DNA of 55,871 bases from a virus. Its lineage: Duplodnaviria > Caudoviricetes. The number at the start of each line of letters is the position of its first letter. The first letter of the stretch is position 1. Below are positions 1-55,871 of the stretch, one piece after another. The stretch covers positions 1 to 55,871 of the IMG/VR virus record IMGVR_UViG_3300044950_000794; one strand, given 5' to 3'. The notes below the pieces were generated by a model. That model was not told where the DNA came from. It worked only from the letters and a program-made list of their open reading frames with translations, and did not search any database. The position numbers were made by a program, and so were the translations under genes.

Positions 1-129
1 CCCCGCTAGACTTCTCGCCTGCTCCGGGGAGATTGTGGCAAACGCGCGACCCTTCCCCTCGGGAGGACACGCGCCATCCTGCACCGTGTAGAGAATCTCC
101 CCGGTCGAGATTACATAACAAGCATGCAT
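1..129 (-). CDS. Partial gene running off the left edge, probably a tail fibre assembly or associated protein
   Basis: ATG at 127-129 overlaps the TGA of the upstream fibre gene (TGATG); the frame is open to the edge (MHACYVISTGEILYTVQDG...). Function inferred from position only. Confidence 0.5.
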   Translation of the reverse strand, partial: MHACYVISTGEILYTVQDGACPPEGKGRAFATISPEQARSLAG

Positions 130-2216
130 CATACCCACTCCGATAGTTTGTAAAAGTTGTATTCATAGGTGACAGCCAAGGCAGAAACAGACAAGTCAAC
201 AGGGGTCTTGTCGGATATGAAGGTTGCCGTGCAGCCATCCCACAGACGCACATACGCGCCGGACACATGCGTCTCTACGTTGCCAAGACTTAACTTACCC
301 CCCGAACCTCCAAACACGCAGATAACCCAAAGACCCGCGCCGTAGTTCGGAAACGTAACTACGGCATTATCAGCCTTCGTCATTGTTCCAGTGAACGTGG
401 GCTGCAAAGGCAAGACGTTAGCGGGAACCAGCACGTCTGTTCGTGCCGCGTATTTCAGAATACCCGGCGCACCCGCGCCGCCGTCTCCCCCAAGTTCCGC
501 GCCTTGGTCTTGCCCTGCGGAACCCGCACCCCCCGCACCGATAGTCACTACCAGCTTTGGCGTGGTCAGCGCGGACACGTCGTAATCCAGAATACTGTTC
601 AGAATCGCAGCACTACCTCCGTCGCCACCCTTCTCTGTGCCACCGCCGCCACCGCCACCAGAGCCGTAACCCGACCCATTGCCTCCGTTCCCGCCTACGG
701 TAGCCGCTGCACCCCCCGCGCCACCTGAGCCTAGTGCCGAACTTCCGCCAGCCCAGCCGCTATCGTCTGCGTGGATAGTGGTTGATCGCAGACCGCCAGC
801 GGAGGTCCAAGAGATACCCGTATTGGTTACACCATCCCAAAGCTGAACAGTCGTAGCACCGCCCGTGGTGGCGTTGATCGCAACCTGTGAACTGATAGTT
901 GTGCCGCCCGCTCCACCACCGCCGCCACCTAGAACTTGCAAACTGATTAGTTTAGTGCCAGCAGGCAAAGTGATGGTTTGAGAGGCGGTCACGTCTACGA
1001 GGGTTGGTGCGGTGACACCTGTAACATAGTGTCTGGCGTTGACACTTTTGTAGCCCGTCTGCGACGTGATCTGTAGATACTGAGGAATGCCGCCAATGTC
1101 CTTACCCGCAACAAAGCCAAAACCCGCAACACCGGGGGACTCCTCGGTTCTCCCCATGAAGATGCCATCGTTAAACGTGTCAAAAGCAGAATCCTTTCCC
1201 AAGACCAACGCCCCGGTAACGCTGTCAATCACCAAGGACTCGGTTACCTCAAGGTGCCGCGCGTTCATTATCCCGATGTTCGCCTTGCCCGCGTCAATCT
1301 GTGTAATGTGGGCGTTATTGATCAGTGCGTTCCCTATCTGCGCGGAACTGGTGATGATGTTTGACGCGATAGTCTGCCACCAAGCGTTGCTTGTCGCGGG
1401 GGCAGTGGGCGGGGCGTTAGGCCCCGTGGCGACGTGATCGACAAGCGCGACCCATGCCCCGGCGAGTGTAGTAACAGAGTCCCCGACGAGGTAAACGCCA
1501 GACAAGGACCAAGCCCCTCGGAACACGTTGCGTGTCGCCCCCGCTACGGCTGTTGTCCTGTTGATACGAGTCAGACCAAGCACCTGTGTTGCTGAACCGC
1601 AGACCGCCGTGATGTACATTTGCTCTGCCGCGCCAAGATCGCCCTCGGTAACATAGCAGACGCTACCATCACCTACGATAGGGACGCCCCAAGGACGCAG
1701 AACGCCTTGGTCTGTGTCCAGTGCTGCGCCGTTAGATGCAAAGAAACTGACCGGGGCGTTGGACTGCCGAACGGCGGTTATAGCAATCGTTTGAGACGCC
1801 GGGGAGGCCACCCCGTCTACGAACGTGAAACCAACGGCGGAGGGGATTAATGCCATACCTACGCCGTTGGCTCCCTGACGCGCTTTCGCCAAGCTGAACC
1901 GCGCGGTAAGGTCAGGGAAGCCAGACCGTGTTGCAAGGATATCGACAAACCCCGTGTCGTTGGACAAGGCGGTGACACGGTAGGTGCGTAATACGAGGTT
2001 GCCCGTGACCCCCGGTCCCGCCACGGCGGAAAAGGTCCACGCCGTGCTATCGTCCGACGTGCCTAGAACCACACTCGCTGTAGTCAAAGCCCCGGAGAAA
2101 TTCCCCCCGGAGCCGTCAGTTGCGGTAGCCACCATGTAGCTACTTTGCGTCAACGACAGCGCCACTGTGTCATTGACGTCTATAATAGAAATAGAGCCAG
2201 TAGCTACAATGGTCAT
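129..2216 (-). CDS. Distal tail fibre / receptor-binding protein with glycine-rich domain
   Basis: 695 aa; N-terminal MTIVATGSISIIDVND; internal FRGAWS..Y.VGD.V motif resembling a carbohydrate-binding module; AQIGNALINNAHI repeats; GGGGGGAGG-type Gly-rich C-terminal domain typical of phage fibres; lies downstream of the tail tip genes. Confidence 0.75.
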   Translation of the reverse strand: MTIVATGSISIIDVNDTVALSLTQSSYMVATATDGSGGNFSGALTTASVVLGTSDDSTAWTFSAVAGPGVTGNLVLRTYRVTALSNDTGFVDILATRSGFPDLTARFSLAKARQGANGVGMALIPSAVGFTFVDGVASPASQTIAITAVRQSNAPVSFFASNGAALDTDQGVLRPWGVPIVGDGSVCYVTEGDLGAAEQMYITAVCGSATQVLGLTRINRTTAVAGATRNVFRGAWSLSGVYLVGDSVTTLAGAWVALVDHVATGPNAPPTAPATSNAWWQTIASNIITSSAQIGNALINNAHITQIDAGKANIGIMNARHLEVTESLVIDSVTGALVLGKDSAFDTFNDGIFMGRTEESPGVAGFGFVAGKDIGGIPQYLQITSQTGYKSVNARHYVTGVTAPTLVDVTASQTITLPAGTKLISLQVLGGGGGGAGGTTISSQVAINATTGGATTVQLWDGVTNTGISWTSAGGLRSTTIHADDSGWAGGSSALGSGGAGGAAATVGGNGGNGSGYGSGGGGGGGTEKGGDGGSAAILNSILDYDVSALTTPKLVVTIGAGGAGSAGQDQGAELGGDGGAGAPGILKYAARTDVLVPANVLPLQPTFTGTMTKADNAVVTFPNYGAGLWVICVFGGSGGKLSLGNVETHVSGAYVRLWDGCTATFISDKTPVDLSVSALAVTYEYNFYKLSEWV

Positions 2217-2218
2217 GG

Positions 2219-3625
2219 TCAGCCCGCCGTGTAGGCGGTGTTAAGCATGAACACCGTCTGCAATGTCGCGCCATTGATATAGTACGCCCGGTAGTATCGG
2301 GTAAGCACAAACGCTTCTGAGGTTGCGGGGATGTTTGCCGATACCGCCACGTTCACGCAGGCCAGACGCCATGTTACGTTGTCGTTCGAGCATTCAATTC
2401 GGATAGTTCCAGCCACATCGGCATACGCGAAAACCCGAAACTTGTTGTATCTGTGAGCCGCGCCCGCCACTACGCCCACGTCTCGGACCGCGCCCGTCAC
2501 GACTGCGCTGGCCGCTTGGGCCGTTACGCTTTCGTTGAAAAACACGTTATCTTGGGAGGTGGTCGTAGCGGTAACTGTGCCTGACACGGGAACAGTGCCG
2601 ATCACGTTCACCCCCAAACCTTGCCCCGCTACCGACTGCCCCCGCCCAGAGGTGATTTCAGCGGTCAGTTCCGCGTAGTCGGTGCACGACACAAACTGTA
2701 GCTGTAGGTTGATGTTCGCGGGGGCTGCGGCGAGTGCGCAACGACCAGAAGACGAGGTATAATCCCCTGAAAATACCGTCCCGTTCAGTTCGAACGTGTT
2801 CGCATCGACAACCGTGATCACGTAGTTCCCACGGACGCCTGTGATACCGTTGAGTGCCTCCACCCAAACGGTGCTGCTGGTGGTGTAGCCGTGAGCGGTG
2901 CATGTTAGGCGAACTACCCCAGCCGTGCCCGATATAGCCCCGGTGATGTTCTTCCACGCGGCCATATTGTGTGACCGGATGCGCAGCTTGTAGACGGCGT
3001 TGGGGTCTGGAACTTGTTGCTGTCTCACGTAGCTATTTGCCCGAGACGTGGCACTGTCAATCACACGCGAATGAAAGTAAGTCTCGTCCGAGAACGGCTC
3101 AATCTCCAACAGCGAGTAGGTGGTCGTTGTGACGATTGTTGCCGCAGAACTCAACAAAGGACGCAAGCCTGAATTCTGCACCTCGTAGATCATCTGGGTG
3201 ACCGTCATTGTTGACGCGCCGCCAATGGCTATCGCCATGGATGATTTTCCGTCAGGGATACCCGTCACGGGGTCAACGGACACCGCCTCGATCCGGTGGT
3301 GGGTATTCGCCTGCCGGGGGGTTCCTGTCTGCACCCCGGCCATCACGCGGAAAGGAACACTAAACGTCTCCTTTCCTAGAAGTTCGGCGTAACCGCCTGC
3401 CGTGGTGCCAGATGCGATAGTCAGAACCCCGTCGGCCACCGTCGCAGTCGTGCCACCGGATACCGTCACGTCCCAGTTCGTTGCAAGGGCTTGCCCGAAA
3501 CTGTCACGGAATTTCTTTTGGATAGACGACACCTGACTGACAGGCGTGTGGACCCCGTCGTTGTCGATACTCGCCATGGACAACGATGCGCCGTTGCTGT
3601 CTCTTACTGCGATATTATTAGCCAT
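2219..3625 (-). CDS. Virion structural / tail-associated beta-rich protein
   Basis: Start taken at MANNIAVRD (AGGA upstream). Contains ITGAISG..VRLTCTAHG....VW......G.YVITVVDANTFEL, resembling the FCCH-like domain of phage tail proteins; lies between fibre genes. Confidence 0.6.
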   Translation of the reverse strand: MANNIAVRDSNGASLSMASIDNDGVHTPVSQVSSIQKKFRDSFGQALATNWDVTVSGGTTATVADGVLTIASGTTAGGYAELLGKETFSVPFRVMAGVQTGTPRQANTHHRIEAVSVDPVTGIPDGKSSMAIAIGGASTMTVTQMIYEVQNSGLRPLLSSAATIVTTTTYSLLEIEPFSDETYFHSRVIDSATSRANSYVRQQQVPDPNAVYKLRIRSHNMAAWKNITGAISGTAGVVRLTCTAHGYTTSSTVWVEALNGITGVRGNYVITVVDANTFELNGTVFSGDYTSSSGRCALAAAPANINLQLQFVSCTDYAELTAEITSGRGQSVAGQGLGVNVIGTVPVSGTVTATTTSQDNVFFNESVTAQAASAVVTGAVRDVGVVAGAAHRYNKFRVFAYADVAGTIRIECSNDNVTWRLACVNVAVSANIPATSEAFVLTRYYRAYYINGATLQTVFMLNTAYTAG

Positions 3626-3686
3626 TCTAGTTTCCTTACGTGTCAAAGGTGTGCGTAGGCGTCTAGCGCCAAGGTGTTATAGCAGC

Positions 3687-5156
3687 TTATGGGCGATCAG
3701 CGGAGAACTTAATTGCACCCTTCGCGTCGATTTCGTCACCAATGACCGTCAGTGCCGCCGCCGCCGCTGTGGTTACCGATGCAGCCTTGCAGATAAACAG
3801 CTTGGCACCCACTGCGTCGTTCGCCACGGCGGGGGCTGGCCAGTTGGTGTAGTTCAAGAAGGTGTTGGTGGACGGAGTGCGGATGGTGATAGTGTTGGCC
3901 GTGCCGGAGGCAACCTCGTAGAACCGCTCGGATAGTCCGGGGTAGACCACCTTGATAATGTCGCCCGCAGCCACAGTGATGTTGGCACCGTCATAGGTGA
4001 TGACCGCTGAAACACCCGTGGTGTTTACGGTCACGTTGCGGCCACCCGCCTGCGCGGTGCGGGTAGTGTCGATGAATGCCCCACGCTTTCCTGCCCGATT
4101 CCAGAATTCCCAATAGAACGTCCAGCCCGTCAAAGACGCAATCGGCACACCGCCGTAGAACATGGATACGGTCAAATCGGTCGTGCCGACCCCATTCTGG
4201 AATTTGTCGCCAGCCGTCGAGTTGACAATACCTGTGTAAGGATCGGAAATATCGTAGATCGGGAAGGTGCGTTGATACACCGTCAAGTCGGCATCCCGCA
4301 CCTCGACGCGCAACACGTCAGAGTTCAAAATGGCCGACTCGGACACAACCAACGTATTGTGTGCGGACCATGCCGCTGCCGCAGGAAGGTTGACGCCTAT
4401 GTCGCCGCCCGCAGCCGTTGGCACTGTCATCGCAGTAGTTGTTTTCAGTCCGTATTCCGTGTTCCACGGTGCCCCCGTGACAATCTGGGTGGAGCCGTTG
4501 TTCTCAAACCATCTGTAGGTGATACCCGTCGTATCAACACCCGCTTGGCGCATGAGGTTGGCCTGAACGGCAATGACATTTTTGGTGGCTCCGGTGGCCT
4601 TTTCGATCACCGTGCCGCCCGTCAACTGAACATACACCGCGTTGGTGCCTGTTTTGACAAGTCCCAAAGTCGTGGAAACTGCGACACGACTGACCAAAGA
4701 GGTCACGGGGTCAGTGTAATCCCCCTCAAACCACATAACAACCTGCGCAAGATTGTCCAGCAGGTTCGACTTGATCGCCAATGTGGAGCCAGCCCCATTG
4801 TGAACTGCGGTGAAGGTGAGTCCCGCCCCGGACACGAATGCAGCGGCCATGCGCGCGTCACTGCTGACCAGCGCGGCGGTGCCCGTGATCGGGTTTATCA
4901 AGTCGATGGTCCAGCGGCGATTGGTCAGTTGCCCAACAATGTCCGACGATGACCCGACACCCGGCAAGTAGACCTTTGCCGTGAGCAACAACCCGGTGCT
5001 GCTGTTCGCCGTAGTCCAGTCAGGGCTATACGCGGTGCTGCTCTCGTCCTTTGTGAACGTCTGCTGTGTGCCGGGAGCAGAAATGAGGATCGGGCTGAGT
5101 GCCCGCGCGTCATTGTTGTCAACGATAGTGATTTGTCCGGCTGCTACGATTGTCAT
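3687..5156 (-). CDS. Tail fibre protein with tandem Ig-like modules
   Basis: 489 aa; N-terminal MTIVAAGQITIVDNND; repeated modules (TYRWF, YDISDPY, NSTAGDKFQNG..T.L) of siphophage antireceptor type; directly after gpJ. Confidence 0.7.
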   Translation of the reverse strand: MTIVAAGQITIVDNNDARALSPILISAPGTQQTFTKDESSTAYSPDWTTANSSTGLLLTAKVYLPGVGSSSDIVGQLTNRRWTIDLINPITGTAALVSSDARMAAAFVSGAGLTFTAVHNGAGSTLAIKSNLLDNLAQVVMWFEGDYTDPVTSLVSRVAVSTTLGLVKTGTNAVYVQLTGGTVIEKATGATKNVIAVQANLMRQAGVDTTGITYRWFENNGSTQIVTGAPWNTEYGLKTTTAMTVPTAAGGDIGVNLPAAAAWSAHNTLVVSESAILNSDVLRVEVRDADLTVYQRTFPIYDISDPYTGIVNSTAGDKFQNGVGTTDLTVSMFYGGVPIASLTGWTFYWEFWNRAGKRGAFIDTTRTAQAGGRNVTVNTTGVSAVITYDGANITVAAGDIIKVVYPGLSERFYEVASGTANTITIRTPSTNTFLNYTNWPAPAVANDAVGAKLFICKAASVTTAAAAALTVIGDEIDAKGAIKFSADRP

Positions 5157-5167
5157 GTCTTAGTCCC

Positions 5168-8100
5168 CTATGGTGATACTATGTCGCAGAAGAAGGTTGC
5201 GCGGCTGTTTATTTGGTCGATGCTCACACTGAGGTTCTTGTAACCCCCAGCCGAATACAGTGCGTTAAACGTCGCGTCGTCGTTAGGCGGGGCCGACGCG
5301 ACGACGGACACCCTACGCCATCGAAACCACGACGCGGGGGTGATCGTTGTGACCTCTGCCCCGTTCTTGAACAGTCGCGCGCTCAGTAGCGTGGTTTGCC
5401 CCATACCCACCTTAAACGAGGTACCATTGGAGGACTCTATACCAACGGTGAAGTTAAATCCAGTCTCGAAATAGATAGACCACGCCAAGGGGGTGCCCGT
5501 TAGGATATAGCTGTTTCCATCCGTAGTATTTCGGTAAACCGCGTTCTGTGCCCAAGCGGCCCCAAGCCCCCCCTGTGTCGGCGGCGTGGAGAACGCTCCA
5601 ACATAGTTAATTGACGGCACAAGACTGTTGGCGGCCACCTGTGATATAGCAATCTGTGAGCCATTCACCCATACGTAGGCCCCTGCCCCCACTTCACCGT
5701 TGGCCCCGAATACAAGGTCACCGGAGGCGTCCAACACGTTCAAGCCTCGTCCGTCCACGTCAGTGTTGACGACCGCGTGAGTCGTGGCCTGCCCGACGTA
5801 TACCAGTCCCGACCTAACCAATGGCGTGCCATGTGCCACCGTACGCGCCCAGAAATGCCGTGTCTCCCCGGTGCCAAGTCCTACCATAGTGAACCTCTCG
5901 GACGGAGTAGCACCGGCCAGAACCGCCGTCGCCTCCACACCGGTGGCACTTGAGTAAATCTCAACCTCCTTGAACGACGGTAGGTCCGAGGGGTTTACCC
6001 ACTTCACTTGGATTTGCCGTATACCCCCGACAACGACGGGGGATGACACGTTAGGCATGATATAGTCCGCAGGCCTTCCCGTGACGTCAAACACAAGGAG
6101 GCTTGTGTCATTTGATTTGCGACCAGTTCCATCGTATGCACGTAAGACTGCATGATATCTTGCCCCCGCTACTAGGTCTGGGAGCGTCACGGTGTTATTC
6201 ATCCGCAGATCAATGGTCCTCCACTCCTGCCCACGTATGCGGTAGGACAACTCATACCCGCGCACGCGCGGGTCAGTGTGGCGTGTGAATGCAAGCTGCA
6301 CACTCGGGCTGTCAGCCGCACCCGGTGCGGGCGCTACGAACTCAGCCACCCGGAAGTTCTGTGGGACGGGTAAGGCCCCGGTGGGCATAAGCGGCTCCGG
6401 GAAGGATGGTAACTCGTAGCCACCCTCAATGATGCCATACTTGGAAGGATCATGCTGTAGTGCTGTTATCTCATACTGGTCCTTGCCCACTTCTCGGTTT
6501 GCCAGCACACGCCATAGCGTGTCGGGGCCGCTGATCTTACGCAAGGCCCAGATAGTTTCCAAGGGATTGGCGGTGAGTTCGGGCAGTGCAACACTAACGT
6601 CTATCACTGCCGTGCTGCCGCTGGCAGACGTGACGGTCCTATAGTGCAGCGCGCGTTGCTTGTCGTGGATCACCAGTTCGTATGCTTGCCCCGGATCAAG
6701 GTAGACAGACCGGTCTAGTGTCACGGTGTTGGTGGTGTACCCCGACAAGCGCCCGCCCATGGAGACGCCCATGGTCGATGGGTCCATGACGCGCACTACA
6801 CTCCCCGGCCCTATGTCGAAGTGATCGGGACCGGCCACGTACGTGATAACCTCACTCTCCATCCTTTCGGTGTATAGAAGCCACCGCCCGGCCCGAACCG
6901 CTTGCGCCCGGCTGGTACACCCGAAAGCGATAATGTCGGTAGGCCGCAGCCCGTTTTTGAAGATGCCCTCACGGTCGTCAACCGTTACCACATCGCGTTT
7001 GTAGAAATTGGCAGGGTTGTTATAGGTCACGTTCACCCTGTTGTGCACGGTCAAAAGGCTTGCCCCTTTGTAGGAGAACTCACCGTCAACGGTGTTGGCG
7101 CGTGTCACGGTAACCTCCGGGTCGCGGGGCATGTCAGCCGTGAACATAACGCTGCCTAGGGCATAATAAATCATGCCCCTGAACACACTGGACATAGCGT
7201 TCAGCAGTTGGTAGGCCTCAAAGCGCGTGCTAATATAGGCGTTGAATGAGAAGCGCGGCTCAAGGCTTCCGTCCCCATTATCCACCAGAGGGGCGCAATA
7301 CTGGCTGATGGCATATAGCGTAGTGTCGTCAAGGTAGGTTTCCGGTATGTACCGGCCAAGGCCCCACCGCTCATTTCGCATCACCGCTCGCAAGCACCAC
7401 GCGGGGCAGTCAGTCCATTCCTCTTTGAACGCACCGTTCCATATGCCGGTGTACACCCGTGTAATAGGGTCAAAGTTGACAGGCACCGGGCAAATCAGAC
7501 CCTCGACTAGCACAGCGCGCGACGGGATATTGTTGCCGAACTGCTCCGCGCTAGCGGATATCGCAAGAAGGGCGGTGTGTGGGTACACGAACTTTTGGTC
7601 AATGATCTGGGTGTATGAGAAGAAGTGCACTTCATTGGCGAGTTCAGTGCTGTCAACGGCATCGTCAGTCTCGCGCACAACACGAACGTTCCATGGTCCA
7701 GCGCCCGTCAGGTTGAACCGGTGGGCTAGGAACGTGGGGCTGGTACACTTCTGGTTTGACAGGACGAAGGGGCTACCGGATATGTCGATCCAGCTTCCGC
7801 CAGATGGCTGGTACTGTACGCGGTAGCTTACGTCGGTGACCAGCATATCGCCTTTTTCTTTGTTCAGCTTCCATAGCTGGGGTATCTTTATCTGCACCCG
7901 CACTGCGTCGGTAAGCTGCTCATTGATAGTCCGAACCACGGGTGTGGCCTTGACAACGTGTGTGTCAACCACAATCTCTGCCTCCTGAGAGGAAAAGCCG
8001 GGGATGGCGCTTTGGTCTGGCAGGCCTAGACGTGTGTGGTAGGTCACGCCCTTGAAGTTAAGAGCGCCCCCTTCGTCATACAACGGTACTTCGTTCAGAT

Positions 8101-8284
8101 ACGGCGCACTGATAGACTTGATAGGCCCCTCGCATATAGCCTCAAGCAGGCGAATAACGTGGTTTGACTGTAGGGTGTTGGCGTCAGTTCTGGGGGAACT
8201 GCCCGCCTTGCCGCCCGCCCCATGGGCCACCGTGGAGAACCCATCCACAGCCCCGAAGTCCTGAACAAACGAGTTAATTCCCAT
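5168..8284 (-). CDS. Central tail fibre / host specificity protein (lambda gpJ / TipJ-like)
   Basis: Motifs LLEAICEGPI, YPHTALL, YTGIWNGAFK..WTDCPAW, EPRFSFN, FGCTSRAQA.RAGRW.LYTE, plus FN3-like domains. Start placed at MGINSF just after the gpI stop; the longer ORF overlaps gpI. Confidence 0.92.
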   Translation of the reverse strand: MGINSFVQDFGAVDGFSTVAHGAGGKAGSSPRTDANTLQSNHVIRLLEAICEGPIKSISAPYLNEVPLYDEGGALNFKGVTYHTRLGLPDQSAIPGFSSQEAEIVVDTHVVKATPVVRTINEQLTDAVRVQIKIPQLWKLNKEKGDMLVTDVSYRVQYQPSGGSWIDISGSPFVLSNQKCTSPTFLAHRFNLTGAGPWNVRVVRETDDAVDSTELANEVHFFSYTQIIDQKFVYPHTALLAISASAEQFGNNIPSRAVLVEGLICPVPVNFDPITRVYTGIWNGAFKEEWTDCPAWCLRAVMRNERWGLGRYIPETYLDDTTLYAISQYCAPLVDNGDGSLEPRFSFNAYISTRFEAYQLLNAMSSVFRGMIYYALGSVMFTADMPRDPEVTVTRANTVDGEFSYKGASLLTVHNRVNVTYNNPANFYKRDVVTVDDREGIFKNGLRPTDIIAFGCTSRAQAVRAGRWLLYTERMESEVITYVAGPDHFDIGPGSVVRVMDPSTMGVSMGGRLSGYTTNTVTLDRSVYLDPGQAYELVIHDKQRALHYRTVTSASGSTAVIDVSVALPELTANPLETIWALRKISGPDTLWRVLANREVGKDQYEITALQHDPSKYGIIEGGYELPSFPEPLMPTGALPVPQNFRVAEFVAPAPGAADSPSVQLAFTRHTDPRVRGYELSYRIRGQEWRTIDLRMNNTVTLPDLVAGARYHAVLRAYDGTGRKSNDTSLLVFDVTGRPADYIMPNVSSPVVVGGIRQIQVKWVNPSDLPSFKEVEIYSSATGVEATAVLAGATPSERFTMVGLGTGETRHFWARTVAHGTPLVRSGLVYVGQATTHAVVNTDVDGRGLNVLDASGDLVFGANGEVGAGAYVWVNGSQIAISQVAANSLVPSINYVGAFSTPPTQGGLGAAWAQNAVYRNTTDGNSYILTGTPLAWSIYFETGFNFTVGIESSNGTSFKVGMGQTTLLSARLFKNGAEVTTITPASWFRWRRVSVVASAPPNDDATFNALYSAGGYKNLSVSIDQINSRATFFCDIVSP

Positions 8285-8286
8285 GA

Positions 8287-9414
8287 CTATCTGCCACCTA
8301 CATCGGTAGTTGTGAAGTTGCCGTTGCCGTCGTTGGTGTTGGTATACCCTACGTTTGCGCCGGGGGCGTCTGAGTAGTTTCCGAGAGTGGCTGTCACCAC
8401 GGTCTCGGAAACCACTGGCCCGTTGGTAAGTGTGAGGTTCAGCTTTGAGGTGTAACCTCTTTTCGCAGAGAACCCCGCATTCCATATCACCTGCACAGTG
8501 TCCGTCTGCGCGGATGGGTTGACGTAGAACGTAACCGCGCCCGCACCCGCTATGGTCTTAACAGTTCCAGAGAACGTGGGGAATGTGCCTATAGCCACCT
8601 TGGCCGCACCGTCCAACGAGGCGTGAGTTACGCTGAACCCCGTTGGCAGGGACAGAAGATCAAGCATGTCCACCACGTTACCCCGCCCACCGGCTAGGGG
8701 CGTATCAGGGTCTCGCGGGGTAGTGATCACTGGGTAGACCCTGTAGTAGGGCAGGTGCACGGCGGGGTTACTCACCTCGTTGTCGAGAGGGTCTCCCAGT
8801 AACATTTCAACGTCAAGGCTTGCGCTTACGACAACTGTACCCACCATCATCTTACCAAACACCAGCCCAAGCACGCCACCTTGCTCGGTGACGTTTACGG
8901 GGCCATTGAATACATAGGATTGCTTTTCTTCCTCTGCTTTGTTGGCTTTCATAGAGGGCGTTAAGAGAATGCCAACACCCTGTAGGATAAGACCGGCCCC
9001 CATGGTAGCTAGAGTGCCGTAGGTAGACCCAGTTAGCCCGAACAGGCCCGGAAGCACCGTGGCCAAAGTCCCGCCAGAAAGAAAGAAAGCTGCGCCTATG
9101 ATAAGACCCCCGATAATGGCCATCAACAGGCCCTTGCCCTTCTTGGCACCCACGGCTTCAGGCATGATATGCAGTTCTTCGCCGGTGAACCCGAGCGTCA
9201 ACCTGTCAGCTGGTAGGTCTCTCTCCCGCTTGCCACGAACAGCCGTCACGAAGTAACGGCCCTCCTTGAAGCGCTTGATGAAGCCGGGGAAGTTCACCTC
9301 AATCAGGCGTAGCGCCTCAGCGGGCGTCTTGAACACCAACTCAAGGGTGTCCCCGACACCCTCTGCTAGATGACCGAACAGCCGAACTGTCCTAAGCGTT
9401 GCCGGTGCGCTCAT
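8287..9414 (-). CDS. Tail assembly protein (lambda gpI-like) with C-terminal extension
   Basis: LRTVRLFGHL..., TPAEALRLI, hydrophobic Gly-rich segment, SYVFNGPVN.TEQG..L.LVFG.M.VG..VVSA; order L-K-I-J. Confidence 0.88.
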   Translation of the reverse strand: MSAPATLRTVRLFGHLAEGVGDTLELVFKTPAEALRLIEVNFPGFIKRFKEGRYFVTAVRGKRERDLPADRLTLGFTGEELHIMPEAVGAKKGKGLLMAIIGGLIIGAAFFLSGGTLATVLPGLFGLTGSTYGTLATMGAGLILQGVGILLTPSMKANKAEEEKQSYVFNGPVNVTEQGGVLGLVFGKMMVGTVVVSASLDVEMLLGDPLDNEVSNPAVHLPYYRVYPVITTPRDPDTPLAGGRGNVVDMLDLLSLPTGFSVTHASLDGAAKVAIGTFPTFSGTVKTIAGAGAVTFYVNPSAQTDTVQVIWNAGFSAKRGYTSKLNLTLTNGPVVSETVVTATLGNYSDAPGANVGYTNTNDGNGNFTTTDVGGR

Positions 9415-9420
9415 AGCGTA

Positions 9421-10239
9421 CTACCCCCGATATCGCATGACCTTGTGCAGGAACCTTCCCCATTGCACGAGGGGGTCCGTCTTGCTTATCTTGCCGTGCA
9501 TGTGGTGAAGGAACAAGCCCTCGCTTACGTATACTCCACAGTGTGTCACTACGTTATGCCTCAGCTTGAATAGTAACCCGTCACCATCCTGTATATCGGC
9601 CCGCTCAACCTCGTGGTAGCAGTCGTTAGTCATATGTGTGATTAGCGGGTTTTCGGCGGTACGGTCATCCCACCAGTCCTCGGCCCTAGGGTAGTCTGGG
9701 AGCACGTTTCCGAAAGCTGCCCAGTGATAGTGCCGAACCATCGCGAAGCAGTCTGTAACTCCCGACCGAAAGTCTCGGTGCTTCAGCGGGGGTACGGGTA
9801 GCTGGTCGCCCCACCCCCAGAAGTCCATGAAGGTGTTCTTGTGTGACAGGGTGCAGACGTAGTAAGGCACAGCCATGGTCAGTTGTGAGGATATGTCAGC
9901 CGGGCTTGGGGCTAACTCCCCATGGGGGTGTGAATGGAATACGCCTTGTAGCGTTCCGTCCAGCATGTGCTTGCGTGTATGCTCCCGACCTATAACGAAG
10001 TGGCCGCGCCGGTCCTCTGCCTCGTTATCGCAGGGTAGGTAGCGCACCCGGTGCGGCCCGTCCTCAACAAATAGCCCGCACGCCTCGTCAGGCCACTTAG
10101 CGTGAGCGTGGTGTATGGCGTCTTGCTTGGCGTCCTCGCCTATTGACGCAAGCGGCCTACCATGGGGAAGCCCCCGAATGGGGTTTCCTCGTCGCGTCCA
10201 TAGCGCGCCCGACAGCCGGTCTTCAGTTGGTGTGAACAT
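9421..10239 (-). CDS. Tail tip protein K (JAB/MPN + NlpC/P60)
   Basis: P.EACG, FHSHP, PS.AD (JAB domain); GVTDCF, HCGVY, LHH (NlpC/P60). Exact start uncertain because it overlaps gpL. Confidence 0.9.
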   Translation of the reverse strand: MFTPTEDRLSGALWTRRGNPIRGLPHGRPLASIGEDAKQDAIHHAHAKWPDEACGLFVEDGPHRVRYLPCDNEAEDRRGHFVIGREHTRKHMLDGTLQGVFHSHPHGELAPSPADISSQLTMAVPYYVCTLSHKNTFMDFWGWGDQLPVPPLKHRDFRSGVTDCFAMVRHYHWAAFGNVLPDYPRAEDWWDDRTAENPLITHMTNDCYHEVERADIQDGDGLLFKLRHNVVTHCGVYVSEGLFLHHMHGKISKTDPLVQWGRFLHKVMRYRG

Positions 10240-11399
10240 ACGTCTAGTGCCCCGTTGATTACCGCGTTCCCGTCAGCGTCGAACATAGCCACCGCGTTGT
10301 ATGGGCATCCGTCCTCACCCGCGTAGTCGAACCCAGTACCATTCCAGACACGATAGGTAAAGGGGCACACGTCACGCAGTACCTGACGGCCCGGCAAGGA
10401 TACTCCCGGCTGATCAAGTACGCTGGCCAATTCAAATTCGATGACCTTGGCGTTCTGTAGCCCCTTCCGGTCGATCTTGAAGATATCGGGTGGGTACACG
10501 GCGGCTGGGTCAGGATCGGGGCCGTTATCAAGATTGTCCGCGAATAGCTGCCTGCGTGTGACGATTGCTCCCCGTAGATCGCCGTACTGCTGCGCGAGCG
10601 CGCTTCCCTCACTGAACAGATTGGACATACGCATCTTTGGCCGGGGGAACGGCCCCGACCCTGACTTCTCAAAGCCCGTGACCTCAATCGGGATAGGGGT
10701 GTAGGCGTTCCCGCCAAAGACCGGAACCCGTACCGCCTCAGCGGTGTTGGCTACCACTGCGCTAGTCGCGGTACCTAACCATCCGCCGACTATCTCGGGC
10801 AGGATGACTGGCATGGGGAACCCACCGGACACGTGCCTCACTTCAACACCGAACAGGTCAACTGACCCGGTTACGACATTGGAAGTTGTGGGGAATGACG
10901 CGGTTGCCCCCATGGACGGGGATAGGACAAGGAACAGGCTCGGTGGCAAGACGGTGTTCATGACAAACTTGATCGAAAAGTAAACCCACTCCCCGGCCAT
11001 GGCCAGCACGGTTGCGGCTGTTCCCGTGGAAAGTGCGGTTAGGCTCGAATAGGAACTCACAAGCGTGGCCAAGTTAAGGGATACGCTTGAAACAGGTGCA
11101 GCCCCGCTGATCGTGCCAGATAGGGATATACGCGGGTACGTGGTATCCCCACTCACCGGGCGCATGTAGCCGGAAATGACTACCTCGTCCCCGGCAATAG
11201 GCGTGATGGGCAACTGCACGTATTCGTAGTGCGCGATAGTCGTGGAGGTGTCGGACAGGCGCGTGCACTTGTCGGGTGTGACGTCTTCCCGCGCGGGGGT
11301 GAACCGTAGCATGCCCCCGCCAAGTGGCGTAAGGTCCACGTCGAACAGGCTGATCTTGACGCCCGGCGATAGGGATAGGGTACGGTCGCTGAGTGTCAT
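10140..11399 (-). CDS. Minor tail protein L (lambda gpL-like) with an inserted domain
   Basis: ISLFDVDLT..GG...RF, YTPIPIEVTGFE.SG.G..PRP, IEFELAS.LD, LPGRQ, conserved Cys residues and C-terminal PFGGFP. Confidence 0.9.
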   Translation of the reverse strand: MTLSDRTLSLSPGVKISLFDVDLTPLGGGMLRFTPAREDVTPDKCTRLSDTSTTIAHYEYVQLPITPIAGDEVVISGYMRPVSGDTTYPRISLSGTISGAAPVSSVSLNLATLVSSYSSLTALSTGTAATVLAMAGEWVYFSIKFVMNTVLPPSLFLVLSPSMGATASFPTTSNVVTGSVDLFGVEVRHVSGGFPMPVILPEIVGGWLGTATSAVVANTAEAVRVPVFGGNAYTPIPIEVTGFEKSGSGPFPRPKMRMSNLFSEGSALAQQYGDLRGAIVTRRQLFADNLDNGPDPDPAAVYPPDIFKIDRKGLQNAKVIEFELASVLDQPGVSLPGRQVLRDVCPFTYRVWNGTGFDYAGEDGCPYNAVAMFDADGNAVINGALDVCSHQLKTGCRARYGRDEETPFGGFPMVGRLRQ

Positions 11400-11750
11400 T
11401 TAAGCTGCCCCGTGAAACTGTATGAGTGTCGCCTGCGCACTATAGTGCCCGGCGCTTGTCTGGGTATACGACCATTGCGAGCACTTGAAAACCCTCTGAG
11501 TGCCGTTGGGTGGGGTATACCGGAAGGGCGTGGCCGGGGCGTGTGCCGTAAAGAACGCAATCAGTATGTCGAACTCAGTTTTGTTGATATCGGTCCAGTT
11601 CAGGACAACCTTGTCAGTACGCGCGTTGATGCCGTTTGGTGCGCTGAGTGCGTAGCCGTCTCCAAAGGTAACCTCGTTCATTTTGTATTCGGGGGTGACC
11701 GTGATGGGCAGGTCGGGCAACGGCAGGGCTGGGAAGGTGTTCATGGGCAT
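11400..11750 (-). CDS. Minor tail protein M (distal tail, lambda gpM-like)
   Basis: 116 aa; V.FGDGY....PNGIN and F...H....F.YTPP motifs; follows the tape measure gene. Confidence 0.9.
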   Translation of the reverse strand: MPMNTFPALPLPDLPITVTPEYKMNEVTFGDGYALSAPNGINARTDKVVLNWTDINKTEFDILIAFFTAHAPATPFRYTPPNGTQRVFKCSQWSYTQTSAGHYSAQATLIQFHGAA

Positions 11751-11761
11751 GGGTGTACTCC

Positions 11762-14700
11762 TTAACCATACGGTCTGACAGCGGGGTTGAACATGCCGCC
11801 GTTACGCTGTTGCTCGGTGATGAACTCTGCGAAGGCTGCCCGCATGTGCGCGTCCAATGATTTCATGAGACCCTCGCTCTGGGTCTGATCATCTTTACCA
11901 TTACCCGCACCCGGTGCGCCGCCAGAGGTCTCAATGTGGTAACTTGGGGCGTAGGTTCCTATATGGATACCCCCGTCGCGCGCGCCAGAGCGGCGCTCAG
12001 CACCGTTGGCCTGTTCCAGAGTATCCACCCCCGCGCCGTAGCCGCTAGGCCCCTGAGAGGCCAGCGTTGCGCGCTGAAGCAGCCCAGCCACCTCCCGCAT
12101 GGCGGAAAGCACGTCAGACATATCGCCCCCTATGCTCCGTACCGCTAGAGTTCCGTCGCCGGTGCGCGTGAGGGGCATCAAGGCTTCGTCACCGGCCTCG
12201 CCCATCAGCGCCATGGGGATAGTCTGGCTCTGCTTGAAGACGTTACCTTTGGCACTGGCCACAGTCCGGGTACCGCCGCCGAATATGCCGCCGAATAGGC
12301 TGCCAAGGAAGCCAAAGAAGCCACCCCCACCACCACTACCTCCGCCAGACATTGCTGACTTTAGGCGCTCAAGGATGGGCTGAAGGATCATGGCTTGCAA
12401 TGCGAACTTGATCAACTCAGACCCCATCTGTTTGAACGCGGTCCCGAAGATATCAGCAAGCCCGCTCATGTCACTGAAGCCCTTCTCAAGGATATGGTCA
12501 ATGACGTTATCGAAGCTATCCGATAGCGTGCCCACCAACGAAGACGCCACGTCGGACGCGTCAGCAATGTTCCGTGATGCCTCGTCAAGGGCTTGATACA
12601 GTTGTGGCAGGAGGCGCTCATTCTCCTGTACGGCACGACGACGGTCCTCGACTAGGCGCTGTAATGCGTCGGCCTCAGCCGCCGTCATGGTTATACCCTT
12701 AGCCTGTAACTCCTGTTCCATGCGCATGTAGTCAGCGCGCATTGCACGGGTCTCCCCGTCAAGGAACATGGTATCAACCAGTTCTGAAGTCTCGCGGTGG
12801 TAGTCCGCTACGACCTCGGATAGACGCCCATAGGCCTCTATTTCCGCGTTGGCCTCCGCGACCTTGCCCGCACCGCCGCCGTTACCTCCACCAGAACCGC
12901 CCTTGCTCGCAAAGCGCTCTTCGATGGTCTTCATACGCAGGCCGTGCGCCTCCGCCGCCGTCTCAATGGCCGCATCGCGTTCGGCACCAACTGCGACGGT
13001 CTTGCTGATACTCTTGGTCAGTTCATCAAACTCGCGCCGCTCCTGCTCAATAGCCCGGTCACGCGCGGGTAGACTGCTCAGGTGGGCTTCATCGGCATAG
13101 TCCTTCAGGGCCTCAGCGGATGACCGGGCGGCCTTGGCCGTGCCGTCAAGTTCGGACACGACTGCGTTGTACTGCGTTGTCAAGCGGGCGCGTTCTTGGG
13201 CTGCCCGTTCAAAGGACATAGTCCCCGCGTCAACCTCGGTGGCTACGGCGGACACGCCTTCCTTGTACAGGTTGTTCGCCGCGCTAAGCTGCCCCTGCAT
13301 GGCCATAGCGGCTTGGAAGCCCGGCATCATGGCCATAAGCCCGGACATTGCCCCGGTCGCGTTCATAGCCGCACCGGCCAGATTGTTAGCCCCACCAGCC
13401 GCCGCGTTCAGCCCCCCGGCTGCCCCAGCCCCGGCCCCTTCAAGCGCGGCTAGGGCGGCCTCCATGGCCCTGACGTCCTCCTCAGTAGCCCCCAACTCTT
13501 GGGCTTTCCTGATCATGCCGACGATAGCCGTGACGGTATCAGCCCCGAGCCGTTTCGTCTCGTCTCCGGTAAGCTGCGCAGTGCTAGCCAAGTCCTGAAG
13601 GCGGGCGATCACACCGTCAATTCCTTCGGTCTCGTATAGCTGGTCAAAACGATTGGCCATGGCCACCTTACCAAAGGCACTGTTGAACCCTGTCTCAAGC
13701 GCGGATGCCTCAGCCTCTGCGTCAGCGAACACTTGGCGCAACTCTTGCCGCATTGCGTCCGCTTGGTCGGCAAATGCTCGCTGCGCTTGATCCACCTCCT
13801 CGCGCTTGATAATGGCAAGCTGCTCTTGCAGTTCCTTGTTCTTGTTTATGCGCTCGTCAATGGCCGCGATTGCGAGTGTGGCCGCGTTCTGCGCGGCTTG
13901 GCTTCCGGTAGCCTCAGCATCCTCAAGCGCCTTCTTCTGCGTGGTCAATTCAGCGTAGTCAGCCGATAGCTTCTCGCTCACACTGGAAAGCTGCGACGTC
14001 GTGACGGCTGCATCGGCCATGACTTGGTCAAGAGACCGGGCGCTTTCACGTGTGCTCAGGAAGTAAGCCCCAAGCCCGACACCCGCGCCGATCAGCAAGC
14101 CCATAGGGCCGCCCAAGAACCGCAAGGCTGTGCTCAGTGCCGTGACAGCCGCCGTAGCCACGCCAGACGCAAGCGCCAATGGGGATAGCGTACCGGTCAA
14201 CAACCCGGCTGCGATGATTGAGAAGCCTATGCTCGTGGTCATTCCGGTGATCGCCGTGACCAGCGCAGGGATTGCCGTGGCCGCAAGCCCGACCATGACA
14301 GCCACAATGATATCAAGGTTCTCCGCCACGAAGCTTACTGCCCCTGTGAAGGTCTCAAGCGCGGGCACAACTATAGACAGAGCGACCTGTCCGACAGCCA
14401 ATGACACATCTTTGAATAGGGCCATCTGCACGTTTAGGCGGTGGGACAGGCTATCTGCGACTTTGTTGAACGCCACGTCAGTGGCCCCGGCCCGGTCTCG
14501 CATCATATCCATAGTGCTGGCCAGTGCGTCACCGCCGCCGCCTGTGAATGACAGTACCGCGTTGAGGCCCTCAACGTCGGTGAACAGGCGCGACAGTGCC
14601 TCTGATGATCCGCCAGATTTGGCAATGACGTCCTCAAGGAACGCTTCAAGGCCCTTGCTGCGCAGCGCCGCCGTGCTGAACTCAAGCCCCATTTCCTTGG

Positions 14701-15496
14701 CCGCCTTGGAGGCCTCGGACGTTGGCTTTATGAGTGCAGTCATGATACCGCGCATGCCCGTGATGGCCATTGACGTGGATTGGCCTTGAGTGGTCAGCGC
14801 TGCTACACCCGCCACCGCCTCGTCAAACCCAAGGCCCACGGCGGAAGCAATGGGCACAAGCTGCCCCAAGGATGCTGACAGTTGCTCAGCGGTTGTCTTA
14901 CCGGCCATGACACCTACGAACAGGATATCGCTTGCGTCTGCCGCTGTAAGGGCCTCCCTCTTGTACGCGTTGGTCGCGGTGGTCAGAAGATCAACTGCGG
15001 CTGCCTGCGTCGTCACCCCACCGATGGCCAGCTTGTTTGAAGCCTCCATCATTGCGGTGGCTTCCATCACACCGCCGACCCCAGCAGACAAGGCTTCATA
15101 GAACCCGGCGATCTGCTCTGTTGCGTTGGTACCAAACTCCCGCGCCATGCTACGCGCGGTATCCTCCAAGTAGGTCATCTGCTCGGCAGTGCCCGCAATG
15201 AGCGTGCTGGTCTCTGCCAGCTTGGCGTCAAAGGGTATCGCCATCTGCATTGACCCGGATAGGTAGGCCATAGCTGCGCTGATAGACGCCAGACCAACTA
15301 CCACCTTTGTGGCCACGCCAAGGATCGTACCTAGGCCACTGGCCATCTTATGCGCGCCGCTCTCGGCCTGCCCGAACTCAGCACCTAATCCTTGGACCTC
15401 GTCGCCAATCTGGGCAAGGCCAGCCGCAACACGACTGGCCTCACCGAAGTTCTCTGCCACGAACCGGGCTACGAACTCAAAATATTCCCGGTCCAT
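11762..15496 (-). CDS. Tail tape measure protein (TP901-family core)
   Basis: 1244 aa, Ala-rich and helical; A..FY.A.SAG and GKTT.EQL...LG motifs; C-terminal AKGNVF...MGEAG.EA.MPL.R lambda-like motif. Confidence 0.95.
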   Translation of the reverse strand: MDREYFEFVARFVAENFGEASRVAAGLAQIGDEVQGLGAEFGQAESGAHKMASGLGTILGVATKVVVGLASISAAMAYLSGSMQMAIPFDAKLAETSTLIAGTAEQMTYLEDTARSMAREFGTNATEQIAGFYEALSAGVGGVMEATAMMEASNKLAIGGVTTQAAAVDLLTTATNAYKREALTAADASDILFVGVMAGKTTAEQLSASLGQLVPIASAVGLGFDEAVAGVAALTTQGQSTSMAITGMRGIMTALIKPTSEASKAAKEMGLEFSTAALRSKGLEAFLEDVIAKSGGSSEALSRLFTDVEGLNAVLSFTGGGGDALASTMDMMRDRAGATDVAFNKVADSLSHRLNVQMALFKDVSLAVGQVALSIVVPALETFTGAVSFVAENLDIIVAVMVGLAATAIPALVTAITGMTTSIGFSIIAAGLLTGTLSPLALASGVATAAVTALSTALRFLGGPMGLLIGAGVGLGAYFLSTRESARSLDQVMADAAVTTSQLSSVSEKLSADYAELTTQKKALEDAEATGSQAAQNAATLAIAAIDERINKNKELQEQLAIIKREEVDQAQRAFADQADAMRQELRQVFADAEAEASALETGFNSAFGKVAMANRFDQLYETEGIDGVIARLQDLASTAQLTGDETKRLGADTVTAIVGMIRKAQELGATEEDVRAMEAALAALEGAGAGAAGGLNAAAGGANNLAGAAMNATGAMSGLMAMMPGFQAAMAMQGQLSAANNLYKEGVSAVATEVDAGTMSFERAAQERARLTTQYNAVVSELDGTAKAARSSAEALKDYADEAHLSSLPARDRAIEQERREFDELTKSISKTVAVGAERDAAIETAAEAHGLRMKTIEERFASKGGSGGGNGGGAGKVAEANAEIEAYGRLSEVVADYHRETSELVDTMFLDGETRAMRADYMRMEQELQAKGITMTAAEADALQRLVEDRRRAVQENERLLPQLYQALDEASRNIADASDVASSLVGTLSDSFDNVIDHILEKGFSDMSGLADIFGTAFKQMGSELIKFALQAMILQPILERLKSAMSGGGSGGGGGFFGFLGSLFGGIFGGGTRTVASAKGNVFKQSQTIPMALMGEAGDEALMPLTRTGDGTLAVRSIGGDMSDVLSAMREVAGLLQRATLASQGPSGYGAGVDTLEQANGAERRSGARDGGIHIGTYAPSYHIETSGGAPGAGNGKDDQTQSEGLMKSLDAHMRAAFAEFITEQQRNGGMFNPAVRPYG

Positions 15497-15499
15497 AGG

Positions 15500-15865
15500 T
15501 TACCTCCTCTTAGTTCCCGCACCCGGTGCGCCTCTGTCCTTGCCCGTGGTGCGTATCTCGGCAAGTGCGCTGTCTATGATGCCCATGGCGTCAACGTAAG
15601 TGGCTGACTGGTCACCTAACCCACCCGCCTCGGGCAGTACGCCCTTGTCAGCGAAACGGTGTTGGCGCATGAGGACATTGAACATGTGACGCTGGTCTCT
15701 GATAAACCTTAGTGGGCAGTGCGGTATCTTGTCATTGCCCATTATCGTTATGTTCTTGCCGTCCTCCGTGCACCCCCAAGTAGTCTTCATGCTCGCCGTG
15801 CATTTGTTACAGTCGCGGTCAGGAAGCAGGGACCGCGCCTTGACTGCGAGCCTTAGAAGTTTCCC
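15500..15865 (-). CDS. Tail assembly chaperone, frameshifted C-terminal (gpT-like) part
   Basis: The -1 frame from the GGGAAAC heptamer is open (KLLRLAVKARSLLPDRDCNKCTASMKTTWGC...) and joins ORF 15500-15790, which carries LP..GG..DQ. Confidence 0.8.
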   Translation of the reverse strand, partial: GKLLRLAVKARSLLPDRDCNKCTASMKTTWGCTEDGKNITIMGNDKIPHCPLRFIRDQRHMFNVLMRQHRFADKGVLPEAGGLGDQSATYVDAMGIIDSALAEIRTTGKDRGAPGAGTKRR

Positions 15866-16302
15866 GCTGTTGCCGACACGCCCGACAAGTCGGCCACCTT
15901 CTTGGACAGCGCCTTGAGCACGTCGTCGGGAAGCGCTTGCACCACAGACGACGGGGCACCAACGAAGCGCTTCGATCCGAGGACGAAGCCTTCCCCGATG
16001 TATTCCACCGGCGTGCTATCGTGGTCAGTCAGGCCTTCCCACCCGACCACGCCAAGGCGCACGCGGTTCAAGCGCCGCTCGGACATAGAGAAGGCCATGC
16101 CCATGTCAACCCGCGCCGTGCCGTCAGGCGCTTGGGTGACTTTGCTCTGAGAGAAGTCCATCATGGTGTCTTCAAGTGCGCCGCGCTCAGACGCGGTCAA
16201 GCAACGAAGTTTCCACACCACCGCTCCGGGGAGGGGTGCGCCGTCAGGCCCGATCTGTGACGGCAATACGAAGTCGATTTGGGCTGCGAGATTAAGAAGC
16301 AT
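15853..16302 (-). CDS. Tail assembly chaperone (gpG-like)
   Basis: 149 aa between tail tube and tape measure; GVVGWEGL.D motif; ends at the slippery site. Confidence 0.85.
   Translation of the reverse strand: MLLNLAAQIDFVLPSQIGPDGAPLPGAVVWKLRCLTASERGALEDTMMDFSQSKVTQAPDGTARVDMGMAFSMSERRLNRVRLGVVGWEGLTDHDSTPVEYIGEGFVLGSKRFVGAPSSVVQALPDDVLKALSKKVADLSGVSATAGNF
15859..15865 (-). other. Programmed -1 ribosomal frameshift slippery site G GGA AAC
   Basis: X XXY YYZ heptamer one codon before the gpG-like stop (GCG GGA AAC TTC TAA); the -1 frame is continuous into the downstream ORF; analogous to lambda GGGAAAG. Confidence 0.85.
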
Positions 16303-16305
16303 GGT

Positions 16306-16491
16306 TCAGTCCTGATCCTTGCAAGGGGTTTCTGTTGGTAGTCGCTTGTGCGCTATATGTGGTTCAACGGTGCCACCACCTTTGAGGACCATAAGCGCAA
16401 GGGCGCTCACCTTGTTAAGGCGAACGCCCACTATACGCCCGGAACGATTGAGCACAACGTATGTCTTGATTTCAACCCCACCGGTACGCAT
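16306..16491 (-). CDS. Small hypothetical protein between tail tube and chaperone
   Basis: ATG 3 nt after the tail tube stop; the ORF fills the gap exactly (MRTGGVEIKTYVV...). Confidence 0.45.
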   Translation of the reverse strand: MRTGGVEIKTYVVLNRSGRIVGVRLNKVSALALMVLKGGGTVEPHIAHKRLPTETPCKDQD

Positions 16492-16493
16492 GG

Positions 16494-17738
16494 TTAGCAG
16501 GCGTAAATCAGCAGTTCGTCGTTTCCGCCGATGCCACACAGAGACATTGCGTTGTCATTCTTGCGCAGACCATCGGTCTCCGCGTATGGCATCGCGGTCA
16601 GTTGGCCGTTGCCCAAGAACATCACGCAGTTGCCCGGCGTGGTGCCCAGATATCCAGACAGTTGCAGAAGCGTTGACTTGTCCAGCATATCGTAAATGTT
16701 CATGCTAGCCAGAGGGACACTGTCCATGTTGAAAGACGCGGTGGGCGCTCTTCCGGTGATTATTGAACCGTCGTTGGCCCCAAGGGCGTTGGCACAGAGC
16801 CGTGACACAACACTGTTCGCCATATCGAAGCCGAAGGTGGTTGGGCAGGCCACCACGTCTCGGTCCACCGCTAGGTCAGCGAGTTCAACCATGGGGGGCA
16901 ACGGGTAGTTCCCATACGAATAGGTCGTGGGGAACGTCTGATCGTCAGGCAAGACCCAGTCCCCGCTCATGCTGAAATTGAACACAGCCAATTCACCAGC
17001 CGTCGCGGCCATAGACATGGTGCCACGCACCCCGTTCATACGATGGCGCTTGTTGCCGAAGTACCCATGCAGGTACCCGCTTTCCGCCGTGACCGGGTCA
17101 CTGGTGGGCGAGTACAAGTGGCCCGGTGGTACGAACCAGAAGAAGTACCGGTCACCCACCACCAGCGGGGCCGTGAACGTGAGCGTCATGGTCGCGCCCT
17201 GTACCGCCGTGGCCAACGCAACAGCCGTCGTCGCCGTCACGGCTGTCGCCGCTACAGCCGCCGCGCCGTTTGGCAGATCGTGCGCGTCAATCCGCACCTG
17301 TGTGGTTGAGGTGACTGTCACGCATACCAGTCGTGGAAGGGTGCCCGTGAAGGCGGCTGCGTTCCCGGACAGGGTCACACCGGTTTTCACGTTCTGTGGA
17401 TGCGCACGGGCAAGCGCGAGGCCGGGAGTGGCGAACTGCGTCTGAGCGAAACCGCACATACGCGCCAACGGACCCCAAGCGGGTGGGGTAGCGCCGGTAG
17501 TGTTACCGGGTCCATTCACCTCATGCGTGAAGCTGAACGCCTGCATCTTGCGACCAGCGCGACCGGCCACCGGCGAGAAGTTTGCGCGCTGTACGTTGCG
17601 TTCCAGCCGTCCGACGTTCGGGGTTGGCTGCAAGTCGCCAACGTCGAACACGTTGGTCATCAGGTTGGGCGTACCGCCCGCACGGAACACGCCTTCCATG
17701 CCCCCTGCTAGCAGAACCCGATCAAATACGTTGGTCAT
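16494..17738 (-). CDS. Major tail tube protein
   Basis: 414 aa; TPPAWGPL...CGF and Y.P.S....S..L..Y.....H...G.RGT motifs; AGGAG RBS; position before the chaperones. Confidence 0.85.
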   Translation of the reverse strand: MTNVFDRVLLAGGMEGVFRAGGTPNLMTNVFDVGDLQPTPNVGRLERNVQRANFSPVAGRAGRKMQAFSFTHEVNGPGNTTGATPPAWGPLARMCGFAQTQFATPGLALARAHPQNVKTGVTLSGNAAAFTGTLPRLVCVTVTSTTQVRIDAHDLPNGAAAVAATAVTATTAVALATAVQGATMTLTFTAPLVVGDRYFFWFVPPGHLYSPTSDPVTAESGYLHGYFGNKRHRMNGVRGTMSMAATAGELAVFNFSMSGDWVLPDDQTFPTTYSYGNYPLPPMVELADLAVDRDVVACPTTFGFDMANSVVSRLCANALGANDGSIITGRAPTASFNMDSVPLASMNIYDMLDKSTLLQLSGYLGTTPGNCVMFLGNGQLTAMPYAETDGLRKNDNAMSLCGIGGNDELLIYAC

Positions 17739-17776
17739 GTTTTAGGCTCCTTGCCGTTGGCGCACCGGGTGCGGGG

Positions 17777-17935
17777 TCAGTCTTCAACGCGGGTGCGAAC
17801 ACCGTCAATCATTCTGTAGCACCCACCGCCGCCCTCTGACAAGCCGACGTGTGGGATTGCCGGGTTTTCAGCGAGGGCCTCTGCGACCTCTTTGACTTCG
17901 GCCTCTTTCAGTTCCGGTGCCTTCGCTTCAGTCAT
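17777..17935 (-). CDS. Small hypothetical protein upstream of tail tube (not in the ORF track)
   Basis: Translated by hand: MTEAKAPELKEAEVKEVAEALAENPAIPHVGLSEGGGGCYRMIDGVRTRVED, 52 aa; fills the gap between the terminator and tube genes. Confidence 0.55.
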   Translation of the reverse strand: MTEAKAPELKEAEVKEVAEALAENPAIPHVGLSEGGGGCYRMIDGVRTRVED

Positions 17936-17962
17936 GCTTTTGTCTGCCATGGTGTTCTCTCC

Positions 17963-18508
17963 TTATCTGTGCAATTCAAACGGGTGGTTCTTGCGGTGAC
18001 GATAGCGCATTTCGAACACGATTACCGCGTTCACAGTTCCGCCAGACTGGTAGCCTTCCATGTCGGGCGAGTATCGCCGGGCATAAAGGGATAGGGCTAA
18101 GGTATCACCCGTACCGTCCTCGGTAAGCGTGTGCTCACCACTTAGGACGTCGATGATTTCCGCGCTGATCAGGTTCAGGACCGTCGAGGGTTCCTCGTCT
18201 GAGGCGGGAGACACGAAGAACTCAATCATGACCTCAACGCTGTTCTCGGCGCTCTGGACGTTCCCGCCGTAGGTCTCGTCCCCATCAACCACGGCGATGG
18301 CCGCCCCGTGTGTTCCTTTGAAGTCGCGCGGGATGGGGGTACGGGTAACCAACGTCCACTGTACCGTCTTGAACGTCCAGTCCTCCCGCGTAAGACGTAG
18401 GGCCAACTCGCGCAGGGCGCGTTCCTTGACGCTGATACGCTCGTACCGGAGCGAGGCAGTTAGTCCCCCGATGGTCTGGCCCATGCTGTCAGCCTTTCTT
18501 GAGTTCAC
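17963..18508 (-). CDS. Tail terminator / tail completion protein
   Basis: 181 aa; position before the tail tube; C-terminal F.MRYRH...PF pattern. Confidence 0.65.
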   Translation of the reverse strand: MNSRKADSMGQTIGGLTASLRYERISVKERALRELALRLTREDWTFKTVQWTLVTRTPIPRDFKGTHGAAIAVVDGDETYGGNVQSAENSVEVMIEFFVSPASDEEPSTVLNLISAEIIDVLSGEHTLTEDGTGDTLALSLYARRYSPDMEGYQSGGTVNAVIVFEMRYRHRKNHPFELHR

Positions 18509-19115
18509 GGATACGCTGCATCATGCCACGGCGGAACAGTGGCCGCAAGCGCTGCAAAGTCTTCTTGAGGCCAAGCCGGGCACGTATGCGTATTGACTTC
18601 TTCAAGACATATAGTGGAACTATATCGCGCCCGCGTTTCTGGAATATGATCAGGTTACCGGCCCGGCTGCGTGCCACAAAAGTTCCTTGCCATTGCCGCG
18701 CGCTGAGTTGGCGTGGTGTACCGTTCCCGTTGAGCGCCGCTGGTAGGGGGATGGTCAGGTAGTTTGAAGTCTTGGCACGTATGACGCCGCCCTTCTCGTG
18801 CATAGCCATGTACCGGTTGAGGCGGAAGAAGCCCTCAGCGCCGTTGGGCTTGCTCCTGACCATGAAGTTTCGGACGCTTCTCAATCCCGCACCGCTGCGG
18901 ACGCTCAAGCTGTCAGACCCCGTACCACCGGGGTACGCCCGGCCATGTCTGCGTGTCAAGTCGTCGGCCACGGCGGTGAAGTACTTGCGCATTTCGTACT
19001 CTGACGACTGGATAAGCGCCTTCATCTTGGCCGGGGATAACTTGGCGGCAGACAGTTCCAGCGCCCGCGTAGGCGCGGCCACTTCAACCCCACGGTATTT
19101 CGTAATGAACTCCAC
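18489..19115 (-). CDS. Neck / tail completion protein (virion morphogenesis family)
   Basis: Basic protein with L.VRSG..L.S, Y..MHE.GGVI..K...YLTIPL, and LYVLKKS..I.AR motifs. Confidence 0.75.
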   Translation of the reverse strand: MEFITKYRGVEVAAPTRALELSAAKLSPAKMKALIQSSEYEMRKYFTAVADDLTRRHGRAYPGGTGSDSLSVRSGAGLRSVRNFMVRSKPNGAEGFFRLNRYMAMHEKGGVIRAKTSNYLTIPLPAALNGNGTPRQLSARQWQGTFVARSRAGNLIIFQKRGRDIVPLYVLKKSIRIRARLGLKKTLQRLRPLFRRGMMQRIRELKKG

Positions 19116-19202
19116 CGCGCCTCTCCTGCTAGGCGCACCGGGTGCGCCGTTGGTGACTTGTACAGTGCACCACCGGCCCGGTCAATCAGGTGTTGGTATA
19201 GG

Positions 19203-19484
19203 CTACAGGGTGGGCCGTTTGGGGTAGGTGGCTCGCCGTGCCAGCGCCGCCTCAATGGCGTCAACCAACTGTTGCCCGACCAAAGACCCTTGGTAGGTAT
19301 GCCCCAAGCCCATAGCCGCACCGTCTGCTCGCGTGGCAAGGTGCAGGTTCTTCCGGCATTCGCCGTCGTCCTCAAACGCGTCTTCAAACTCGTAAGTGAA
19401 CTCCATACCGTTGCTGATACGCACCGTGCGGGTATGCGCGCACCATGTTCCTTCGATGGGTCCGACGTGGGTAGGGGTCATCAT
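19203..19484 (-). CDS. Hypothetical protein, last gene of the accessory island
   Basis: AGGAGA RBS and its own operator-promoter at 19508-19534. Confidence 0.7.
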   Translation of the reverse strand: MMTPTHVGPIEGTWCAHTRTVRISNGMEFTYEFEDAFEDDGECRKNLHLATRADGAAMGLGHTYQGSLVGQQLVDAIEAALARRATYPKRPTL

Positions 19485-19530
19485 GGTCTCCTATGCTGCC
19501 CCTACCTTGTAAACCAATCGGGCTACACCG

Positions 19531-21240
19531 TCAAGTTGGTATCTGTGGGACAAGCCGCTCACGCTTGCGGATACCCGTGGCCGTAACCTCCTTAGCCATG
19601 TTGGGGTCAATTTCGACAATAGTCACGGCGCGGAAAGCACCCACGGTAATGAACAGTGGCAGGCTCAGGGGCAAGTTCTGCCCTTTGGCCACACGTAGGG
19701 CAAGACGCAGGAGGTGCTTGATATCCCGTGGGCTTGCCGTGGGGAACGTGTCAACCAGCGCCGCAAGAAAATCGTCGTCAATAAGCGTGGCGTTGTTCTC
19801 GGCCATGACCCGCCAGATCGCCGCCCGGTCTTCCCGCGAGGGCGGTGAGTACTTGATAATGGCGGCGCACCGGGAAATGATCGCGTCGTCAATGGACCCG
19901 GCCATGTTTGTGGTCATGAACATCAAAGCTGCTGAGTATTCCAGCACCCGCAGAAAGACTGCCACCACCGCGTTCTGTGTGAGGTCAAACCCACGCTCAC
20001 GCACAAACACGTCTGCTTCGTCCAGTAGCAGCACGCAGTTCCAGCGCTTGACGTATCCGAACACCTTGTTCAACTCTGCCTCCACGCTCGACGGGGTGGT
20101 GCCAAGTTCGCCTGAGTGCAGGTTGTACAATGGGCGCTGCACAATCTCTGAGTACACCTCTGCGGTCAGTGTCTTGCCCATGCCCGGCGACCCCATACAC
20201 AGTATCACGTTGCCAGACGACTTGCCCTCAATGATATCGCCAAGGTAGGCCGCCGTGTCACTGGTCAGGACGTTCAGGATGCCCGTGTGCGTGGCGGGCA
20301 GGATCAGCTTGTCTGCAAGTCCACTGTCGTACACGTACCGGGTCAAACGCGCTGAGTTGATCACTGCGAACTTGTGGGTATCCAGCCGGAACACACGCAA
20401 GGACAGGTGCACCGGGATCGGAACTATCGCATTGTACCCGTCGCCGTCTTCGTTGAGTTTGGTTGGGCTTGTGTCATGCGAGTCCCGTAGGCGGCCCACA
20501 AGGTAGTTTGGTGTGTCAAGGATCACTTTCACGCCGGGCGTAGCCGCGTTGACACGGTCCATACGGAACTGTTCACCGAACTGACCTGCTACCTCCGCGT
20601 CGTGGCGCGCTTGCTCCTCATGGTAGGCTGCCAAGAGTTCCGGCGTCTCCACATAGTAGTCTTGGGCGTTCAACGCACCCTCGGGAGTGCGGTACACAAT
20701 GTCGCCCGCGTGGAAGACAAGCTGCGAGTTCGTCGTACCACCGTCGCCGCTGTCACGGCCCCCCGCAGGGTGTGCACATGTCAGGGTCAGACTAAAGAAA
20801 GGCTTTTCACCGTCGCTCCTGCTCCTGTCATCCGGTTCCTCTCGGCGCAAGTCCGTGATGGCGTAGGGCAGGTACTTCCCGTCCGTGGTCCGCTGATAAA
20901 TCCAGCCGGTCTCGTGCACGCTTTCGCGCAGATAGCGCAACAAGGCGAAGTAGCCCGCTGAGAAGTTCTTGATCTTCGCCTTGTAGGCCAAGCTACCTTC
21001 CAGCAGGTCTGCCAGCTTCTTTTCGTTCCGCGCCTTGGCCATGGTCAGCAAGGTGCCGATCTGTGCTGGCAGAGCGTTGTCAACACGCAGCACAACGCTG
21101 GCGAGCACGCGCACTTCATGCCCGCGCCCCCATTCGTAGGTAGGCTGCACAATGTTAGCTAGCGTGGTATCCTCCATGATAAGGGTCTTGATGCCCGTGT
21201 TCACGTCAGGTAGCCCGCTTCGTGTAAGGGTGTAAGCCAT
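19531..21240 (-). CDS. AAA+ ATPase
   Basis: Walker A GSPGMGKT, Walker B LLLDEAD, sensor FMTTN, Arg finger DDAIISR. Start MAYTL has an AGGAGA RBS. Confidence 0.92.
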   Translation of the reverse strand: MAYTLTRSGLPDVNTGIKTLIMEDTTLANIVQPTYEWGRGHEVRVLASVVLRVDNALPAQIGTLLTMAKARNEKKLADLLEGSLAYKAKIKNFSAGYFALLRYLRESVHETGWIYQRTTDGKYLPYAITDLRREEPDDRSRSDGEKPFFSLTLTCAHPAGGRDSGDGGTTNSQLVFHAGDIVYRTPEGALNAQDYYVETPELLAAYHEEQARHDAEVAGQFGEQFRMDRVNAATPGVKVILDTPNYLVGRLRDSHDTSPTKLNEDGDGYNAIVPIPVHLSLRVFRLDTHKFAVINSARLTRYVYDSGLADKLILPATHTGILNVLTSDTAAYLGDIIEGKSSGNVILCMGSPGMGKTLTAEVYSEIVQRPLYNLHSGELGTTPSSVEAELNKVFGYVKRWNCVLLLDEADVFVRERGFDLTQNAVVAVFLRVLEYSAALMFMTTNMAGSIDDAIISRCAAIIKYSPPSREDRAAIWRVMAENNATLIDDDFLAALVDTFPTASPRDIKHLLRLALRVAKGQNLPLSLPLFITVGAFRAVTIVEIDPNMAKEVTATGIRKRERLVPQIPT

Positions 21241-21296
21241 GGTGTAGTCTCCTGTCTGGCCCTGTGAGCGGGCCGCTGAGTGGGTGTGTCTGGGTG

Positions 21297-21524
21297 TCAC
21301 TGGTGGTGGGTGGCCGGGGTGCATAGCCCGTCCTCAATAAGGCTCCGCGCCATACGTCCATAGGTTCCCTGAAGCTGCCACACCACCCCGGTGTCAATGA
21401 GGTACTGCCATGCTTCAAGTTGCCGGTCTTCGTCTGCCTCCTCCTGCCCCTCGCAAATTAGGCAGGCGGTCAACAGGTCTTGAACTGGCTTCATGGGGGC
21501 TTGCTCTACGTCAATGTCGGGCAT
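21297..21524 (-). CDS. Conserved small phage protein
   Basis: AWQYLIDTG.VW.LQG.YGR.A..LI..G motif, which I recognise as a recurrent small phage protein; AGGAGA RBS. Confidence 0.7.
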   Translation of the reverse strand: MPDIDVEQAPMKPVQDLLTACLICEGQEEADEDRQLEAWQYLIDTGVVWQLQGTYGRMARSLIEDGLCTPATHHQ

Positions 21525-21533
21525 GTGGTTCTC

Positions 21534-21806
21534 CTACGTCTGGCGGTTGCGTACCCGCACCCGTACAGGGGCGGTCGATGTTTGTCCACTAACCAGCGCC
21601 AAGGCATGGCCCACGGCGGTAGTCAGTGCCTCCTCAGGTGTCGCGGCCACGCCCACGCCCCACGGCTTCTGGCGGTTGGCAAACTTGACAAGGGCTTGCC
21701 ACTGGGTGGCCACCATCGCGCGGTCATACTGCGAAACCCTGACGGTTATTTCGTCCATGCCACTAGCAATCAGTGTGGCCACGTCTGCGCTGTCAATCCC
21801 ATTCAT
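21534..21806 (-). CDS. Hypothetical protein with C-terminal VRVRVRNR tail
   Basis: ATGA overlap with the upstream gene; GGAGA RBS. Confidence 0.7.
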   Translation of the reverse strand: MNGIDSADVATLIASGMDEITVRVSQYDRAMVATQWQALVKFANRQKPWGVGVAATPEEALTTAVGHALALVSGQTSTAPVRVRVRNRQT

Positions 21807-22249
21807 GTGCGTTCTCCCTCTTTGCGCACTACATGGCCACGCAAGGGACTTTGACGCAATAGTGGAAGGAAACTTATTAGCACCGTCGCTGCCTTCCTGC
21901 CCTTGTCTAGGTCTGATGCCGCACGCACGCGTGCTGCACCCTCAGGCGATATCTCCTCGCCTAGCAGGTTTGCGTCACACCCGATGCCCGCCCCGAGCAG
22001 GTAGGCTATCGCGGACCTCAAGGCGCTGTCTGCCTCGTCTTTGCCACTACTATGGAAGAAGCGCCATGTGTCGGCTACGAGGCCACATACGTACACGTTC
22101 CCCAGTGGCGTCAACGCAGGGCATAGGTCATGCTCACCGAGAAGCATTTCACTCAACGGGCACTGTTGCGCCTCGCAGCACAAGCCGCACCCGTTGCACG
22201 GGGAGCCGTAGGCTGGCTTCAGGGGGCGGGCGTCGTCAAGGCCGGTCAT
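21803..22249 (-). CDS. Cys-rich putative Fe-S/Zn cluster protein
   Basis: KP.YG.PCNGCGLCC....C...CP.L.....Y.CGL motif; ATGA-coupled. Confidence 0.7.
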   Translation of the reverse strand: MTGLDDARPLKPAYGSPCNGCGLCCEAQQCPLSEMLLGEHDLCPALTPLGNVYVCGLVADTWRFFHSSGKDEADSALRSAIAYLLGAGIGCDANLLGEEISPEGAARVRAASDLDKGRKAATVLISFLPLLRQSPLRGHVVRKEGERT

Positions 22250-23251
22250 GTCTTTGACTTCCAGATTACGTCAGCGTTGTGCATCTGGTAGTTGGCGTTG
22301 ATGCACTTGCCCGCCCCTTCTTCGTCAGCGTGGAAAAACTCTGGCCAGTTGGGGGCGTCATCCAAATACACGCTTAGAGAACCGTTCACCCTGATCACCT
22401 GCCAGCTATTAGAAAGGGCCCGTAGGAGCGGCAGATACCCCATAGCCGTCTTGATGATCTTGTAGGTTGTCCTACCGTCCTTAGCCGTCTTTGACCTCGC
22501 GCTTGCCATCACTGCACCTCCACCAGCTTCAAGTTGTTATTCCCAGCCGGGACCGTCTTGAAGAACCGGCCATGAAACTTCACCAGTTCACCGGTCAGGA
22601 CGCGGTAAGCCACAGGGCGCTCACGCTTGTCGCTGGACAGGGTCACCCCCACGGGCACGAGATAGTGTAGATCGTCACGGTTGGCCCGCGCCTGATCAAC
22701 GGCCTTGATGGGGCACTCGTTGTATCTCAGTGCATAGCCAACGGCGCTTGAGGCCCGATACTGCCGGTACAGCACTCCGTGGTTCATGCTCTGGAATGGC
22801 ACGGCAATCAGGTCACCTTCCGTGAGGAAGTGGGCCACCGGCTGATCCGTTTCGCCGTCAAGGACTTGGCGGGATTTGGTCACCAAGAGGCCGGGCATAT
22901 CGCAGTAGACCTCGTGGGTGTGGTGCGACCTAGGCTCATGATAGGTACGGGCAAAGTTGATGGGTTTGTCAATGGTGATGGCGGTGCTGATCATGGTGGT
23001 ATCTCCGTGGCTAGGGGTTATCAGGGCTGGACGTAAACAACGCCCTCGGCGTCGTCACCGAAGCGGGCGGCAACCTCTGCCTTCACCCACTTCTTGGCTT
23101 CAGCGTAGGTGCTGACAGGTGCCCAAAATAGCGCCTTGTCGTTGGCCGGGTCTGGATTGCGCTCAGTGCTAAAGACCCACCCGCCGTAGCCTTTGGGCGA
23201 CTTGCCGTGGCTGCGTTCATAAACGGCGGTATCAATTTCAATGCTGGCCAT
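22246..23251 (-). CDS. Three hypothetical genes (22246-22512, 22509-22994, 23021-23251)
   Basis: Overlapping or closely spaced start and stop codons downstream of the promoter at 23300-23325. Confidence 0.6.
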
Positions 23252-23331
23252 ATCCGTGTTCCTTGTGCTTGCGCACCCGGTGCGCTTTCGTATCCCTAAT
23301 GTAAACCAAAAGGGTTACAAGTCAATAGGGG

Positions 23332-24447
23332 TCAACCGCGAATATTGTAGATTTTCTTTTCAACGGTCCCAAGTGCAGGATCGCCCCGCTTGTGCTCGTG
23401 CTTGAACCACCGGACCTGTCCGCACTTGGCACAGGCCTCACGGTTGGGGCTGACCAAATCCTTCTCGAAGTCATGTGGGGTATCGTCAGGACAGTACAGG
23501 CGGTTCGCACCAGCCTCGCTTGACCCATGGCGGTATGACCAGTGACCAATGACGTCGTGGGCCTTCTTGCGTATAGCTTCACGGGCGAAGGTTCTGAATA
23601 CCTTCTCGGTGTCGGTCTTGCCCGCACGCGCGCTGAGCGGGCTTTGCAGCGTTACCTCTGTCACGGTGCGGCTGGTGTGCCCGCTTGCCCGTGGCAATGC
23701 CTCCTCTGCCCGCTCCTGCACCAGAAAGGGCTTGCGCGTTGACGCCATGGCTACGGCCAAGGCCGCCGCGACCCACCGTGGCGACCCATTCGCTTGATAT
23801 ACTAGCAGAGCCTCTGCGTTCTCCGACGTCGGCTTGAGTATGTTCACAACGTCCAATCTGCCAGCCAGCTTGCTAAACAGCTTGTCGGTGTCCCGATACG
23901 TCCCGGTGTAGTTGACACCCGCCCCGATGCCATAGGCTGGCAGGTTCTTGTAGATTGCCATCTGCTCTCGCGCCGCAATCAGCTTTTCGGTCGTCTCGTT
24001 GGGGTCGTCAAGAAGGTAGGCAAGGTAGGGGGAAAGCTGCGTCTTGCCCGTTGCATACTGAACATAGTTGAAGGCCACCCGGTCATCAGCCGGGGCACGC
24101 TGTATCAGTGCGAACCCGGTACGCACCGGGCGATTGGCCGGGTCGGCGTCCACATTGCGCGGCTTGTCCAGTTCGTTTGAACCCCGCATCAACGCGGCCA
24201 TGTCCAGTTCAATCCACACGTCCGTTGTCGGCATACGCAGGCCTTCATAAATCGGCCACAAGCGTGAAGGCGGTAGCATGGATACGCGGCCTACCTCCTC
24301 AGACGCCGCGTCGTCAAAAGAGAACACGCGCGCCCGCATACGGTGCTGAAGCAAGGTTAGATAGGCTAGCTTGCTCGGCTTCTCAAGGTAGCCCCCGTCG
24401 CTGGTCAGTCTGCGGCAGAAGCGGGCGAACAGGGGTGCTGGCATCAT
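23332..24447 (-). CDS. Conserved hypothetical phage protein
   Basis: Start MMPAPL overlaps the upstream stop; C-terminal H.V.GHW...W...HKRGD..LG motif with Cys/His residues. Confidence 0.7.
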   Translation of the reverse strand: MMPAPLFARFCRRLTSDGGYLEKPSKLAYLTLLQHRMRARVFSFDDAASEEVGRVSMLPPSRLWPIYEGLRMPTTDVWIELDMAALMRGSNELDKPRNVDADPANRPVRTGFALIQRAPADDRVAFNYVQYATGKTQLSPYLAYLLDDPNETTEKLIAAREQMAIYKNLPAYGIGAGVNYTGTYRDTDKLFSKLAGRLDVVNILKPTSENAEALLVYQANGSPRWVAAALAVAMASTRKPFLVQERAEEALPRASGHTSRTVTEVTLQSPLSARAGKTDTEKVFRTFAREAIRKKAHDVIGHWSYRHGSSEAGANRLYCPDDTPHDFEKDLVSPNREACAKCGQVRWFKHEHKRGDPALGTVEKKIYNIRG

Positions 24448-25458
24448 GCCACCTTTTTGGTGAACGTCATGGCGGCGTGGGGGCGATAAGCCCGGCGAGG
24501 TGTACCGGCCCCAAAGGCCCACGTGCACGCAGCGTCAAACGCGTTGGCCACGCGTTCCGCGTCCTTGTAGGCCTTGGCGCTTCCACACACCGGGGCGATA
24601 GTTGGGGTATAGTTATGCTGTATGGCGCTGCACATCATATCCGATAGATCGGAGAACCCTGTATTGGTTCTGATCCACTTCTGCACCTGCCCAACGGTAC
24701 GGGCACTGACCTCGCATGTGGCACTCCACACGGCGGCCTCAGCGGCTTTAACTGTTTCGGCGGTAAAGATGGTTGTCATGGCTGTTCTCCTTTGCGGCAC
24801 CTGACTTGTAAACCTAATGGGTTACATTGTCAAGCGCGGTCAGGTAGCGGTATTGCGATTTCTTCCTGACCGACTTCCGCGAGGTAGGCGGTGGAGGGCA
24901 CCTCGCACCAGACTTGTGCATCGGGGCTTGAACCCATCTGGGGGCCGTAGTCGGACACGGGCACCTTCCGGGCGATACGCCACAGGGCGGGGTTGCCCTT
25001 GAATTTCACGGCATACTGCTGATCGGCCCGCGCCTTCTCAGCCGCACCCGGTGCGGCTGCTTCCAGCTTGGCGATGTAGTTCTCAAGAGAAGCCCGCGCG
25101 CCTACGAACCGGTCCTCAATCTCCTCATGATCCTCCGGGGGGTATGATCCAGAGAAGGCGTGCTCGTCTGCGGCCTTGACAAGTGCAGTCACAAGGCGCT
25201 TCGCTCGTGGGGTGCAGGGTTTGATTTCAGTCATGCTTGCAGTCCCCGAAGTGCCTTGAGGGTGGGCTTGCCCGTGCCGCCGATACGTGCCCATGCGGCG
25301 TCAACGGCGGGGCCTTGCGAGTGCCATGCGTTGTTCTCGCCCGCGATGGTCCCACGCACCTTCGCCATGTATTTGTCAAGTTTGGCGGTGTCCTTTGCCC
25401 AGTCGTAGAGCTGCTCAAGCACCTCGCGGTAGGTCTTCAAGAAGTTGTCTCTGCTCAT
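24444..25458 (-). CDS. Three hypothetical genes (24444-24779, 24830-25234, 25231-25458)
   Basis: RBSs and ATGA overlaps; one promoter-operator lies between the first two. Confidence 0.6.
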
Positions 25459-25913
25459 TGCACGCTCTCCGGGTTCACCACCACGCCGCGACCATCGCGG
25501 ACCATGGGGCAGTTCTCTAAAATCTTGCGCAGTGCCACTGCGTTGAGGTGGTCATAGCCCGCGCGGGCGCACACCTTGGCCTTCCAACCGATGACGCTCT
25601 CCGCACTGGCATACACCACAACGTCGCCAACGCTCATTGATTTGGCCTGTAGGCTGATCTTCGTGGCCGTGCCTCTGCCCGGCATGTAGTTGGCCAGCGG
25701 GAAGACCTGATTGAGTTCGTCGGCCTCAACGGTCCACATATGCTTCATGATGCCATGGTGCGCTGCCGCGTAGTAGTCGTGGGCGGTAACGTCGAAGCCC
25801 CCGGTGATCTTGGCATACAGCCGGAACTCAGGCTTCGCTTCCCAGCCGCTCGCGTTCAACTCGTGGACCTGCACGTCGGTCAGGTGGGGCTGGTAAATGT
25901 GGTATGTGGTCAT
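25455..25913 (-). CDS. Hypothetical protein, YodL-like
   Basis: Y.IYQ N-terminus and SMSVGDVV motif; AAAGGAGA RBS; first gene after the promoter at 25942. Confidence 0.6.
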   Translation of the reverse strand: MTTYHIYQPHLTDVQVHELNASGWEAKPEFRLYAKITGGFDVTAHDYYAAAHHGIMKHMWTVEADELNQVFPLANYMPGRGTATKISLQAKSMSVGDVVVYASAESVIGWKAKVCARAGYDHLNAVALRKILENCPMVRDGRGVVVNPESVQ

Positions 25914-25978
25914 AACGTGGTCTCCTTTGCTGCATCCTGAATGTAAACCTTACGGGTTACACGGTCAAGGGGCCATCG

Positions 25979-26013
25979 CAAAAAAGTTCACCCCGCACGG
26001 GGCGGGGTGTTTT
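25979..26013 (-). terminator. Intrinsic terminator
   Basis: CACCCCGC/GCGGGGTG stem followed by AACTTTTTT on the minus strand; the plus strand also has a short T run. Confidence 0.7.
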
Positions 26014-26037
26014 GGTGACGCAGAGCGGGCGTATGGA

Positions 26038-26334
26038 TCAGTTGTGGTAGACCGTGATCGGCACGGCGCGGGTGCTGTAGACCCAGACTACGGGGGTAGC
26101 CACACCGGGGAAAGCCGTGGCCACGTTGAGGCTCAGGTGCCCACGGTCCTTTGACCACTCAAGCCCGATGATGCTAGCGGCTGCAAGTACATCAGTCGGG
26201 GACGCGCCCGACGTAGCGTGCAGGAACAGCACCCCGTCTTTCTTGGGCTGCATGGTCAAGGCAGTGGCCCCGGCCTGCGTCAGGGCTACCCATGCCCCGT
26301 TGATAGTGGTGATTGTGGTTGCTCGTGCGGCCAT
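26038..26334 (-). CDS. Small beta-rich protein in a stand-alone transcription unit
   Basis: GGAGGA RBS, upstream TTGACA promoter candidate, downstream terminator. Confidence 0.7.
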   Translation of the reverse strand: MAARATTITTINGAWVALTQAGATALTMQPKKDGVLFLHATSGASPTDVLAAASIIGLEWSKDRGHLSLNVATAFPGVATPVVWVYSTRAVPITVYHN

Positions 26335-26363
26335 GGTGTAAGTCCTCCATAATGGTCAGGCGA

Positions 26364-26394
26364 GACTATGTCGCATTGCGCCGGTATATGTCAA
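26364..26394 (-). promoter_or_regulatory. Sigma70-type promoter candidate without the operator
   Basis: TTGACA-N18-CATAGT on the minus strand upstream of 26334. Confidence 0.45.
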
Positions 26395-26441
26395 CCTCTC
26401 GGGCTGTAGCATAAGACCTGCACCGGGTGCGGCTCACACGC

Positions 26442-26506
26442 CTAGCACGACGACCCATGAAGCGCCTTGAGGGAGGAGGTTTCAAAACATCATAGGTCGC
26501 CGCTAG
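26442..26506 (-). ncRNA. Candidate sRNA hairpin with CCUCCUCCC loop (cuckoo/CcsR-like)
   Basis: Intergenic; 5-, 12- and 8-bp stems that pair fully only on the minus strand (G-U pairs); loop AACCUCCUCCC; TTGACA about 45 nt upstream. Confidence 0.6.
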
Positions 26507-26575
26507 CTGGCCAGCGTTCTGAATGGGTAACAGGGCCTATACGGCCCTGTCAAGCGCCATGACGGCGTGGTGCGC

Positions 26576-27021
26576 TTACTTCGTAGGTGCCGACCCGGAA
26601 GGGCCGCCCCGCGCTGTCTTGACTACGTGAACCACGGCCTTCAACTCAGTGATGGTCAGACGATCAACATCGAACCACCGTGCCTCCTTCCAGTCCGCGT
26701 CGTCTTTCAAGATGGGCTGCACGCAGGCTTGTGAGCACCCTGTCAAGTAATCAGCCAGCCCCGTGACCACACCGGTAAACCCAGTGACGTTGTCGGTGAC
26801 CTTGTCGCCAAGTTCGATCCCGTTTCGCGTTTCGGTCATAGTTCAGCGTCCTTCCGCAGTTCGGTCACGGCCACGGAGCACCCGTCGTGCACGTGGCACT
26901 CAAACACCTCTCCCGGCTTGACGGTGTGCACCGGTCGCATTTCAGCCCCGGTTGCGGGGTGCGTAAAGTCAACACGCAGCGGCCATCCCGCATGTGCGTC
27001 AACGGTAACTTTACTGGTCAT
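26576..27021 (-). CDS. Two small hypothetical genes (26576-26839, 26836-27021)
   Basis: The first has the recurrent phage motif LGDKV.D.VTGF.GVVTG...YL.GC...WFD..RL; the second has an AAGGAGA RBS at 27021. Confidence 0.7.
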
Positions 27022-27126
27022 TAGTCTTTCTCCTTGTGGCTGGTTGGGTACCCGTACTCTCCGGGCTGTCGCGCCTAACGCTGACGTTTGCGTGGGGTAT
27101 ATCTCCACGTGACTATGCCGTTGCAG

Positions 27127-27564
27127 TCACCCCACCTTCCGCCCCGCATCCTGTGTCAGGGCTGGCCACGGCTTAGCCGCGACGTGCCCCGGTATCTCGT
27201 TGTCTGGCATGGTATCAGGCAGGCCGTGCAGCAAGCGCAGTCGTTGCGCCTCGTATGAGAACGCCTGACGCAGCGCGTGGAGCGTGGTCTTATCCACACG
27301 GGCGTCTGCTATGGCGTGTTGAAGGGCAAGGGCTGAGCGCAGCGCTTTCACGCTGTCTGCGGCAAGCGATACGTGCGCTGTTTTCTTGAGGTCGCGTAGC
27401 CTGTCTGATATAGCCTTGAGGTCTTCCCGCTCACCGGCCTCAATACGCCTGATTACCTCGCGGCGGTTTGACGGTGGGCCGCTGAAGCCCAGTGCCGAGG
27501 CCATGTCCGCTTGGGACAGTCCTAACAGCTTCCGCAGTTGTGCTACCTCGTACCCTACGCTCAT
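27127..27564 (-). CDS. XRE-family helix-turn-helix protein
   Basis: LRKLLGLSQADMA.ALG......IRRIE.G.R pattern. Confidence 0.8.
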   Translation of the reverse strand: MSVGYEVAQLRKLLGLSQADMASALGFSGPPSNRREVIRRIEAGEREDLKAISDRLRDLKKTAHVSLAADSVKALRSALALQHAIADARVDKTTLHALRQAFSYEAQRLRLLHGLPDTMPDNEIPGHVAAKPWPALTQDAGRKVG

Positions 27565-27660
27565 AACCTGTTTCCTTTGTTCCGGTCAAAGACGCTACCA
27601 TGCTGGGGCGTTGCTAGCAAGCGGCGCACCGGGTGCGGTAACCCACCAGACACGTGGCAC

Positions 27661-28460
27661 TCACTCCACCCGCTGCCTTCGACGTATCTTTGTGACTGCG
27701 TGGAACATCACGTTGCCGAACGACCGGAAACACCCGTCGGCGTACAGCGTGCGTTGCTGGTCTCCCGGCCCTACCCGACCAATGACGGCGGGACTGTCTG
27801 ACCCTTCTGGGATATGCTCCATCCCCCATACTGCCATCTGCATCCCGCCTCGGTACTGGTCATAGATATTGGTCAGGCTCTTGACGGTAAAGGTGTGCCC
27901 ATTGCTCAACAGGTAAACGTCACCTGTCTTGGCGTCGATCATTGACAGCGCGTCTTCTGGTGCTTCGCGGCTCATTGTACGGCCTCTGCCGCGTCAATCA
28001 CCGCGTAGGCCTTGGCCTTGGCCTTCGCCGCCACGGCCTCTTGAAGCTGCCCGTGGTATTTGGCCAGTACGCAGAACCCCTTCTCGTTGGTTCTACGCAG
28101 TGCCTTCCATATGCCGGGTGTGAGTTGTAGCCCCGCCTCAAGACGTTTGGCCACACTACTAAGGAACTCACCGTCAGTGCCCGTGAAGCCACGTCCGTTG
28201 TGCTCCTTGGTCATGTTGGCCCGCCGCTCGTCCTGCGTCTGCCGTGCGTAAAGAAAGACGATGGCCTTCGTAATGGCGTAGTCGCTCACCGGCCCCCTGC
28301 TAAGGAACAGGGTGTTGAACCGTTCTTTGTCCCATGGCTGTTCCCACGGCGCGACCGTGGGGGGTGCTGGCATAACGGGTTCGTTATCTTCAATCACCTG
28401 CCCGTCCTCTTGGGCTTCGCGGCGCATGTTGCTCAGTTCGTCACGGCTGTACATGGTCAT
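27661..28460 (-). CDS. Two coupled hypothetical genes (27661-27975, 27972-28460)
   Basis: ATGA overlap; the second carries AI..LY.RQT.DE......E.NG.GF...D..FLSS.A; downstream of the promoter at 28489. Confidence 0.65.
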
Positions 28461-28521
28461 GGCGTTATCTCCTTTGCTACCCCCGGAATGTAAACCTATC
28501 GGGTTACAGCGTCAAGTGTGA

Positions 28522-29487
28522 TCAGTGCTGAATAAACGCGATATTTCGTTCTGTGTTCCAGCACAGGCCACACGTCGCGCATGATGCCTGATCGCCTGTT
28601 TGGACAGGGCATGGTATGGCGTCGTATTGTGCAGCCTGTGCCCACTCTGTGACCGTTACGGCCCCGCGCGACTTCATCACACCCAGCTTGGATGCCCCGG
28701 CCTTGAAACTCTTCCTGACGCTTATGGTTTCCCATGGCGCATTATGCAGTATCCGGCCTATGCTGCTGAACGGGTGGTGGTGTGTGTACCCAAAGACCGG
28801 GACACCCAGTTCCTCAATCCACATACGTGCGTAGTCCACGCTGTAGAAGTCTCCGAGCACATGCAGGCGCACAAGCAGGGGCAGTCTGCTTTTCTGGACC
28901 TCAGCACGTATGCTATTCTCAAGAGATTGCCCAGCCTCCCAGCGCCGGGCTAGGTGCATGTTGCCCCCGTAGCATAGCTTCGCCATATCGCAGGGCGGGC
29001 ACGTCCGACCCTCCTCAAGCGTCAGGGAGTACAGGCGTCTTCCTGCGTGCCTGCCCTTTGTCACCTCGTACCCTAGCTTCACGTTGTCATGCCCCGGCTT
29101 GAGCACATTGTCTGCCACTGTAGGGGTGGCCAAGGCGCGCTTGAACCGGGTGCCCCCGTCCGGGTGAAGACCCGCGTAGAGGGAGGCCTTTGGCAGGCTG
29201 TCCCGGCTGGTGACGGGGGCCTGTAGCGAGAGGAGGTGTTCGCCTTCAGGTGTGATGATAGCGTCACGCCATCCGCCTCCGCGCCGGTCAAGCGCGCCCT
29301 TGCGTACCAGCGCGGCCAAAACGAAAGACCACCGACCCCGTGAACCACCGCACTTGTCGTATAGTTCCCTGAATGTGAGGCCGCGCCCGGCCTCTTTGAT
29401 AGCCTGAAGGGCCGTGTACTCTATTGGCCTCAGGGTGCTCTTGCTCACGGCTTCGCTGCCTTTCTTGCCCAGTACCACTCTCGCCAA
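28522..29487 (-). CDS. gp88-like (radical-SAM-related) protein with N-terminal winged helix
   Basis: N.KLG, YSLTL..G.TCP.C....LCY, VRLHVLGDF, GYT, CP.Q......C..C.LCW and IAF..H motifs. Confidence 0.7.
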   Translation of the reverse strand: MARVVLGKKGSEAVSKSTLRPIEYTALQAIKEAGRGLTFRELYDKCGGSRGRWSFVLAALVRKGALDRRGGGWRDAIITPEGEHLLSLQAPVTSRDSLPKASLYAGLHPDGGTRFKRALATPTVADNVLKPGHDNVKLGYEVTKGRHAGRRLYSLTLEEGRTCPPCDMAKLCYGGNMHLARRWEAGQSLENSIRAEVQKSRLPLLVRLHVLGDFYSVDYARMWIEELGVPVFGYTHHHPFSSIGRILHNAPWETISVRKSFKAGASKLGVMKSRGAVTVTEWAQAAQYDAIPCPVQTGDQASCATCGLCWNTERNIAFIQH

Positions 29488-30170
29488 CTTTCAACGTCCG
29501 GTCCGAAAGGCGGATAGTCCCCGGTTGAGCACACCTCGTCCCACCGGCTAAGTCCGCTGAACAATTCCACTTGCTCGCTGAAGACCACGCCCCGCTCACG
29601 CTTGCGCTGCATCCATAGCGTGGCCTGAACAGCGGGCACGGGTATCTTGTGTTGTCTGGCCAAGCGCTGCACCACCCGCTCAATCTGGTCATAGACCCCC
29701 GGCTTCATGTACGGCACGGCCTCTTTCATAGTGAGGTGCTTGCCAGCCCACACCCCGAGCATGTGGCCATCCACTGTCACCAGCTTGGAGGTCTGAGGAT
29801 AAAGCAGGTTGTGTCTGAAGGACGTGGTCTTGCGCCCGGCCACGGTGTCAAGAAAGCTGACCGCCCCGGTGGCATAGCTGAAGGCACGGGCTGCGCACGC
29901 GTTGTACGTGCTGACCACCACGGTATCTAGGCCCCGGCCTGTTGCGACCGCGAAGAGAACGCTTGCCAGTGATCGCAAGTTGCCGTGATAGTCGTTGTTC
30001 GGGGACAGGGCTGCGAAGGCCTCAACGGTCGGCACTATGCCCACCCCGTACAACTCACTGAACGCACGCAGCGTCAGGTGATAGTTGGGGTAGGCTTTCA
30101 GGCCCATGGCCTTGTCGTTGTCGGTTGCCCGCGCCATGGCATCAATGAGGTTCTCGCTATGGCCGGTCAC
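29445..30170 (-). CDS. Conserved phage protein, possible HhH-glycosylase-like fold
   Basis: G...Y, A.LSP, G.K...F..N, VTVDGH and QA.LW motifs; GTG start overlapping the upstream stop. Confidence 0.6.
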   Translation of the reverse strand: MTGHSENLIDAMARATDNDKAMGLKAYPNYHLTLRAFSELYGVGIVPTVEAFAALSPNNDYHGNLRSLASVLFAVATGRGLDTVVVSTYNACAARAFSYATGAVSFLDTVAGRKTTSFRHNLLYPQTSKLVTVDGHMLGVWAGKHLTMKEAVPYMKPGVYDQIERVVQRLARQHKIPVPAVQATLWMQRKRERGVVFSEQVELFSGLSRWDEVCSTGDYPPFGPDVESWREWYWARKAAKP

Positions 30171-32746
30171 GCCTTGCGGCTCCCAGACCACACCGCGATA
30201 CGCCACCCGATGTTGAACCACCACGCGTTGACCACCTTCTGCCGTAGCCACCGCTTCCATTCCCGGCTAGCGGTCAGGCCGTCGTGGTAGTAGTCAACAT
30301 CGTCGTCAATCTCCCAGCCATCGCCCCGCGACCACACCACAGTCAGATTCTCGACCGTGTAGGTCCAGCCCTCGCGCAGTTCGGCCCGGTCGATGCCCAG
30401 CATATCTTCTATGAGGTAATCCCATCCGACCGTTTCGTGGGCACCGCCCGCGCACCCGCTGTAGTCCTCTACGTCAAACTCAAAGACGTCAGGGCGGTTG
30501 GCTGACACGTAGAACTCAAGGTGCCCCGGCCCGTTCCAGTGGTTTCTCAAGTCCTCGGCGCTAGGGGTGAAGTCATCAAACTCCTCGACCACCTTAAACT
30601 CTCCGTCGTCTGCGCACTCAAAGACCTGCACAAGGGAACGGTCTTCGCCGCCCACGTCAACGCCAATAGTCATTAACGTCTGATTAGTGCTAGTCACGGT
30701 TGAAGAGGTGCGTCGGTAGTACTCCTCATTAGTCTCTCCCGGCGCGCGGGGAGGGACCACATAGGCAACACCGGGTGGTATACGTGGGTCTGTCATGACC
30801 TCAATGCCAGCCCTAGCCGTCAGTCGATCCCACGCCGGTGGGCCGTCAAGTTTGTCAACCACGTTTCTCTCCTGTTGCTGCCCACGTGTGGTAAACCATT
30901 AGGGTTACAGTGTCAAGCCTGTCACGGCGCACCGGGTGCGGCTAGCGCTCCTCAGGGAAGGTGGCACGTAGCGCCCGAAGGACAAGCCGCCAGACGTTAT
31001 ACGACAGGCGCGGGTAGCCATCGACACGCCCTTCGCGTAGGGGTTTGTCAAGCACACCCTGAAGCGTGCCGCCCTTGCGTCCGACCCTGACGCGATAGTC
31101 TGCCAGCTTGTCATAGCGGCCTTTACCGGCCCCGCCCACATTGTCTATGACCATCTGCCCGAGCGTCTCGACTTTGCCCGTGCGGGCACTGTGCAGTTCG
31201 ATCTTGACTATCAGCATGTGCTCACCCCATCCGCTTCAGGTCGTTTGACAGCGCGTTTGCGCCGGGGTGGTCGTAGGCGGTCAGGTTCATAGCCATACCG
31301 GCCACCTCCCCGTCCTTAACGTGCACCTGCACAAGTATAGCCGCGCCCCCCATCATGGCTATCATGTCCGCTGAGTTTAGACGCCATACCGCCGTGACGA
31401 CGCGCTGCCCGCTGACCATGTCTTGCCCGAGATACACGGGGTCGTCACTGATAACGCTGGCCTTGCGGCGTGGCGTCTTGGTTGTCCTGATACTGTGCAT
31501 GTGGTTACCCCATTGACCCCGCCTCTGGCACGTCCGCGTAGTCAACCGACGCTTCGATGCGTCTGCAATCACGCAGCTTCGCCCAGAAGCGGTGTGCCTT
31601 CTTGAAGCCGCGCTTCGCCACCGGTGCCAGCCTGTCACCGAACGGCCCTGCGTCCGTCACGAGGAAGGATAGGCTGGAATACTCCTTCGCCCCCTGCCTG
31701 ATGTATACCCGATCCACGGTCAGTTCGGACCCGGCTGGTACGGTCGCGGTCGGGAGGTATTGGCCCATCATGTGCCACGTCGCCCGGTCGAACTCCGGTA
31801 GAGCCTCCACGTCCAGCACGGCCCTTCTCGACCCATGCTCTCGGATGGCAAGGTCGCGCTCAAAGTAGTAGCGTTCGCTCTCTGGAAATGGGCGGGTCAA
31901 GTAGTAGTTCTTCCCGGTGACCACACCTACCCGGAGCATGATGGCTTCCCACGGCGTGCCCACGTCCATGAGGCCCAAGGCGCGGGCGAACTCATGGTTG
32001 CGTCCCTCTTGGTGCAGAGGGAACGTCCAAGCCTCTGTAAGGCGAAGTCGGTCGCCAATATCAATCAATGTCAGCATCTGGTTTCCTAAACGGTAAGGGG
32101 TCAAGATGGAAGCCGCACGCGGCGGCGTGAAGCATGGCCTCAGCCTCAAGATAGTCGGACAGATACGGCCCGGCCCATGGCCCGATATCCTTCATGTAGT
32201 CTCCCGCGTTCTCTGGGGTCCAGCGTGGGTCGCGCTTGTCTGTGATGATAACACTGACGACGCGGTACGGTGCGCTCACCGACCGGCCACAAGACACCCG
32301 ACCTGTGAGCATGGGGCCACGGTGCAGAGGCAGGGTGACCCATTGTGGTGCAGGCGTGTCGGTCAATCCACCACCTCAATCAACAGCGTTCGACCTTCCA
32401 GTAAATGCACCCGCATGACATTCAGCGTGTGGGTAAGCATGGCCTTGAACCGGTCTTGCATGTCTTGCGACGTTATCTCGTGCAGGTCGTGAAAGCGGGG
32501 CCATACCCAAGCAGGGTCGGTCATTGTCCCCCGCACCCGGTCAAGGTCTTCTGCGGTCATCACCTTCCAGTCAGGTGACCCGTGGCCGGGGAACAAGGCT
32601 TGTGTCAGGCTGCCAAACTTGCGCCATCCAGCCACCTCTACCCACCGCGTGCCCTCGGGTGGGTCAGGCATAAAGGGGTCAACGCCCCCGGCATTTGACT
32701 CGCGCTTGGCCATGTATATGGTAAGTTCCAGCCCCATGTTACGCAC
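30167..32746 (-). CDS. Run of hypothetical genes (30167-30862, 30942-31217, 31222-31500, 31505-32077, 32061-32366, 32363-32746)
   Basis: Tightly tiled minus-strand ORFs; starts adjusted to avoid large overlaps; no function recognised. Confidence 0.55.
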
Positions 32747-33248
32747 GCTCGCTTTCCTTGTGGGCGACCCCGCCGAAGTTCATCATGTTGTAGTAGCCCT
32801 TCAGGTACGTCTCGTCGGTGCTGTCTGTGATATAGCACCCGAAGATAGTGTTCCGAAACGTGCGCTTGTCCACCTCGGTGGTCTCTTCCCAGCGGTATCC
32901 GAACACCGGGAACTTGCCGGTCAGATAGTCCTCAAGGGCCTTCATGCGCTGTTGCCCGTCGATCAGCAGGTTGTCAAACTTGCTACCTTCGTCCCGGTCC
33001 CGGTTGAATGTGTATGTGCCAATGGTCAGGCCCATCCACAGGCTCTCCACCAGCTTCACTGATTGCGCCTCGGTCCACACAAAGGGGCGTTGCCACGACG
33101 GCAGGCGGAACCCCATCACCATACGCTCGCTCAGTTGCGGCGAACCGGCCTCTTTCCACTTCTCAAACTCCCGCACGGCCTCCCCCACGCAGAAGGCCAC
33201 GGGACGGCCAAGGTCAGCAGGTTTCGGCATTAAGCGCAGTGCGGTCAT
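32739..33248 (-). CDS. Stand-alone DUF262 (GmrS/DndB/ParB-superfamily) protein
   Basis: LP.WQR.FVW...Q...LVESL..G..IG and LIDGQQR motifs. Confidence 0.85.
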   Translation of the reverse strand: MTALRLMPKPADLGRPVAFCVGEAVREFEKWKEAGSPQLSERMVMGFRLPSWQRPFVWTEAQSVKLVESLWMGLTIGTYTFNRDRDEGSKFDNLLIDGQQRMKALEDYLTGKFPVFGYRWEETTEVDKRTFRNTIFGCYITDSTDETYLKGYYNMMNFGGVAHKESERA

Positions 33249-33333
33249 AGCGGTCTTCCCTTTGGTTGCCCGCACCCGGTGCGGTTCATAGGGCTTATGT
33301 AAACCTAAAGGGTTACACTGTCAAGCCCCCCCC

Positions 33334-34032
33334 CTACGCACTTTTCATGCCGTCTCTGAACAGCATCTTCTCGTACACGCTCATGGAACCTACTGCGTGG
33401 TTGCATGCTAGGCAGGCTATCACGAGGTTTGACGCTGCGTCTGGGCCGCCCGCTGACTTGGGGACGACGTGCTCAAAAGTGGCCAACGCGGCGGTGCTTG
33501 ACGCGGTAAGGCTCATCAGCGTGCCACAGTAGAAGCACAGCCACTCTTGTCGCTCACATAGCAGTTTCTTCAGGTTGATGCGGTTCTTGTGGTTGGTCGG
33601 GCGGTACCCGGTCACGCCTACAGGTTCGGACGGGGCAATGACGGCGGCTTCTGTGATGGGGGTGTCTTCGGGCGTTATAAGGTCCATAGCCCCGGACGGG
33701 CTACTTAGGCGCTCACGGCGTCTGCGTGCGTGGGGCTGGTCTGTCTCGGCGGGCGCGACCGGTGCGGGCGGCGGTGTGTCGTCACGCATGGCTTTCTCGA
33801 CTAGGCTGAGAACCCCGTAGTCATTGCACGTCCATCGCCGCCCGCCTTGCGCGTTGGTGTACAGGATAAGTGTGGCCTTCCCGAAGCGCCATCTGGTTAT
33901 CTCCCATTCGCTTGTGGGTGGTAGCTTGGTGCCCCCTGCCCCGTGCAACCATGCCTCAAGTTTTTCCAGTTCAAGCCCCGTCATCGGCAACGTCTGGAAC
34001 CCGGCCACCACTGGCCCCACGGTTGAACTCAT
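33334..34032 (-). CDS. HNH endonuclease
   Basis: CFYCG...ATFEHVVPKS.GG....NLV.AC..CN..G. Confidence 0.9.
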   Translation of the reverse strand: MSSTVGPVVAGFQTLPMTGLELEKLEAWLHGAGGTKLPPTSEWEITRWRFGKATLILYTNAQGGRRWTCNDYGVLSLVEKAMRDDTPPPAPVAPAETDQPHARRRRERLSSPSGAMDLITPEDTPITEAAVIAPSEPVGVTGYRPTNHKNRINLKKLLCERQEWLCFYCGTLMSLTASSTAALATFEHVVPKSAGGPDAASNLVIACLACNHAVGSMSVYEKMLFRDGMKSA

Positions 34033-36954
34033 GCTTCGCGCCCCTTACGCATGGCCCGCTCACGTGCCCTTCGCACTTGCCGGGTGTTGACTGCCTCGTT
34101 GGCCTTGGCGTGCTCAGCGGCCCGCTCCTGCGTTGTCGGGGCTATGCCGCGTGGCACAGTAACCGGCTGCCCGGTTTTGGCGTCATATCGACCTGAGTAG
34201 GTGCCATACATCATGTCCAGAAGTTCAAGGCCTTCGTCGCGGATAGGTGGGAAGCTGGTGATGTTCGTGGTCTTGATTTCAATACCCGTCTCACGCTCGA
34301 CCGTTGCGAGTGCCGCGAATAGGGCGGGGTTGCCCCCTGTCACCAGTAGTCTTGTCACACCAGCCCCCGCTCTTCTAGGAACCACTGCTCAGCCGTGATG
34401 ATACAGACAACGCCCCTCACCAAAGGCTGGCCATGGGCTTCGCCAACTTCGCACTGCGACAAGGGCAACCAGATATCCTTTCCGCCCTCCTCTTCCTTCA
34501 CGCACACTGCCTTGGCTGTCTGCGTCTGATATAGCACTTCCACGTCCGCGATGTTGGACCGCCCCGCCCCGCTCATAGCGTGCCCTCGCCTTTGAGGAAT
34601 TGGCGCTGGCAGAATGCAGCCATGTCGCCCCCCCTATCAAGGTCAAGAACGCTTACTTGGATGCCGTCTTTCAGGGCCTTGGCCGCAGTTGAACCATCGG
34701 TCAACGCGGTCAGGAACTGCAACGCATAGCGCGGGGCCGGGAACAGTTCGCGCAGTCGGCGTGATGCACTCGCCGGGGTGGCCCACACCTCAGGCGCTTC
34801 GCCCTCAATGGCGATGGGGTAAATGGTTGTGGTCATGCCGCGTCCTCCTCTTGTTGGTCAGGGATGATGGTGTGCTCTGCCACCGGCTGCATCAGTCCAG
34901 AACTCACAGGGTGGGCACTGTACAGGATGGGGGTGGCCGTGTTCTTGAACTCTAGGTTGGCTTCAAGGATGGCATCCTCAAGGGTCTTCCCGGCCAAGAT
35001 ATGCCCGATGATCCGGGCGGCTTGTCTAGGCGGTGCTGCCTTGTCGAAGGTAACGCTGACCAGAAGGGTGTGGTGGGTCTTACTCATAGGGGCTGCCCTC
35101 GTAAATGTCCTCGCCCGGCGCGGTAGCGTCAAGGCCCTCAATGATGCCTTGCCACCCTTCATAGGCTGAAAGGATCAGCGCTGACAGGTTGTCATCGACA
35201 ATGCACCACGGGCCGTTGCGTCCGTCCTGCGTCGGCAGTTCGCCTTGGCCATGTGCCTCAATGACCATAAACGCACCGGGGAAGTCCGTGTTCGCCCGTG
35301 GGTCGCGCTTTCCGATAATGAAGCCAAACTTCTTCAAGCGCATGGCCTTGGCGTGGATGGCGTCGGCGTAGTCTTGTGCCCGGCAATCCGCATGCCCCCA
35401 GACGGCGTCTCGGTTGTACCCGTGGTCATTGGCGGGAAGAACCGTGTCGCTGCTGATATAGGCCTTGTCGCCCAAGCGCAGCACGGTAACACCGTGATCT
35501 GTCTTCTGTCGAACCCCGTAGGTGTCCAGAAGCCACTGGTTTTCTTTGATGGTTTTCATGCGGTCTCTCCCAGTTTGCTGCCTGCCCGTGGTAAACCATT
35601 CGGGTTACAACGTCAATGCCCTTCGTGGGGGGTTATCTGCTCTCGAAGGTAAACATGCGCACGCTGATAAACGCGGGCGGGACAGGGTCACACCATCCGG
35701 TTCCCTGACACACGGCCATAGGCCCCCACATTGCAGTGATGTACGCCTTACCCCCTGCGTTCAATGCGGGCATGGCCTGCCCAAAGGCAAGGGCCACGAA
35801 TAGGCCAAAGGCAAGGTAGGCGGCGGTCAGCGCACTAAGCAGGCTTTTCATAATAGGTCTTCCTTCCTGTATGCTCGGCTCAGGCCGATGCGTTCTCGCA
35901 CTGGTCAAGGGCTTCTTGCAGTGTGTCGTCAAGTTCCGTGAGTGCGTTGGCCGCCTCCTCAAGCCCCGTGGCCGCTGCGTCGGCAATCTCGCCTTTCTCG
36001 CTGCCCTGTAGCCCCTCGGGCATGTTATCGTAATACTCACGTTCCTCCTCTGAAGCGCCGGTAATGATGGCGGCGGCAACCGCAAGCAAGTCTTTGGCTT
36101 CTTCGATCTTGGCCACGGCGCTCGCTATGGCCTGACGGCGGGTCTTGTTCATTCTCAGAACTCCTCGTTGTATTGGCGTGCTACACGGGCAGAGCACTCT
36201 TTGATCAGTTCGTCCTTCCGTGCTTCCAGCTTGGCCATGGCTGCGTTGATGGCCCGCACCTCGCTGGTGATCTGGTCATCAAGCATGTGGGCCGGGTTGG
36301 TGGTGCATACGGTTGCGCTGGTCATGGTGGGTCTCCTTTTCGGGGTGGGGTTACATGCGGCCAGTGTGCAGGCTCACGGCCAACTCAAGCATGGTGTCTT
36401 CCAGCCATGCAACAGCTTTGGCGTTGTCTTCAGCCCGCTTTGCTTTAGCTTCAGGTGCGTCATAGGCGGCTTTGGCGGCCTTGGTTCCAGCGGCAAAGCC
36501 TGCTTCCCAGTACCCGCGCGCCGTGCCCGTGTAAGCAAAGCGCCCGCTGATGCCATTGCCTGCCATGGCGTGGGCGTAGCCTGCGTCATATGCTTCTTGG
36601 GTGCTCATGGCTGGTCTCCTTGTTGCCGGGCGCGTCATGCGCCGTTGTTATCAATGTAAACCATTCGGGTTACAATGCAAGGGGGGTCATGCCGATTTAT
36701 CGCAAAAAGTTTGGGGGGCCTCAGCCCCCCGCCATTTCCGCCCGCGAACCTGCGAGGCCCTTGTGGATCGCCTCAAGGATAAGGTTGGCGCACCCCGGCC
36801 CGCGCTTGCAGGCACAACCGGTCACGGAGCACAGAAGGTAGGTGCTGTCCTGCCCCTTGAAGGTCTCGGTCAGGTTGGTGGCAGGTATGGCCACGATACA
36901 CCGGTCAACCCGCGATGCGGGAGCGGCGGTAACGAACTCAGCGACGTGCATCAT
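34029..36954 (-). CDS. Run of small hypothetical genes (incl. 34355-34576, 34573-34836, 35080-35559, 35880-36152, 36351-36608, 36721-36954)
   Basis: Coupled ORFs with RBSs. 35880-36152 has the recurrent phage motif MNK.RR..I...EE.EYYDNMPE.LQ.SEKG. An ORF ending at 35633 has a membrane segment. Confidence 0.55.
36703..36731 (-). terminator. Intrinsic terminator
   Basis: GGGGGGC-TGAG-GCCCCCC followed by AAACTTTTT on the minus strand, just upstream of the next promoter. Confidence 0.6.
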
Positions 36955-37120
36955 GTTAGCCCTCCTTGTTGGCATCTGTGCTCAGTGCATGCAGACAGCG
37001 CACAAGGGGCGGCCCCTGTCAACAGAGGTGCGCGGGTGCCCGGCAATGAGGGCGCATTGAGCGGGATTCCTGTGGCCTGTACGCCACGCTTCCCGCACGC
37101 GCTGGTTGCTATGTACTAGG

Positions 37121-37160
37121 AAAAGCAAAACGCCGTCACCTCTTGGGGGGTGACGGCGTT
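37121..37160 (-). terminator. Intrinsic terminator
   Basis: 12-bp stem AACGCCGTCACC/GGTGACGGCGTT followed by TTGCTTTT. Confidence 0.8.
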
Positions 37161-37218
37161 AGGGACGGTGTAGGGGTGGGGTGGGGTACTCCTGCCCCCT
37201 AACGCCCGTCAAACGGCG

Positions 37219-39918
37219 TCAACGCCGGGCGTGAGGGCTGGCCTCCTCGCCGGTGTCTGTGCCGTCATCGTCGCCGCCATCTTCAGGATCACCGGCGCGC
37301 ATAAGGAAAGGCTGAGCCAAGCGGTGCAGGCCGGTCTTCAAATACTGAACCTCGCGGGTCGGACGCAGAGCGTGGCCAGTCGGCATGGCAAAGTCAGCGC
37401 GGGCGGGCATCAGCCAATCCATGGCGAAGATCAAACCATCATAAGCGAAGGTCGCCAAGCGTTGCACGCTGTCGAAGAAAGTGTCAGCAATGGCGGCCAT
37501 GTGCATGATCAGCGTGTACAAGGCGTGGTGCAGTCGGTGCGGTTTCATGTCTCGTCCTCTCGGTTGGTGCCCCTGTCTTCTCTGCCTTGCGCCGGGGCTT
37601 GGGGTGCGCTCGGTGTCTTGACTATGGCGCAACGTGCGCCCTAGGTCAACAGCAGTATCAGCGTAGTGGCCAGCGCCAAGGCCACCAGAACCACGGGGGT
37701 GGGGGACAGTTTCTTGCCGCCCGCCTGCACCGCGTTGTCACGGGGCGGTGCCTCCTGCCCCGGCTCTGCGGCTTGGCCCTGCAAGGGTGCCCGCACCGGG
37801 TGCGTTACGTCTGTGAGGTGTTCTCGCATCAGGTCAACCATGCGCTCTTGACCATCGCCTATCTTGACCAGCAATCCACGCAAGGTCTGAAGCCGCTGCT
37901 CGTAGGTGGCTACCAGTCTGAGCATGTCGGTGGTGTGGGCCTTGGTTGGCTTGGCTTCTCCGCGCGTCACGCGGCGGGCATGGGCCACGATAGCCAACGC
38001 CTCAGCCGGTTTCATGTGCGGGGTGGTCGGCGCGTCATTCATCATCACATATCCTCAATGACCTGATAGCGGGCCGGGATAAACTCGCTGATCGGGCGGT
38101 TGAATGTCAATAGCCCATAGAAGGGGCCTATAGGTGTGTAGGTTGCGGTCAGAACCATGTCGTGCTCACGGTAGCTGATATCCGTCACGTGGTAAATCTG
38201 GCCGCTCTTCAGGTGCAGGAACTTGCGGTTGTGCAGCATACGTCTTGCCGTGGTCAGCCCTGCCATGAGTACGGCATCGGTCTTCCTGTCAGTGCTTGTC
38301 ATTTTGCTCTCGCCATGTTGGTGGTTCGGTGGTCATAGCGCGTCACACGGCTTGGGTTGCTTGGGTGTCACAATGACACGGTACCTGCACCGCGTTCCGG
38401 GTCTGATCTTGTGCACCCCGCCATACCCCTTGCGGCTGCCAGTGTACACCGGCTCAGCGTACATGGTCTCGCCTCGGAAGGTGGTATAGGCCCCCACCAC
38501 AAAGCATCCACCTGATTGCTCTGCCAGTACCCATGCCCGCGAGTTCGCCTTTCGGCCCGTCAAGCTACAGGACTTCTTCATTCTTTGTCTCCCCATACTT
38601 GCACGTCAGACACATGGATAGCATCAGGCCCGGCGATGTTGAGCAATGACCCCACCAGCATCTTGTACCGGCCCTCTTCGTCTGCGGCCAAGAAGGCGTA
38701 CCGGCGCTCGCGTGCCCATATGTGCTCTGGCATACAACAAGAGAAGTCAGGGCAACACTCGCCTGTCCTCAGGTCATCAACCGCACCGGGTGCGGTGCCA
38801 CCGGGTGACCACGGGTTGTGCCACGGCCTGCCCTCACACCACTCACGCAGTTGATGGGCTTGTGCCTCGGCGTAGCTTGTGTGCACGGGCGCTGCACTTG
38901 AGGCCATTACGCTCTTAGGCGTAGCCCCAAGCGCAGTGACGATAGCGTCTGCCACCAGTTCGGCTTGGGCCTTGCTCATGCGCACCCCGCCATGCTCTGT
39001 CATGGTGCCACCTCGCCGCCGTCGAACAGGTGCCACACGGAGAGGCCGTGTGTCTGGTACGTGCTGATATAGGTCATGTCACTGAGTTCAGGGGTAAGCC
39101 ACCCCGTGCCTACCACGGATACCCGGCGCATGACCTTAGAGGCCTCAGGGTTAACCAGTGCCCACATGAACAGATCGCCTGCCTGCGCGCCAAGGCTGAG
39201 GAGTTTCGCCCCGGTGGGCATCTTGATGTTCTGCCCCTCCTCAATCCTCACGGGGTACTTGAATACAGTAAGTGTCATGGCTTGCTCCTTGTGGCCGTTG
39301 CTGCTACTTGCTTGTAACCCTAATGGGCTACAGTGTCAAGCCCGGCTCGCCTGCGAAGAACTGCTCCAACGCCTTGGCCATGACCTCACACATAGCCTTC
39401 TGTAACTCAGGGTCGCGCAGCGTATCGGTGTTGCACATGATTGCGATCTGACCAGCGAACCTGCCATCATCCTCGTGGAAATGGACTGAACCGCCGACAA
39501 CGCTTGAGTATGCGCCAACTTTGACTTTCATCAGGTCAGTCCTTTATCCAGCGTTCTGGGGTCATGTCTGCGGCTCCTTGATCAGGGTGAGGATGGCGTT
39601 GTGGTTCGCCCACCCTGCATGTCGCCGCCCGTCTGCATAATCTCCGCTCACGAAATCTGTATTCGGGGTGCAAATGCGAGCCGCCTCACGCAGCGCATCC
39701 GCCCGCACCTCTGCCAGCATCGCGGCAAGCGCGGCGGGGTCTAGGGCTGCGCATAGGGCGTCTGACTGCTTTTTAAGTTCCGCGTAGTCAAGCGCATGAA
39801 CCCATTTCTGCCCGTCAACATTCGGGCCACCGTTGGTTGTGCACACTCGCGGGCATTTTGGCCTCTGCATTGCCTCGATCAGCGGCGCGACAAGGCGGGA
39901 TAGGTCAATGGGGGTCAT
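37219..39918 (-). CDS. Run of hypothetical genes (incl. 37641-38048 with C-terminal TM, 38045-38302, 38578-39003, 39000-39278, 39328-39531, 39562-39918)
   Basis: Tiled, ATGA-coupled ORFs. 38045-38302 resembles DUF1653 (H.K.G..Y.V...RP..EF); 39000-39278 has the recurrent V.KY....I.MP.GA..L...Q.....WA.V motif. Confidence 0.55.
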
Positions 39919-41237
39919 GCTGCACCGCCTTTCATGATTATGTGCTCTGCTTGTGCTGGGGTGGGGATGGCAGTGTCCTTAAACAGTTGTGGGTGCTTGA
40001 GTGATCGCAACCCAAGCATTTTTAGTTCTGAATACAGACGCATCCACTCGTCGCCACATGCTGCGGACCGGAGACCCGCTCTTGTAGCGTGGTAAAGAGC
40101 CTCGCCGGGGTTAACAGAGTGGGGCGGTGCGTATACCGGGCATCCACGGGCTTTGTCATAAGCCGCGTCATGGGCTGCAATCAGCGAGGCAGCGTCCATC
40201 ACACGCAGTTCTGGCGGGATATCAGACCGGCTCACACCTATGTGCGGCGTGCCGTGGTGCTCGCATCCCTCGTCTTCACATAGCCCCCCGTGGGCCTTGC
40301 CAGATGCAGGGAGCGTGTCTCCATAGAAGGGTGCCCAGCCTACTACCTCCCCTTCGCCTTGCGTGAAGCAGTCCTGTTCCCAGTTCCATCCCGCGAAGTC
40401 CCACCGGTCTTCATCCGTGTCCTGTAGGTTGTTGAAGCCTATCGTCCACGCAAGCCCGGCGTCCTCAATCGCGTTTGCTCCGTCCTCCCGGTAGTCAACG
40501 AGCAATCTCAGCAGGGTTCCGTCCTTTGGCGCGGTGCCCATAGCGTTGACCTTAGGCCACCACGCGGGTGTTGGGTCACCTTCTGGCGCACCGGGTGCGG
40601 CTTGTTGGGGCGGGTCCATGGGAACCAGCCCGTTACCGTAGGCCGCGTTGATGGCGTCCTCAAGCTGAGGGTACAGGCCAAGCCGCACCATCATGCCCCG
40701 CACCGTTGAGTGTCGGCCCACACGGGTATCGTCAGTCTCTATGACGTGGTTTAGGATATACTCCTGCCCGGCTGCCTTCAGGACGTCCTCAACCGATAGC
40801 ATGTCCACGACCTCCTTACTGCCTTCCTTAACCGCCATGATCACCGTGGCATACTCGTCAAGTGCCATGCTGTCATTAGGGTGGGTCAGGTGCCGTTGCA
40901 GTATGGGCAAGGCCCACTCGGCTTGTACGAGTAAATCGTCGCGGTGCGTACGCAGGTTGCGCACTATCATGTGATGCTCGTTGCGCGCCCGACGATCTGT
41001 CTCGGCGTTGATGCGATTACCGTCCAGTAGCGCCTTCTCACGCAACTCTGCGGCCACAAGACGCTTGCGCAACTCGACCACCTCTAGCCGCAGAGCATCC
41101 CGCTCAATGACGACCGCGTGCGTCTCCTTCCACGGTACCCACGCCCCGTCGGCCCGGCGCAACATGAGTGCGGCGTAACCATCTGTGCCACGTTCCAGCT
41201 TGAAGCGGGGCAGTGTCGTTGCGGTATTCTCGGTCAT
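39915..41237 (-). CDS. Mosaic hypothetical protein with DUF551-like TAPKDGT module
   Basis: 440 aa; coiled-coil N-terminus; M.TAPKDGT...W....W module typical of phage accessory proteins. Confidence 0.65.
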   Translation of the reverse strand: MTENTATTLPRFKLERGTDGYAALMLRRADGAWVPWKETHAVVIERDALRLEVVELRKRLVAAELREKALLDGNRINAETDRRARNEHHMIVRNLRTHRDDLLVQAEWALPILQRHLTHPNDSMALDEYATVIMAVKEGSKEVVDMLSVEDVLKAAGQEYILNHVIETDDTRVGRHSTVRGMMVRLGLYPQLEDAINAAYGNGLVPMDPPQQAAPGAPEGDPTPAWWPKVNAMGTAPKDGTLLRLLVDYREDGANAIEDAGLAWTIGFNNLQDTDEDRWDFAGWNWEQDCFTQGEGEVVGWAPFYGDTLPASGKAHGGLCEDEGCEHHGTPHIGVSRSDIPPELRVMDAASLIAAHDAAYDKARGCPVYAPPHSVNPGEALYHATRAGLRSAACGDEWMRLYSELKMLGLRSLKHPQLFKDTAIPTPAQAEHIIMKGGAA

Positions 41238-41241
41238 GGCC

Positions 41242-43917
41242 TTACTCCCCTATGCTTGTGCATGACATGCGGGGCGGGTAGGCCGGGGTGGACTTGTCCT
41301 CTGCCCCCGCGTCCGATGCGAAGAACGCACTGATGCGGTCCTCAACGGCGCTCAGGTCCATGGCGTAGAGGTATGGGTGCTTGGCCATGCGCTCTTGCAG
41401 TTCCGCCCGCATACGTGCGCCCTCGCCCGTGCCCTTGGGTACGTCGTGGAATGGTGCGCAGCCAATGTTCAAGCCGATGCGGGTAATGCGTCCGGTGACA
41501 GTGCTTGGGTACTGCATGTGCTGCCCGCCCGGCGCACCCGGTGCGGTTTTGCCTTTGATGGTCTTGGTGGTCATAGCGTGTGTCCTTTGTCTGTGGTCAC
41601 GTGGTTTGGTCTACAGGCTTAGCAGGATCAGGGCTATCAGGCAAACGACTATCAACTGTGGCTGCCGTCGCCTCAAGGCGGTCATGATGCTTCCGTGGGT
41701 GGTTGTGGGCTTCTTCTTGCTGCAACAGGGGCACGTGAAGTTAAGAATATCACACGCGGGCACTGGTGGGGGTTTGGGGTAGGGGGCGTAGTCCCGCTGG
41801 GAGGGCTTTTCAGCAGGGTGTGGCTCGTGGGGCGTGGGTTGGTGGTCCTCAATGCTCATGGCTATTCTCCTGCCCGCTCTGGGCTGCGTTGGCTGGCTCA
41901 GTGCCCGTAGTGTCCGACGTTATAGGCCAGCACGATCAGGCTACAGGTAAGCATAGGCATCAACAGGCCGGGCACTACTATCTGGCTCTTGCCTTCCACC
42001 CGATTGGATACCCATGTGGCCACGCTCGTTGCCAGCACGGCGAAGAAGGCAACTATAGATGCGTGCTCAAGTGCATCCAGCGCTGTCAGCAGCATTACGA
42101 TCTGTGCGTTCATGTCTCGTCTTCCTCCCCGTGGAATGGTGTTGGTGGTAGTGTGGCCAGCCACTCATTGACCTCTGCCGCCCTGACGCTGCCTTGGGTC
42201 CGTAGCATAGAGAACGCCACTGGTCTGGCCCGCTTGCGTATCCTGATGGCATCAGGCTTTTTTGACGGTGCAGTCATAGAAGGCCACCTCCGTGTCTTGG
42301 CCTTTGATCCAACGCATGGTCTCGGTTGTCCCCGCCCCTCGGTTCCCCCCTGTTTTGGGGTGACGCAGTGGGCGGTATCCCCGGCGATGTAGCCATTTGG
42401 CCAGCCGTGGGTTAATGACGCTCTCCACGTCAACGATGGGGTACAGGCTTTCCAGTGCCCCCACTACGGTGGGCATCCGGCCTTCGCCCATCTTTCCATC
42501 TGCCGCGTTGATGTTTGACAGGATCACACGGTAATGGCCCCAGCGCATATACACCTCAAAGGGGGCTGTCTCGGGGCCGTGGTACTGCATCCACGCGCTG
42601 ACCAGCCGGTTCTCTTTCCACTCCTCGGGGGTTATGTCGCTAACCGGCTCGCCCACGGCGTTGATGCACCGTGCCTTCTCCATGGTAAACGCGTGCAGTA
42701 CCGTGCCGATTGGTCGGTGTGCAGTGGCAAGGGTGGTCATAGGCTTTCCTCTGTCTTGGTTTCGGACGGGTCTGGAAACGCGCCCATGAGGTGGTGGTTG
42801 GTGTAGGCTTCAATGGCCCGTAGCACATGCTCTGCGCTGAGGGTGTCAGGTGTACCCCGTGCGAAGGCTTTGGTGCACAGGTCTTTGATGGTGGCCAAGG
42901 CTTGCTCTGCCTCTCGCACCCGGTCTTTGAGCGGGGCGGTCTCATGGGCCACGACGCGCTGGTAAGAGGTACAGGCCCTCATGCGTATCTCGGCCACCCC
43001 GCCGTCAAGGTTACGGCGCGCGGCTATGCCGTCCCGCATGGTGGCTTGCACTGTATAGACGAAGTCTTTCACCCGCATGGGTGTGGCCACATGAACGTCC
43101 ACGACGACACGTGCCCGCTTCGGTAACAGATAACCGGTCATATGTGACCTCCCTGCATTGTGACATAGTCGTTGTACAGTTCCCGCACTTGCACGCTAAA
43201 CTCGTAGTCGTAGCTTGTGGCCAGCCCGAACACATGCCGCCAACGCAGTTCTTCTCGCTTGAGTTCAACGACGTCGTAGGTGCCACCGGTGCCCGGCGCG
43301 TAGAAGACCCAGATGCTCTTGCCCTTTGGCAGGGGCTTAATGGCGTGCGTCTTGAAGTTCAGCTTGCGTACCATCCACGTGATAACCGCTTGTGCTTCCG
43401 CCCCGAGTTCACTGTAACGGTCACGCAGTTCCCCCACGTCGGTAATTTGCTTGATAGCGCTCATTGGTCAGGCCGCCTCAACATGCCGGGTCCGGGTGCG
43501 CACGCGGAAGGGCATAGGCATAAACTCGCCACCGCTCAGCTTCACGGGTCCAGACGGCCCGGCCACCCACACGCCCGCAAGGCTCTCGCAGTCCATGCAC
43601 GGTGGGTCAACGAAAGGGTGTGTGGTGTTAGGCAACAGGTGGGCGAAGGCGTCACCACGCTTGCATAGTGCCTCGCTGGTGATCATGGCCCGCTTTGTGA
43701 TGCCTGCCTGCATGGGGCCACCTGAGCAGTGTACCACCTTGTCGTAGTCGCTTGCCCCAGCCCGGACGTAAATGCTGGTCAGACCGTCGCTCACGCCCAT
43801 CAATTTACAGCGCGGGCACTGGTAGGCAAAACGAACACCGCCCGATGCTGCGGGCACGGGCGGTAAATTGATGCGTTCAAAGGTGTGGGCGGGGTGGTGG
43901 AATGGTAGACGTATCAT
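41242..43917 (-). CDS. Run of hypothetical genes (41242-41574, 41611-41859, 41898-42113, 42110-42277, 42252-42740, 42737-43141, 43138-43464, 43468-43917)
   Basis: Coupled ORFs downstream of the promoter at 43947. 42252-42740 is weakly GNAT-like (G.G....VESV.N.RLA.WL.RRGY); two are small membrane proteins. Confidence 0.55.
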
Positions 43918-43988
43918 CTGGCGGGTTCTCCTTGCTGCACCCCCACCGTACCCCTATAGGGTTACACTGTCAACCCCTAGGGTTACAC

Positions 43989-45116
43989 CTATATCAGGGT
44001 CACGCCCCCTCCCGTCCGCATGTGGCTGCGCAACAGTTGCTTGACCTCGGGGGGGATCACCGACGAGGAGGAATAGCTTCTGCCCGTGCGGTCACTGTCC
44101 TTTCCGATACCGTCCAGATCGCCACGCTTGTACAGATGATATGCCAGCATGGCGCACGCCTCTGATACCTCAGGGGCCACGTACCCTTCGGCGTGCTTCC
44201 ACTCCGTGTGTGACAACTCCAAGTCAATGAATGACACGCGGGCTACGTCCGTGGCTGCCCCCTCGATGGTGAGACGGTAGGTTGGGTAGGCCGTAGCCGG
44301 ATCGCCGGGCAGTTGATACGTCGTCAGCGGCAACGGGTTCGGTGAGTTCACCTGCTTCATGGTCACAGGGCTTCCAATCAACGGCACGCCTTCCAGCTTG
44401 ACCGTGGTTGCCTGCCCGCTGGCCAGAATAGTTCCATCCCGTGGGCCATGCACAGTCATCTTGTGCAGGGCTGTCAGGGCCTCTGGCGTGAAATCAATGG
44501 TGGCCGCACCCGGTGCGGTGAAGGCGCATGAGGCGCACGCCCCCGCCCCTTTGATCTGCACACCGGTGAACAGCAATCCAGCGGGTGCAAAGGTCGTTGA
44601 TAGGCCCATGGAGGCCATGGCCGATTTGCGGTCCTCGCCAACCATCACGTCATAGGCGCTGCCCGTGGTGGTGGTGTAGGAAACCCTTAGCCCGTGTACC
44701 ATGGTCTGCGGGTTGAAGCGCAGTCGGATGCGGCCAAGCCCCGGTTCGTAGATATAGTCAGTTGGCTGCACGAGCAAGGGGGCGTCTTCCCAGTCAAACT
44801 CGTCATCATAGGGTGCCCCCGCGCGGTAACGTACCGTCAAGCCCGTGAGCGCCCCCCTGACGGGCAGGTCAAATACCGCAGGTGTGCCCATACCGTTGGA
44901 TGCGGCCATGCTGGCCAGCGGCCCGCTCACGCTTGCTCCCACGGTGTCTAGCAAGAACACCTGCTCTGTCTCGGCAAGAACCATGCCGGTGAAGTCAAGG
45001 ATCAGTGCGGTAGCTGTCAGAAGATGCTTACGCAGTTCAGGCCCGGCAGACAAGGCACTGTCCCGACTGGGCATGAAGCCCACCAGACGCTGGATTGAGG
45101 ATAACGTGGTAGTCAT
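43989..45116 (-). CDS. Head-tail adaptor/connector-like protein with inserted domain
   Basis: N-terminal L..AT..I..F.G and C-terminal P.V.EAC......Y....S.S.....IP.EVK.LL motifs; follows the capsid genes. Confidence 0.7.
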   Translation of the reverse strand: MTTTLSSIQRLVGFMPSRDSALSAGPELRKHLLTATALILDFTGMVLAETEQVFLLDTVGASVSGPLASMAASNGMGTPAVFDLPVRGALTGLTVRYRAGAPYDDEFDWEDAPLLVQPTDYIYEPGLGRIRLRFNPQTMVHGLRVSYTTTTGSAYDVMVGEDRKSAMASMGLSTTFAPAGLLFTGVQIKGAGACASCAFTAPGAATIDFTPEALTALHKMTVHGPRDGTILASGQATTVKLEGVPLIGSPVTMKQVNSPNPLPLTTYQLPGDPATAYPTYRLTIEGAATDVARVSFIDLELSHTEWKHAEGYVAPEVSEACAMLAYHLYKRGDLDGIGKDSDRTGRSYSSSSVIPPEVKQLLRSHMRTGGGVTLI

Positions 45117-45140
45117 GATTGTGGCTCCTCCTATGTTAAT

Positions 45141-45161
45141 GGCCGGGGAGTTACCCCGGCC
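45141..45161. terminator. GC-rich intergenic hairpin
   Basis: GGCCGGGG-AGTTA-CCCCGGCC; no clear U tract. Confidence 0.4.
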
Positions 45162-45188
45162 ACACTTTATGCCCTAGTCGCGCCCTTG

Positions 45189-45599
45189 TCAGGCTTTGGT
45201 TGCGGCGCGTGCCCGGCTGCGTTGTGCAGGTGGCACCTTCTGCTCACCACCGGGCTGGTCAGAGCCGCCTTCGCCGGGGTCAACAGCGTTGCCGTCTGCG
45301 TCCACGGTCACTGTGACCTCGTCCAGTTCGTCGTCATCATCTTCTGGGGCCGCGCCTGTGTCTTCCGTGGTCTTCTGCACGACAGTGGCTTTGCTGTACT
45401 TGAACATGGCCACCTCAACGCGGCGCACCGTCTGACCGTCGCCTTGGCGAACATGCTTGCGGGCGTTCCGCTTCAGGTTTTGATACATGGCCGCGTCAAT
45501 CAGAACGGCAACGCCGAAAGTGAACGTCTTGCCGCCAAAGACGTAGGTTTGGCCCTCAGTCAGGGTAGCGGTATACATGGGGTTGTCGGTGTCGGACAT
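45189..45599 (-). CDS. Small head-associated hypothetical protein
   Basis: L..G.TY..GG..F..G N-terminal domain with an acidic low-complexity tail; GAGGA RBS. Confidence 0.65.
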   Translation of the reverse strand: MSDTDNPMYTATLTEGQTYVFGGKTFTFGVAVLIDAAMYQNLKRNARKHVRQGDGQTVRRVEVAMFKYSKATVVQKTTEDTGAAPEDDDDELDEVTVTVDADGNAVDPGEGGSDQPGGEQKVPPAQRSRARAATKA

Positions 45600-45666
45600 A
45601 GTCTGGTCATCCTCATGGGGTTATGGGTGGGCGGGTGCCCGTGGGAGCACCCTACCCTAGTTTCGG

Positions 45667-46368
45667 TCAGGCCGCCAGAACCTTCGGCTTGGACGTCATC
45701 GCGTTGGCTGCGGTCAGTTTGGCCGCGAGCGTGGCGACTGCGTTGGCATACACCACCAGCAGGGCATCAGCAGAAGCCTTGCTCACGGCGGTGGTTGCGG
45801 CGGCGGTGCCCGTTCCCAGCCCCTTGGCGGAGACTGGTGATTGCTCACGCCCCGCCCCAGACAGTTTCACCGTCTTCACGCCCACCGCTGCGCACAGTTC
45901 ATTTACACGCGCTGCGATGGTCACAAGGTAGTCGTTCAGCCCGTTGATAACCTCGTTGGTCTGGGCCACCTGCGCACCCGTGGTTGCACCCGCGACGGTC
46001 TTGGTGATAGCCGCGATGGTTCCGTCAACGACGGCGGCCCCAGACCCGTCAACGATAACGGGCAAGCCGATAGCCGTGCCCATGGTGTTGGCCTTGGCTA
46101 GCACTTCGCCCATGCCATTCAAGACCGTGGCAAAGGCTGCCTCAAGGGCGGCTTTCGTGGCAAGGTTGGAACCGCTCTGGGCTGTGGCCTGTACGTTGGC
46201 GGGCAGTGCCACGGTGCTCGCGGCGGTACCGGTGGAACTGTCAACCAGATCGGTGACAACAGCGGCATTCAGGGACTGTGCGGCTTGGGTTTGGACGATG
46301 GCGCGAAGAATTGCCGACACGCTATTCGCACCTGTGAACGCGCCGTTCGATTGGATTTTGATGGTCAT
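45667..46368 (-). CDS. Probable capsid decoration / head fibre protein
   Basis: Ala/Thr-rich with three internal repeats (L.D.S.G.A...; NA.ATLAAK); directly after the major capsid gene. Confidence 0.55.
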   Translation of the reverse strand: MTIKIQSNGAFTGANSVSAILRAIVQTQAAQSLNAAVVTDLVDSSTGTAASTVALPANVQATAQSGSNLATKAALEAAFATVLNGMGEVLAKANTMGTAIGLPVIVDGSGAAVVDGTIAAITKTVAGATTGAQVAQTNEVINGLNDYLVTIAARVNELCAAVGVKTVKLSGAGREQSPVSAKGLGTGTAAATTAVSKASADALLVVYANAVATLAAKLTAANAMTSKPKVLAA

Positions 46369-46401
46369 GGCCGGTTTCCTCTTGTTACGGCGTTACGACG
46401 C

Positions 46402-46427
46402 AGGGGGAGAGGTTACCCACTCCCCCT
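46402..46427. terminator. Hairpin downstream of major capsid gene
   Basis: AGGGGGAG...CTCCCCCT inverted repeat directly after the stop codon. Confidence 0.4.
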
Positions 46428-46434
46428 AACCGGT

Positions 46435-47379
46435 TTAGAGGCTTGAGCCGATGTTGCTGATCTTGACAGCGGCGTCAGGGTTCTCAACGGTCACGGCCAC
46501 ACGTGCCGTCACGACGATCTTGACTTGCTCTTCCTCGATATCACGGTCGGTCTCGACACGGATATTCCGCTGAATACCGAAGATGATGTTCTGCGGCGGT
46601 GTCAGCAGCATGCTGTCTTCGGGGTTGTTGGTGTGCCCCTTGACACGCACGCCCAAGGCGTCAACCGGCAGTGCCCCGGTCAGGAACTGGTCACCAAGCG
46701 CGGTGTTGCGTGCGGCACGTGCCCGGCGCAGTTCCAGTTCAGCATCCGAACCAGACATGAAGCGCAGCGCCGACAGGTCGGTGCGATACTTCTTGGGCAT
46801 GGCCTTCAGCGCGTCAACAAACAGGTCGTCGTTCAAGACGGCCCCGCCTGCGTTCACGGTGTGGTCATTGCAGAGGGCGTAAACACCGTCCATCAGGTTC
46901 AACAGCGCGATAGGCGATGCACCGCCCTCTTCGCCACGCACAATCATGGCTTCAAGGTTGTGTGCAAACTTGTTCGCAATCATGGTGATCACGGTGTTTT
47001 GCAGGTTGCCGCGCTCGATGTTGTCTTCCAAGGTTTCGTAGGGCAGGTACACCACGGCCTTGACGGGCTTAGTGACCAACTCAACGTGCGAGGTCACGGG
47101 CTTGGTGCGGTAGGCACCGATGAACTTCCGGCCCGCGTTGTTCGCGTTGCTCAGGCTGGTATCCCAGTTCGCCGGGTAGGTGATGAAGTCACCGAACCCG
47201 ATAGCGTTGATGCGCGCGGTTGGGCCTGACATGCCGTAGGTACGGATTTGCGACAGGATGGTGGTGCTGTCTTCCAGACGACGGATGAAGGTTTCGTTCT
47301 GTTCTTGGGTCAGAAGACCACCGCCCGTTTCCAGATCGGCAAGAGCGAGGTCGGCCTTGAGTGAAAGTTGTTTGGTCAT
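46435..47379 (-). CDS. Major capsid protein (HK97 fold, PBSX XkdG/P2-like)
   Basis: LADL..GGGLL..EQ...FIR, YETLEDNIE, A.KAMP.KY and LT.P.NII.GI.R.I.VE motifs; AAGGAGA RBS. Confidence 0.92.
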   Translation of the reverse strand: MTKQLSLKADLALADLETGGGLLTQEQNETFIRRLEDSTTILSQIRTYGMSGPTARINAIGFGDFITYPANWDTSLSNANNAGRKFIGAYRTKPVTSHVELVTKPVKAVVYLPYETLEDNIERGNLQNTVITMIANKFAHNLEAMIVRGEEGGASPIALLNLMDGVYALCNDHTVNAGGAVLNDDLFVDALKAMPKKYRTDLSALRFMSGSDAELELRRARAARNTALGDQFLTGALPVDALGVRVKGHTNNPEDSMLLTPPQNIIFGIQRNIRVETDRDIEEEQVKIVVTARVAVTVENPDAAVKISNIGSSL

Positions 47380-47416
47380 GGCTTGTATCTCCTTGAAGCC
47401 TATTTCGCTGTTCGCC

Positions 47417-48700
47417 TTACGCGGCGAAGCCCAGCCGTTTCAATGCGCGGCGCTCGCTCTCGCGTTTAGCCGCAACGTCTTCGGCGGTTTCGCCGTTGTC
47501 TTCGCCGGTGCCTTCTGAAGCATCCGCCGATTTACGCTCTGGCACAATGCGCGCCGTGGTGGTGTCGGTGTCATCCGACTTCGTGCTGGCCTCCATGGCG
47601 ACTACCGCCATGGTGTCCAGTGTCTTCTGCATGGCCGCGAGTTGGCCCATCATGGCCTTCATCGCGGGGTCTTCGGACAACGGCGCAACCGGTGCAGCGC
47701 TGATTTGCTCTGCGCTCTTCGCGGTTCCCTCGGGCTGTGCTGCCTCGGGCATGGCGAACAGCAACTCAAGCAGCGCGTCAATAGCTGCCTCGTCCTCCAC
47801 GCTCTTGGTGGTAGTGCCATCGCCGGTAGCGTCAATGATGGTAGCATAGGCCGCGTTCAGGGCCATGATACCCCGCACAAAGTCCCCGGTCAGGGCGTTC
47901 AAGCGCGTCTCGTCTGCCCGCCCGGCCTTCATCAGCTTGCGTAGTTCGGTCATCATGGCGTCAGTCAGCGACCACATACCGGGTGGCACGCCGCCCGTGT
48001 ACTCAGCCACGGTGTCGGCGAACGACTTGGCGGTGATGCCCCGGTCAGCCGCAAACGCTTCAAAGTTTCCACACGCGTCAACCACTGCGTTGATGGACTG
48101 CCCGCCCACGCTCAGGATGGTAGCGCCCTTGCGCTCACGCTTGCGGATGGGCTGGTCAATGGGTGCGTCAGCGCCCTTGGCTGCATCCTCAGTCGCACCG
48201 GGTGCGGGTGTGTCGTCAGCAGCGGCATCGCCATCGGCAAGGGTGTCCGCGCCATCCGCGCCCGCATTGTCCGAACCTTCCTCGGTCTTCGCCACGGCGG
48301 CCACGGGGTTGCCCACCACGTAGGTGACGCCCTTGTGGGTGGGGCTTTCGACCGAGCGCAGCGCGCCGTCAATCTCGGCCTCAGGTGCGTCCTCGACATA
48401 GAACGAGCCGTCATCCTGCTTCACGACTGCGAAGTCGGTGTAGCCCTTTCCGGTCATGAACTTGGTCACGGAAGCCTCGTCTACGAAGCCATCGCCTGCG
48501 AACACGATACGGTGCAGCTTCACGGCGGAGGCCTGCTTCGGGGTTTGGTCAGTGTTGGGCATAGGTGCCTCCATGGTGTGGGTTTTCACCGCGTGAAACG
48601 GTCGTTGGTTTGCCCCGTGCTTGACAAGCGAGACAAAGAGCGGGTCGGGGTCGTACATGACGCCAACGATAGTCTTGGCACGGACTGAGGTTCTCTTCAT
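47417..48700 (-). CDS. Scaffold-like protein with N-terminal FVSLV.HGAN motif
   Basis: Between protease and capsid; acidic low-complexity linkers; several KS/KT possible cleavage sites. Confidence 0.65.
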   Translation of the reverse strand: MKRTSVRAKTIVGVMYDPDPLFVSLVKHGANQRPFHAVKTHTMEAPMPNTDQTPKQASAVKLHRIVFAGDGFVDEASVTKFMTGKGYTDFAVVKQDDGSFYVEDAPEAEIDGALRSVESPTHKGVTYVVGNPVAAVAKTEEGSDNAGADGADTLADGDAAADDTPAPGATEDAAKGADAPIDQPIRKRERKGATILSVGGQSINAVVDACGNFEAFAADRGITAKSFADTVAEYTGGVPPGMWSLTDAMMTELRKLMKAGRADETRLNALTGDFVRGIMALNAAYATIIDATGDGTTTKSVEDEAAIDALLELLFAMPEAAQPEGTAKSAEQISAAPVAPLSEDPAMKAMMGQLAAMQKTLDTMAVVAMEASTKSDDTDTTTARIVPERKSADASEGTGEDNGETAEDVAAKRESERRALKRLGFAA

Positions 48701-49380
48701 GATTGCACCGGCAAGCGATGGGAGTGTGACTTAACATCCACGGTTTCTGCGAAGTCCGTAGCAGTTCCGGCTCTGATGGTGTGCCGGTGCCCCTGCTCAT
48801 GGGACGTGGTTCCACCCTGTACTCGCCCATTCTCGTCAAAGTCAAGAAAGAACACGTGGTCATGCCCCTCGTTCGTGGAAGTTATGCCCAACACGTCTGC
48901 CTCAACCTCGACCTCGACAACCTTGGGCATCTTGCGAACCATGGCCTCAAAGCTGAAGCCGTTCAGGTTGCCTACCTTGACGTCGGCCCACACCTTGGGG
49001 TCTTCAATCTTCACACCCATGATCCATGACCCCACCGGCCAATCGTTGCCCGCGTTGGTTTCGATATAGCATTCGACAGGGTAGGCGCTCAGCACCACAT
49101 TATCGTGGTCTTGGTCAATGACTTCGCCCTTCTTCAAGGCCACCCGGTGCATGAACTCATGGCACATTTGCTCAATGCCGTCGGCCATCATGGTCTCACC
49201 GTGGCTGTCAATCTCCCCCGGTGCGTATACCACCCCGTAGACGATTTGGCGGTCAACCACCGTCTTGCAGATACGGACAACCGGCACGTACCCCACGGAA
49301 GTGTCGTGGAGTTCTTGCTGGATAAAGTCCTGATCTAGTGTACAGCGCATTATGCGTCCTCGGGTGGCTTGTCGCACCAT
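48697..49380 (-). CDS. XkdF-like prohead serine protease
   Basis: IVYGVVYAP...DSHG, H, GSW..GVKI.D...W..VK.G.LNGFS motifs; C-terminal GH.H repeats. Confidence 0.88.
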   Translation of the reverse strand: MVRQATRGRIMRCTLDQDFIQQELHDTSVGYVPVVRICKTVVDRQIVYGVVYAPGEIDSHGETMMADGIEQMCHEFMHRVALKKGEVIDQDHDNVVLSAYPVECYIETNAGNDWPVGSWIMGVKIEDPKVWADVKVGNLNGFSFEAMVRKMPKVVEVEVEADVLGITSTNEGHDHVFFLDFDENGRVQGGTTSHEQGHRHTIRAGTATDFAETVDVKSHSHRLPVQS

Positions 49381-49456
49381 GGCCCATTCCGCATGACCTG
49401 TGAAGTGCGTGTTGATTTATGCTGCAAAGTTAGCGCACCCGGTGCGGTGTGCTACG

Positions 49457-50401
49457 TTACTTCACGAGGCTCATTGTGGTTCGGCAGTTGGCGTGGAACG
49501 GGGGTACTTGTACCCCGTCTGCGCTGAGTTGGGTGCTGTCCTTGCCATCAACGTCCTCAAGGGTAAGCCATGGGGCCTCAGCGGCTATGTCTTTCGGCGT
49601 GACCCGTGCCAGCTTCTCCAAACGCTGCACCGCGTCTGCCAGCCAGAACACCTTGCCATCCAGCGCCCGGCAGACCGGGGTGGTTGCCTTGTCTATAACC
49701 GCGTCCAAGCGATAGCCCGTGTAGCCAAGGCTCAGGCCCGCCCGTGTGAGGCCGTAGTGGTAGGCCCGGCTTGACGCCTGATTTGCGACCAGTCTCCAAT
49801 ATGGTACGCTCTTGAGGCGGGTGGCCAGCTTGGCCCGCATGGCCCTGAAGAACGTGTCATCAAGCCCTTCGCCTGTCTGTATCTTGTTGAGGATATCGCC
49901 GGTGATCGACGGCATGATGATCCTGTTGAAGTGGTTGTTCGTGAAGTACTTGGCGCTGGCCACCATACCCGCCTCAACCAGCGGTCGGGTGGGTAACTTC
50001 GCAAAGCCTGCGAAGCCCCCAGCCCGCTTGTTCCCCGCGTTGACAATGTACCCGATGTAGGATGAAACGGCCTTGTCCACTGATGGCGTCCATGCTCCGC
50101 GCATAACCGTATCCAGCTTGTCTAGTTCAGCCAGAATACGACTATCGTTGGTGCGGCGTGCTGTGACCTTAGGCCCCTCAAGGCCTGTGATCTTGTCGTA
50201 CTCCTTCAGGGCGATTACGCCCGCCCGCGCCACGGCCTGACCCAGCAACTTGGCCAGACCCAACTCCTCACGGTAGGTATCATAGGTATCCCCCTCGGCT
50301 TTGGCCCGCTTAACGCGCCCGGCCATGGCGTCTTCCGCTTCATCGTCGGTGCGCCAAGTCCATATATCGGACCCGCCCCATTCGTCCAGAGGCATGGTCA
50401 T
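49457..50401 (-). CDS. Minor head morphogenesis protein (SPP1 gp7 / Mu gpF-like)
   Basis: AVID..TT.VCR.LDGK and PPFH.NCRT motifs; follows the portal. Confidence 0.88.
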   Translation of the reverse strand: MTMPLDEWGGSDIWTWRTDDEAEDAMAGRVKRAKAEGDTYDTYREELGLAKLLGQAVARAGVIALKEYDKITGLEGPKVTARRTNDSRILAELDKLDTVMRGAWTPSVDKAVSSYIGYIVNAGNKRAGGFAGFAKLPTRPLVEAGMVASAKYFTNNHFNRIIMPSITGDILNKIQTGEGLDDTFFRAMRAKLATRLKSVPYWRLVANQASSRAYHYGLTRAGLSLGYTGYRLDAVIDKATTPVCRALDGKVFWLADAVQRLEKLARVTPKDIAAEAPWLTLEDVDGKDSTQLSADGVQVPPFHANCRTTMSLVK

Positions 50402-52209
50402 GGTGTTACCTCGGTCACCGGGGCTTCCCAGACGTAGTTGCCACCCATAGCATCCGCGCGGCGGGTACTGTGCGTGCTCCGGGCGGTTGCCTGTTCATGG
50501 CTGGCTCCACCGGCACACCACTTGACGTCCCGGTGGGTGCTCACCGTTGCCGCTCGTTGGGTGCTTCTACTTACCGTCGCTGTGGGCACCTTGCGAGTGC
50601 GCTTGCGAGTAGCTTTCACCGCGTCCCCGTCACCGGGGCTGGGTGCGATGGGTGGCTCGGGCGGTGCGGCTGGGCTGGTGGCCACGAAGTCACCGGTAAC
50701 GGGGTCCACGCGCTGCCCCCTTGAGAACTCGAAGGGCATGTCTCCCCACCCGTCTTCTACCATCGCGATACGCATGTCAAACATGGTGTTGGCCAGTTCA
50801 ATAGCGATGTTGGGGGTCATAGCACCGAGTTGCTCAAACGTCTTGAGCGCTGCCATGATGGCGCTCTCGTCGTGGATACGCGGCGGGTTTGACTTGTACC
50901 GCCAGAACCGCATGGGCCGTCCGTTGTATGTTAGAATGTGGTAGTTGAACAGGTCGTCAGTCTGGGCGCGCTCAGGGCCGAACACTTGACTTTCCGCCAA
51001 GGTCAACGAAGCCTGCGCCACGGCCATGCGCACTTCCTCGGTCAAGCCCGTAAAGATAGCGGGCAGGCGGAAGGATGAACGTATCTTCTTGGCGCTGTTG
51101 CTCTCGTATTCTTGGAAGAATGCGTCCTGTGGCCGCACCTGCATCAGCGGCTCAAGTCGGATATCGGGGCGCTGGATAGTGCCCTTGTCCGAGGCGGCCA
51201 TGTCATCGCCCTTGACCTCAAGCATGACGATCTTGTTTTGCATACCCGTACCACGGGCTTGCTGGATAACGCTCTTGAAGTCGGCCTGCCCCTGCGTGGA
51301 CAACGCACCCCCAAGGATAAGCAACATCATGGCCGGTATACCGTTGTCCTTGAAGTACCCGAGGTTCAGAGTTTCGCTCTCTTGGATGCCCAAGACAGAT
51401 CGCAGGTCACCAATCCAGCGTGGCGCTCCGTAGCGCGATCCGGGGGCGTAGTGCATGTCAATAAGCATATCTGATGCCGCGTCGTCTTGGCCCTCGGCGG
51501 CCATAGCCCTGCCCGTGGTGGCGCTGATAGCCCGAGTGTCGCCCACCTCCCGGAAGTAGGCGCGCTTTGAACCCACCATCTGCACAAGACGGCGAAACCG
51601 GGTCTTGACCTGCATCATGTTGTCACGAGCACCCGGCCTCGGCATGTAGCGCGCGGCCACTGTAACCTCTGTGTCCTGCGTCGTCACCCGCACTGTGTAG
51701 CTTGGGGCGTGGTGTAGCACGTCAGGGAAGCCATCGTCGGGGTTCCGCACTATTTCGATTGTGCCATACCCCGCGCTCTCCTTGTCGATACGGAAGCGTT
51801 TGCGGAGGTCAATCAGCGAGTACTCGCCATTCGGGTGGTCAAGCAAGCCACTTGCACGGGTGTACTCCTCGACTGCCTCAGAGGTATCTTGGCCGCCTTC
51901 AGGCCCCACGTACTCAAGGGTGTACCCGAAACCATCCACGTTTGTAGCCATGGCTTCGATACACGTGCGTAGAACCCCGCTCGACATGGCGTGCTTGTTC
52001 AAGGTTATTGGTGGGTACATCGGCTCAAGGACCGCGAAGCCCGATGCCGCTCCCCCGTAGATGCCCGCGAACTCGTCCTCAAGCTGTTTCGTCAACTGAG
52101 CCTTCAGGGCCTTGTAGTACTCACCAACCTCTGGCGTCTGGGCCACGGTGGTGGTTAGGTGACTAAGGCCCGTGTATTCCTCGGCGCGCTTGCGTGTTCT
52201 GACGTTCAT
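50398..52209 (-). CDS. Portal protein (PBSX family)
   Basis: D.E..GYG..EI.R, YG.PRW, N..YF..NG.P, D..F..Y......I.S.FRLP and AE.QVF.PER motifs. Confidence 0.92.
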   Translation of the reverse strand: MNVRTRKRAEEYTGLSHLTTTVAQTPEVGEYYKALKAQLTKQLEDEFAGIYGGAASGFAVLEPMYPPITLNKHAMSSGVLRTCIEAMATNVDGFGYTLEYVGPEGGQDTSEAVEEYTRASGLLDHPNGEYSLIDLRKRFRIDKESAGYGTIEIVRNPDDGFPDVLHHAPSYTVRVTTQDTEVTVAARYMPRPGARDNMMQVKTRFRRLVQMVGSKRAYFREVGDTRAISATTGRAMAAEGQDDAASDMLIDMHYAPGSRYGAPRWIGDLRSVLGIQESETLNLGYFKDNGIPAMMLLILGGALSTQGQADFKSVIQQARGTGMQNKIVMLEVKGDDMAASDKGTIQRPDIRLEPLMQVRPQDAFFQEYESNSAKKIRSSFRLPAIFTGLTEEVRMAVAQASLTLAESQVFGPERAQTDDLFNYHILTYNGRPMRFWRYKSNPPRIHDESAIMAALKTFEQLGAMTPNIAIELANTMFDMRIAMVEDGWGDMPFEFSRGQRVDPVTGDFVATSPAAPPEPPIAPSPGDGDAVKATRKRTRKVPTATVSRSTQRAATVSTHRDVKWCAGGASHEQATARSTHSTRRADAMGGNYVWEAPVTEVTP

Positions 52210-52242
52210 AGGTTTCTAGCCCCTGTATATACCCGTTGCCCG

Positions 52243-52271
52243 ACCCTAGATAATAGCTGAGGTGCGGTCAA
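52243..52271 (-). promoter_or_regulatory. Candidate promoter for the portal/head operon
   Basis: TTGACC-N17-TAGGGT on the minus strand, intergenic, without the operator. Confidence 0.45.
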
Positions 52272-52299
52272 CCACCCTATGCGGCTGCCCCGGCGTATG

Positions 52300-52668
52300 C
52301 TACCGGCGCGTGGACCTCATAACCAGCCCGTTACCCTGCGCGTCCCTGAACAGCAGGAGTGCGTCATCCCATGAGGTGTAGACGTAGTCGACCCTAAGCC
52401 ATCCCCCGGTCTGCCCGTTGTGTCTGGATATCCTTAGGGTCATCGTGATCGCGTGGTGCGGTACAGCGTTGTAGTTGTCGGGGTCTATCGGTCTTGAGCA
52501 TGCTAACGCACCGGGGGTAAGCCATAGCACCGGAAACCGTACGGATGGATACAGGTGGTCAACGCTGAAAGAGCGGGAGAGGCTGCCCACCCATATGGGG
52601 CTGCCCTCCACGCCGGGAGCATCGAGTGCAATGACCGGTAAGCCCACGGGCGCGGCCACCATCACCAT
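52300..52668 (-). CDS. Hypothetical protein
   Basis: Coupled to the upstream gene; no motif recognised. Confidence 0.5.
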   Translation of the reverse strand: MVMVAAPVGLPVIALDAPGVEGSPIWVGSLSRSFSVDHLYPSVRFPVLWLTPGALACSRPIDPDNYNAVPHHAITMTLRISRHNGQTGGWLRVDYVYTSWDDALLLFRDAQGNGLVMRSTRR

Positions 52669-53249
52669 AGCATAAGCCCCGCACGTGTTGCCCGCTCCAT
52701 GAGGTCTTGGGGTACGTTGCGTCTGACGAAGTTCCGCACCCGGTGCGGCGTAAGCACGTAACCGTCAAGGTGCATGATCCCTGACAACGCCTTTGCCACT
52801 ATGCGATGGTTGCCGTCTATCACGTGCGCCTGCGTGCCGTCTTCGGACAGTACGACCATCACTGGTTCGTCATAAGTGCCCTTGGCCTTGCGTATCGCGG
52901 CCACGTCCGCTGCGTCCTCAGCCTTCAGGTCGTTGCGCTGCATCATGCCCAGAACCTCGAGCAGTTCTAGTTCAATGCACACGGTGTCATCATTCCTCAG
53001 GTCTTCTCGTAGTGCCTTGACGTTGTACAGGTCTAGGATGCCGTCATGGTCATGCAGATACACCTCCGTAAGCGCCTTCTGGTCCGGGTTGGCCAGATAG
53101 TGAACTGCGGTCCCCGTGTAGTTTTGTCGGCAGTACCCGTGCTCATACCCAGAGAAATGCTCGTTGTACACCCCAGCCAACGGCCTCAGGTTCATGCCGC
53201 ACCGCACGCAAACGGTCGGGAACTTGTTCGGTAACTTCGTGTCAAGCAC
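52662..53249 (-). CDS. ParB/Srx-like domain protein with N-terminal CxxC-H-C knuckle
   Basis: EPVMV......HVIDGNHRI.KA...G motif; CVRC...H.YC. Confidence 0.7.
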   Translation of the reverse strand: MLDTKLPNKFPTVCVRCGMNLRPLAGVYNEHFSGYEHGYCRQNYTGTAVHYLANPDQKALTEVYLHDHDGILDLYNVKALREDLRNDDTVCIELELLEVLGMMQRNDLKAEDAADVAAIRKAKGTYDEPVMVVLSEDGTQAHVIDGNHRIVAKALSGIMHLDGYVLTPHRVRNFVRRNVPQDLMERATRAGLMLW

Positions 53250-54006
53250 GTGGGCGCTCCCTCTTCCTGATTGTGATCACGGGCTTGGTTGGCCGCGTGC
53301 GCTTGCGTATGGTTACCTCTGCGGCTTTACGCTTGCGGTCGCAGGCATTGGCATGAGGTACGAACTGCCGGTACCCCATGGTATAAGACACGTCTATCTT
53401 CGACCCGCTCAGGCTGTCGCCGTGCGTGACCCTGCCCGCTATGCCGCTCACGGATAGCTGCACATAGGCCATTCTGTACGCGCGCTCGGATAAGTCCGTC
53501 GCATCAACGAACATCACGGTGGATGGGTCGTAACCGGATTCACGCAGGTTTGACGCCAATGCGAGTACCATGGCCCCGGCCCCGACGGCTGGTTCGGCCA
53601 TGGTGAAGTAACCGTTGCTTTTAATGAGGGTGGGCACGTCGGTGCACTGCATAGCGGCCATCAGCTTACATACCTCAAAGGGCGTGAAGAACTGCCCTTG
53701 CTCGGCACGCAGCACACCTAGTTCACCCGCGAGCATCCCTAGATAATCCATGTTCGGGGAGTTCTCGAAGCACTCGGCTAGCAGGGCCGGGAACACTTTG
53801 CGAATGTCGTCTGCGGGCCACCGACTAACCTCCCGCATGTACCGCCCCTCTAGGGCATTGCGTCGGGCTTCGTCTGCTTTCGGGTCCAACTTGGCCAGTG
53901 CGCAGAAGGACAGTTCCAGAAAAGCATCAAACGCCTCAACTTGGTTGAAGCGTCTGGGCAACTGTCCATATAGTTTCAAGGCTTTGGCTAGGGCCGGGTG
54001 GGCCAT
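53242..54006 (-). CDS. N6-adenine methyltransferase-like (HsdM-type) protein, apparently lacking the catalytic NPP(Y/F)
   Basis: GQFFTP.EV..LM, EP.VG.G.M (motif I), D......MAYVQL and HGDSL motifs; no NPPY/F visible. Confidence 0.8.
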   Translation of the reverse strand: MAHPALAKALKLYGQLPRRFNQVEAFDAFLELSFCALAKLDPKADEARRNALEGRYMREVSRWPADDIRKVFPALLAECFENSPNMDYLGMLAGELGVLRAEQGQFFTPFEVCKLMAAMQCTDVPTLIKSNGYFTMAEPAVGAGAMVLALASNLRESGYDPSTVMFVDATDLSERAYRMAYVQLSVSGIAGRVTHGDSLSGSKIDVSYTMGYRQFVPHANACDRKRKAAEVTIRKRTRPTKPVITIRKRERPRA

Positions 54007-54056
54007 GTGTGTTCTCCCTCGCTGCCCACCCTTTGTAGCCCTATAGGGTTACCGTG

Positions 54057-54824
54057 TCAAGCGATTGGCCTTGTGCGCTTACGCGGTGCAGGCGGCTCAG
54101 TCGGTCTGACGGCGGCCTCGGCACTGTTAGGCCGCACCGGGTGCGCTACTTTGTCATGCTCAATCCTCACGCGTATCTGACGGCGCGTCTCCCATGCCGC
54201 CGTGTACTGTGCGTCTTGGAACAGCTTGGAAAATCCGGTCACGTGCTTCAGACGTGCCAACTCTTCAGGGATCATCCCGAGTTCGTTGCATATCTCCTTG
54301 TCGTCCCAGCCCTCCTCAAGCATGGCGAACACCATGCTGGCCATGCCGTCAATGGAGTGCTTACCCCGCGCCCGATTATGGCGCACCGTTGACGCCATGC
54401 GGTCGTTGATGGGCTTGTCAATCACAACGATGGGCAAGAGGCCACAGTTACGCTCGTGGATATCCGGGTTGTTCTTGCAGGTGAAGTACCGGTGGAAGCC
54501 GTCAACGATCACATACTTCCCTATGGTCTCGTCCCAGATGGTGACGACGGGCTGCGTGTATCCGTCATTCAGGATTGACAGATACAGAAGGCGCATTTCC
54601 TTCTCGGCCACTGAGTTGGGGTTGTAGTCGTTTGGCTGCACCATGTCCACGGGAACCCAGAGGATATTGTCAACCGGCTGCGCTGCCACCGGGGACAGTT
54701 CTTTGCTGAGGAACGTGCGGACCTCGCCTAGCCACCGCATAAGGGCTTGCGGGTCGTCTGTCCCGTGAGCCTCGTCAATCAGGGCCTTGGCCAGTGTGTC
54801 TGACATTGCGTGCATGGTGGTCAT
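54057..54824 (-). CDS. ibrB: IbrB-like ParB-family protein
   Basis: PVD...WVP...V..NDYNPN.VA..EM.LL..SI..DGYTQP.V, IVDGFHR, RMAST.RHNRARGKH, G..D.EI..ELG...EE..RL motifs. Confidence 0.88.
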   Translation of the reverse strand: MTTMHAMSDTLAKALIDEAHGTDDPQALMRWLGEVRTFLSKELSPVAAQPVDNILWVPVDMVQPNDYNPNSVAEKEMRLLYLSILNDGYTQPVVTIWDETIGKYVIVDGFHRYFTCKNNPDIHERNCGLLPIVVIDKPINDRMASTVRHNRARGKHSIDGMASMVFAMLEEGWDDKEICNELGMIPEELARLKHVTGFSKLFQDAQYTAAWETRRQIRVRIEHDKVAHPVRPNSAEAAVRPTEPPAPRKRTRPIA

Positions 54825-55871
54825 CCGTGTCTCCGTTCTGTTATGTCGCCACCTTTTCGCCCACGGTTCTTAGCGAACCGGCCATGGCTAGCGGCAAACG
54901 TGGTCAATTTCACCCCGTGGTAGTCATCGGTCAAGACCGCTTTGATCTGTGCTCTCACGAGGTCATGATGGGCTTCGATATCATAGTTGTCGCACCACCG
55001 CCTGAAGGTGGTGTGGAACAGGGTGCGTTTATCCGGGTCAGTGATCAAGTTGTCCACGAGGTGGTCACGGTACTCGTACCACGTGGCAAACATGGGCGGC
55101 AACGCCTTGGGGGCCATGAATTCCTTTTTGAGTTGCCCGACTGCGTGCACCCCGTGCACCCGGTGCACTAGGGCCTCGTAGGTCTGAGGCTCAATCTCTT
55201 GCAGGTAGTACAGGCTGGTCAGCGCAGTGTCGTGATGCAGGCTTGATACACGCATGTTTTGGACTGGAACACCATACCGGTACATATAATCGTAGATGCG
55301 GCAATAGGGCCATTCGTTGTCGTGGATGGCCTTCCAGATATCAGTGTATGACCAGTCGTAAAGCGGGTAGAAGGTGTAGTGGTCAATGGCTTTGTTTTCG
55401 ACCTTGCCCCACGTGCGGCCCTTGTAGGTGGCATAGGACGTCAGACCCTTCATGCGCGCCGGGCTTTCCTCGCACCGCACCCCGGCCAGCTTGCAGATAC
55501 GGCCATTCGGAAAGATGCTCTCGGCTACCTTTCCGAACAACTCGCCAAAGGTCAAGGTGCCAAACGTGTTCTCGTGGATGCTGTTAGGCTCCTTCTCACG
55601 CATCCACTTGTCGCCCTCGTTCCAGCAGTACAGCCACTCCACCTCGGTAGACGATCCGTTGGAAATGCGCAGCGGGCACTGAAGCCAGACGGGGATCACC
55701 CGTGGGTCGTTCATCACGTCTCTCACGTAGTCGATGGTGGCCGCATATTCAGCCTCTTGGTCAATGAACAGCACGTGCAGGGGCAGTCGCCCAAGTTCCC
55801 CGGCCACTTTGAGGGCCATGTTCAAGACCACCGTGCTATCCTTGCCGCCGCTGAAGTTCACGATGACGTTG
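54821..55871 (-). CDS. ibrA: IbrA-like PAPS-reductase family protein (5' end outside the window)
   Basis: FSGGKDS PP-loop, FIDQEAE, G.R.EES..R, YPLYDW...DIW, Y..IYD.MY..GV...MRVS motifs; ATGA-coupled to ibrB. Confidence 0.88.
   Translation of the reverse strand, partial: NVIVNFSGGKDSTVVLNMALKVAGELGRLPLHVLFIDQEAEYAATIDYVRDVMNDPRVIPVWLQCPLRISNGSSTEVEWLYCWNEGDKWMREKEPNSIHENTFGTLTFGELFGKVAESIFPNGRICKLAGVRCEESPARMKGLTSYATYKGRTWGKVENKAIDHYTFYPLYDWSYTDIWKAIHDNEWPYCRIYDYMYRYGVPVQNMRVSSLHHDTALTSLYYLQEIEPQTYEALVHRVHGVHAVGQLKKEFMAPKALPPMFATWYEYRDHLVDNLITDPDKRTLFHTTFRRWCDNYDIEAHHDLVRAQIKAVLTDDYHGVKLTTFAASHGRFAKNRGRKGGDITERRHG

Follow-up and report, generated by a model that had tools for sequence, protein, structure and literature searches.

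The window, meaning the whole stretch of 55,871 nt analysed here, is the entire IMG/VR virus record IMGVR_UViG_3300044950_000794 and derives from a lake-water phage of the Caudoviricetes. ORF calls made independently for this report place all real genes on the minus strand. Spread over this map, from the tail and tape measure genes to a PAPS-reductase (IbrA-like) gene, are copies of the 13-bp palindrome CGCACCSGGTGCG and two variants of it (no strand is assigned to any of them):

6317..6329: palindrome copy in the central tail fibre J-like gene (5168-8485), frame A-P-G-A
10043..10055: palindrome copy in minor tail gene 9421-10239, frame H-R-V-R
11906..11918: palindrome copy close to the 3' end of the tape measure gene (11762-15496)
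15518..15530: palindrome copy at the 3' end of ORF 15500-15790, tape measure start 22 nt downstream
17761..17773: intergenic palindrome copy; ORF 16494-17738 starts 23 nt downstream
19134..19146: intergenic palindrome copy; ORF 18489-19115 begins 19 nt downstream
23272..23284: intergenic palindrome copy, 16 nt downstream of the conserved sigma-70-like promoter element TTGACT-16-TACATT (23325-23298)
25043..25055: palindrome copy, mid-gene in ORF 24830-25294
26419..26431: one-mismatch variant TGCACCGGGTGCG
27625..27637: intergenic palindrome copy; the HTH_3 gene (27127-27564) starts 61 nt downstream
30928..30940: intergenic palindrome copy; the -35 of conserved promoter element 30916-30891 follows after 12 nt
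33271..33283: palindrome copy 16 nt downstream of conserved promoter element 33324-33299, upstream of the GmrSD_N-like gene
37792..37804: palindrome copy in the middle of ORF 37641-38048
38782..38794: palindrome copy in the middle of ORF 38578-39036
40587..40599: palindrome copy in the middle of ORF 39915-41237
41533..41545: palindrome copy close to the 5' end of ORF 41242-41574
44505..44517: palindrome copy, mid-gene in ORF 43989-45116
48194..48206: palindrome copy in scaffold-like gene 47417-48700
49434..49446: intergenic palindrome copy, followed after 54 nt by the prohead protease gene; five of seven clade genomes have a site here
52735..52747: palindrome copy in the 3' part of ParB-like ORF 52662-53249
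54133..54145: palindrome copy in the 3' part of the IbrB-like ParB_N gene 54057-54824
55155..55167: palindromic variant TGCACCCGGTGCA in the PAPS-reductase (IbrA-like) gene

All 20 exact copies listed by the first-pass annotation lie where it had placed them (starts 6317 to 54133), and the motif occurred in none of 100 dinucleotide-preserving shuffles. Both variants were recovered as well: the one at 26419 with a single mismatch, the one at 55155 with two mismatches and still palindromic; the five other strings with two mismatches in the window are not palindromic. Only the central base varies, as had been claimed, the arms being identical in all copies: on the plus strand it is C in 11 and G in nine copies, that is, a G:C pair whichever way round. 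The symmetry ends with the 13 bp, the flanks being complementary in just 8 of 20 copies. The copies follow each other at a mean distance of 2517 nt (about one per 2.5 kb) and are spaced more evenly than 5000 simulations of random placement (CV 0.45 vs 0.96, P=0.0004), in respect of the smallest (P(min>=946)=0.0002) as well as the largest gap, which is ~4.5 kb (P(max<=4521)=0.0004). Structural and accessory regions are covered alike, in line with the initial description; no copy was found in the leftmost 6.3 kb of the window, where tail-fibre-like genes lie. Since the record is only 56% complete according to CheckV, the array is truncated. It is a real observation and under selection.

Thirteen copies lie within genes and seven outside (17761, 19134, 23272, 27625, 30928, 33271 and 49434), a split that the independent ORF calls reproduce. 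The coding copies are read as A-P-G-A (nine copies) or H-(R/P)-V-R (four), the third frame being used by none of the 13, and each of the nine A-P-G-A copies imposes GCA (0.21) and GGT (0.20), which are not the preferred codons. Codon-preserving shuffles (n=500) led to an expectation of ~0.18 coding copies against the 13 observed (the shuffle total averaged 7.18, with the seven non-coding copies held fixed). The use of two frames, the imposed non-preferred codons and the seven non-coding copies therefore place the constraint on DNA and not on protein, as the first-pass annotation had argued. Its statement that the palindrome is written in regardless of gene boundaries is too strong: non-coding DNA, about 11% of the window, holds 7 of the 20 copies, a 3.5-fold enrichment (binomial P=0.0037). 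For 7 of 20 copies, the next start codon lies no more than 70 nt downstream, compared to 10% of random positions. The copies at 30928 and 33271 adjoin a conserved promoter element (2 of 10 elements under the strict pattern, P=0.03) and a third, at 23272, a conserved sigma-70-like element; most copies (13/20) lie within genes, far from promoters.

Because all genes are on one strand, every copy is transcribed, and the palindrome could accordingly be thought of as an RNA-level element, a hairpin in long same-strand transcripts affecting termination, processing or stability. The seven copies between genes and one copy picked by a terminator-like scan, on the non-coding strand, would suit such a function. 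However, on the coding strand the copies are not followed by a U-tract, the 5-bp stem is marginal, the thirteen genic copies include some in mid-gene, and the centre has no strand bias (centre dinucleotide pooled over nine genomes and loci, all binomial P>0.16). Known protein-binding RNA hairpins display the opposite pattern to an invariant stem with a variable loop, and we consider this explanation very improbable.

A genome-wide palindrome is present in all six sequenced portal relatives, an occurrence throughout the clade that the earlier annotation had missed. The palindromes share the build xGCAxx-N1-2-xxTGCx with lineage-specific letters and number 59 copies in L338C, 52 in RHph_I4, 33 in JP1, 31 in SM1, 21 in RcTiptonus and 16 in HJ05. 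At least four copies of one palindrome were detected in 42 of 61 related IMG/VR clade loci versus 6 of 33 controls, and degenerate versions are present in some of the seemingly array-negative clade loci; among genome-contig portal relatives, only the two closest have arrays. Judged by these comparisons, the array is inherited within a clade whose members, phages of ~80-110 kb, have portal, capsid, terminase and replication genes in common. Between the Rhizobium phages L338C and RHph_I4 (79% DNA identity), 40 of 44 alignable sites were scored as having conserved arms and two more are intact, shifted by one column, whereas site flanks are 80% identical and centres drift; on this alignment, the sites are under purifying selection. 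Centres in L338C measure 1 bp in 12 copies and 2 bp in 47, and orthologous sites switch between the two lengths. In a 5.4-Mb Paracoccus assembly, the one host genome looked at, 48 of 48 copies lie on a 96-kb phage contig, and the palindrome is thus not a host repeat.

Once unwound, either strand of a site folds into an identical 5-bp stem, and the sites might serve as single-strand hairpin signals, for example for lagging-strand fragment starts or fork restart, read by the clade's own primase, helicases, RecA and exonuclease. Primase, SF2 helicase, RecA, exonuclease and polymerase are indeed clade core genes, a palindrome functions on both strands, and the site spacing of 1.9-3.0 kb falls within the range of bacterial Okazaki fragment lengths. 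A mixture of 1- and 2-bp centres is also easier to reconcile with loops of 3 or 4 nt than with a rigid dimer. The latter should not accept both lengths, yet L338C has both, which speaks against the dimer reading favoured below. Against hairpins speak the weak stems (-4.7 and -2.5 kcal/mol as RNA) and the arms, which are invariant without compensatory change, so that sequence and not pairing is conserved. Nor would such signals lead one to expect the intergenic enrichment and the closeness to promoters; we know of no precedent for a repeated priming signal of 13-14 nt, and we regard this role as quite improbable.

The symmetry of the site is what a dimeric reader would lead one to expect, and to this extent the original proposal of a dimeric protein holds, but the readers and writers put forward in the window (the IbrB-like ParB protein at 54057, HTH proteins and neighbours) are dissociated from arrays or have one or no detectable relative among the six genomes. 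The IbrB-like protein with its adjoining PAPS reductase is absent from four of five array-bearing relatives searched; L338C has an IbrA/IbrB pair according to its annotation. Eight of eight IMG/VR loci with close IbrB homologues (58-71% identity) are array-less, as are both loci of at least 10 kb with IbrA relatives, and the N6 methylase family was found in none of five relatives. The 195-aa ParB-family ORF has one detectable relative among six genomes, and in the ParB-fold proteins of the window, DGFHR or DGNHR stands in place of the canonical arginine patch.

These results weigh on the rather improbable alternative that phage enzymes methylate, nick or otherwise modify the palindrome for self-recognition or protection; the enzymes in question would be the N6 methylase-like protein (53242-54006), the IbrA/IbrB pair or some ParB-like nuclease. 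The methylase-like gene, the PAPS-reductase/ParB pair and a further ParB-like ORF do cluster at 52.3-55.9 kb, and the adenine at arm position 4 is retained in most motif versions. Fusions of ParB fold and methylase occur in HJ05 and SM1 and are described as frequent in phages in the part of the source drawn on here (PMC12704722). However, the putative writers are not shared along with the trait (PAPS reductase in one of five relatives searched, the methylase and Ibr families as above), a protection-only mark would select against sites and not for even, conserved ones, and a dimeric nickase at a palindrome would cut both strands.

The stoperators of Cluster A mycobacteriophages are likewise 13-bp sites with dozens of copies genome-wide, about one per 2 kb. 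In the sections of PMC4351075 devoted to them, they lie in short intergenic gaps and in genes, co-evolve with their reader, the immunity repressor of temperate phages, and are asymmetric and oriented with transcription. A symmetric array of this type, acting as operators or roadblocks for a fast-evolving small helix-turn-helix repressor, maybe the HTH_3 protein (27127-27564), would silence or time genome-wide transcription and set lineage-specific immunity or exclusion specificity; we hold this to be possible, but unlikely. The copy 61 nt upstream of the HTH_3 gene fits autoregulation, two copies about 13 nt past the -10 of conserved promoters and one 12 nt before a -35 occupy classical operator positions, and density, genome-wide spread, the mixture of intergenic and coding copies and the lineage-specific letters all resemble the stoperators as portrayed there (PMC4351075). 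The palindrome sites, in contrast, are neither asymmetric nor oriented, and for the HTH_3 protein no relative could be detected in the six related genomes, its family being present in only two of four relatives searched. DNA-binding families account for 0 of 57 ORFs scanned at most 120 nt downstream of sites in five relatives (65 ORFs, 8 of them set aside as matches to known core genes, among them protease, portal, AAA+ and primase). An integrase was found neither in any of four relatives nor among the window's annotated ORFs; because of its absence from the relatives, a lysogeny-type repressor role has no obvious place.

Replicon-wide short dyads that are read by dimers and mark or organise the replicon include the sites of ParB relatives and other organisers (Noc, MatP, SlmA), the dispersed centromeres of prophage N15 and the conserved inverted repeats of Streptomyces phage phiC31. 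These are cellular or belong to temperate elements and are fewer per kb, and to our knowledge neither even spacing nor coding placement at comparable density has been reported for them. The motif strings had no match in the literature searched, in keeping with the earlier remark that the motif is not recognised from any described system, but an unexplained precedent is in print (PMC4351075), and it is the closest one: the 17-bp dyad TGTTCGG-NNN-CCGAACA of the Cluster O mycobacteriophages (Corndog and relatives). In the account given in the sections cited, more than 30 copies with invariant arms and variable centre are dispersed across a siphovirus genome of ~70 kb, ~14 of 34 in intergenic positions and the remainder in genes; the phages have no integrase, form no stable lysogens and encode a ParB-like domain protein and an AAA ATPase, and the authors predict a dimeric DNA-binding protein with a role other than transcription initiation, calling the function unknown (PMC4351075). 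As far as these sections go, the two systems agree in genome-wide dyads, invariant arms, variable centre, genic and intergenic copies and the lack of an integrase, but differ in sequence, host phylum and arm architecture (7-3-7 there, 6-1-6 or 6-2-6 here), and no shared genes are shown; their sites become denser toward one genome end, while ours are evenly spaced (PMC4351075). The trait described here, moreover, can be followed through a large clade of deep divergence, in which each lineage has letters of its own and positions are conserved.

In JP1, RcTiptonus, HJ05 and SM1, a ParB_N ORF with the motif SGHHRxKAA adjoins the terminase gene. Of 61 clade loci, 20 have a match to this ParB-like protein at E<=1e-90, and none of 33 controls does; 67 genome-contig loci hold one strong match, itself array-bearing, and three weak ones. 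Foldseek aligned the AlphaFold model of the protein (pLDDT 74.6) with chains of Noc, ParB and KorB in which the N-terminal and DNA-binding domains are both present, over 180-235 columns (E 9e-9 to 6e-8; KorB chain 8qa9, 6e-8), at low TM-scores (0.30-0.42 by query length) and an rmsd of 13-16 A. The association with arrays is confounded by shared ancestry. Two loci (L199, L200) have the gene and no detectable array in 21 kb. Loci L188 and L195 have only two palindrome copies. We infer that this clade-conserved ParB/Noc/KorB-like protein is the best remaining candidate reader; its gene, expected ~6-7 kb upstream of the portal gene, would be situated just past the right end of the truncated record.

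Plasmid RK2, a replicon of ~60 kb, carries 12 KorB operators (OB), some beside promoters and some far from any. OB is a 13-bp palindrome with a central G/C, TTTAGCGGCTAAA within an oligonucleotide of the Methods, and KorB, a ParB-family clamp, loads at the site, slides and represses at a distance, according to the portions of PMC11790492 used here. Our sites share with OB the 13-bp palindrome, the central G/C and the many dispersed copies, some close to promoters and others remote from them, and the candidate reader's model aligns with KorB. They differ in their higher density, with most copies in genes, and in belonging to a lytic-looking phage and not to a plasmid; no KorA-like partner was identified here, and the arginine patch of the window's ParB-fold proteins is, as mentioned, not canonical.

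On balance we tentatively favour, as a quite possible reading that falls short of being probable, that CGCACCSGGTGCG represents double-stranded DNA sites for a phage-encoded dimeric, sequence-specific protein, which jointly would form a private mark spread over the entire phage chromosome. The likeliest reader, the protein encoded beside the large terminase gene, may load at the palindromes and act there as well as at a distance, by analogy to KorB of RK2. It might repress or time transcription, three copies adjoining conserved promoters and one conserved copy preceding the prohead protease gene, or might mark phage DNA as distinct from that of the host. Each lineage uses its own letters on a common build of 5-6 bp arms and a free centre of 1-2 bp, and sites and reader would therefore have to co-evolve.

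The window, an entire IMG/VR virus record, is linear (55,871 bp; CheckV completeness 56%) and lacks terminase and replication genes. Its GC content is 59.5% and essentially all genes lie on the minus strand, in the following layout.

Main features of the window
129-5156, minus strand, three large tail-fibre-like ORFs
5168-8485, minus strand, lambda-like tail gene, J-like
11762-15496, minus strand, lambda-like tail gene, tape measure
19531-21324, minus strand, AAA+ ATPase
21-45 kb, minus strand, long run of small genes without assigned function
46.4-52.2 kb, minus strand, portal, MuF-like, prohead protease, scaffold-like and major capsid genes
52662-53249, minus strand, ParB-like ORF of 195 aa with the motif DGNHR and an N-terminal Cys-rich stretch
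53242-54006, minus strand, N6-methylase-like protein
54057-54824, minus strand, ParB_N protein (IbrB-like)
54821-55861, minus strand, PAPS-reductase/DUF3440 protein (IbrA-like)

The palindrome CGCACCSGGTGCG occurs exactly 20 times in this DNA and not once in any of 100 dinucleotide-preserving shuffles. Its copies span 6.3-54.1 kb, and an ORF-based count bears out the first-pass annotation in placing 13 of them in coding and seven in non-coding DNA; two variant sites that had been named there are likewise present. Only the central base varies, as had been stated: the arms are identical in 20 of 20 copies, and the centre shows no preference for C or G (11:9). On either side, the base adjoining the 13-mer is G or C in 19 of the 20 copies (P=4e-7), yet the flanks are complementary in only eight of the 20, so that the length of the palindrome is fixed. 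Codon-preserving shuffles (n=500), in which every protein and each gene's codon pool were kept, yielded a mean of 0.18 coding copies against the 13 observed. Within genes the site is read in the two frames described previously, as A-P-G-A (n=9) and H-(R/P)-V-R (n=4), the former forcing the codons GCA and GGT, which account for 21% of Ala and 20% of Gly in this phage; non-preferred codons forced into place and the use of two frames support the earlier view that the constraint acts on DNA rather than on protein. The intervals range from 946 to 4521 bp with a CV of 0.45, compared to 0.96 for random placement, and only 0.04% of 5000 simulations of random placement were as even, or had a longest gap as short. 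The array thus is real, strongly non-random and functionally constrained.

The even spacing ends at 6317. The last 6.3 kb (1-6316), comprising the three tail-fibre-like ORFs and the end of the J-like gene, are free of copies, and these ORFs have a lower GC content (0.575-0.583) and no homologues in six sequenced relatives, which fits a recent exchange; this end resembles a host-range module of recent arrival that is still devoid of sites. The phage is present in lake-water metagenome runs as near-identical contigs, with 18 differing positions in 20 kb, none of them within sites. Close relatives were found neither by megablast of 20 kb against phage records nor by a capsid-protein search of IMG/VR, and an IMG/VR scan with a 14-base version of the motif gave, among the matches listed, single and presumably chance matches only, which is uninformative about other carriers. 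A higher-depth contig (118x and 14x) in two other lake runs matches 39371-39933 with 15 base differences and a rearranged joint, and the small genes there seem to be common to another, more abundant element.

One part of the earlier description has to be revised, namely that the sites are placed regardless of gene boundaries. Seven of the 20 copies fall within the approximately 11% of the window that is non-coding (P=0.004), and seven lie at most 70 nt upstream of the next start codon, compared to 10% of random positions. Besides the palindrome, the window contains a repeated sigma-70-like promoter whose spacer is conserved (TTGAC-N3-GTAACCC-N4-GGTTTAC, then a TACATT-like -10); at least ten copies that fit the strict pattern occur between 19.5 and 54 kb, all on the coding strand.

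Promoter elements in the window
19509-19534, minus strand, element 1
23301-23325, minus strand, element 2
24808-24833, minus strand, element 3
25943-25968, minus strand, element 4
28490-28515, minus strand, element 5
30891-30916, minus strand, element 6
33299-33324, minus strand, element 7
35591-35616, minus strand, element 8
36656-36673, minus strand, element 9
39314-39339, minus strand, element 10
43948-43973, minus strand, element 11
54035-54060, minus strand, element 12

These elements, always on the coding strand, mostly lie among small genes without assigned function and have a nearly palindromic spacer; they are probably the early or middle promoters of the phage, and the dyad in the spacer may be a second operator. 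Two palindrome copies, at 33271 and 23272, follow a promoter element at a distance of 16 nt, and the copy at 30928 precedes a -35 by 12 nt. By the strict pattern it adjoins two of ten elements (P=0.03), and the third pair, in which the spacer is one base shorter, was added by eye. The palindromes beside promoters occupy operator-like positions; 17 of the 20 copies have no such neighbour. One copy and a conserved promoter precede a GmrSD_N (DUF262)-like ORF of 178 aa, which adjoins an HNH endonuclease ORF (32739-34032).

Relatives of the portal protein at 31-42% identity are found in Aeromonas phage HJ05, Rhizobium phages L338C, P11VFA and RHph_I4, Agrobacterium phage JP1, Rhodobacter phage RcTiptonus and Pseudomonas phage SM1. 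When the whole genomes of all of these save P11VFA were searched for their commonest gapped palindrome without a prior, each of the six proved to have an array of its own, with an expected count below 0.1 for each motif.

Palindrome arrays in six portal relatives
L338C, TGCAAC-N(1-2)-GTTGCA, 59 copies
RHph_I4, TGCAAC-N(1-2)-GTTGCA, 52 copies
HJ05, TTGCAAC-NN-GTTGCAA, 16 copies
JP1, TTGCAAA-NN-TTTGCAA, 33 copies
RcTiptonus, TGCAAT-NN-ATTGCA, 21 copies
SM1, TGCAA-N4-TTGCA, 31 copies

The build of the window motif is that of the 13-bp form in L338C (GCA-N5-TGC), and the centres are free in the relatives too. Spacing is under-dispersed in L338C, RHph_I4, JP1 and SM1 (CV 0.53-0.60, P<=0.0012), while strict patterns revealed no such evenness in HJ05 and RcTiptonus; about 35-42% of the copies in L338C and RHph_I4 are non-coding. 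Aligning the portal to IMG/VR gave 80 loci, among them about 16 full-length contigs of 84-111 kb; 61 of the loci are at least 10 kb long, and at least four copies of one 5+N+5 palindrome occur in 42 of these 61 as opposed to six of 33 unrelated control loci. Their motif versions include TGCAG-, TGAAC-, TGAAA-, TGATA- and CGCAA-N4- arms as well as CAATCGATTG; several of the loci scored negative contain degenerate versions, and no array was found in two of the loci, L199 and L200. Bacterial assemblies contributed 67 portal relatives of 10 kb or more, and of these only the two closest have arrays, one on a 96-kb contig from Paracoccus and the other on a contig of a Rickettsiales MAG; five others reach four copies, but with low-complexity arms only. 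Palindrome arrays form a family that runs through the clade and had not been described before, the array of the window being one of them. HJ05 encodes a tail sheath (L131:1058-2695) and hence is a myovirus, which has its head, packaging and replication genes as well as the array in common with siphoviruses, so the trait travels with those modules and not with the tail. An unrelated viral contig of the control set (L081) carries nine copies of ATTAG-NN-CTAAT in 14 kb, and arrays may thus exist in other phage groups as well.

L338C and RHph_I4 share 79% identity across 76% of their genomes, which allows turnover to be followed at orthologous positions. Out of 59 sites in L338C, ten have no alignment, in five the alignment ends short, and 44 are spanned by it; 40 of these 44 were scored as conserved and two are lost, the other two (30 and 105535) being intact but one column off in the alignment. 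The arms are unchanged, while the flanks are 80% identical and the centre varies freely, two orthologous sites differing even in its length. Across deeper distances, a site lies just upstream of the prohead protease gene in five of seven genomes (window, L338C, RHph_I4, JP1, RcTiptonus), and in the other two (HJ05, SM1) one is found 137 nt before the portal gene. The sites are old and under selection. As to whether such motifs are ordinary host repeats, the answer comes from one clade member: in a 5.4-Mb Paracoccus assembly all 48 copies are on the phage contig and none in the remaining ~5.3 Mb, and since zero is also the chance expectation, this shows exclusivity and not avoidance. That contig (L249; G001 contig C206) is a complete 96-kb clade member, separate from the other contigs in the assembly of a cultured isolate, which hints at a carrier or plasmid-like state; the integrase search hits in the assembly lie on other contigs.

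Invariant inverted arms could in principle act as a folded strand, either as an intrinsic terminator or as a REP-like structural hairpin, and a single feature fits a hairpin better, namely that L338C and RHph_I4 tolerate centres of either 1 or 2 bp. Against a hairpin, compensatory arm changes are absent, the flanks pair in only eight of 20 copies and no T-run (U-tract) follows the site on the coding strand. The stem is weak (-4.7 kcal/mol), and a strand bias of the centre in L338C (TT 11, AA 2) disappeared on pooling nine genomes and loci. Invariant arms, a fixed length, a central pair accepted in either orientation and without strand bias, the missing U-tract and the weak stem together point to a site that would be read as duplex DNA by a symmetric protein. 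Judged from these sequence features, the sites are likely to be binding sites for a dimeric protein.

Among known arrays, that of Cluster O mycobacteriophages comes closest: TGTTCGG-NNN-CCGAACA, its arms invariant, is present there in more than 30 copies, at least a third of which fall within genes, in phages without lysogeny; the authors predicted a dimeric binder and assigned no function (PMC4351075). The window shares with it the invariant inverted arms, the free centre and copies both between and within genes, but differs in the sequence of the motif. In open-access papers and bioRxiv, no later paper explaining the Cluster O array was found among those listed, the motif strings appear in no relevant paper, broader word searches gave the same outcome, and the paper describing RcTiptonus makes no mention of palindromes or motifs. 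The stoperators of Cluster A, in contrast, are asymmetric, oriented with transcription and tied to lysogeny according to the same paper (PMC4351075), whereas the window site is a perfect palindrome save for its evenly divided centre. Cluster A phages are temperate and encode an immunity repressor together with either an integrase or a partition system; the incomplete window record has no integrase family hit among its ORFs and an orphan HTH_3 protein only, and no integrase was found in four relatives searched. The site resembles the loading sites of the ParB family (parS, OB or NBS type) in being a palindrome of 13-16 bp present in several copies on one replicon. Noc, ParB and KorB all read short palindromes as dimers, and PMC11790492 gives the KorB operator as a 13-bp palindrome with a central G/C; by analogy, KorB with OB is the best mechanistic counterpart.

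Several proteins of the window had been put forward as readers or writers of the sites, and none of them stood up to comparison. Directly upstream of the portal gene, 52300-55861 holds the PAPS-reductase/DUF3440, IbrB-like, N6-methylase-like and 195-aa ParB-like genes. IbrA as reader or writer is contradicted by the presence of its family in one of five relatives searched (L338C also has it by annotation), and the N6 methylase as writer by its absence from all five. A target of restriction-modification or other DNA modification is improbable on the same grounds, neither of these enzymes being inherited with the sites. The match of the IbrB-like protein at 54057 to ParB_N is weak (E 3e-4) and does not reach the Pfam cut-off; the protein belongs to a very large, well conserved family (7945 metagenomic proteins at E<=1e-10, many at 60-78% identity); all eight IMG/VR loci with close homologues lack an array and any copy of the motif, and both metagenome loci of at least 10 kb with IbrA relatives likewise lack an array. 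The module at 52300-55861 shows no tie to the palindromes. For the HTH_3 protein (27127-27564), whose gene is preceded by a copy at 61 nt, no relative could be traced in the six genomes; its family is present in two of four relatives searched. An HU-like protein was discarded, as it occurs in one of five relatives. The AAA+ ATPase is kept in seven of seven genomes and has an N-terminal region of ~350 aa without known fold; it was not retained as reader, its ATPase part resembling unfoldases of the p97/Msp1 type and not DNA binders. No small DNA-binding protein conserved across the genomes emerged from iterated profile searches, and the genes downstream of sites in five relatives (57 scanned of 65) have no DNA-binding family in common.

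What the clade does have in common are the virion and replication genes, the AAA+ ATPase and a ParB-fold protein, ParB_N being found in five of five relatives searched. In JP1 and RcTiptonus, a subfamily with the motif SGHHRxKAA (240-310 aa) is encoded next to the large terminase gene, at a distance of 6-7 kb upstream from portal, and HJ05 and SM1 have more distant ParB_N ORFs upstream of their terminase genes. The protein with this motif is found at that position, at E<=1e-90, in 20 of the 61 clade loci, and it occurs in none of the 33 control loci; the 67 relatives in bacterial assemblies gave one strong match, in an array-bearing locus (L252), and three weak ones. The loci L199/L200 are counter-examples to the association of gene and array, which is confounded by shared ancestry. 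An AlphaFold model from a 16-sequence alignment (pLDDT 74.6, pTM 0.46) matches chains of Noc, ParB and KorB in which both the nucleotide-binding and the DNA-binding domain are present, with 180-235 aligned columns, E-values of 9e-9 to 6e-8 and TM-scores, normalised to query length, of 0.30-0.42; going by predicted structure, the clade relatives conserve a full two-domain ParB/Noc/KorB-like protein. The canonical arginine-patch motif for nucleotide binding in ParB is GERRxRA, or more loosely GxxRxxA. In this region the window proteins have DGFHRYF and DGNHRIVA and the clade protein SGHHRxKAA, which follow the loose pattern only, a pattern not found in the accessible part of PMC12704722. From synteny, the corresponding gene of this phage is predicted to lie just past the right end of the record.

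The best explanation as a whole, a ParB/KorB-like reader acting on transcription and in self-marking, is one that we put forward tentatively and at somewhat less than even odds, and the identification of the reader as ParB-like, taken alone, is on the doubtful side. More speculative still, and rather improbable, is that the sites form a lineage-private barcode, read by the terminase-adjacent ParB/KorB-like protein as a nucleotide-dependent switch that slides over the genome and marks it as self. A large clade of ~100-kb phages that infect Proteobacteria would then carry, every 2-3 kb, a palindrome private to each lineage, at which the protein would load, slide and cover the whole genome, so that phage DNA could be told from that of the host and of co-infecting relatives. 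Such a coat might serve genome-wide timing of transcription, protection against nucleases and defence systems, or the choice of DNA for replication and packaging; a loaded clamp would have a limited reach, and this would account for the even spacing.

Since 2015, dispersed invariant dyad repeats have stood as a puzzle confined to a single small group of mycobacteriophages; arrays of this kind are now seen in a deep and widespread clade with Rhizobium, Agrobacterium, Rhodobacter, Paracoccus, Aeromonas and Pseudomonas hosts and many uncultured relatives. Even spacing without long gaps, positions kept amid diverging DNA, and letters that change while the architecture stays argue for a function at the scale of the genome. 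It is costly to keep 20-60 sites in step with a changing reader, and sites within genes are spelled with non-preferred codons, so this function must matter to the phage. The arrays furthermore provide a simple sequence signature by which metagenomic contigs can be assigned to the clade, and they flag recently exchanged modules such as the site-free tail-fibre end of the window. Several members of the clade are in culture on laboratory hosts that are harmless, which makes the reader and its effect directly testable, and if the reader is indeed a switch protein of the ParB fold, the recently recognised clamp-and-slide mode of gene control would extend from plasmids to lytic phages.

Follow-up and report, generated by a model that had tools for sequence, protein, structure and literature searches.

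A short gap between two small genes of a lake-water phage encodes, on its minus strand, a hairpin whose apical loop presents the exact anti-Shine-Dalgarno motif CCUCCUCCC. We tentatively interpret this hairpin as an operon-embedded anti-Shine-Dalgarno (SD) RNA module that resembles the cuckoo RNAs and that probably acts after processing, an interpretation to which we give somewhat less than an even chance. The stretch of DNA that we analyzed, hereafter the window, is the whole of IMG/VR record IMGVR_UViG_3300044950_000794, which is 55,871 bp in length, is classed as linear, and is about 56% complete. The public runs that hold this record identify the source of the phage as lake water, and the phage is an orphan siphovirus.

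Results

Structure of the hairpin

The 87-aa and 98-aa open reading frames (ORFs) are separated by 241 nt (26335-26575) inside a one-directional operon, and the hairpin lies within this gap (Table 1). Read along the minus strand from 26506 to 26442, its stem consists of CUAGC/GCUAG (5 bp), a GU bulge, GGCGACCUAUGA/UCAUGGGUCGUC (12 bp), a CU bulge, and UGUUUUGA/UCAAGGCG (8 bp). Five of the 25 pairs are G-U or U-G pairs, and every non-Watson-Crick pair is a G-U pair on the coding strand. On the plus strand, these five positions are A-C mismatches. The minimum free energy of the minus-strand fold is -29.6 kcal/mol with a z-score of -5.60, and none of 200 shuffled sequences folds as well. The plus-strand fold has an energy of -20.0 kcal/mol with a z-score of -2.42, which is equalled by 2 of 200 shuffles. 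Folds calculated with DNA parameters are weak (-11.5 and -9.1 kcal/mol, with z-scores of -2.7 and -1.6, for the two strands), and RNA parameters fit far better. The mean probability that the loop is unpaired is 0.997 in sequence contexts of 65, 241, 501, and 802 nt, and no alternative pairing with the loop is predicted in contexts of up to 802 nt. In longer contexts the hairpin gains extra basal pairs. There is no second copy of it in the window. The fold, its strand specificity, its exposed loop, and its exact motif are thus directly seen, and we consider it most likely that a real structure forms at the RNA level on the coding strand.

These results agree with a sequence-only reading of the same DNA, which had described a gene-free gap of about 240 nt, a three-stem minus-strand fold around the loop (which we reproduced exactly), five G-U pairs that are valid on that strand alone, a TTGACA about 45 nt upstream (the measured distance is 42 nt), and a plus-strand GGGAGGAGG that is not followed by a start codon. 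We find no ATG, GTG, or TTG within 17 nt of GGGAGGAGG, and a plus-strand gene behind it was rejected for that reason. A 39-aa minus-strand ORF that starts within the hairpin (26485-26366) was likewise rejected, as it has a TTG start, no SD sequence, and an Arg-rich product.

Table 1. Positions of the hairpin and of neighboring features in the window
Feature	Position	Strand	Remarks
Core hairpin	26442..26506	-	25 bp (5+12+8), two 2-nt bulges on 3' side, 11-nt apical loop
Apical loop AACCUCCUCCC	26471..26481	-	exact CCUCCUCCC at 26479-26471, sole copy in window
Extended hairpin in longer context	26434..26516	-	extra basal pairs, -40.4 kcal/mol, z -4.47
Upstream 87-aa gene	26576..26839	-	phrog_16275; 72.6% identical to Rhodobacter phage RcKemmy gp59
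TTGACA, possible -35	26548..26553	-	42 nt before hairpin; 18-nt spacer, then TACCCA 26529-26524
Small perfect hairpin/palindrome ACAGGGCC-GTATA-GGCCCTGT	26530..26550	-	8 bp, 5-nt loop; between TTGACA and TACCCA
Second hairpin	26409..26439	-	2 nt past first; 3-nt loop, without CCUCCUCCC, without U-run
Sigma-70-like promoter TTGACA-18-CATAGT	26365..26394	-	for 98-aa gene, downstream of hairpin; 10/12 matches; sole promoter called in gap
Shine-Dalgarno GGAGGA of 98-aa gene	26343..26348	-	6-nt complementarity to loop
Downstream 98-aa gene	26038..26334	-	no family match; one homologue, 76% identity, known only from a 1291-bp contig
Canonical intrinsic terminator	25989..26009	-	8-bp GC stem and U-run; ends operon past 98-aa gene
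Family promoter sites (first base)	19527, 23319, 24826, 25961, 28508, 30909, 33317, 35609, 36674, 39332, 43966, 43987, 46258, 54053	-	

Comparison with chance expectation

The motif by itself is unremarkable, because 0.46 copies of the exact 9-mer are expected in the window and one is found among 111,742 strand positions. At least one exact copy is present in 36 of 100 shuffles, and 19 matches at one mismatch compare with 16 expected. In this 60% GC genome, the hairpin does not stand out by raw folding energy calculated in 70-nt windows. Ranked by RNALfold z-score, the hairpin element (26516-26434) is 11th among the non-overlapping minus-strand structures, most of which lie inside genes. Five minus-strand structures with lower z-scores (-5.9 to -5.5) are located at 8363-8421, 53907-53967, 16524-16597, 16392-16440, and 2130-2213, which according to crude ORF calls are within coding regions or across gene boundaries. 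What is unusual is a combination of features, namely a position that is intergenic and on the sense strand, non-Watson-Crick pairs that are all G-U, and a motif that is centered in the apical loop. We put the probability of such a combination arising by chance at 1e-3 to 1e-4 per window, which is a rough estimate and not a computed test. Since a very large scan underlies the choice of this hairpin, a number of such coincidences are to be expected by chance.

Phage, operon, and host signals

The long ORFs of the window are all on the minus strand, its GC content is about 60%, and its recognizable genes encode a portal, a tape-measure protein, and tail-tip protein J. The portal is 40-42% identical to the portals of Rhizobium phage L338C and Aeromonas phage HJ05. 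Three phage proteins find their best matches in phages of Rhodobacter, Rhizobium, Agrobacterium, and other Proteobacteria; the first three of these hosts fall within the orders in which cuckoo RNAs are found, and we counted this in favor of the anti-SD reading. The closest phage proteins are those of alphaproteobacterial phages (72% for Rhodobacter and 41% for Rhizobium), which does not fix the host itself. The matches of tail protein J are scattered over many proteobacterial phages and therefore indicate no single host, and no phage match was found for a 375-aa protein. Neither tRNA nor tmRNA genes were found in the window.

The operon unit runs from about 28508 through ORFs of 162, 104, 145 (HTH), 90, and 87 aa, across the gap, and through the 98-aa ORF to the terminator. 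An HTH_3-like protein is encoded two genes upstream in the hairpin's operon. Given that the nearest copies of the phage's promoter family are at 28508-28489 and 25961-25942, the hairpin lies inside the unit that begins near 28508. Positions 22000-46000 form a block of about 25 kb that consists mostly of small ORFs without known function, each group of which has its own promoter copy. On one side of this block is the portal/head region (46-55 kb) and on the other the tape-measure/tail region (5-16 kb), with everything on one strand.

Promoters, terminators, and repeated elements

The promoter family of the window, cTTGACn-TGTAACCC-N4-GGTTTACA, occurs at 14 places, 12 of which have TTGAC or TTGCA directly upstream. 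Its promoter-operator palindrome gives 27 matches on both strands, compared with 0.37 expected. The palindrome encloses the -10 element (TACAnn) and is often succeeded by a GCAGCAA leader and an SD sequence of the AAGGAG type. This set is probably a phage-specific regulated promoter family.

A promoter scan did not call the TTGACA at 26553-26548 and called no promoter upstream of the hairpin in the gap. The arrangement TTGACA-18-TACCCA resembles the phage's TACC-type -10 variants. Two family promoters use a TACC-type -10, and a weak promoter at 26553-26524 is therefore possible. TGTTACCCATT (26532-26522) resembles the left half of the promoter-operator motif. The start of the gap (26522-26553) comprises gcgcTTGACA, a 15-nt perfect mini-hairpin insert (GGGCCGTATAGGCCC), and TGTTACCCATT, without a right operator half. 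This resembles an interrupted promoter, which suggests that the hairpin segment was inserted into, or replaced, an older promoter.

The hairpin is not followed by a U-tailed terminator, since a scan of 25800-27200 gives only the terminator at 26009-25989. It does not combine a GC-rich stem with a U-run as an intrinsic terminator would, and the scan does not give it the promoter and intrinsic terminator of its own that would mark an independent small-RNA gene. Within the second hairpin (26439-26409), the stretch 26432-26419 differs by one mismatch from CCGCACCCGGTGCG, a palindrome that is repeated across the window.

A 13-nt palindrome, CGCACC[C/G]GGTGCG, has 20 exact sites in both orientations, which are found inside genes and in gaps or 5' leaders (for example at 6317, 11906, 17761, 23272, 27625, 30928, 33271, and 49434). 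At up to 2 mismatches, there are 43 matches compared with 1.86 expected. It might serve as a binding site on DNA for a dimeric protein or form a small hairpin in RNA, and a copy with one mismatch comes immediately after the long hairpin.

Comparison with cuckoo, CcsR, and ar14 RNAs

Two published reports define the cuckoo/CcsR/ar14 RNAs by the presence of CCUCCUCCC in their hairpin loops and describe them as anti-SD regulators (PMC4615179, PMC8034643). According to the first of these, members of the cuckoo family have 2-4 adjacent hairpins, each with CCUCCUCCC in its loop, with loops of 9-27 nt, helices no shorter than 6 bp, interruptions no longer than 6 nt, and linkers of up to 10 nt; the stems are widely variable and covariance models do poorly (PMC4615179). 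The sequence-only reading had named the loop-exposed motif as the hallmark of these RNAs and had described them as usually multi-hairpin, and both statements agree with these accounts. [quoted passage not shown]

The phage hairpin shares with cuckoo RNAs the exact CCUCCUCCC, unpaired in the apical loop (26479-26471), and its 11-nt loop, 25 bp, and two 2-nt bulges fall within the geometry of a single cuckoo module. It also lies just 3' of a small ORF, as CcsR does in the ccaF1 3' UTR. However, it is one module rather than 2-4, which we counted against the anti-SD reading. Its 25-bp stem is AU-richer than the GC-rich stems of 7-16 bp in 66 cuckoo modules, it has no U-tailed terminal hairpin, and its carrier is a phage that looks lytic whereas cuckoo RNAs reside on bacterial chromosomes. 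A Pfam search found no DUF1127 among the 10 neighboring ORFs, so that the CIN1 neighborhood is not seen around the hairpin, and the record is a virus contig. The loop of the hairpin is like that of a cuckoo module, its stem is not, and the definition of the family excludes the hairpin from membership. A more distant likeness is to Staphylococcus RNAIII, which has UCCC loops according to PMC4615179. The common principle is a C-rich apical loop that seeds pairing with the SD sequence, but the organisms are unrelated, RNAIII is multi-hairpin, and the motif is different.

A comparison with Rfam models of cuckoo/CcsR/ar14 RNAs, which had been proposed as a check on the sequence-only reading, did not support membership. 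The ar14 model (RF02344, threshold 58.8 bits) does not match the hairpin at E <= 10, nor does any other model. Across the whole window, there are 0 Rfam matches at gathering thresholds, and within 1 kb around the hairpin the only match at E <= 10 is a chance Zeta-pan match inside the 87-aa gene. This negative result is weak evidence, because, of 12 loci with clear multi-hairpin CCUCCUCCC cuckoo RNAs, only two (L020 and L025) reach the ar14 threshold. The other ten of these loci are L035, L042, L046, L051, L064, L065, L079, L088, L093, and L105, and no other family matched. The coverage of the cuckoo family in Rfam is therefore poor.

Cuckoo RNAs in other viral contigs

A scan of IMG/VR for pairs of CCUCCUCCC motifs yielded at least 120 loci, of which we examined 120 (L013-L132). 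In 30 of these 120 loci, there are at least 2 adjacent motif-bearing hairpins, as in typical cuckoo RNAs of 2-3 hairpins (for example L079:6247-6324, L065:7061-7142, L035:3340-3417, and L046:6312-6385), and we counted this in favor of the anti-SD reading. Some of the cuckoo-bearing viral contigs may include host flanks. The viral loci provided 66 distinct modules with stems of 7-16 bp and loops of 9-18 nt. The commonest loop size is 11 nt, which is also that of the phage hairpin. From these 66 modules we built a covariance model, R1, in which 66.8% of cells are paired compared with 43.1% in shuffles. The phage hairpin ranks first in the window with this model, but its score is only 15.0 bits, with an E value of 0.15 by rough calibration, and R1 finds no second module near it. 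The multi-hairpin IMG/VR RNAs share the loop motif and are likewise carried by phages or prophages, in some cases close to a gene for an HTH regulator. They differ from the phage hairpin in that they consist of 2-3 short hairpins, often with a U-run after the last, and the phage hairpin has neither.

With regard to the neighborhoods of these viral cuckoo RNAs, a CI-like repressor gene lies beside the RNA in 2 of 5 loci with Pfam-annotated flanks. In L065, an HTH_3 + Peptidase_S24 (CI-like) gene and the RNA share a strand, with the RNA about 160 nt downstream; in L079, a Peptidase_S24 gene is encoded on the opposite strand at a distance of about 340 nt from the RNA. In L046 the RNA is flanked by ribonucleotide reductase and SNF2 helicase genes, and the flanking ORFs of L042 and L050 have no Pfam match. 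PHROG matches were obtained for 3 of 10 neighboring ORFs and include ParB-like proteins and DNA methyltransferases. Our literature search found no report of phage-borne cuckoo RNAs, and the word 'phage' has 0 occurrences in the text of PMC4615179; supplementary tables may list prophage-located members.

Relatives of the gap and RNA coverage

The gap has no blastn match among 50,697 phage records. Searches for related IMG/VR loci with the 87-aa, 98-aa, and 321-aa proteins returned none, and a search of IMG/VR with the portal protein returned one locus that, at 38% identity, is too distant. JGI metagenomes searched with an alignment of the 98-aa protein and its one homologue likewise gave none. 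Thus, no relative with the gap was found in cultured phages, IMG/VR, JGI metagenomes, or GTDB genomes, and these sources provide no covariation evidence. In Rhodobacter phages RcKemmy and RcOceanus, the next gene directly follows the homologue of the 87-aa gene, with no gap or hairpin. Among five cultured phages, four with related portals plus RcKemmy, 0 of 4 motif sites are in a hairpin loop. A 21-nt pattern of the loop and upper stem matches 0 stretches in viral contigs, and a 19-nt pattern is matched twice in genome contigs and six times in metagenome contigs. These 8 stretches are chance matches, since 0 of 8 share the flanks or the fold.

DNA contigs from public runs (X4, X5, and X6), which are short and of low depth, include one that spans 26465-26615, and the gap shows no listed differences. 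In a freshwater metatranscriptome run (X9), there are contigs that match 25536-25920 and 26740-26970 without differences. They cover sequence on both sides of the gap and not the gap itself, and strand and level are not readable from contigs. These matches indicate that the phage, or one nearly identical to it, was present in an RNA library.

Candidate targets

We compared the loop with the 25 nt upstream of each of 78 crudely predicted starts. The longest complementary match is at most 5 nt at 72 of the 78 starts, in line with the earlier claim that the phage's own sites pair less well with the loop. Matches of 6 nt occur at 3 starts, including that of the 98-aa gene, matches of 7 nt occur at 2 (34836 and 45116), and there is one match of 8 nt. 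The latter, which is the best in the window, is GAGGAGGU at the start of the tape-measure gene (15496), with a calculated energy of -15.2 kcal/mol. Poor pairing at the phage's own predicted sites would fit the anti-SD reading, and it is no proof of function.

Discussion

The same hairpin might instead be an mRNA processing or stability element that is cut by RNase III or that blocks 3'-5' exonucleases. It would then either stabilize the upstream message (the 162-aa to 87-aa genes) or separate it from the 98-aa gene, for which a promoter of its own is called, and the loop sequence would be incidental. Substrates of RNase III have about 20 bp or more of near-continuous duplex, or about two helical turns. 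The 25 near-continuous base pairs of the hairpin, with their small bulges, reach that length, although cleavage itself is only predicted, and the stem far exceeds that of any of the 66 cuckoo modules. The hairpin is also located at an operon-internal boundary, just upstream of an internal promoter, and the scan calls no promoter or terminator for it. RNase III processing hairpins are found in the polycistronic mRNAs of the T7 early region, and like them the phage hairpin is a long, imperfect, intergenic duplex with small bulges in a one-directional phage operon. The T7 hairpins form a series, however, whereas this is the sole long intergenic hairpin of its kind in the window, the other gaps having short GC hairpins or promoter palindromes, and there is therefore no T7-like series of sites. 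Moreover, its loop carries a known regulatory motif, and a processing element leaves unexplained why an exact 9-nt motif is centered in an 11-nt loop. On this evidence, we consider a role confined to processing to be possible but rather doubtful. That the hairpin has no present function, being either a product of chance or a relic of an insertion that broke an older promoter, with a coincidental loop motif, seems to us unlikely, and slightly more so than a processing role. The expectation of 0.46 copies of the motif per window, the presence of about ten hairpins with such a z-score per strand, the selection of this finding from a very large scan, and the start of the gap, where gcgcTTGACA, the 15-nt insert, and TGTTACCCATT read as an interrupted family promoter, are all consistent with it. 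Against these stand the apparent improbability of the combination, as roughly estimated above, and the retention of a 241-nt gap in a densely packed phage genome.

An action on transcription, in which the hairpin and the second hairpin would jointly act as a put-like antitermination RNA or as an attenuator within an early operon, could account for the spacing of 2 nt between the two hairpins, for the HTH_3-like protein encoded two genes upstream, and for the canonical terminator about 400 nt downstream. However, Rfam gives no match to a family of this kind, a U-run for attenuation is lacking, and no alternative pairing of the loop is predicted, so that we regard such an action as very improbable. 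Least credible of all is a DNA-level element, either a protein-bound inverted repeat or a single-stranded DNA hairpin for replication or packaging. The hairpin is an imperfect palindrome in a non-coding gap of a window that is rich in palindromic DNA motifs, but the other strand has five A-C mismatches, the DNA folds are weak, and the window has no second copy.

We return to the reading that we prefer, that of an operon-embedded anti-SD module. The sequence-only reading had proposed a single-hairpin viral mimic that would block GGAGG sites. The strand-specific fold, the exposed loop, and the motif uphold the part of that proposal that concerns structure, while the single module, the 25-bp stem, the lack of an Rfam match, and the lack of a called promoter or terminator weigh against the likeness to cuckoo RNAs as a whole. 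Everything beyond the fold we infer from a single orphan sequence. The module would be transcribed within the minus-strand operon from the promoter near 28508, possibly with extra transcription from a weak promoter of its own at 26553-26524. As no canonical terminator follows the hairpin, the active form, a discrete transcript, would probably be cut out of the operon transcript, much as RNase E releases CcsR from the ccaF1 3' UTR; alternatively, RNase III might release it by cutting the 25-bp stem. Its tip would keep the cuckoo-type anti-SD CCUCCUCCC permanently single-stranded. Its most likely action would be to pair, through the loop, with G-rich ribosome-binding sites (GGAGG or GAGGAGG) and so to block binding of the 30S subunit and affect translation. 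The targets may be host mRNAs, or the few phage mRNAs that have G-rich sites.

A partial precedent for such an arrangement is the c4 antisense RNA of phages P1 and P7, which is embedded in an operon, is processed, and has exposed loops that mask a ribosome-binding site. The likeness lies in an operon-embedded phage RNA with SD-directed loops. In the phage hairpin, processing is only proposed, and the loops of c4 match a specific target over longer stretches than the 6 nt at the 98-aa site. The two have no sequence or structure relationship.

A more far-reaching proposal joins these elements to the survey of viral contigs. A virulent-looking alphaproteobacterial phage would carry a one-hairpin 'mini-cuckoo' that is excised by host RNases and whose tip copies the CcsR/cuckoo stress RNAs of the host; this RNA would silence G-rich host sites or delay the phage's own tape-measure and late genes while sparing AAGGAG-type sites, and alphaproteobacterial phages and prophages would repeatedly carry anti-SD RNAs of the cuckoo type, sometimes beside CI-type repressors. 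Taken as a whole, this proposal is speculative and is probably not correct in all of its parts.

If the hairpin serves only as a processing site, it is ordinary. If the RNA is made and is active, the phage would have its own copy of the recognition motif of a host small RNA, pared down to a single hairpin within an operon. This would be a compact means by which a virus could bias translation to its own messages, and it would offer a simple test system with one loop and one motif. The multi-hairpin cuckoo RNAs in viral contigs may matter more than the phage hairpin itself, as their presence, together with the CI-like repressor genes next to them in 2 of 5 loci, suggests that phages move and use these regulators.
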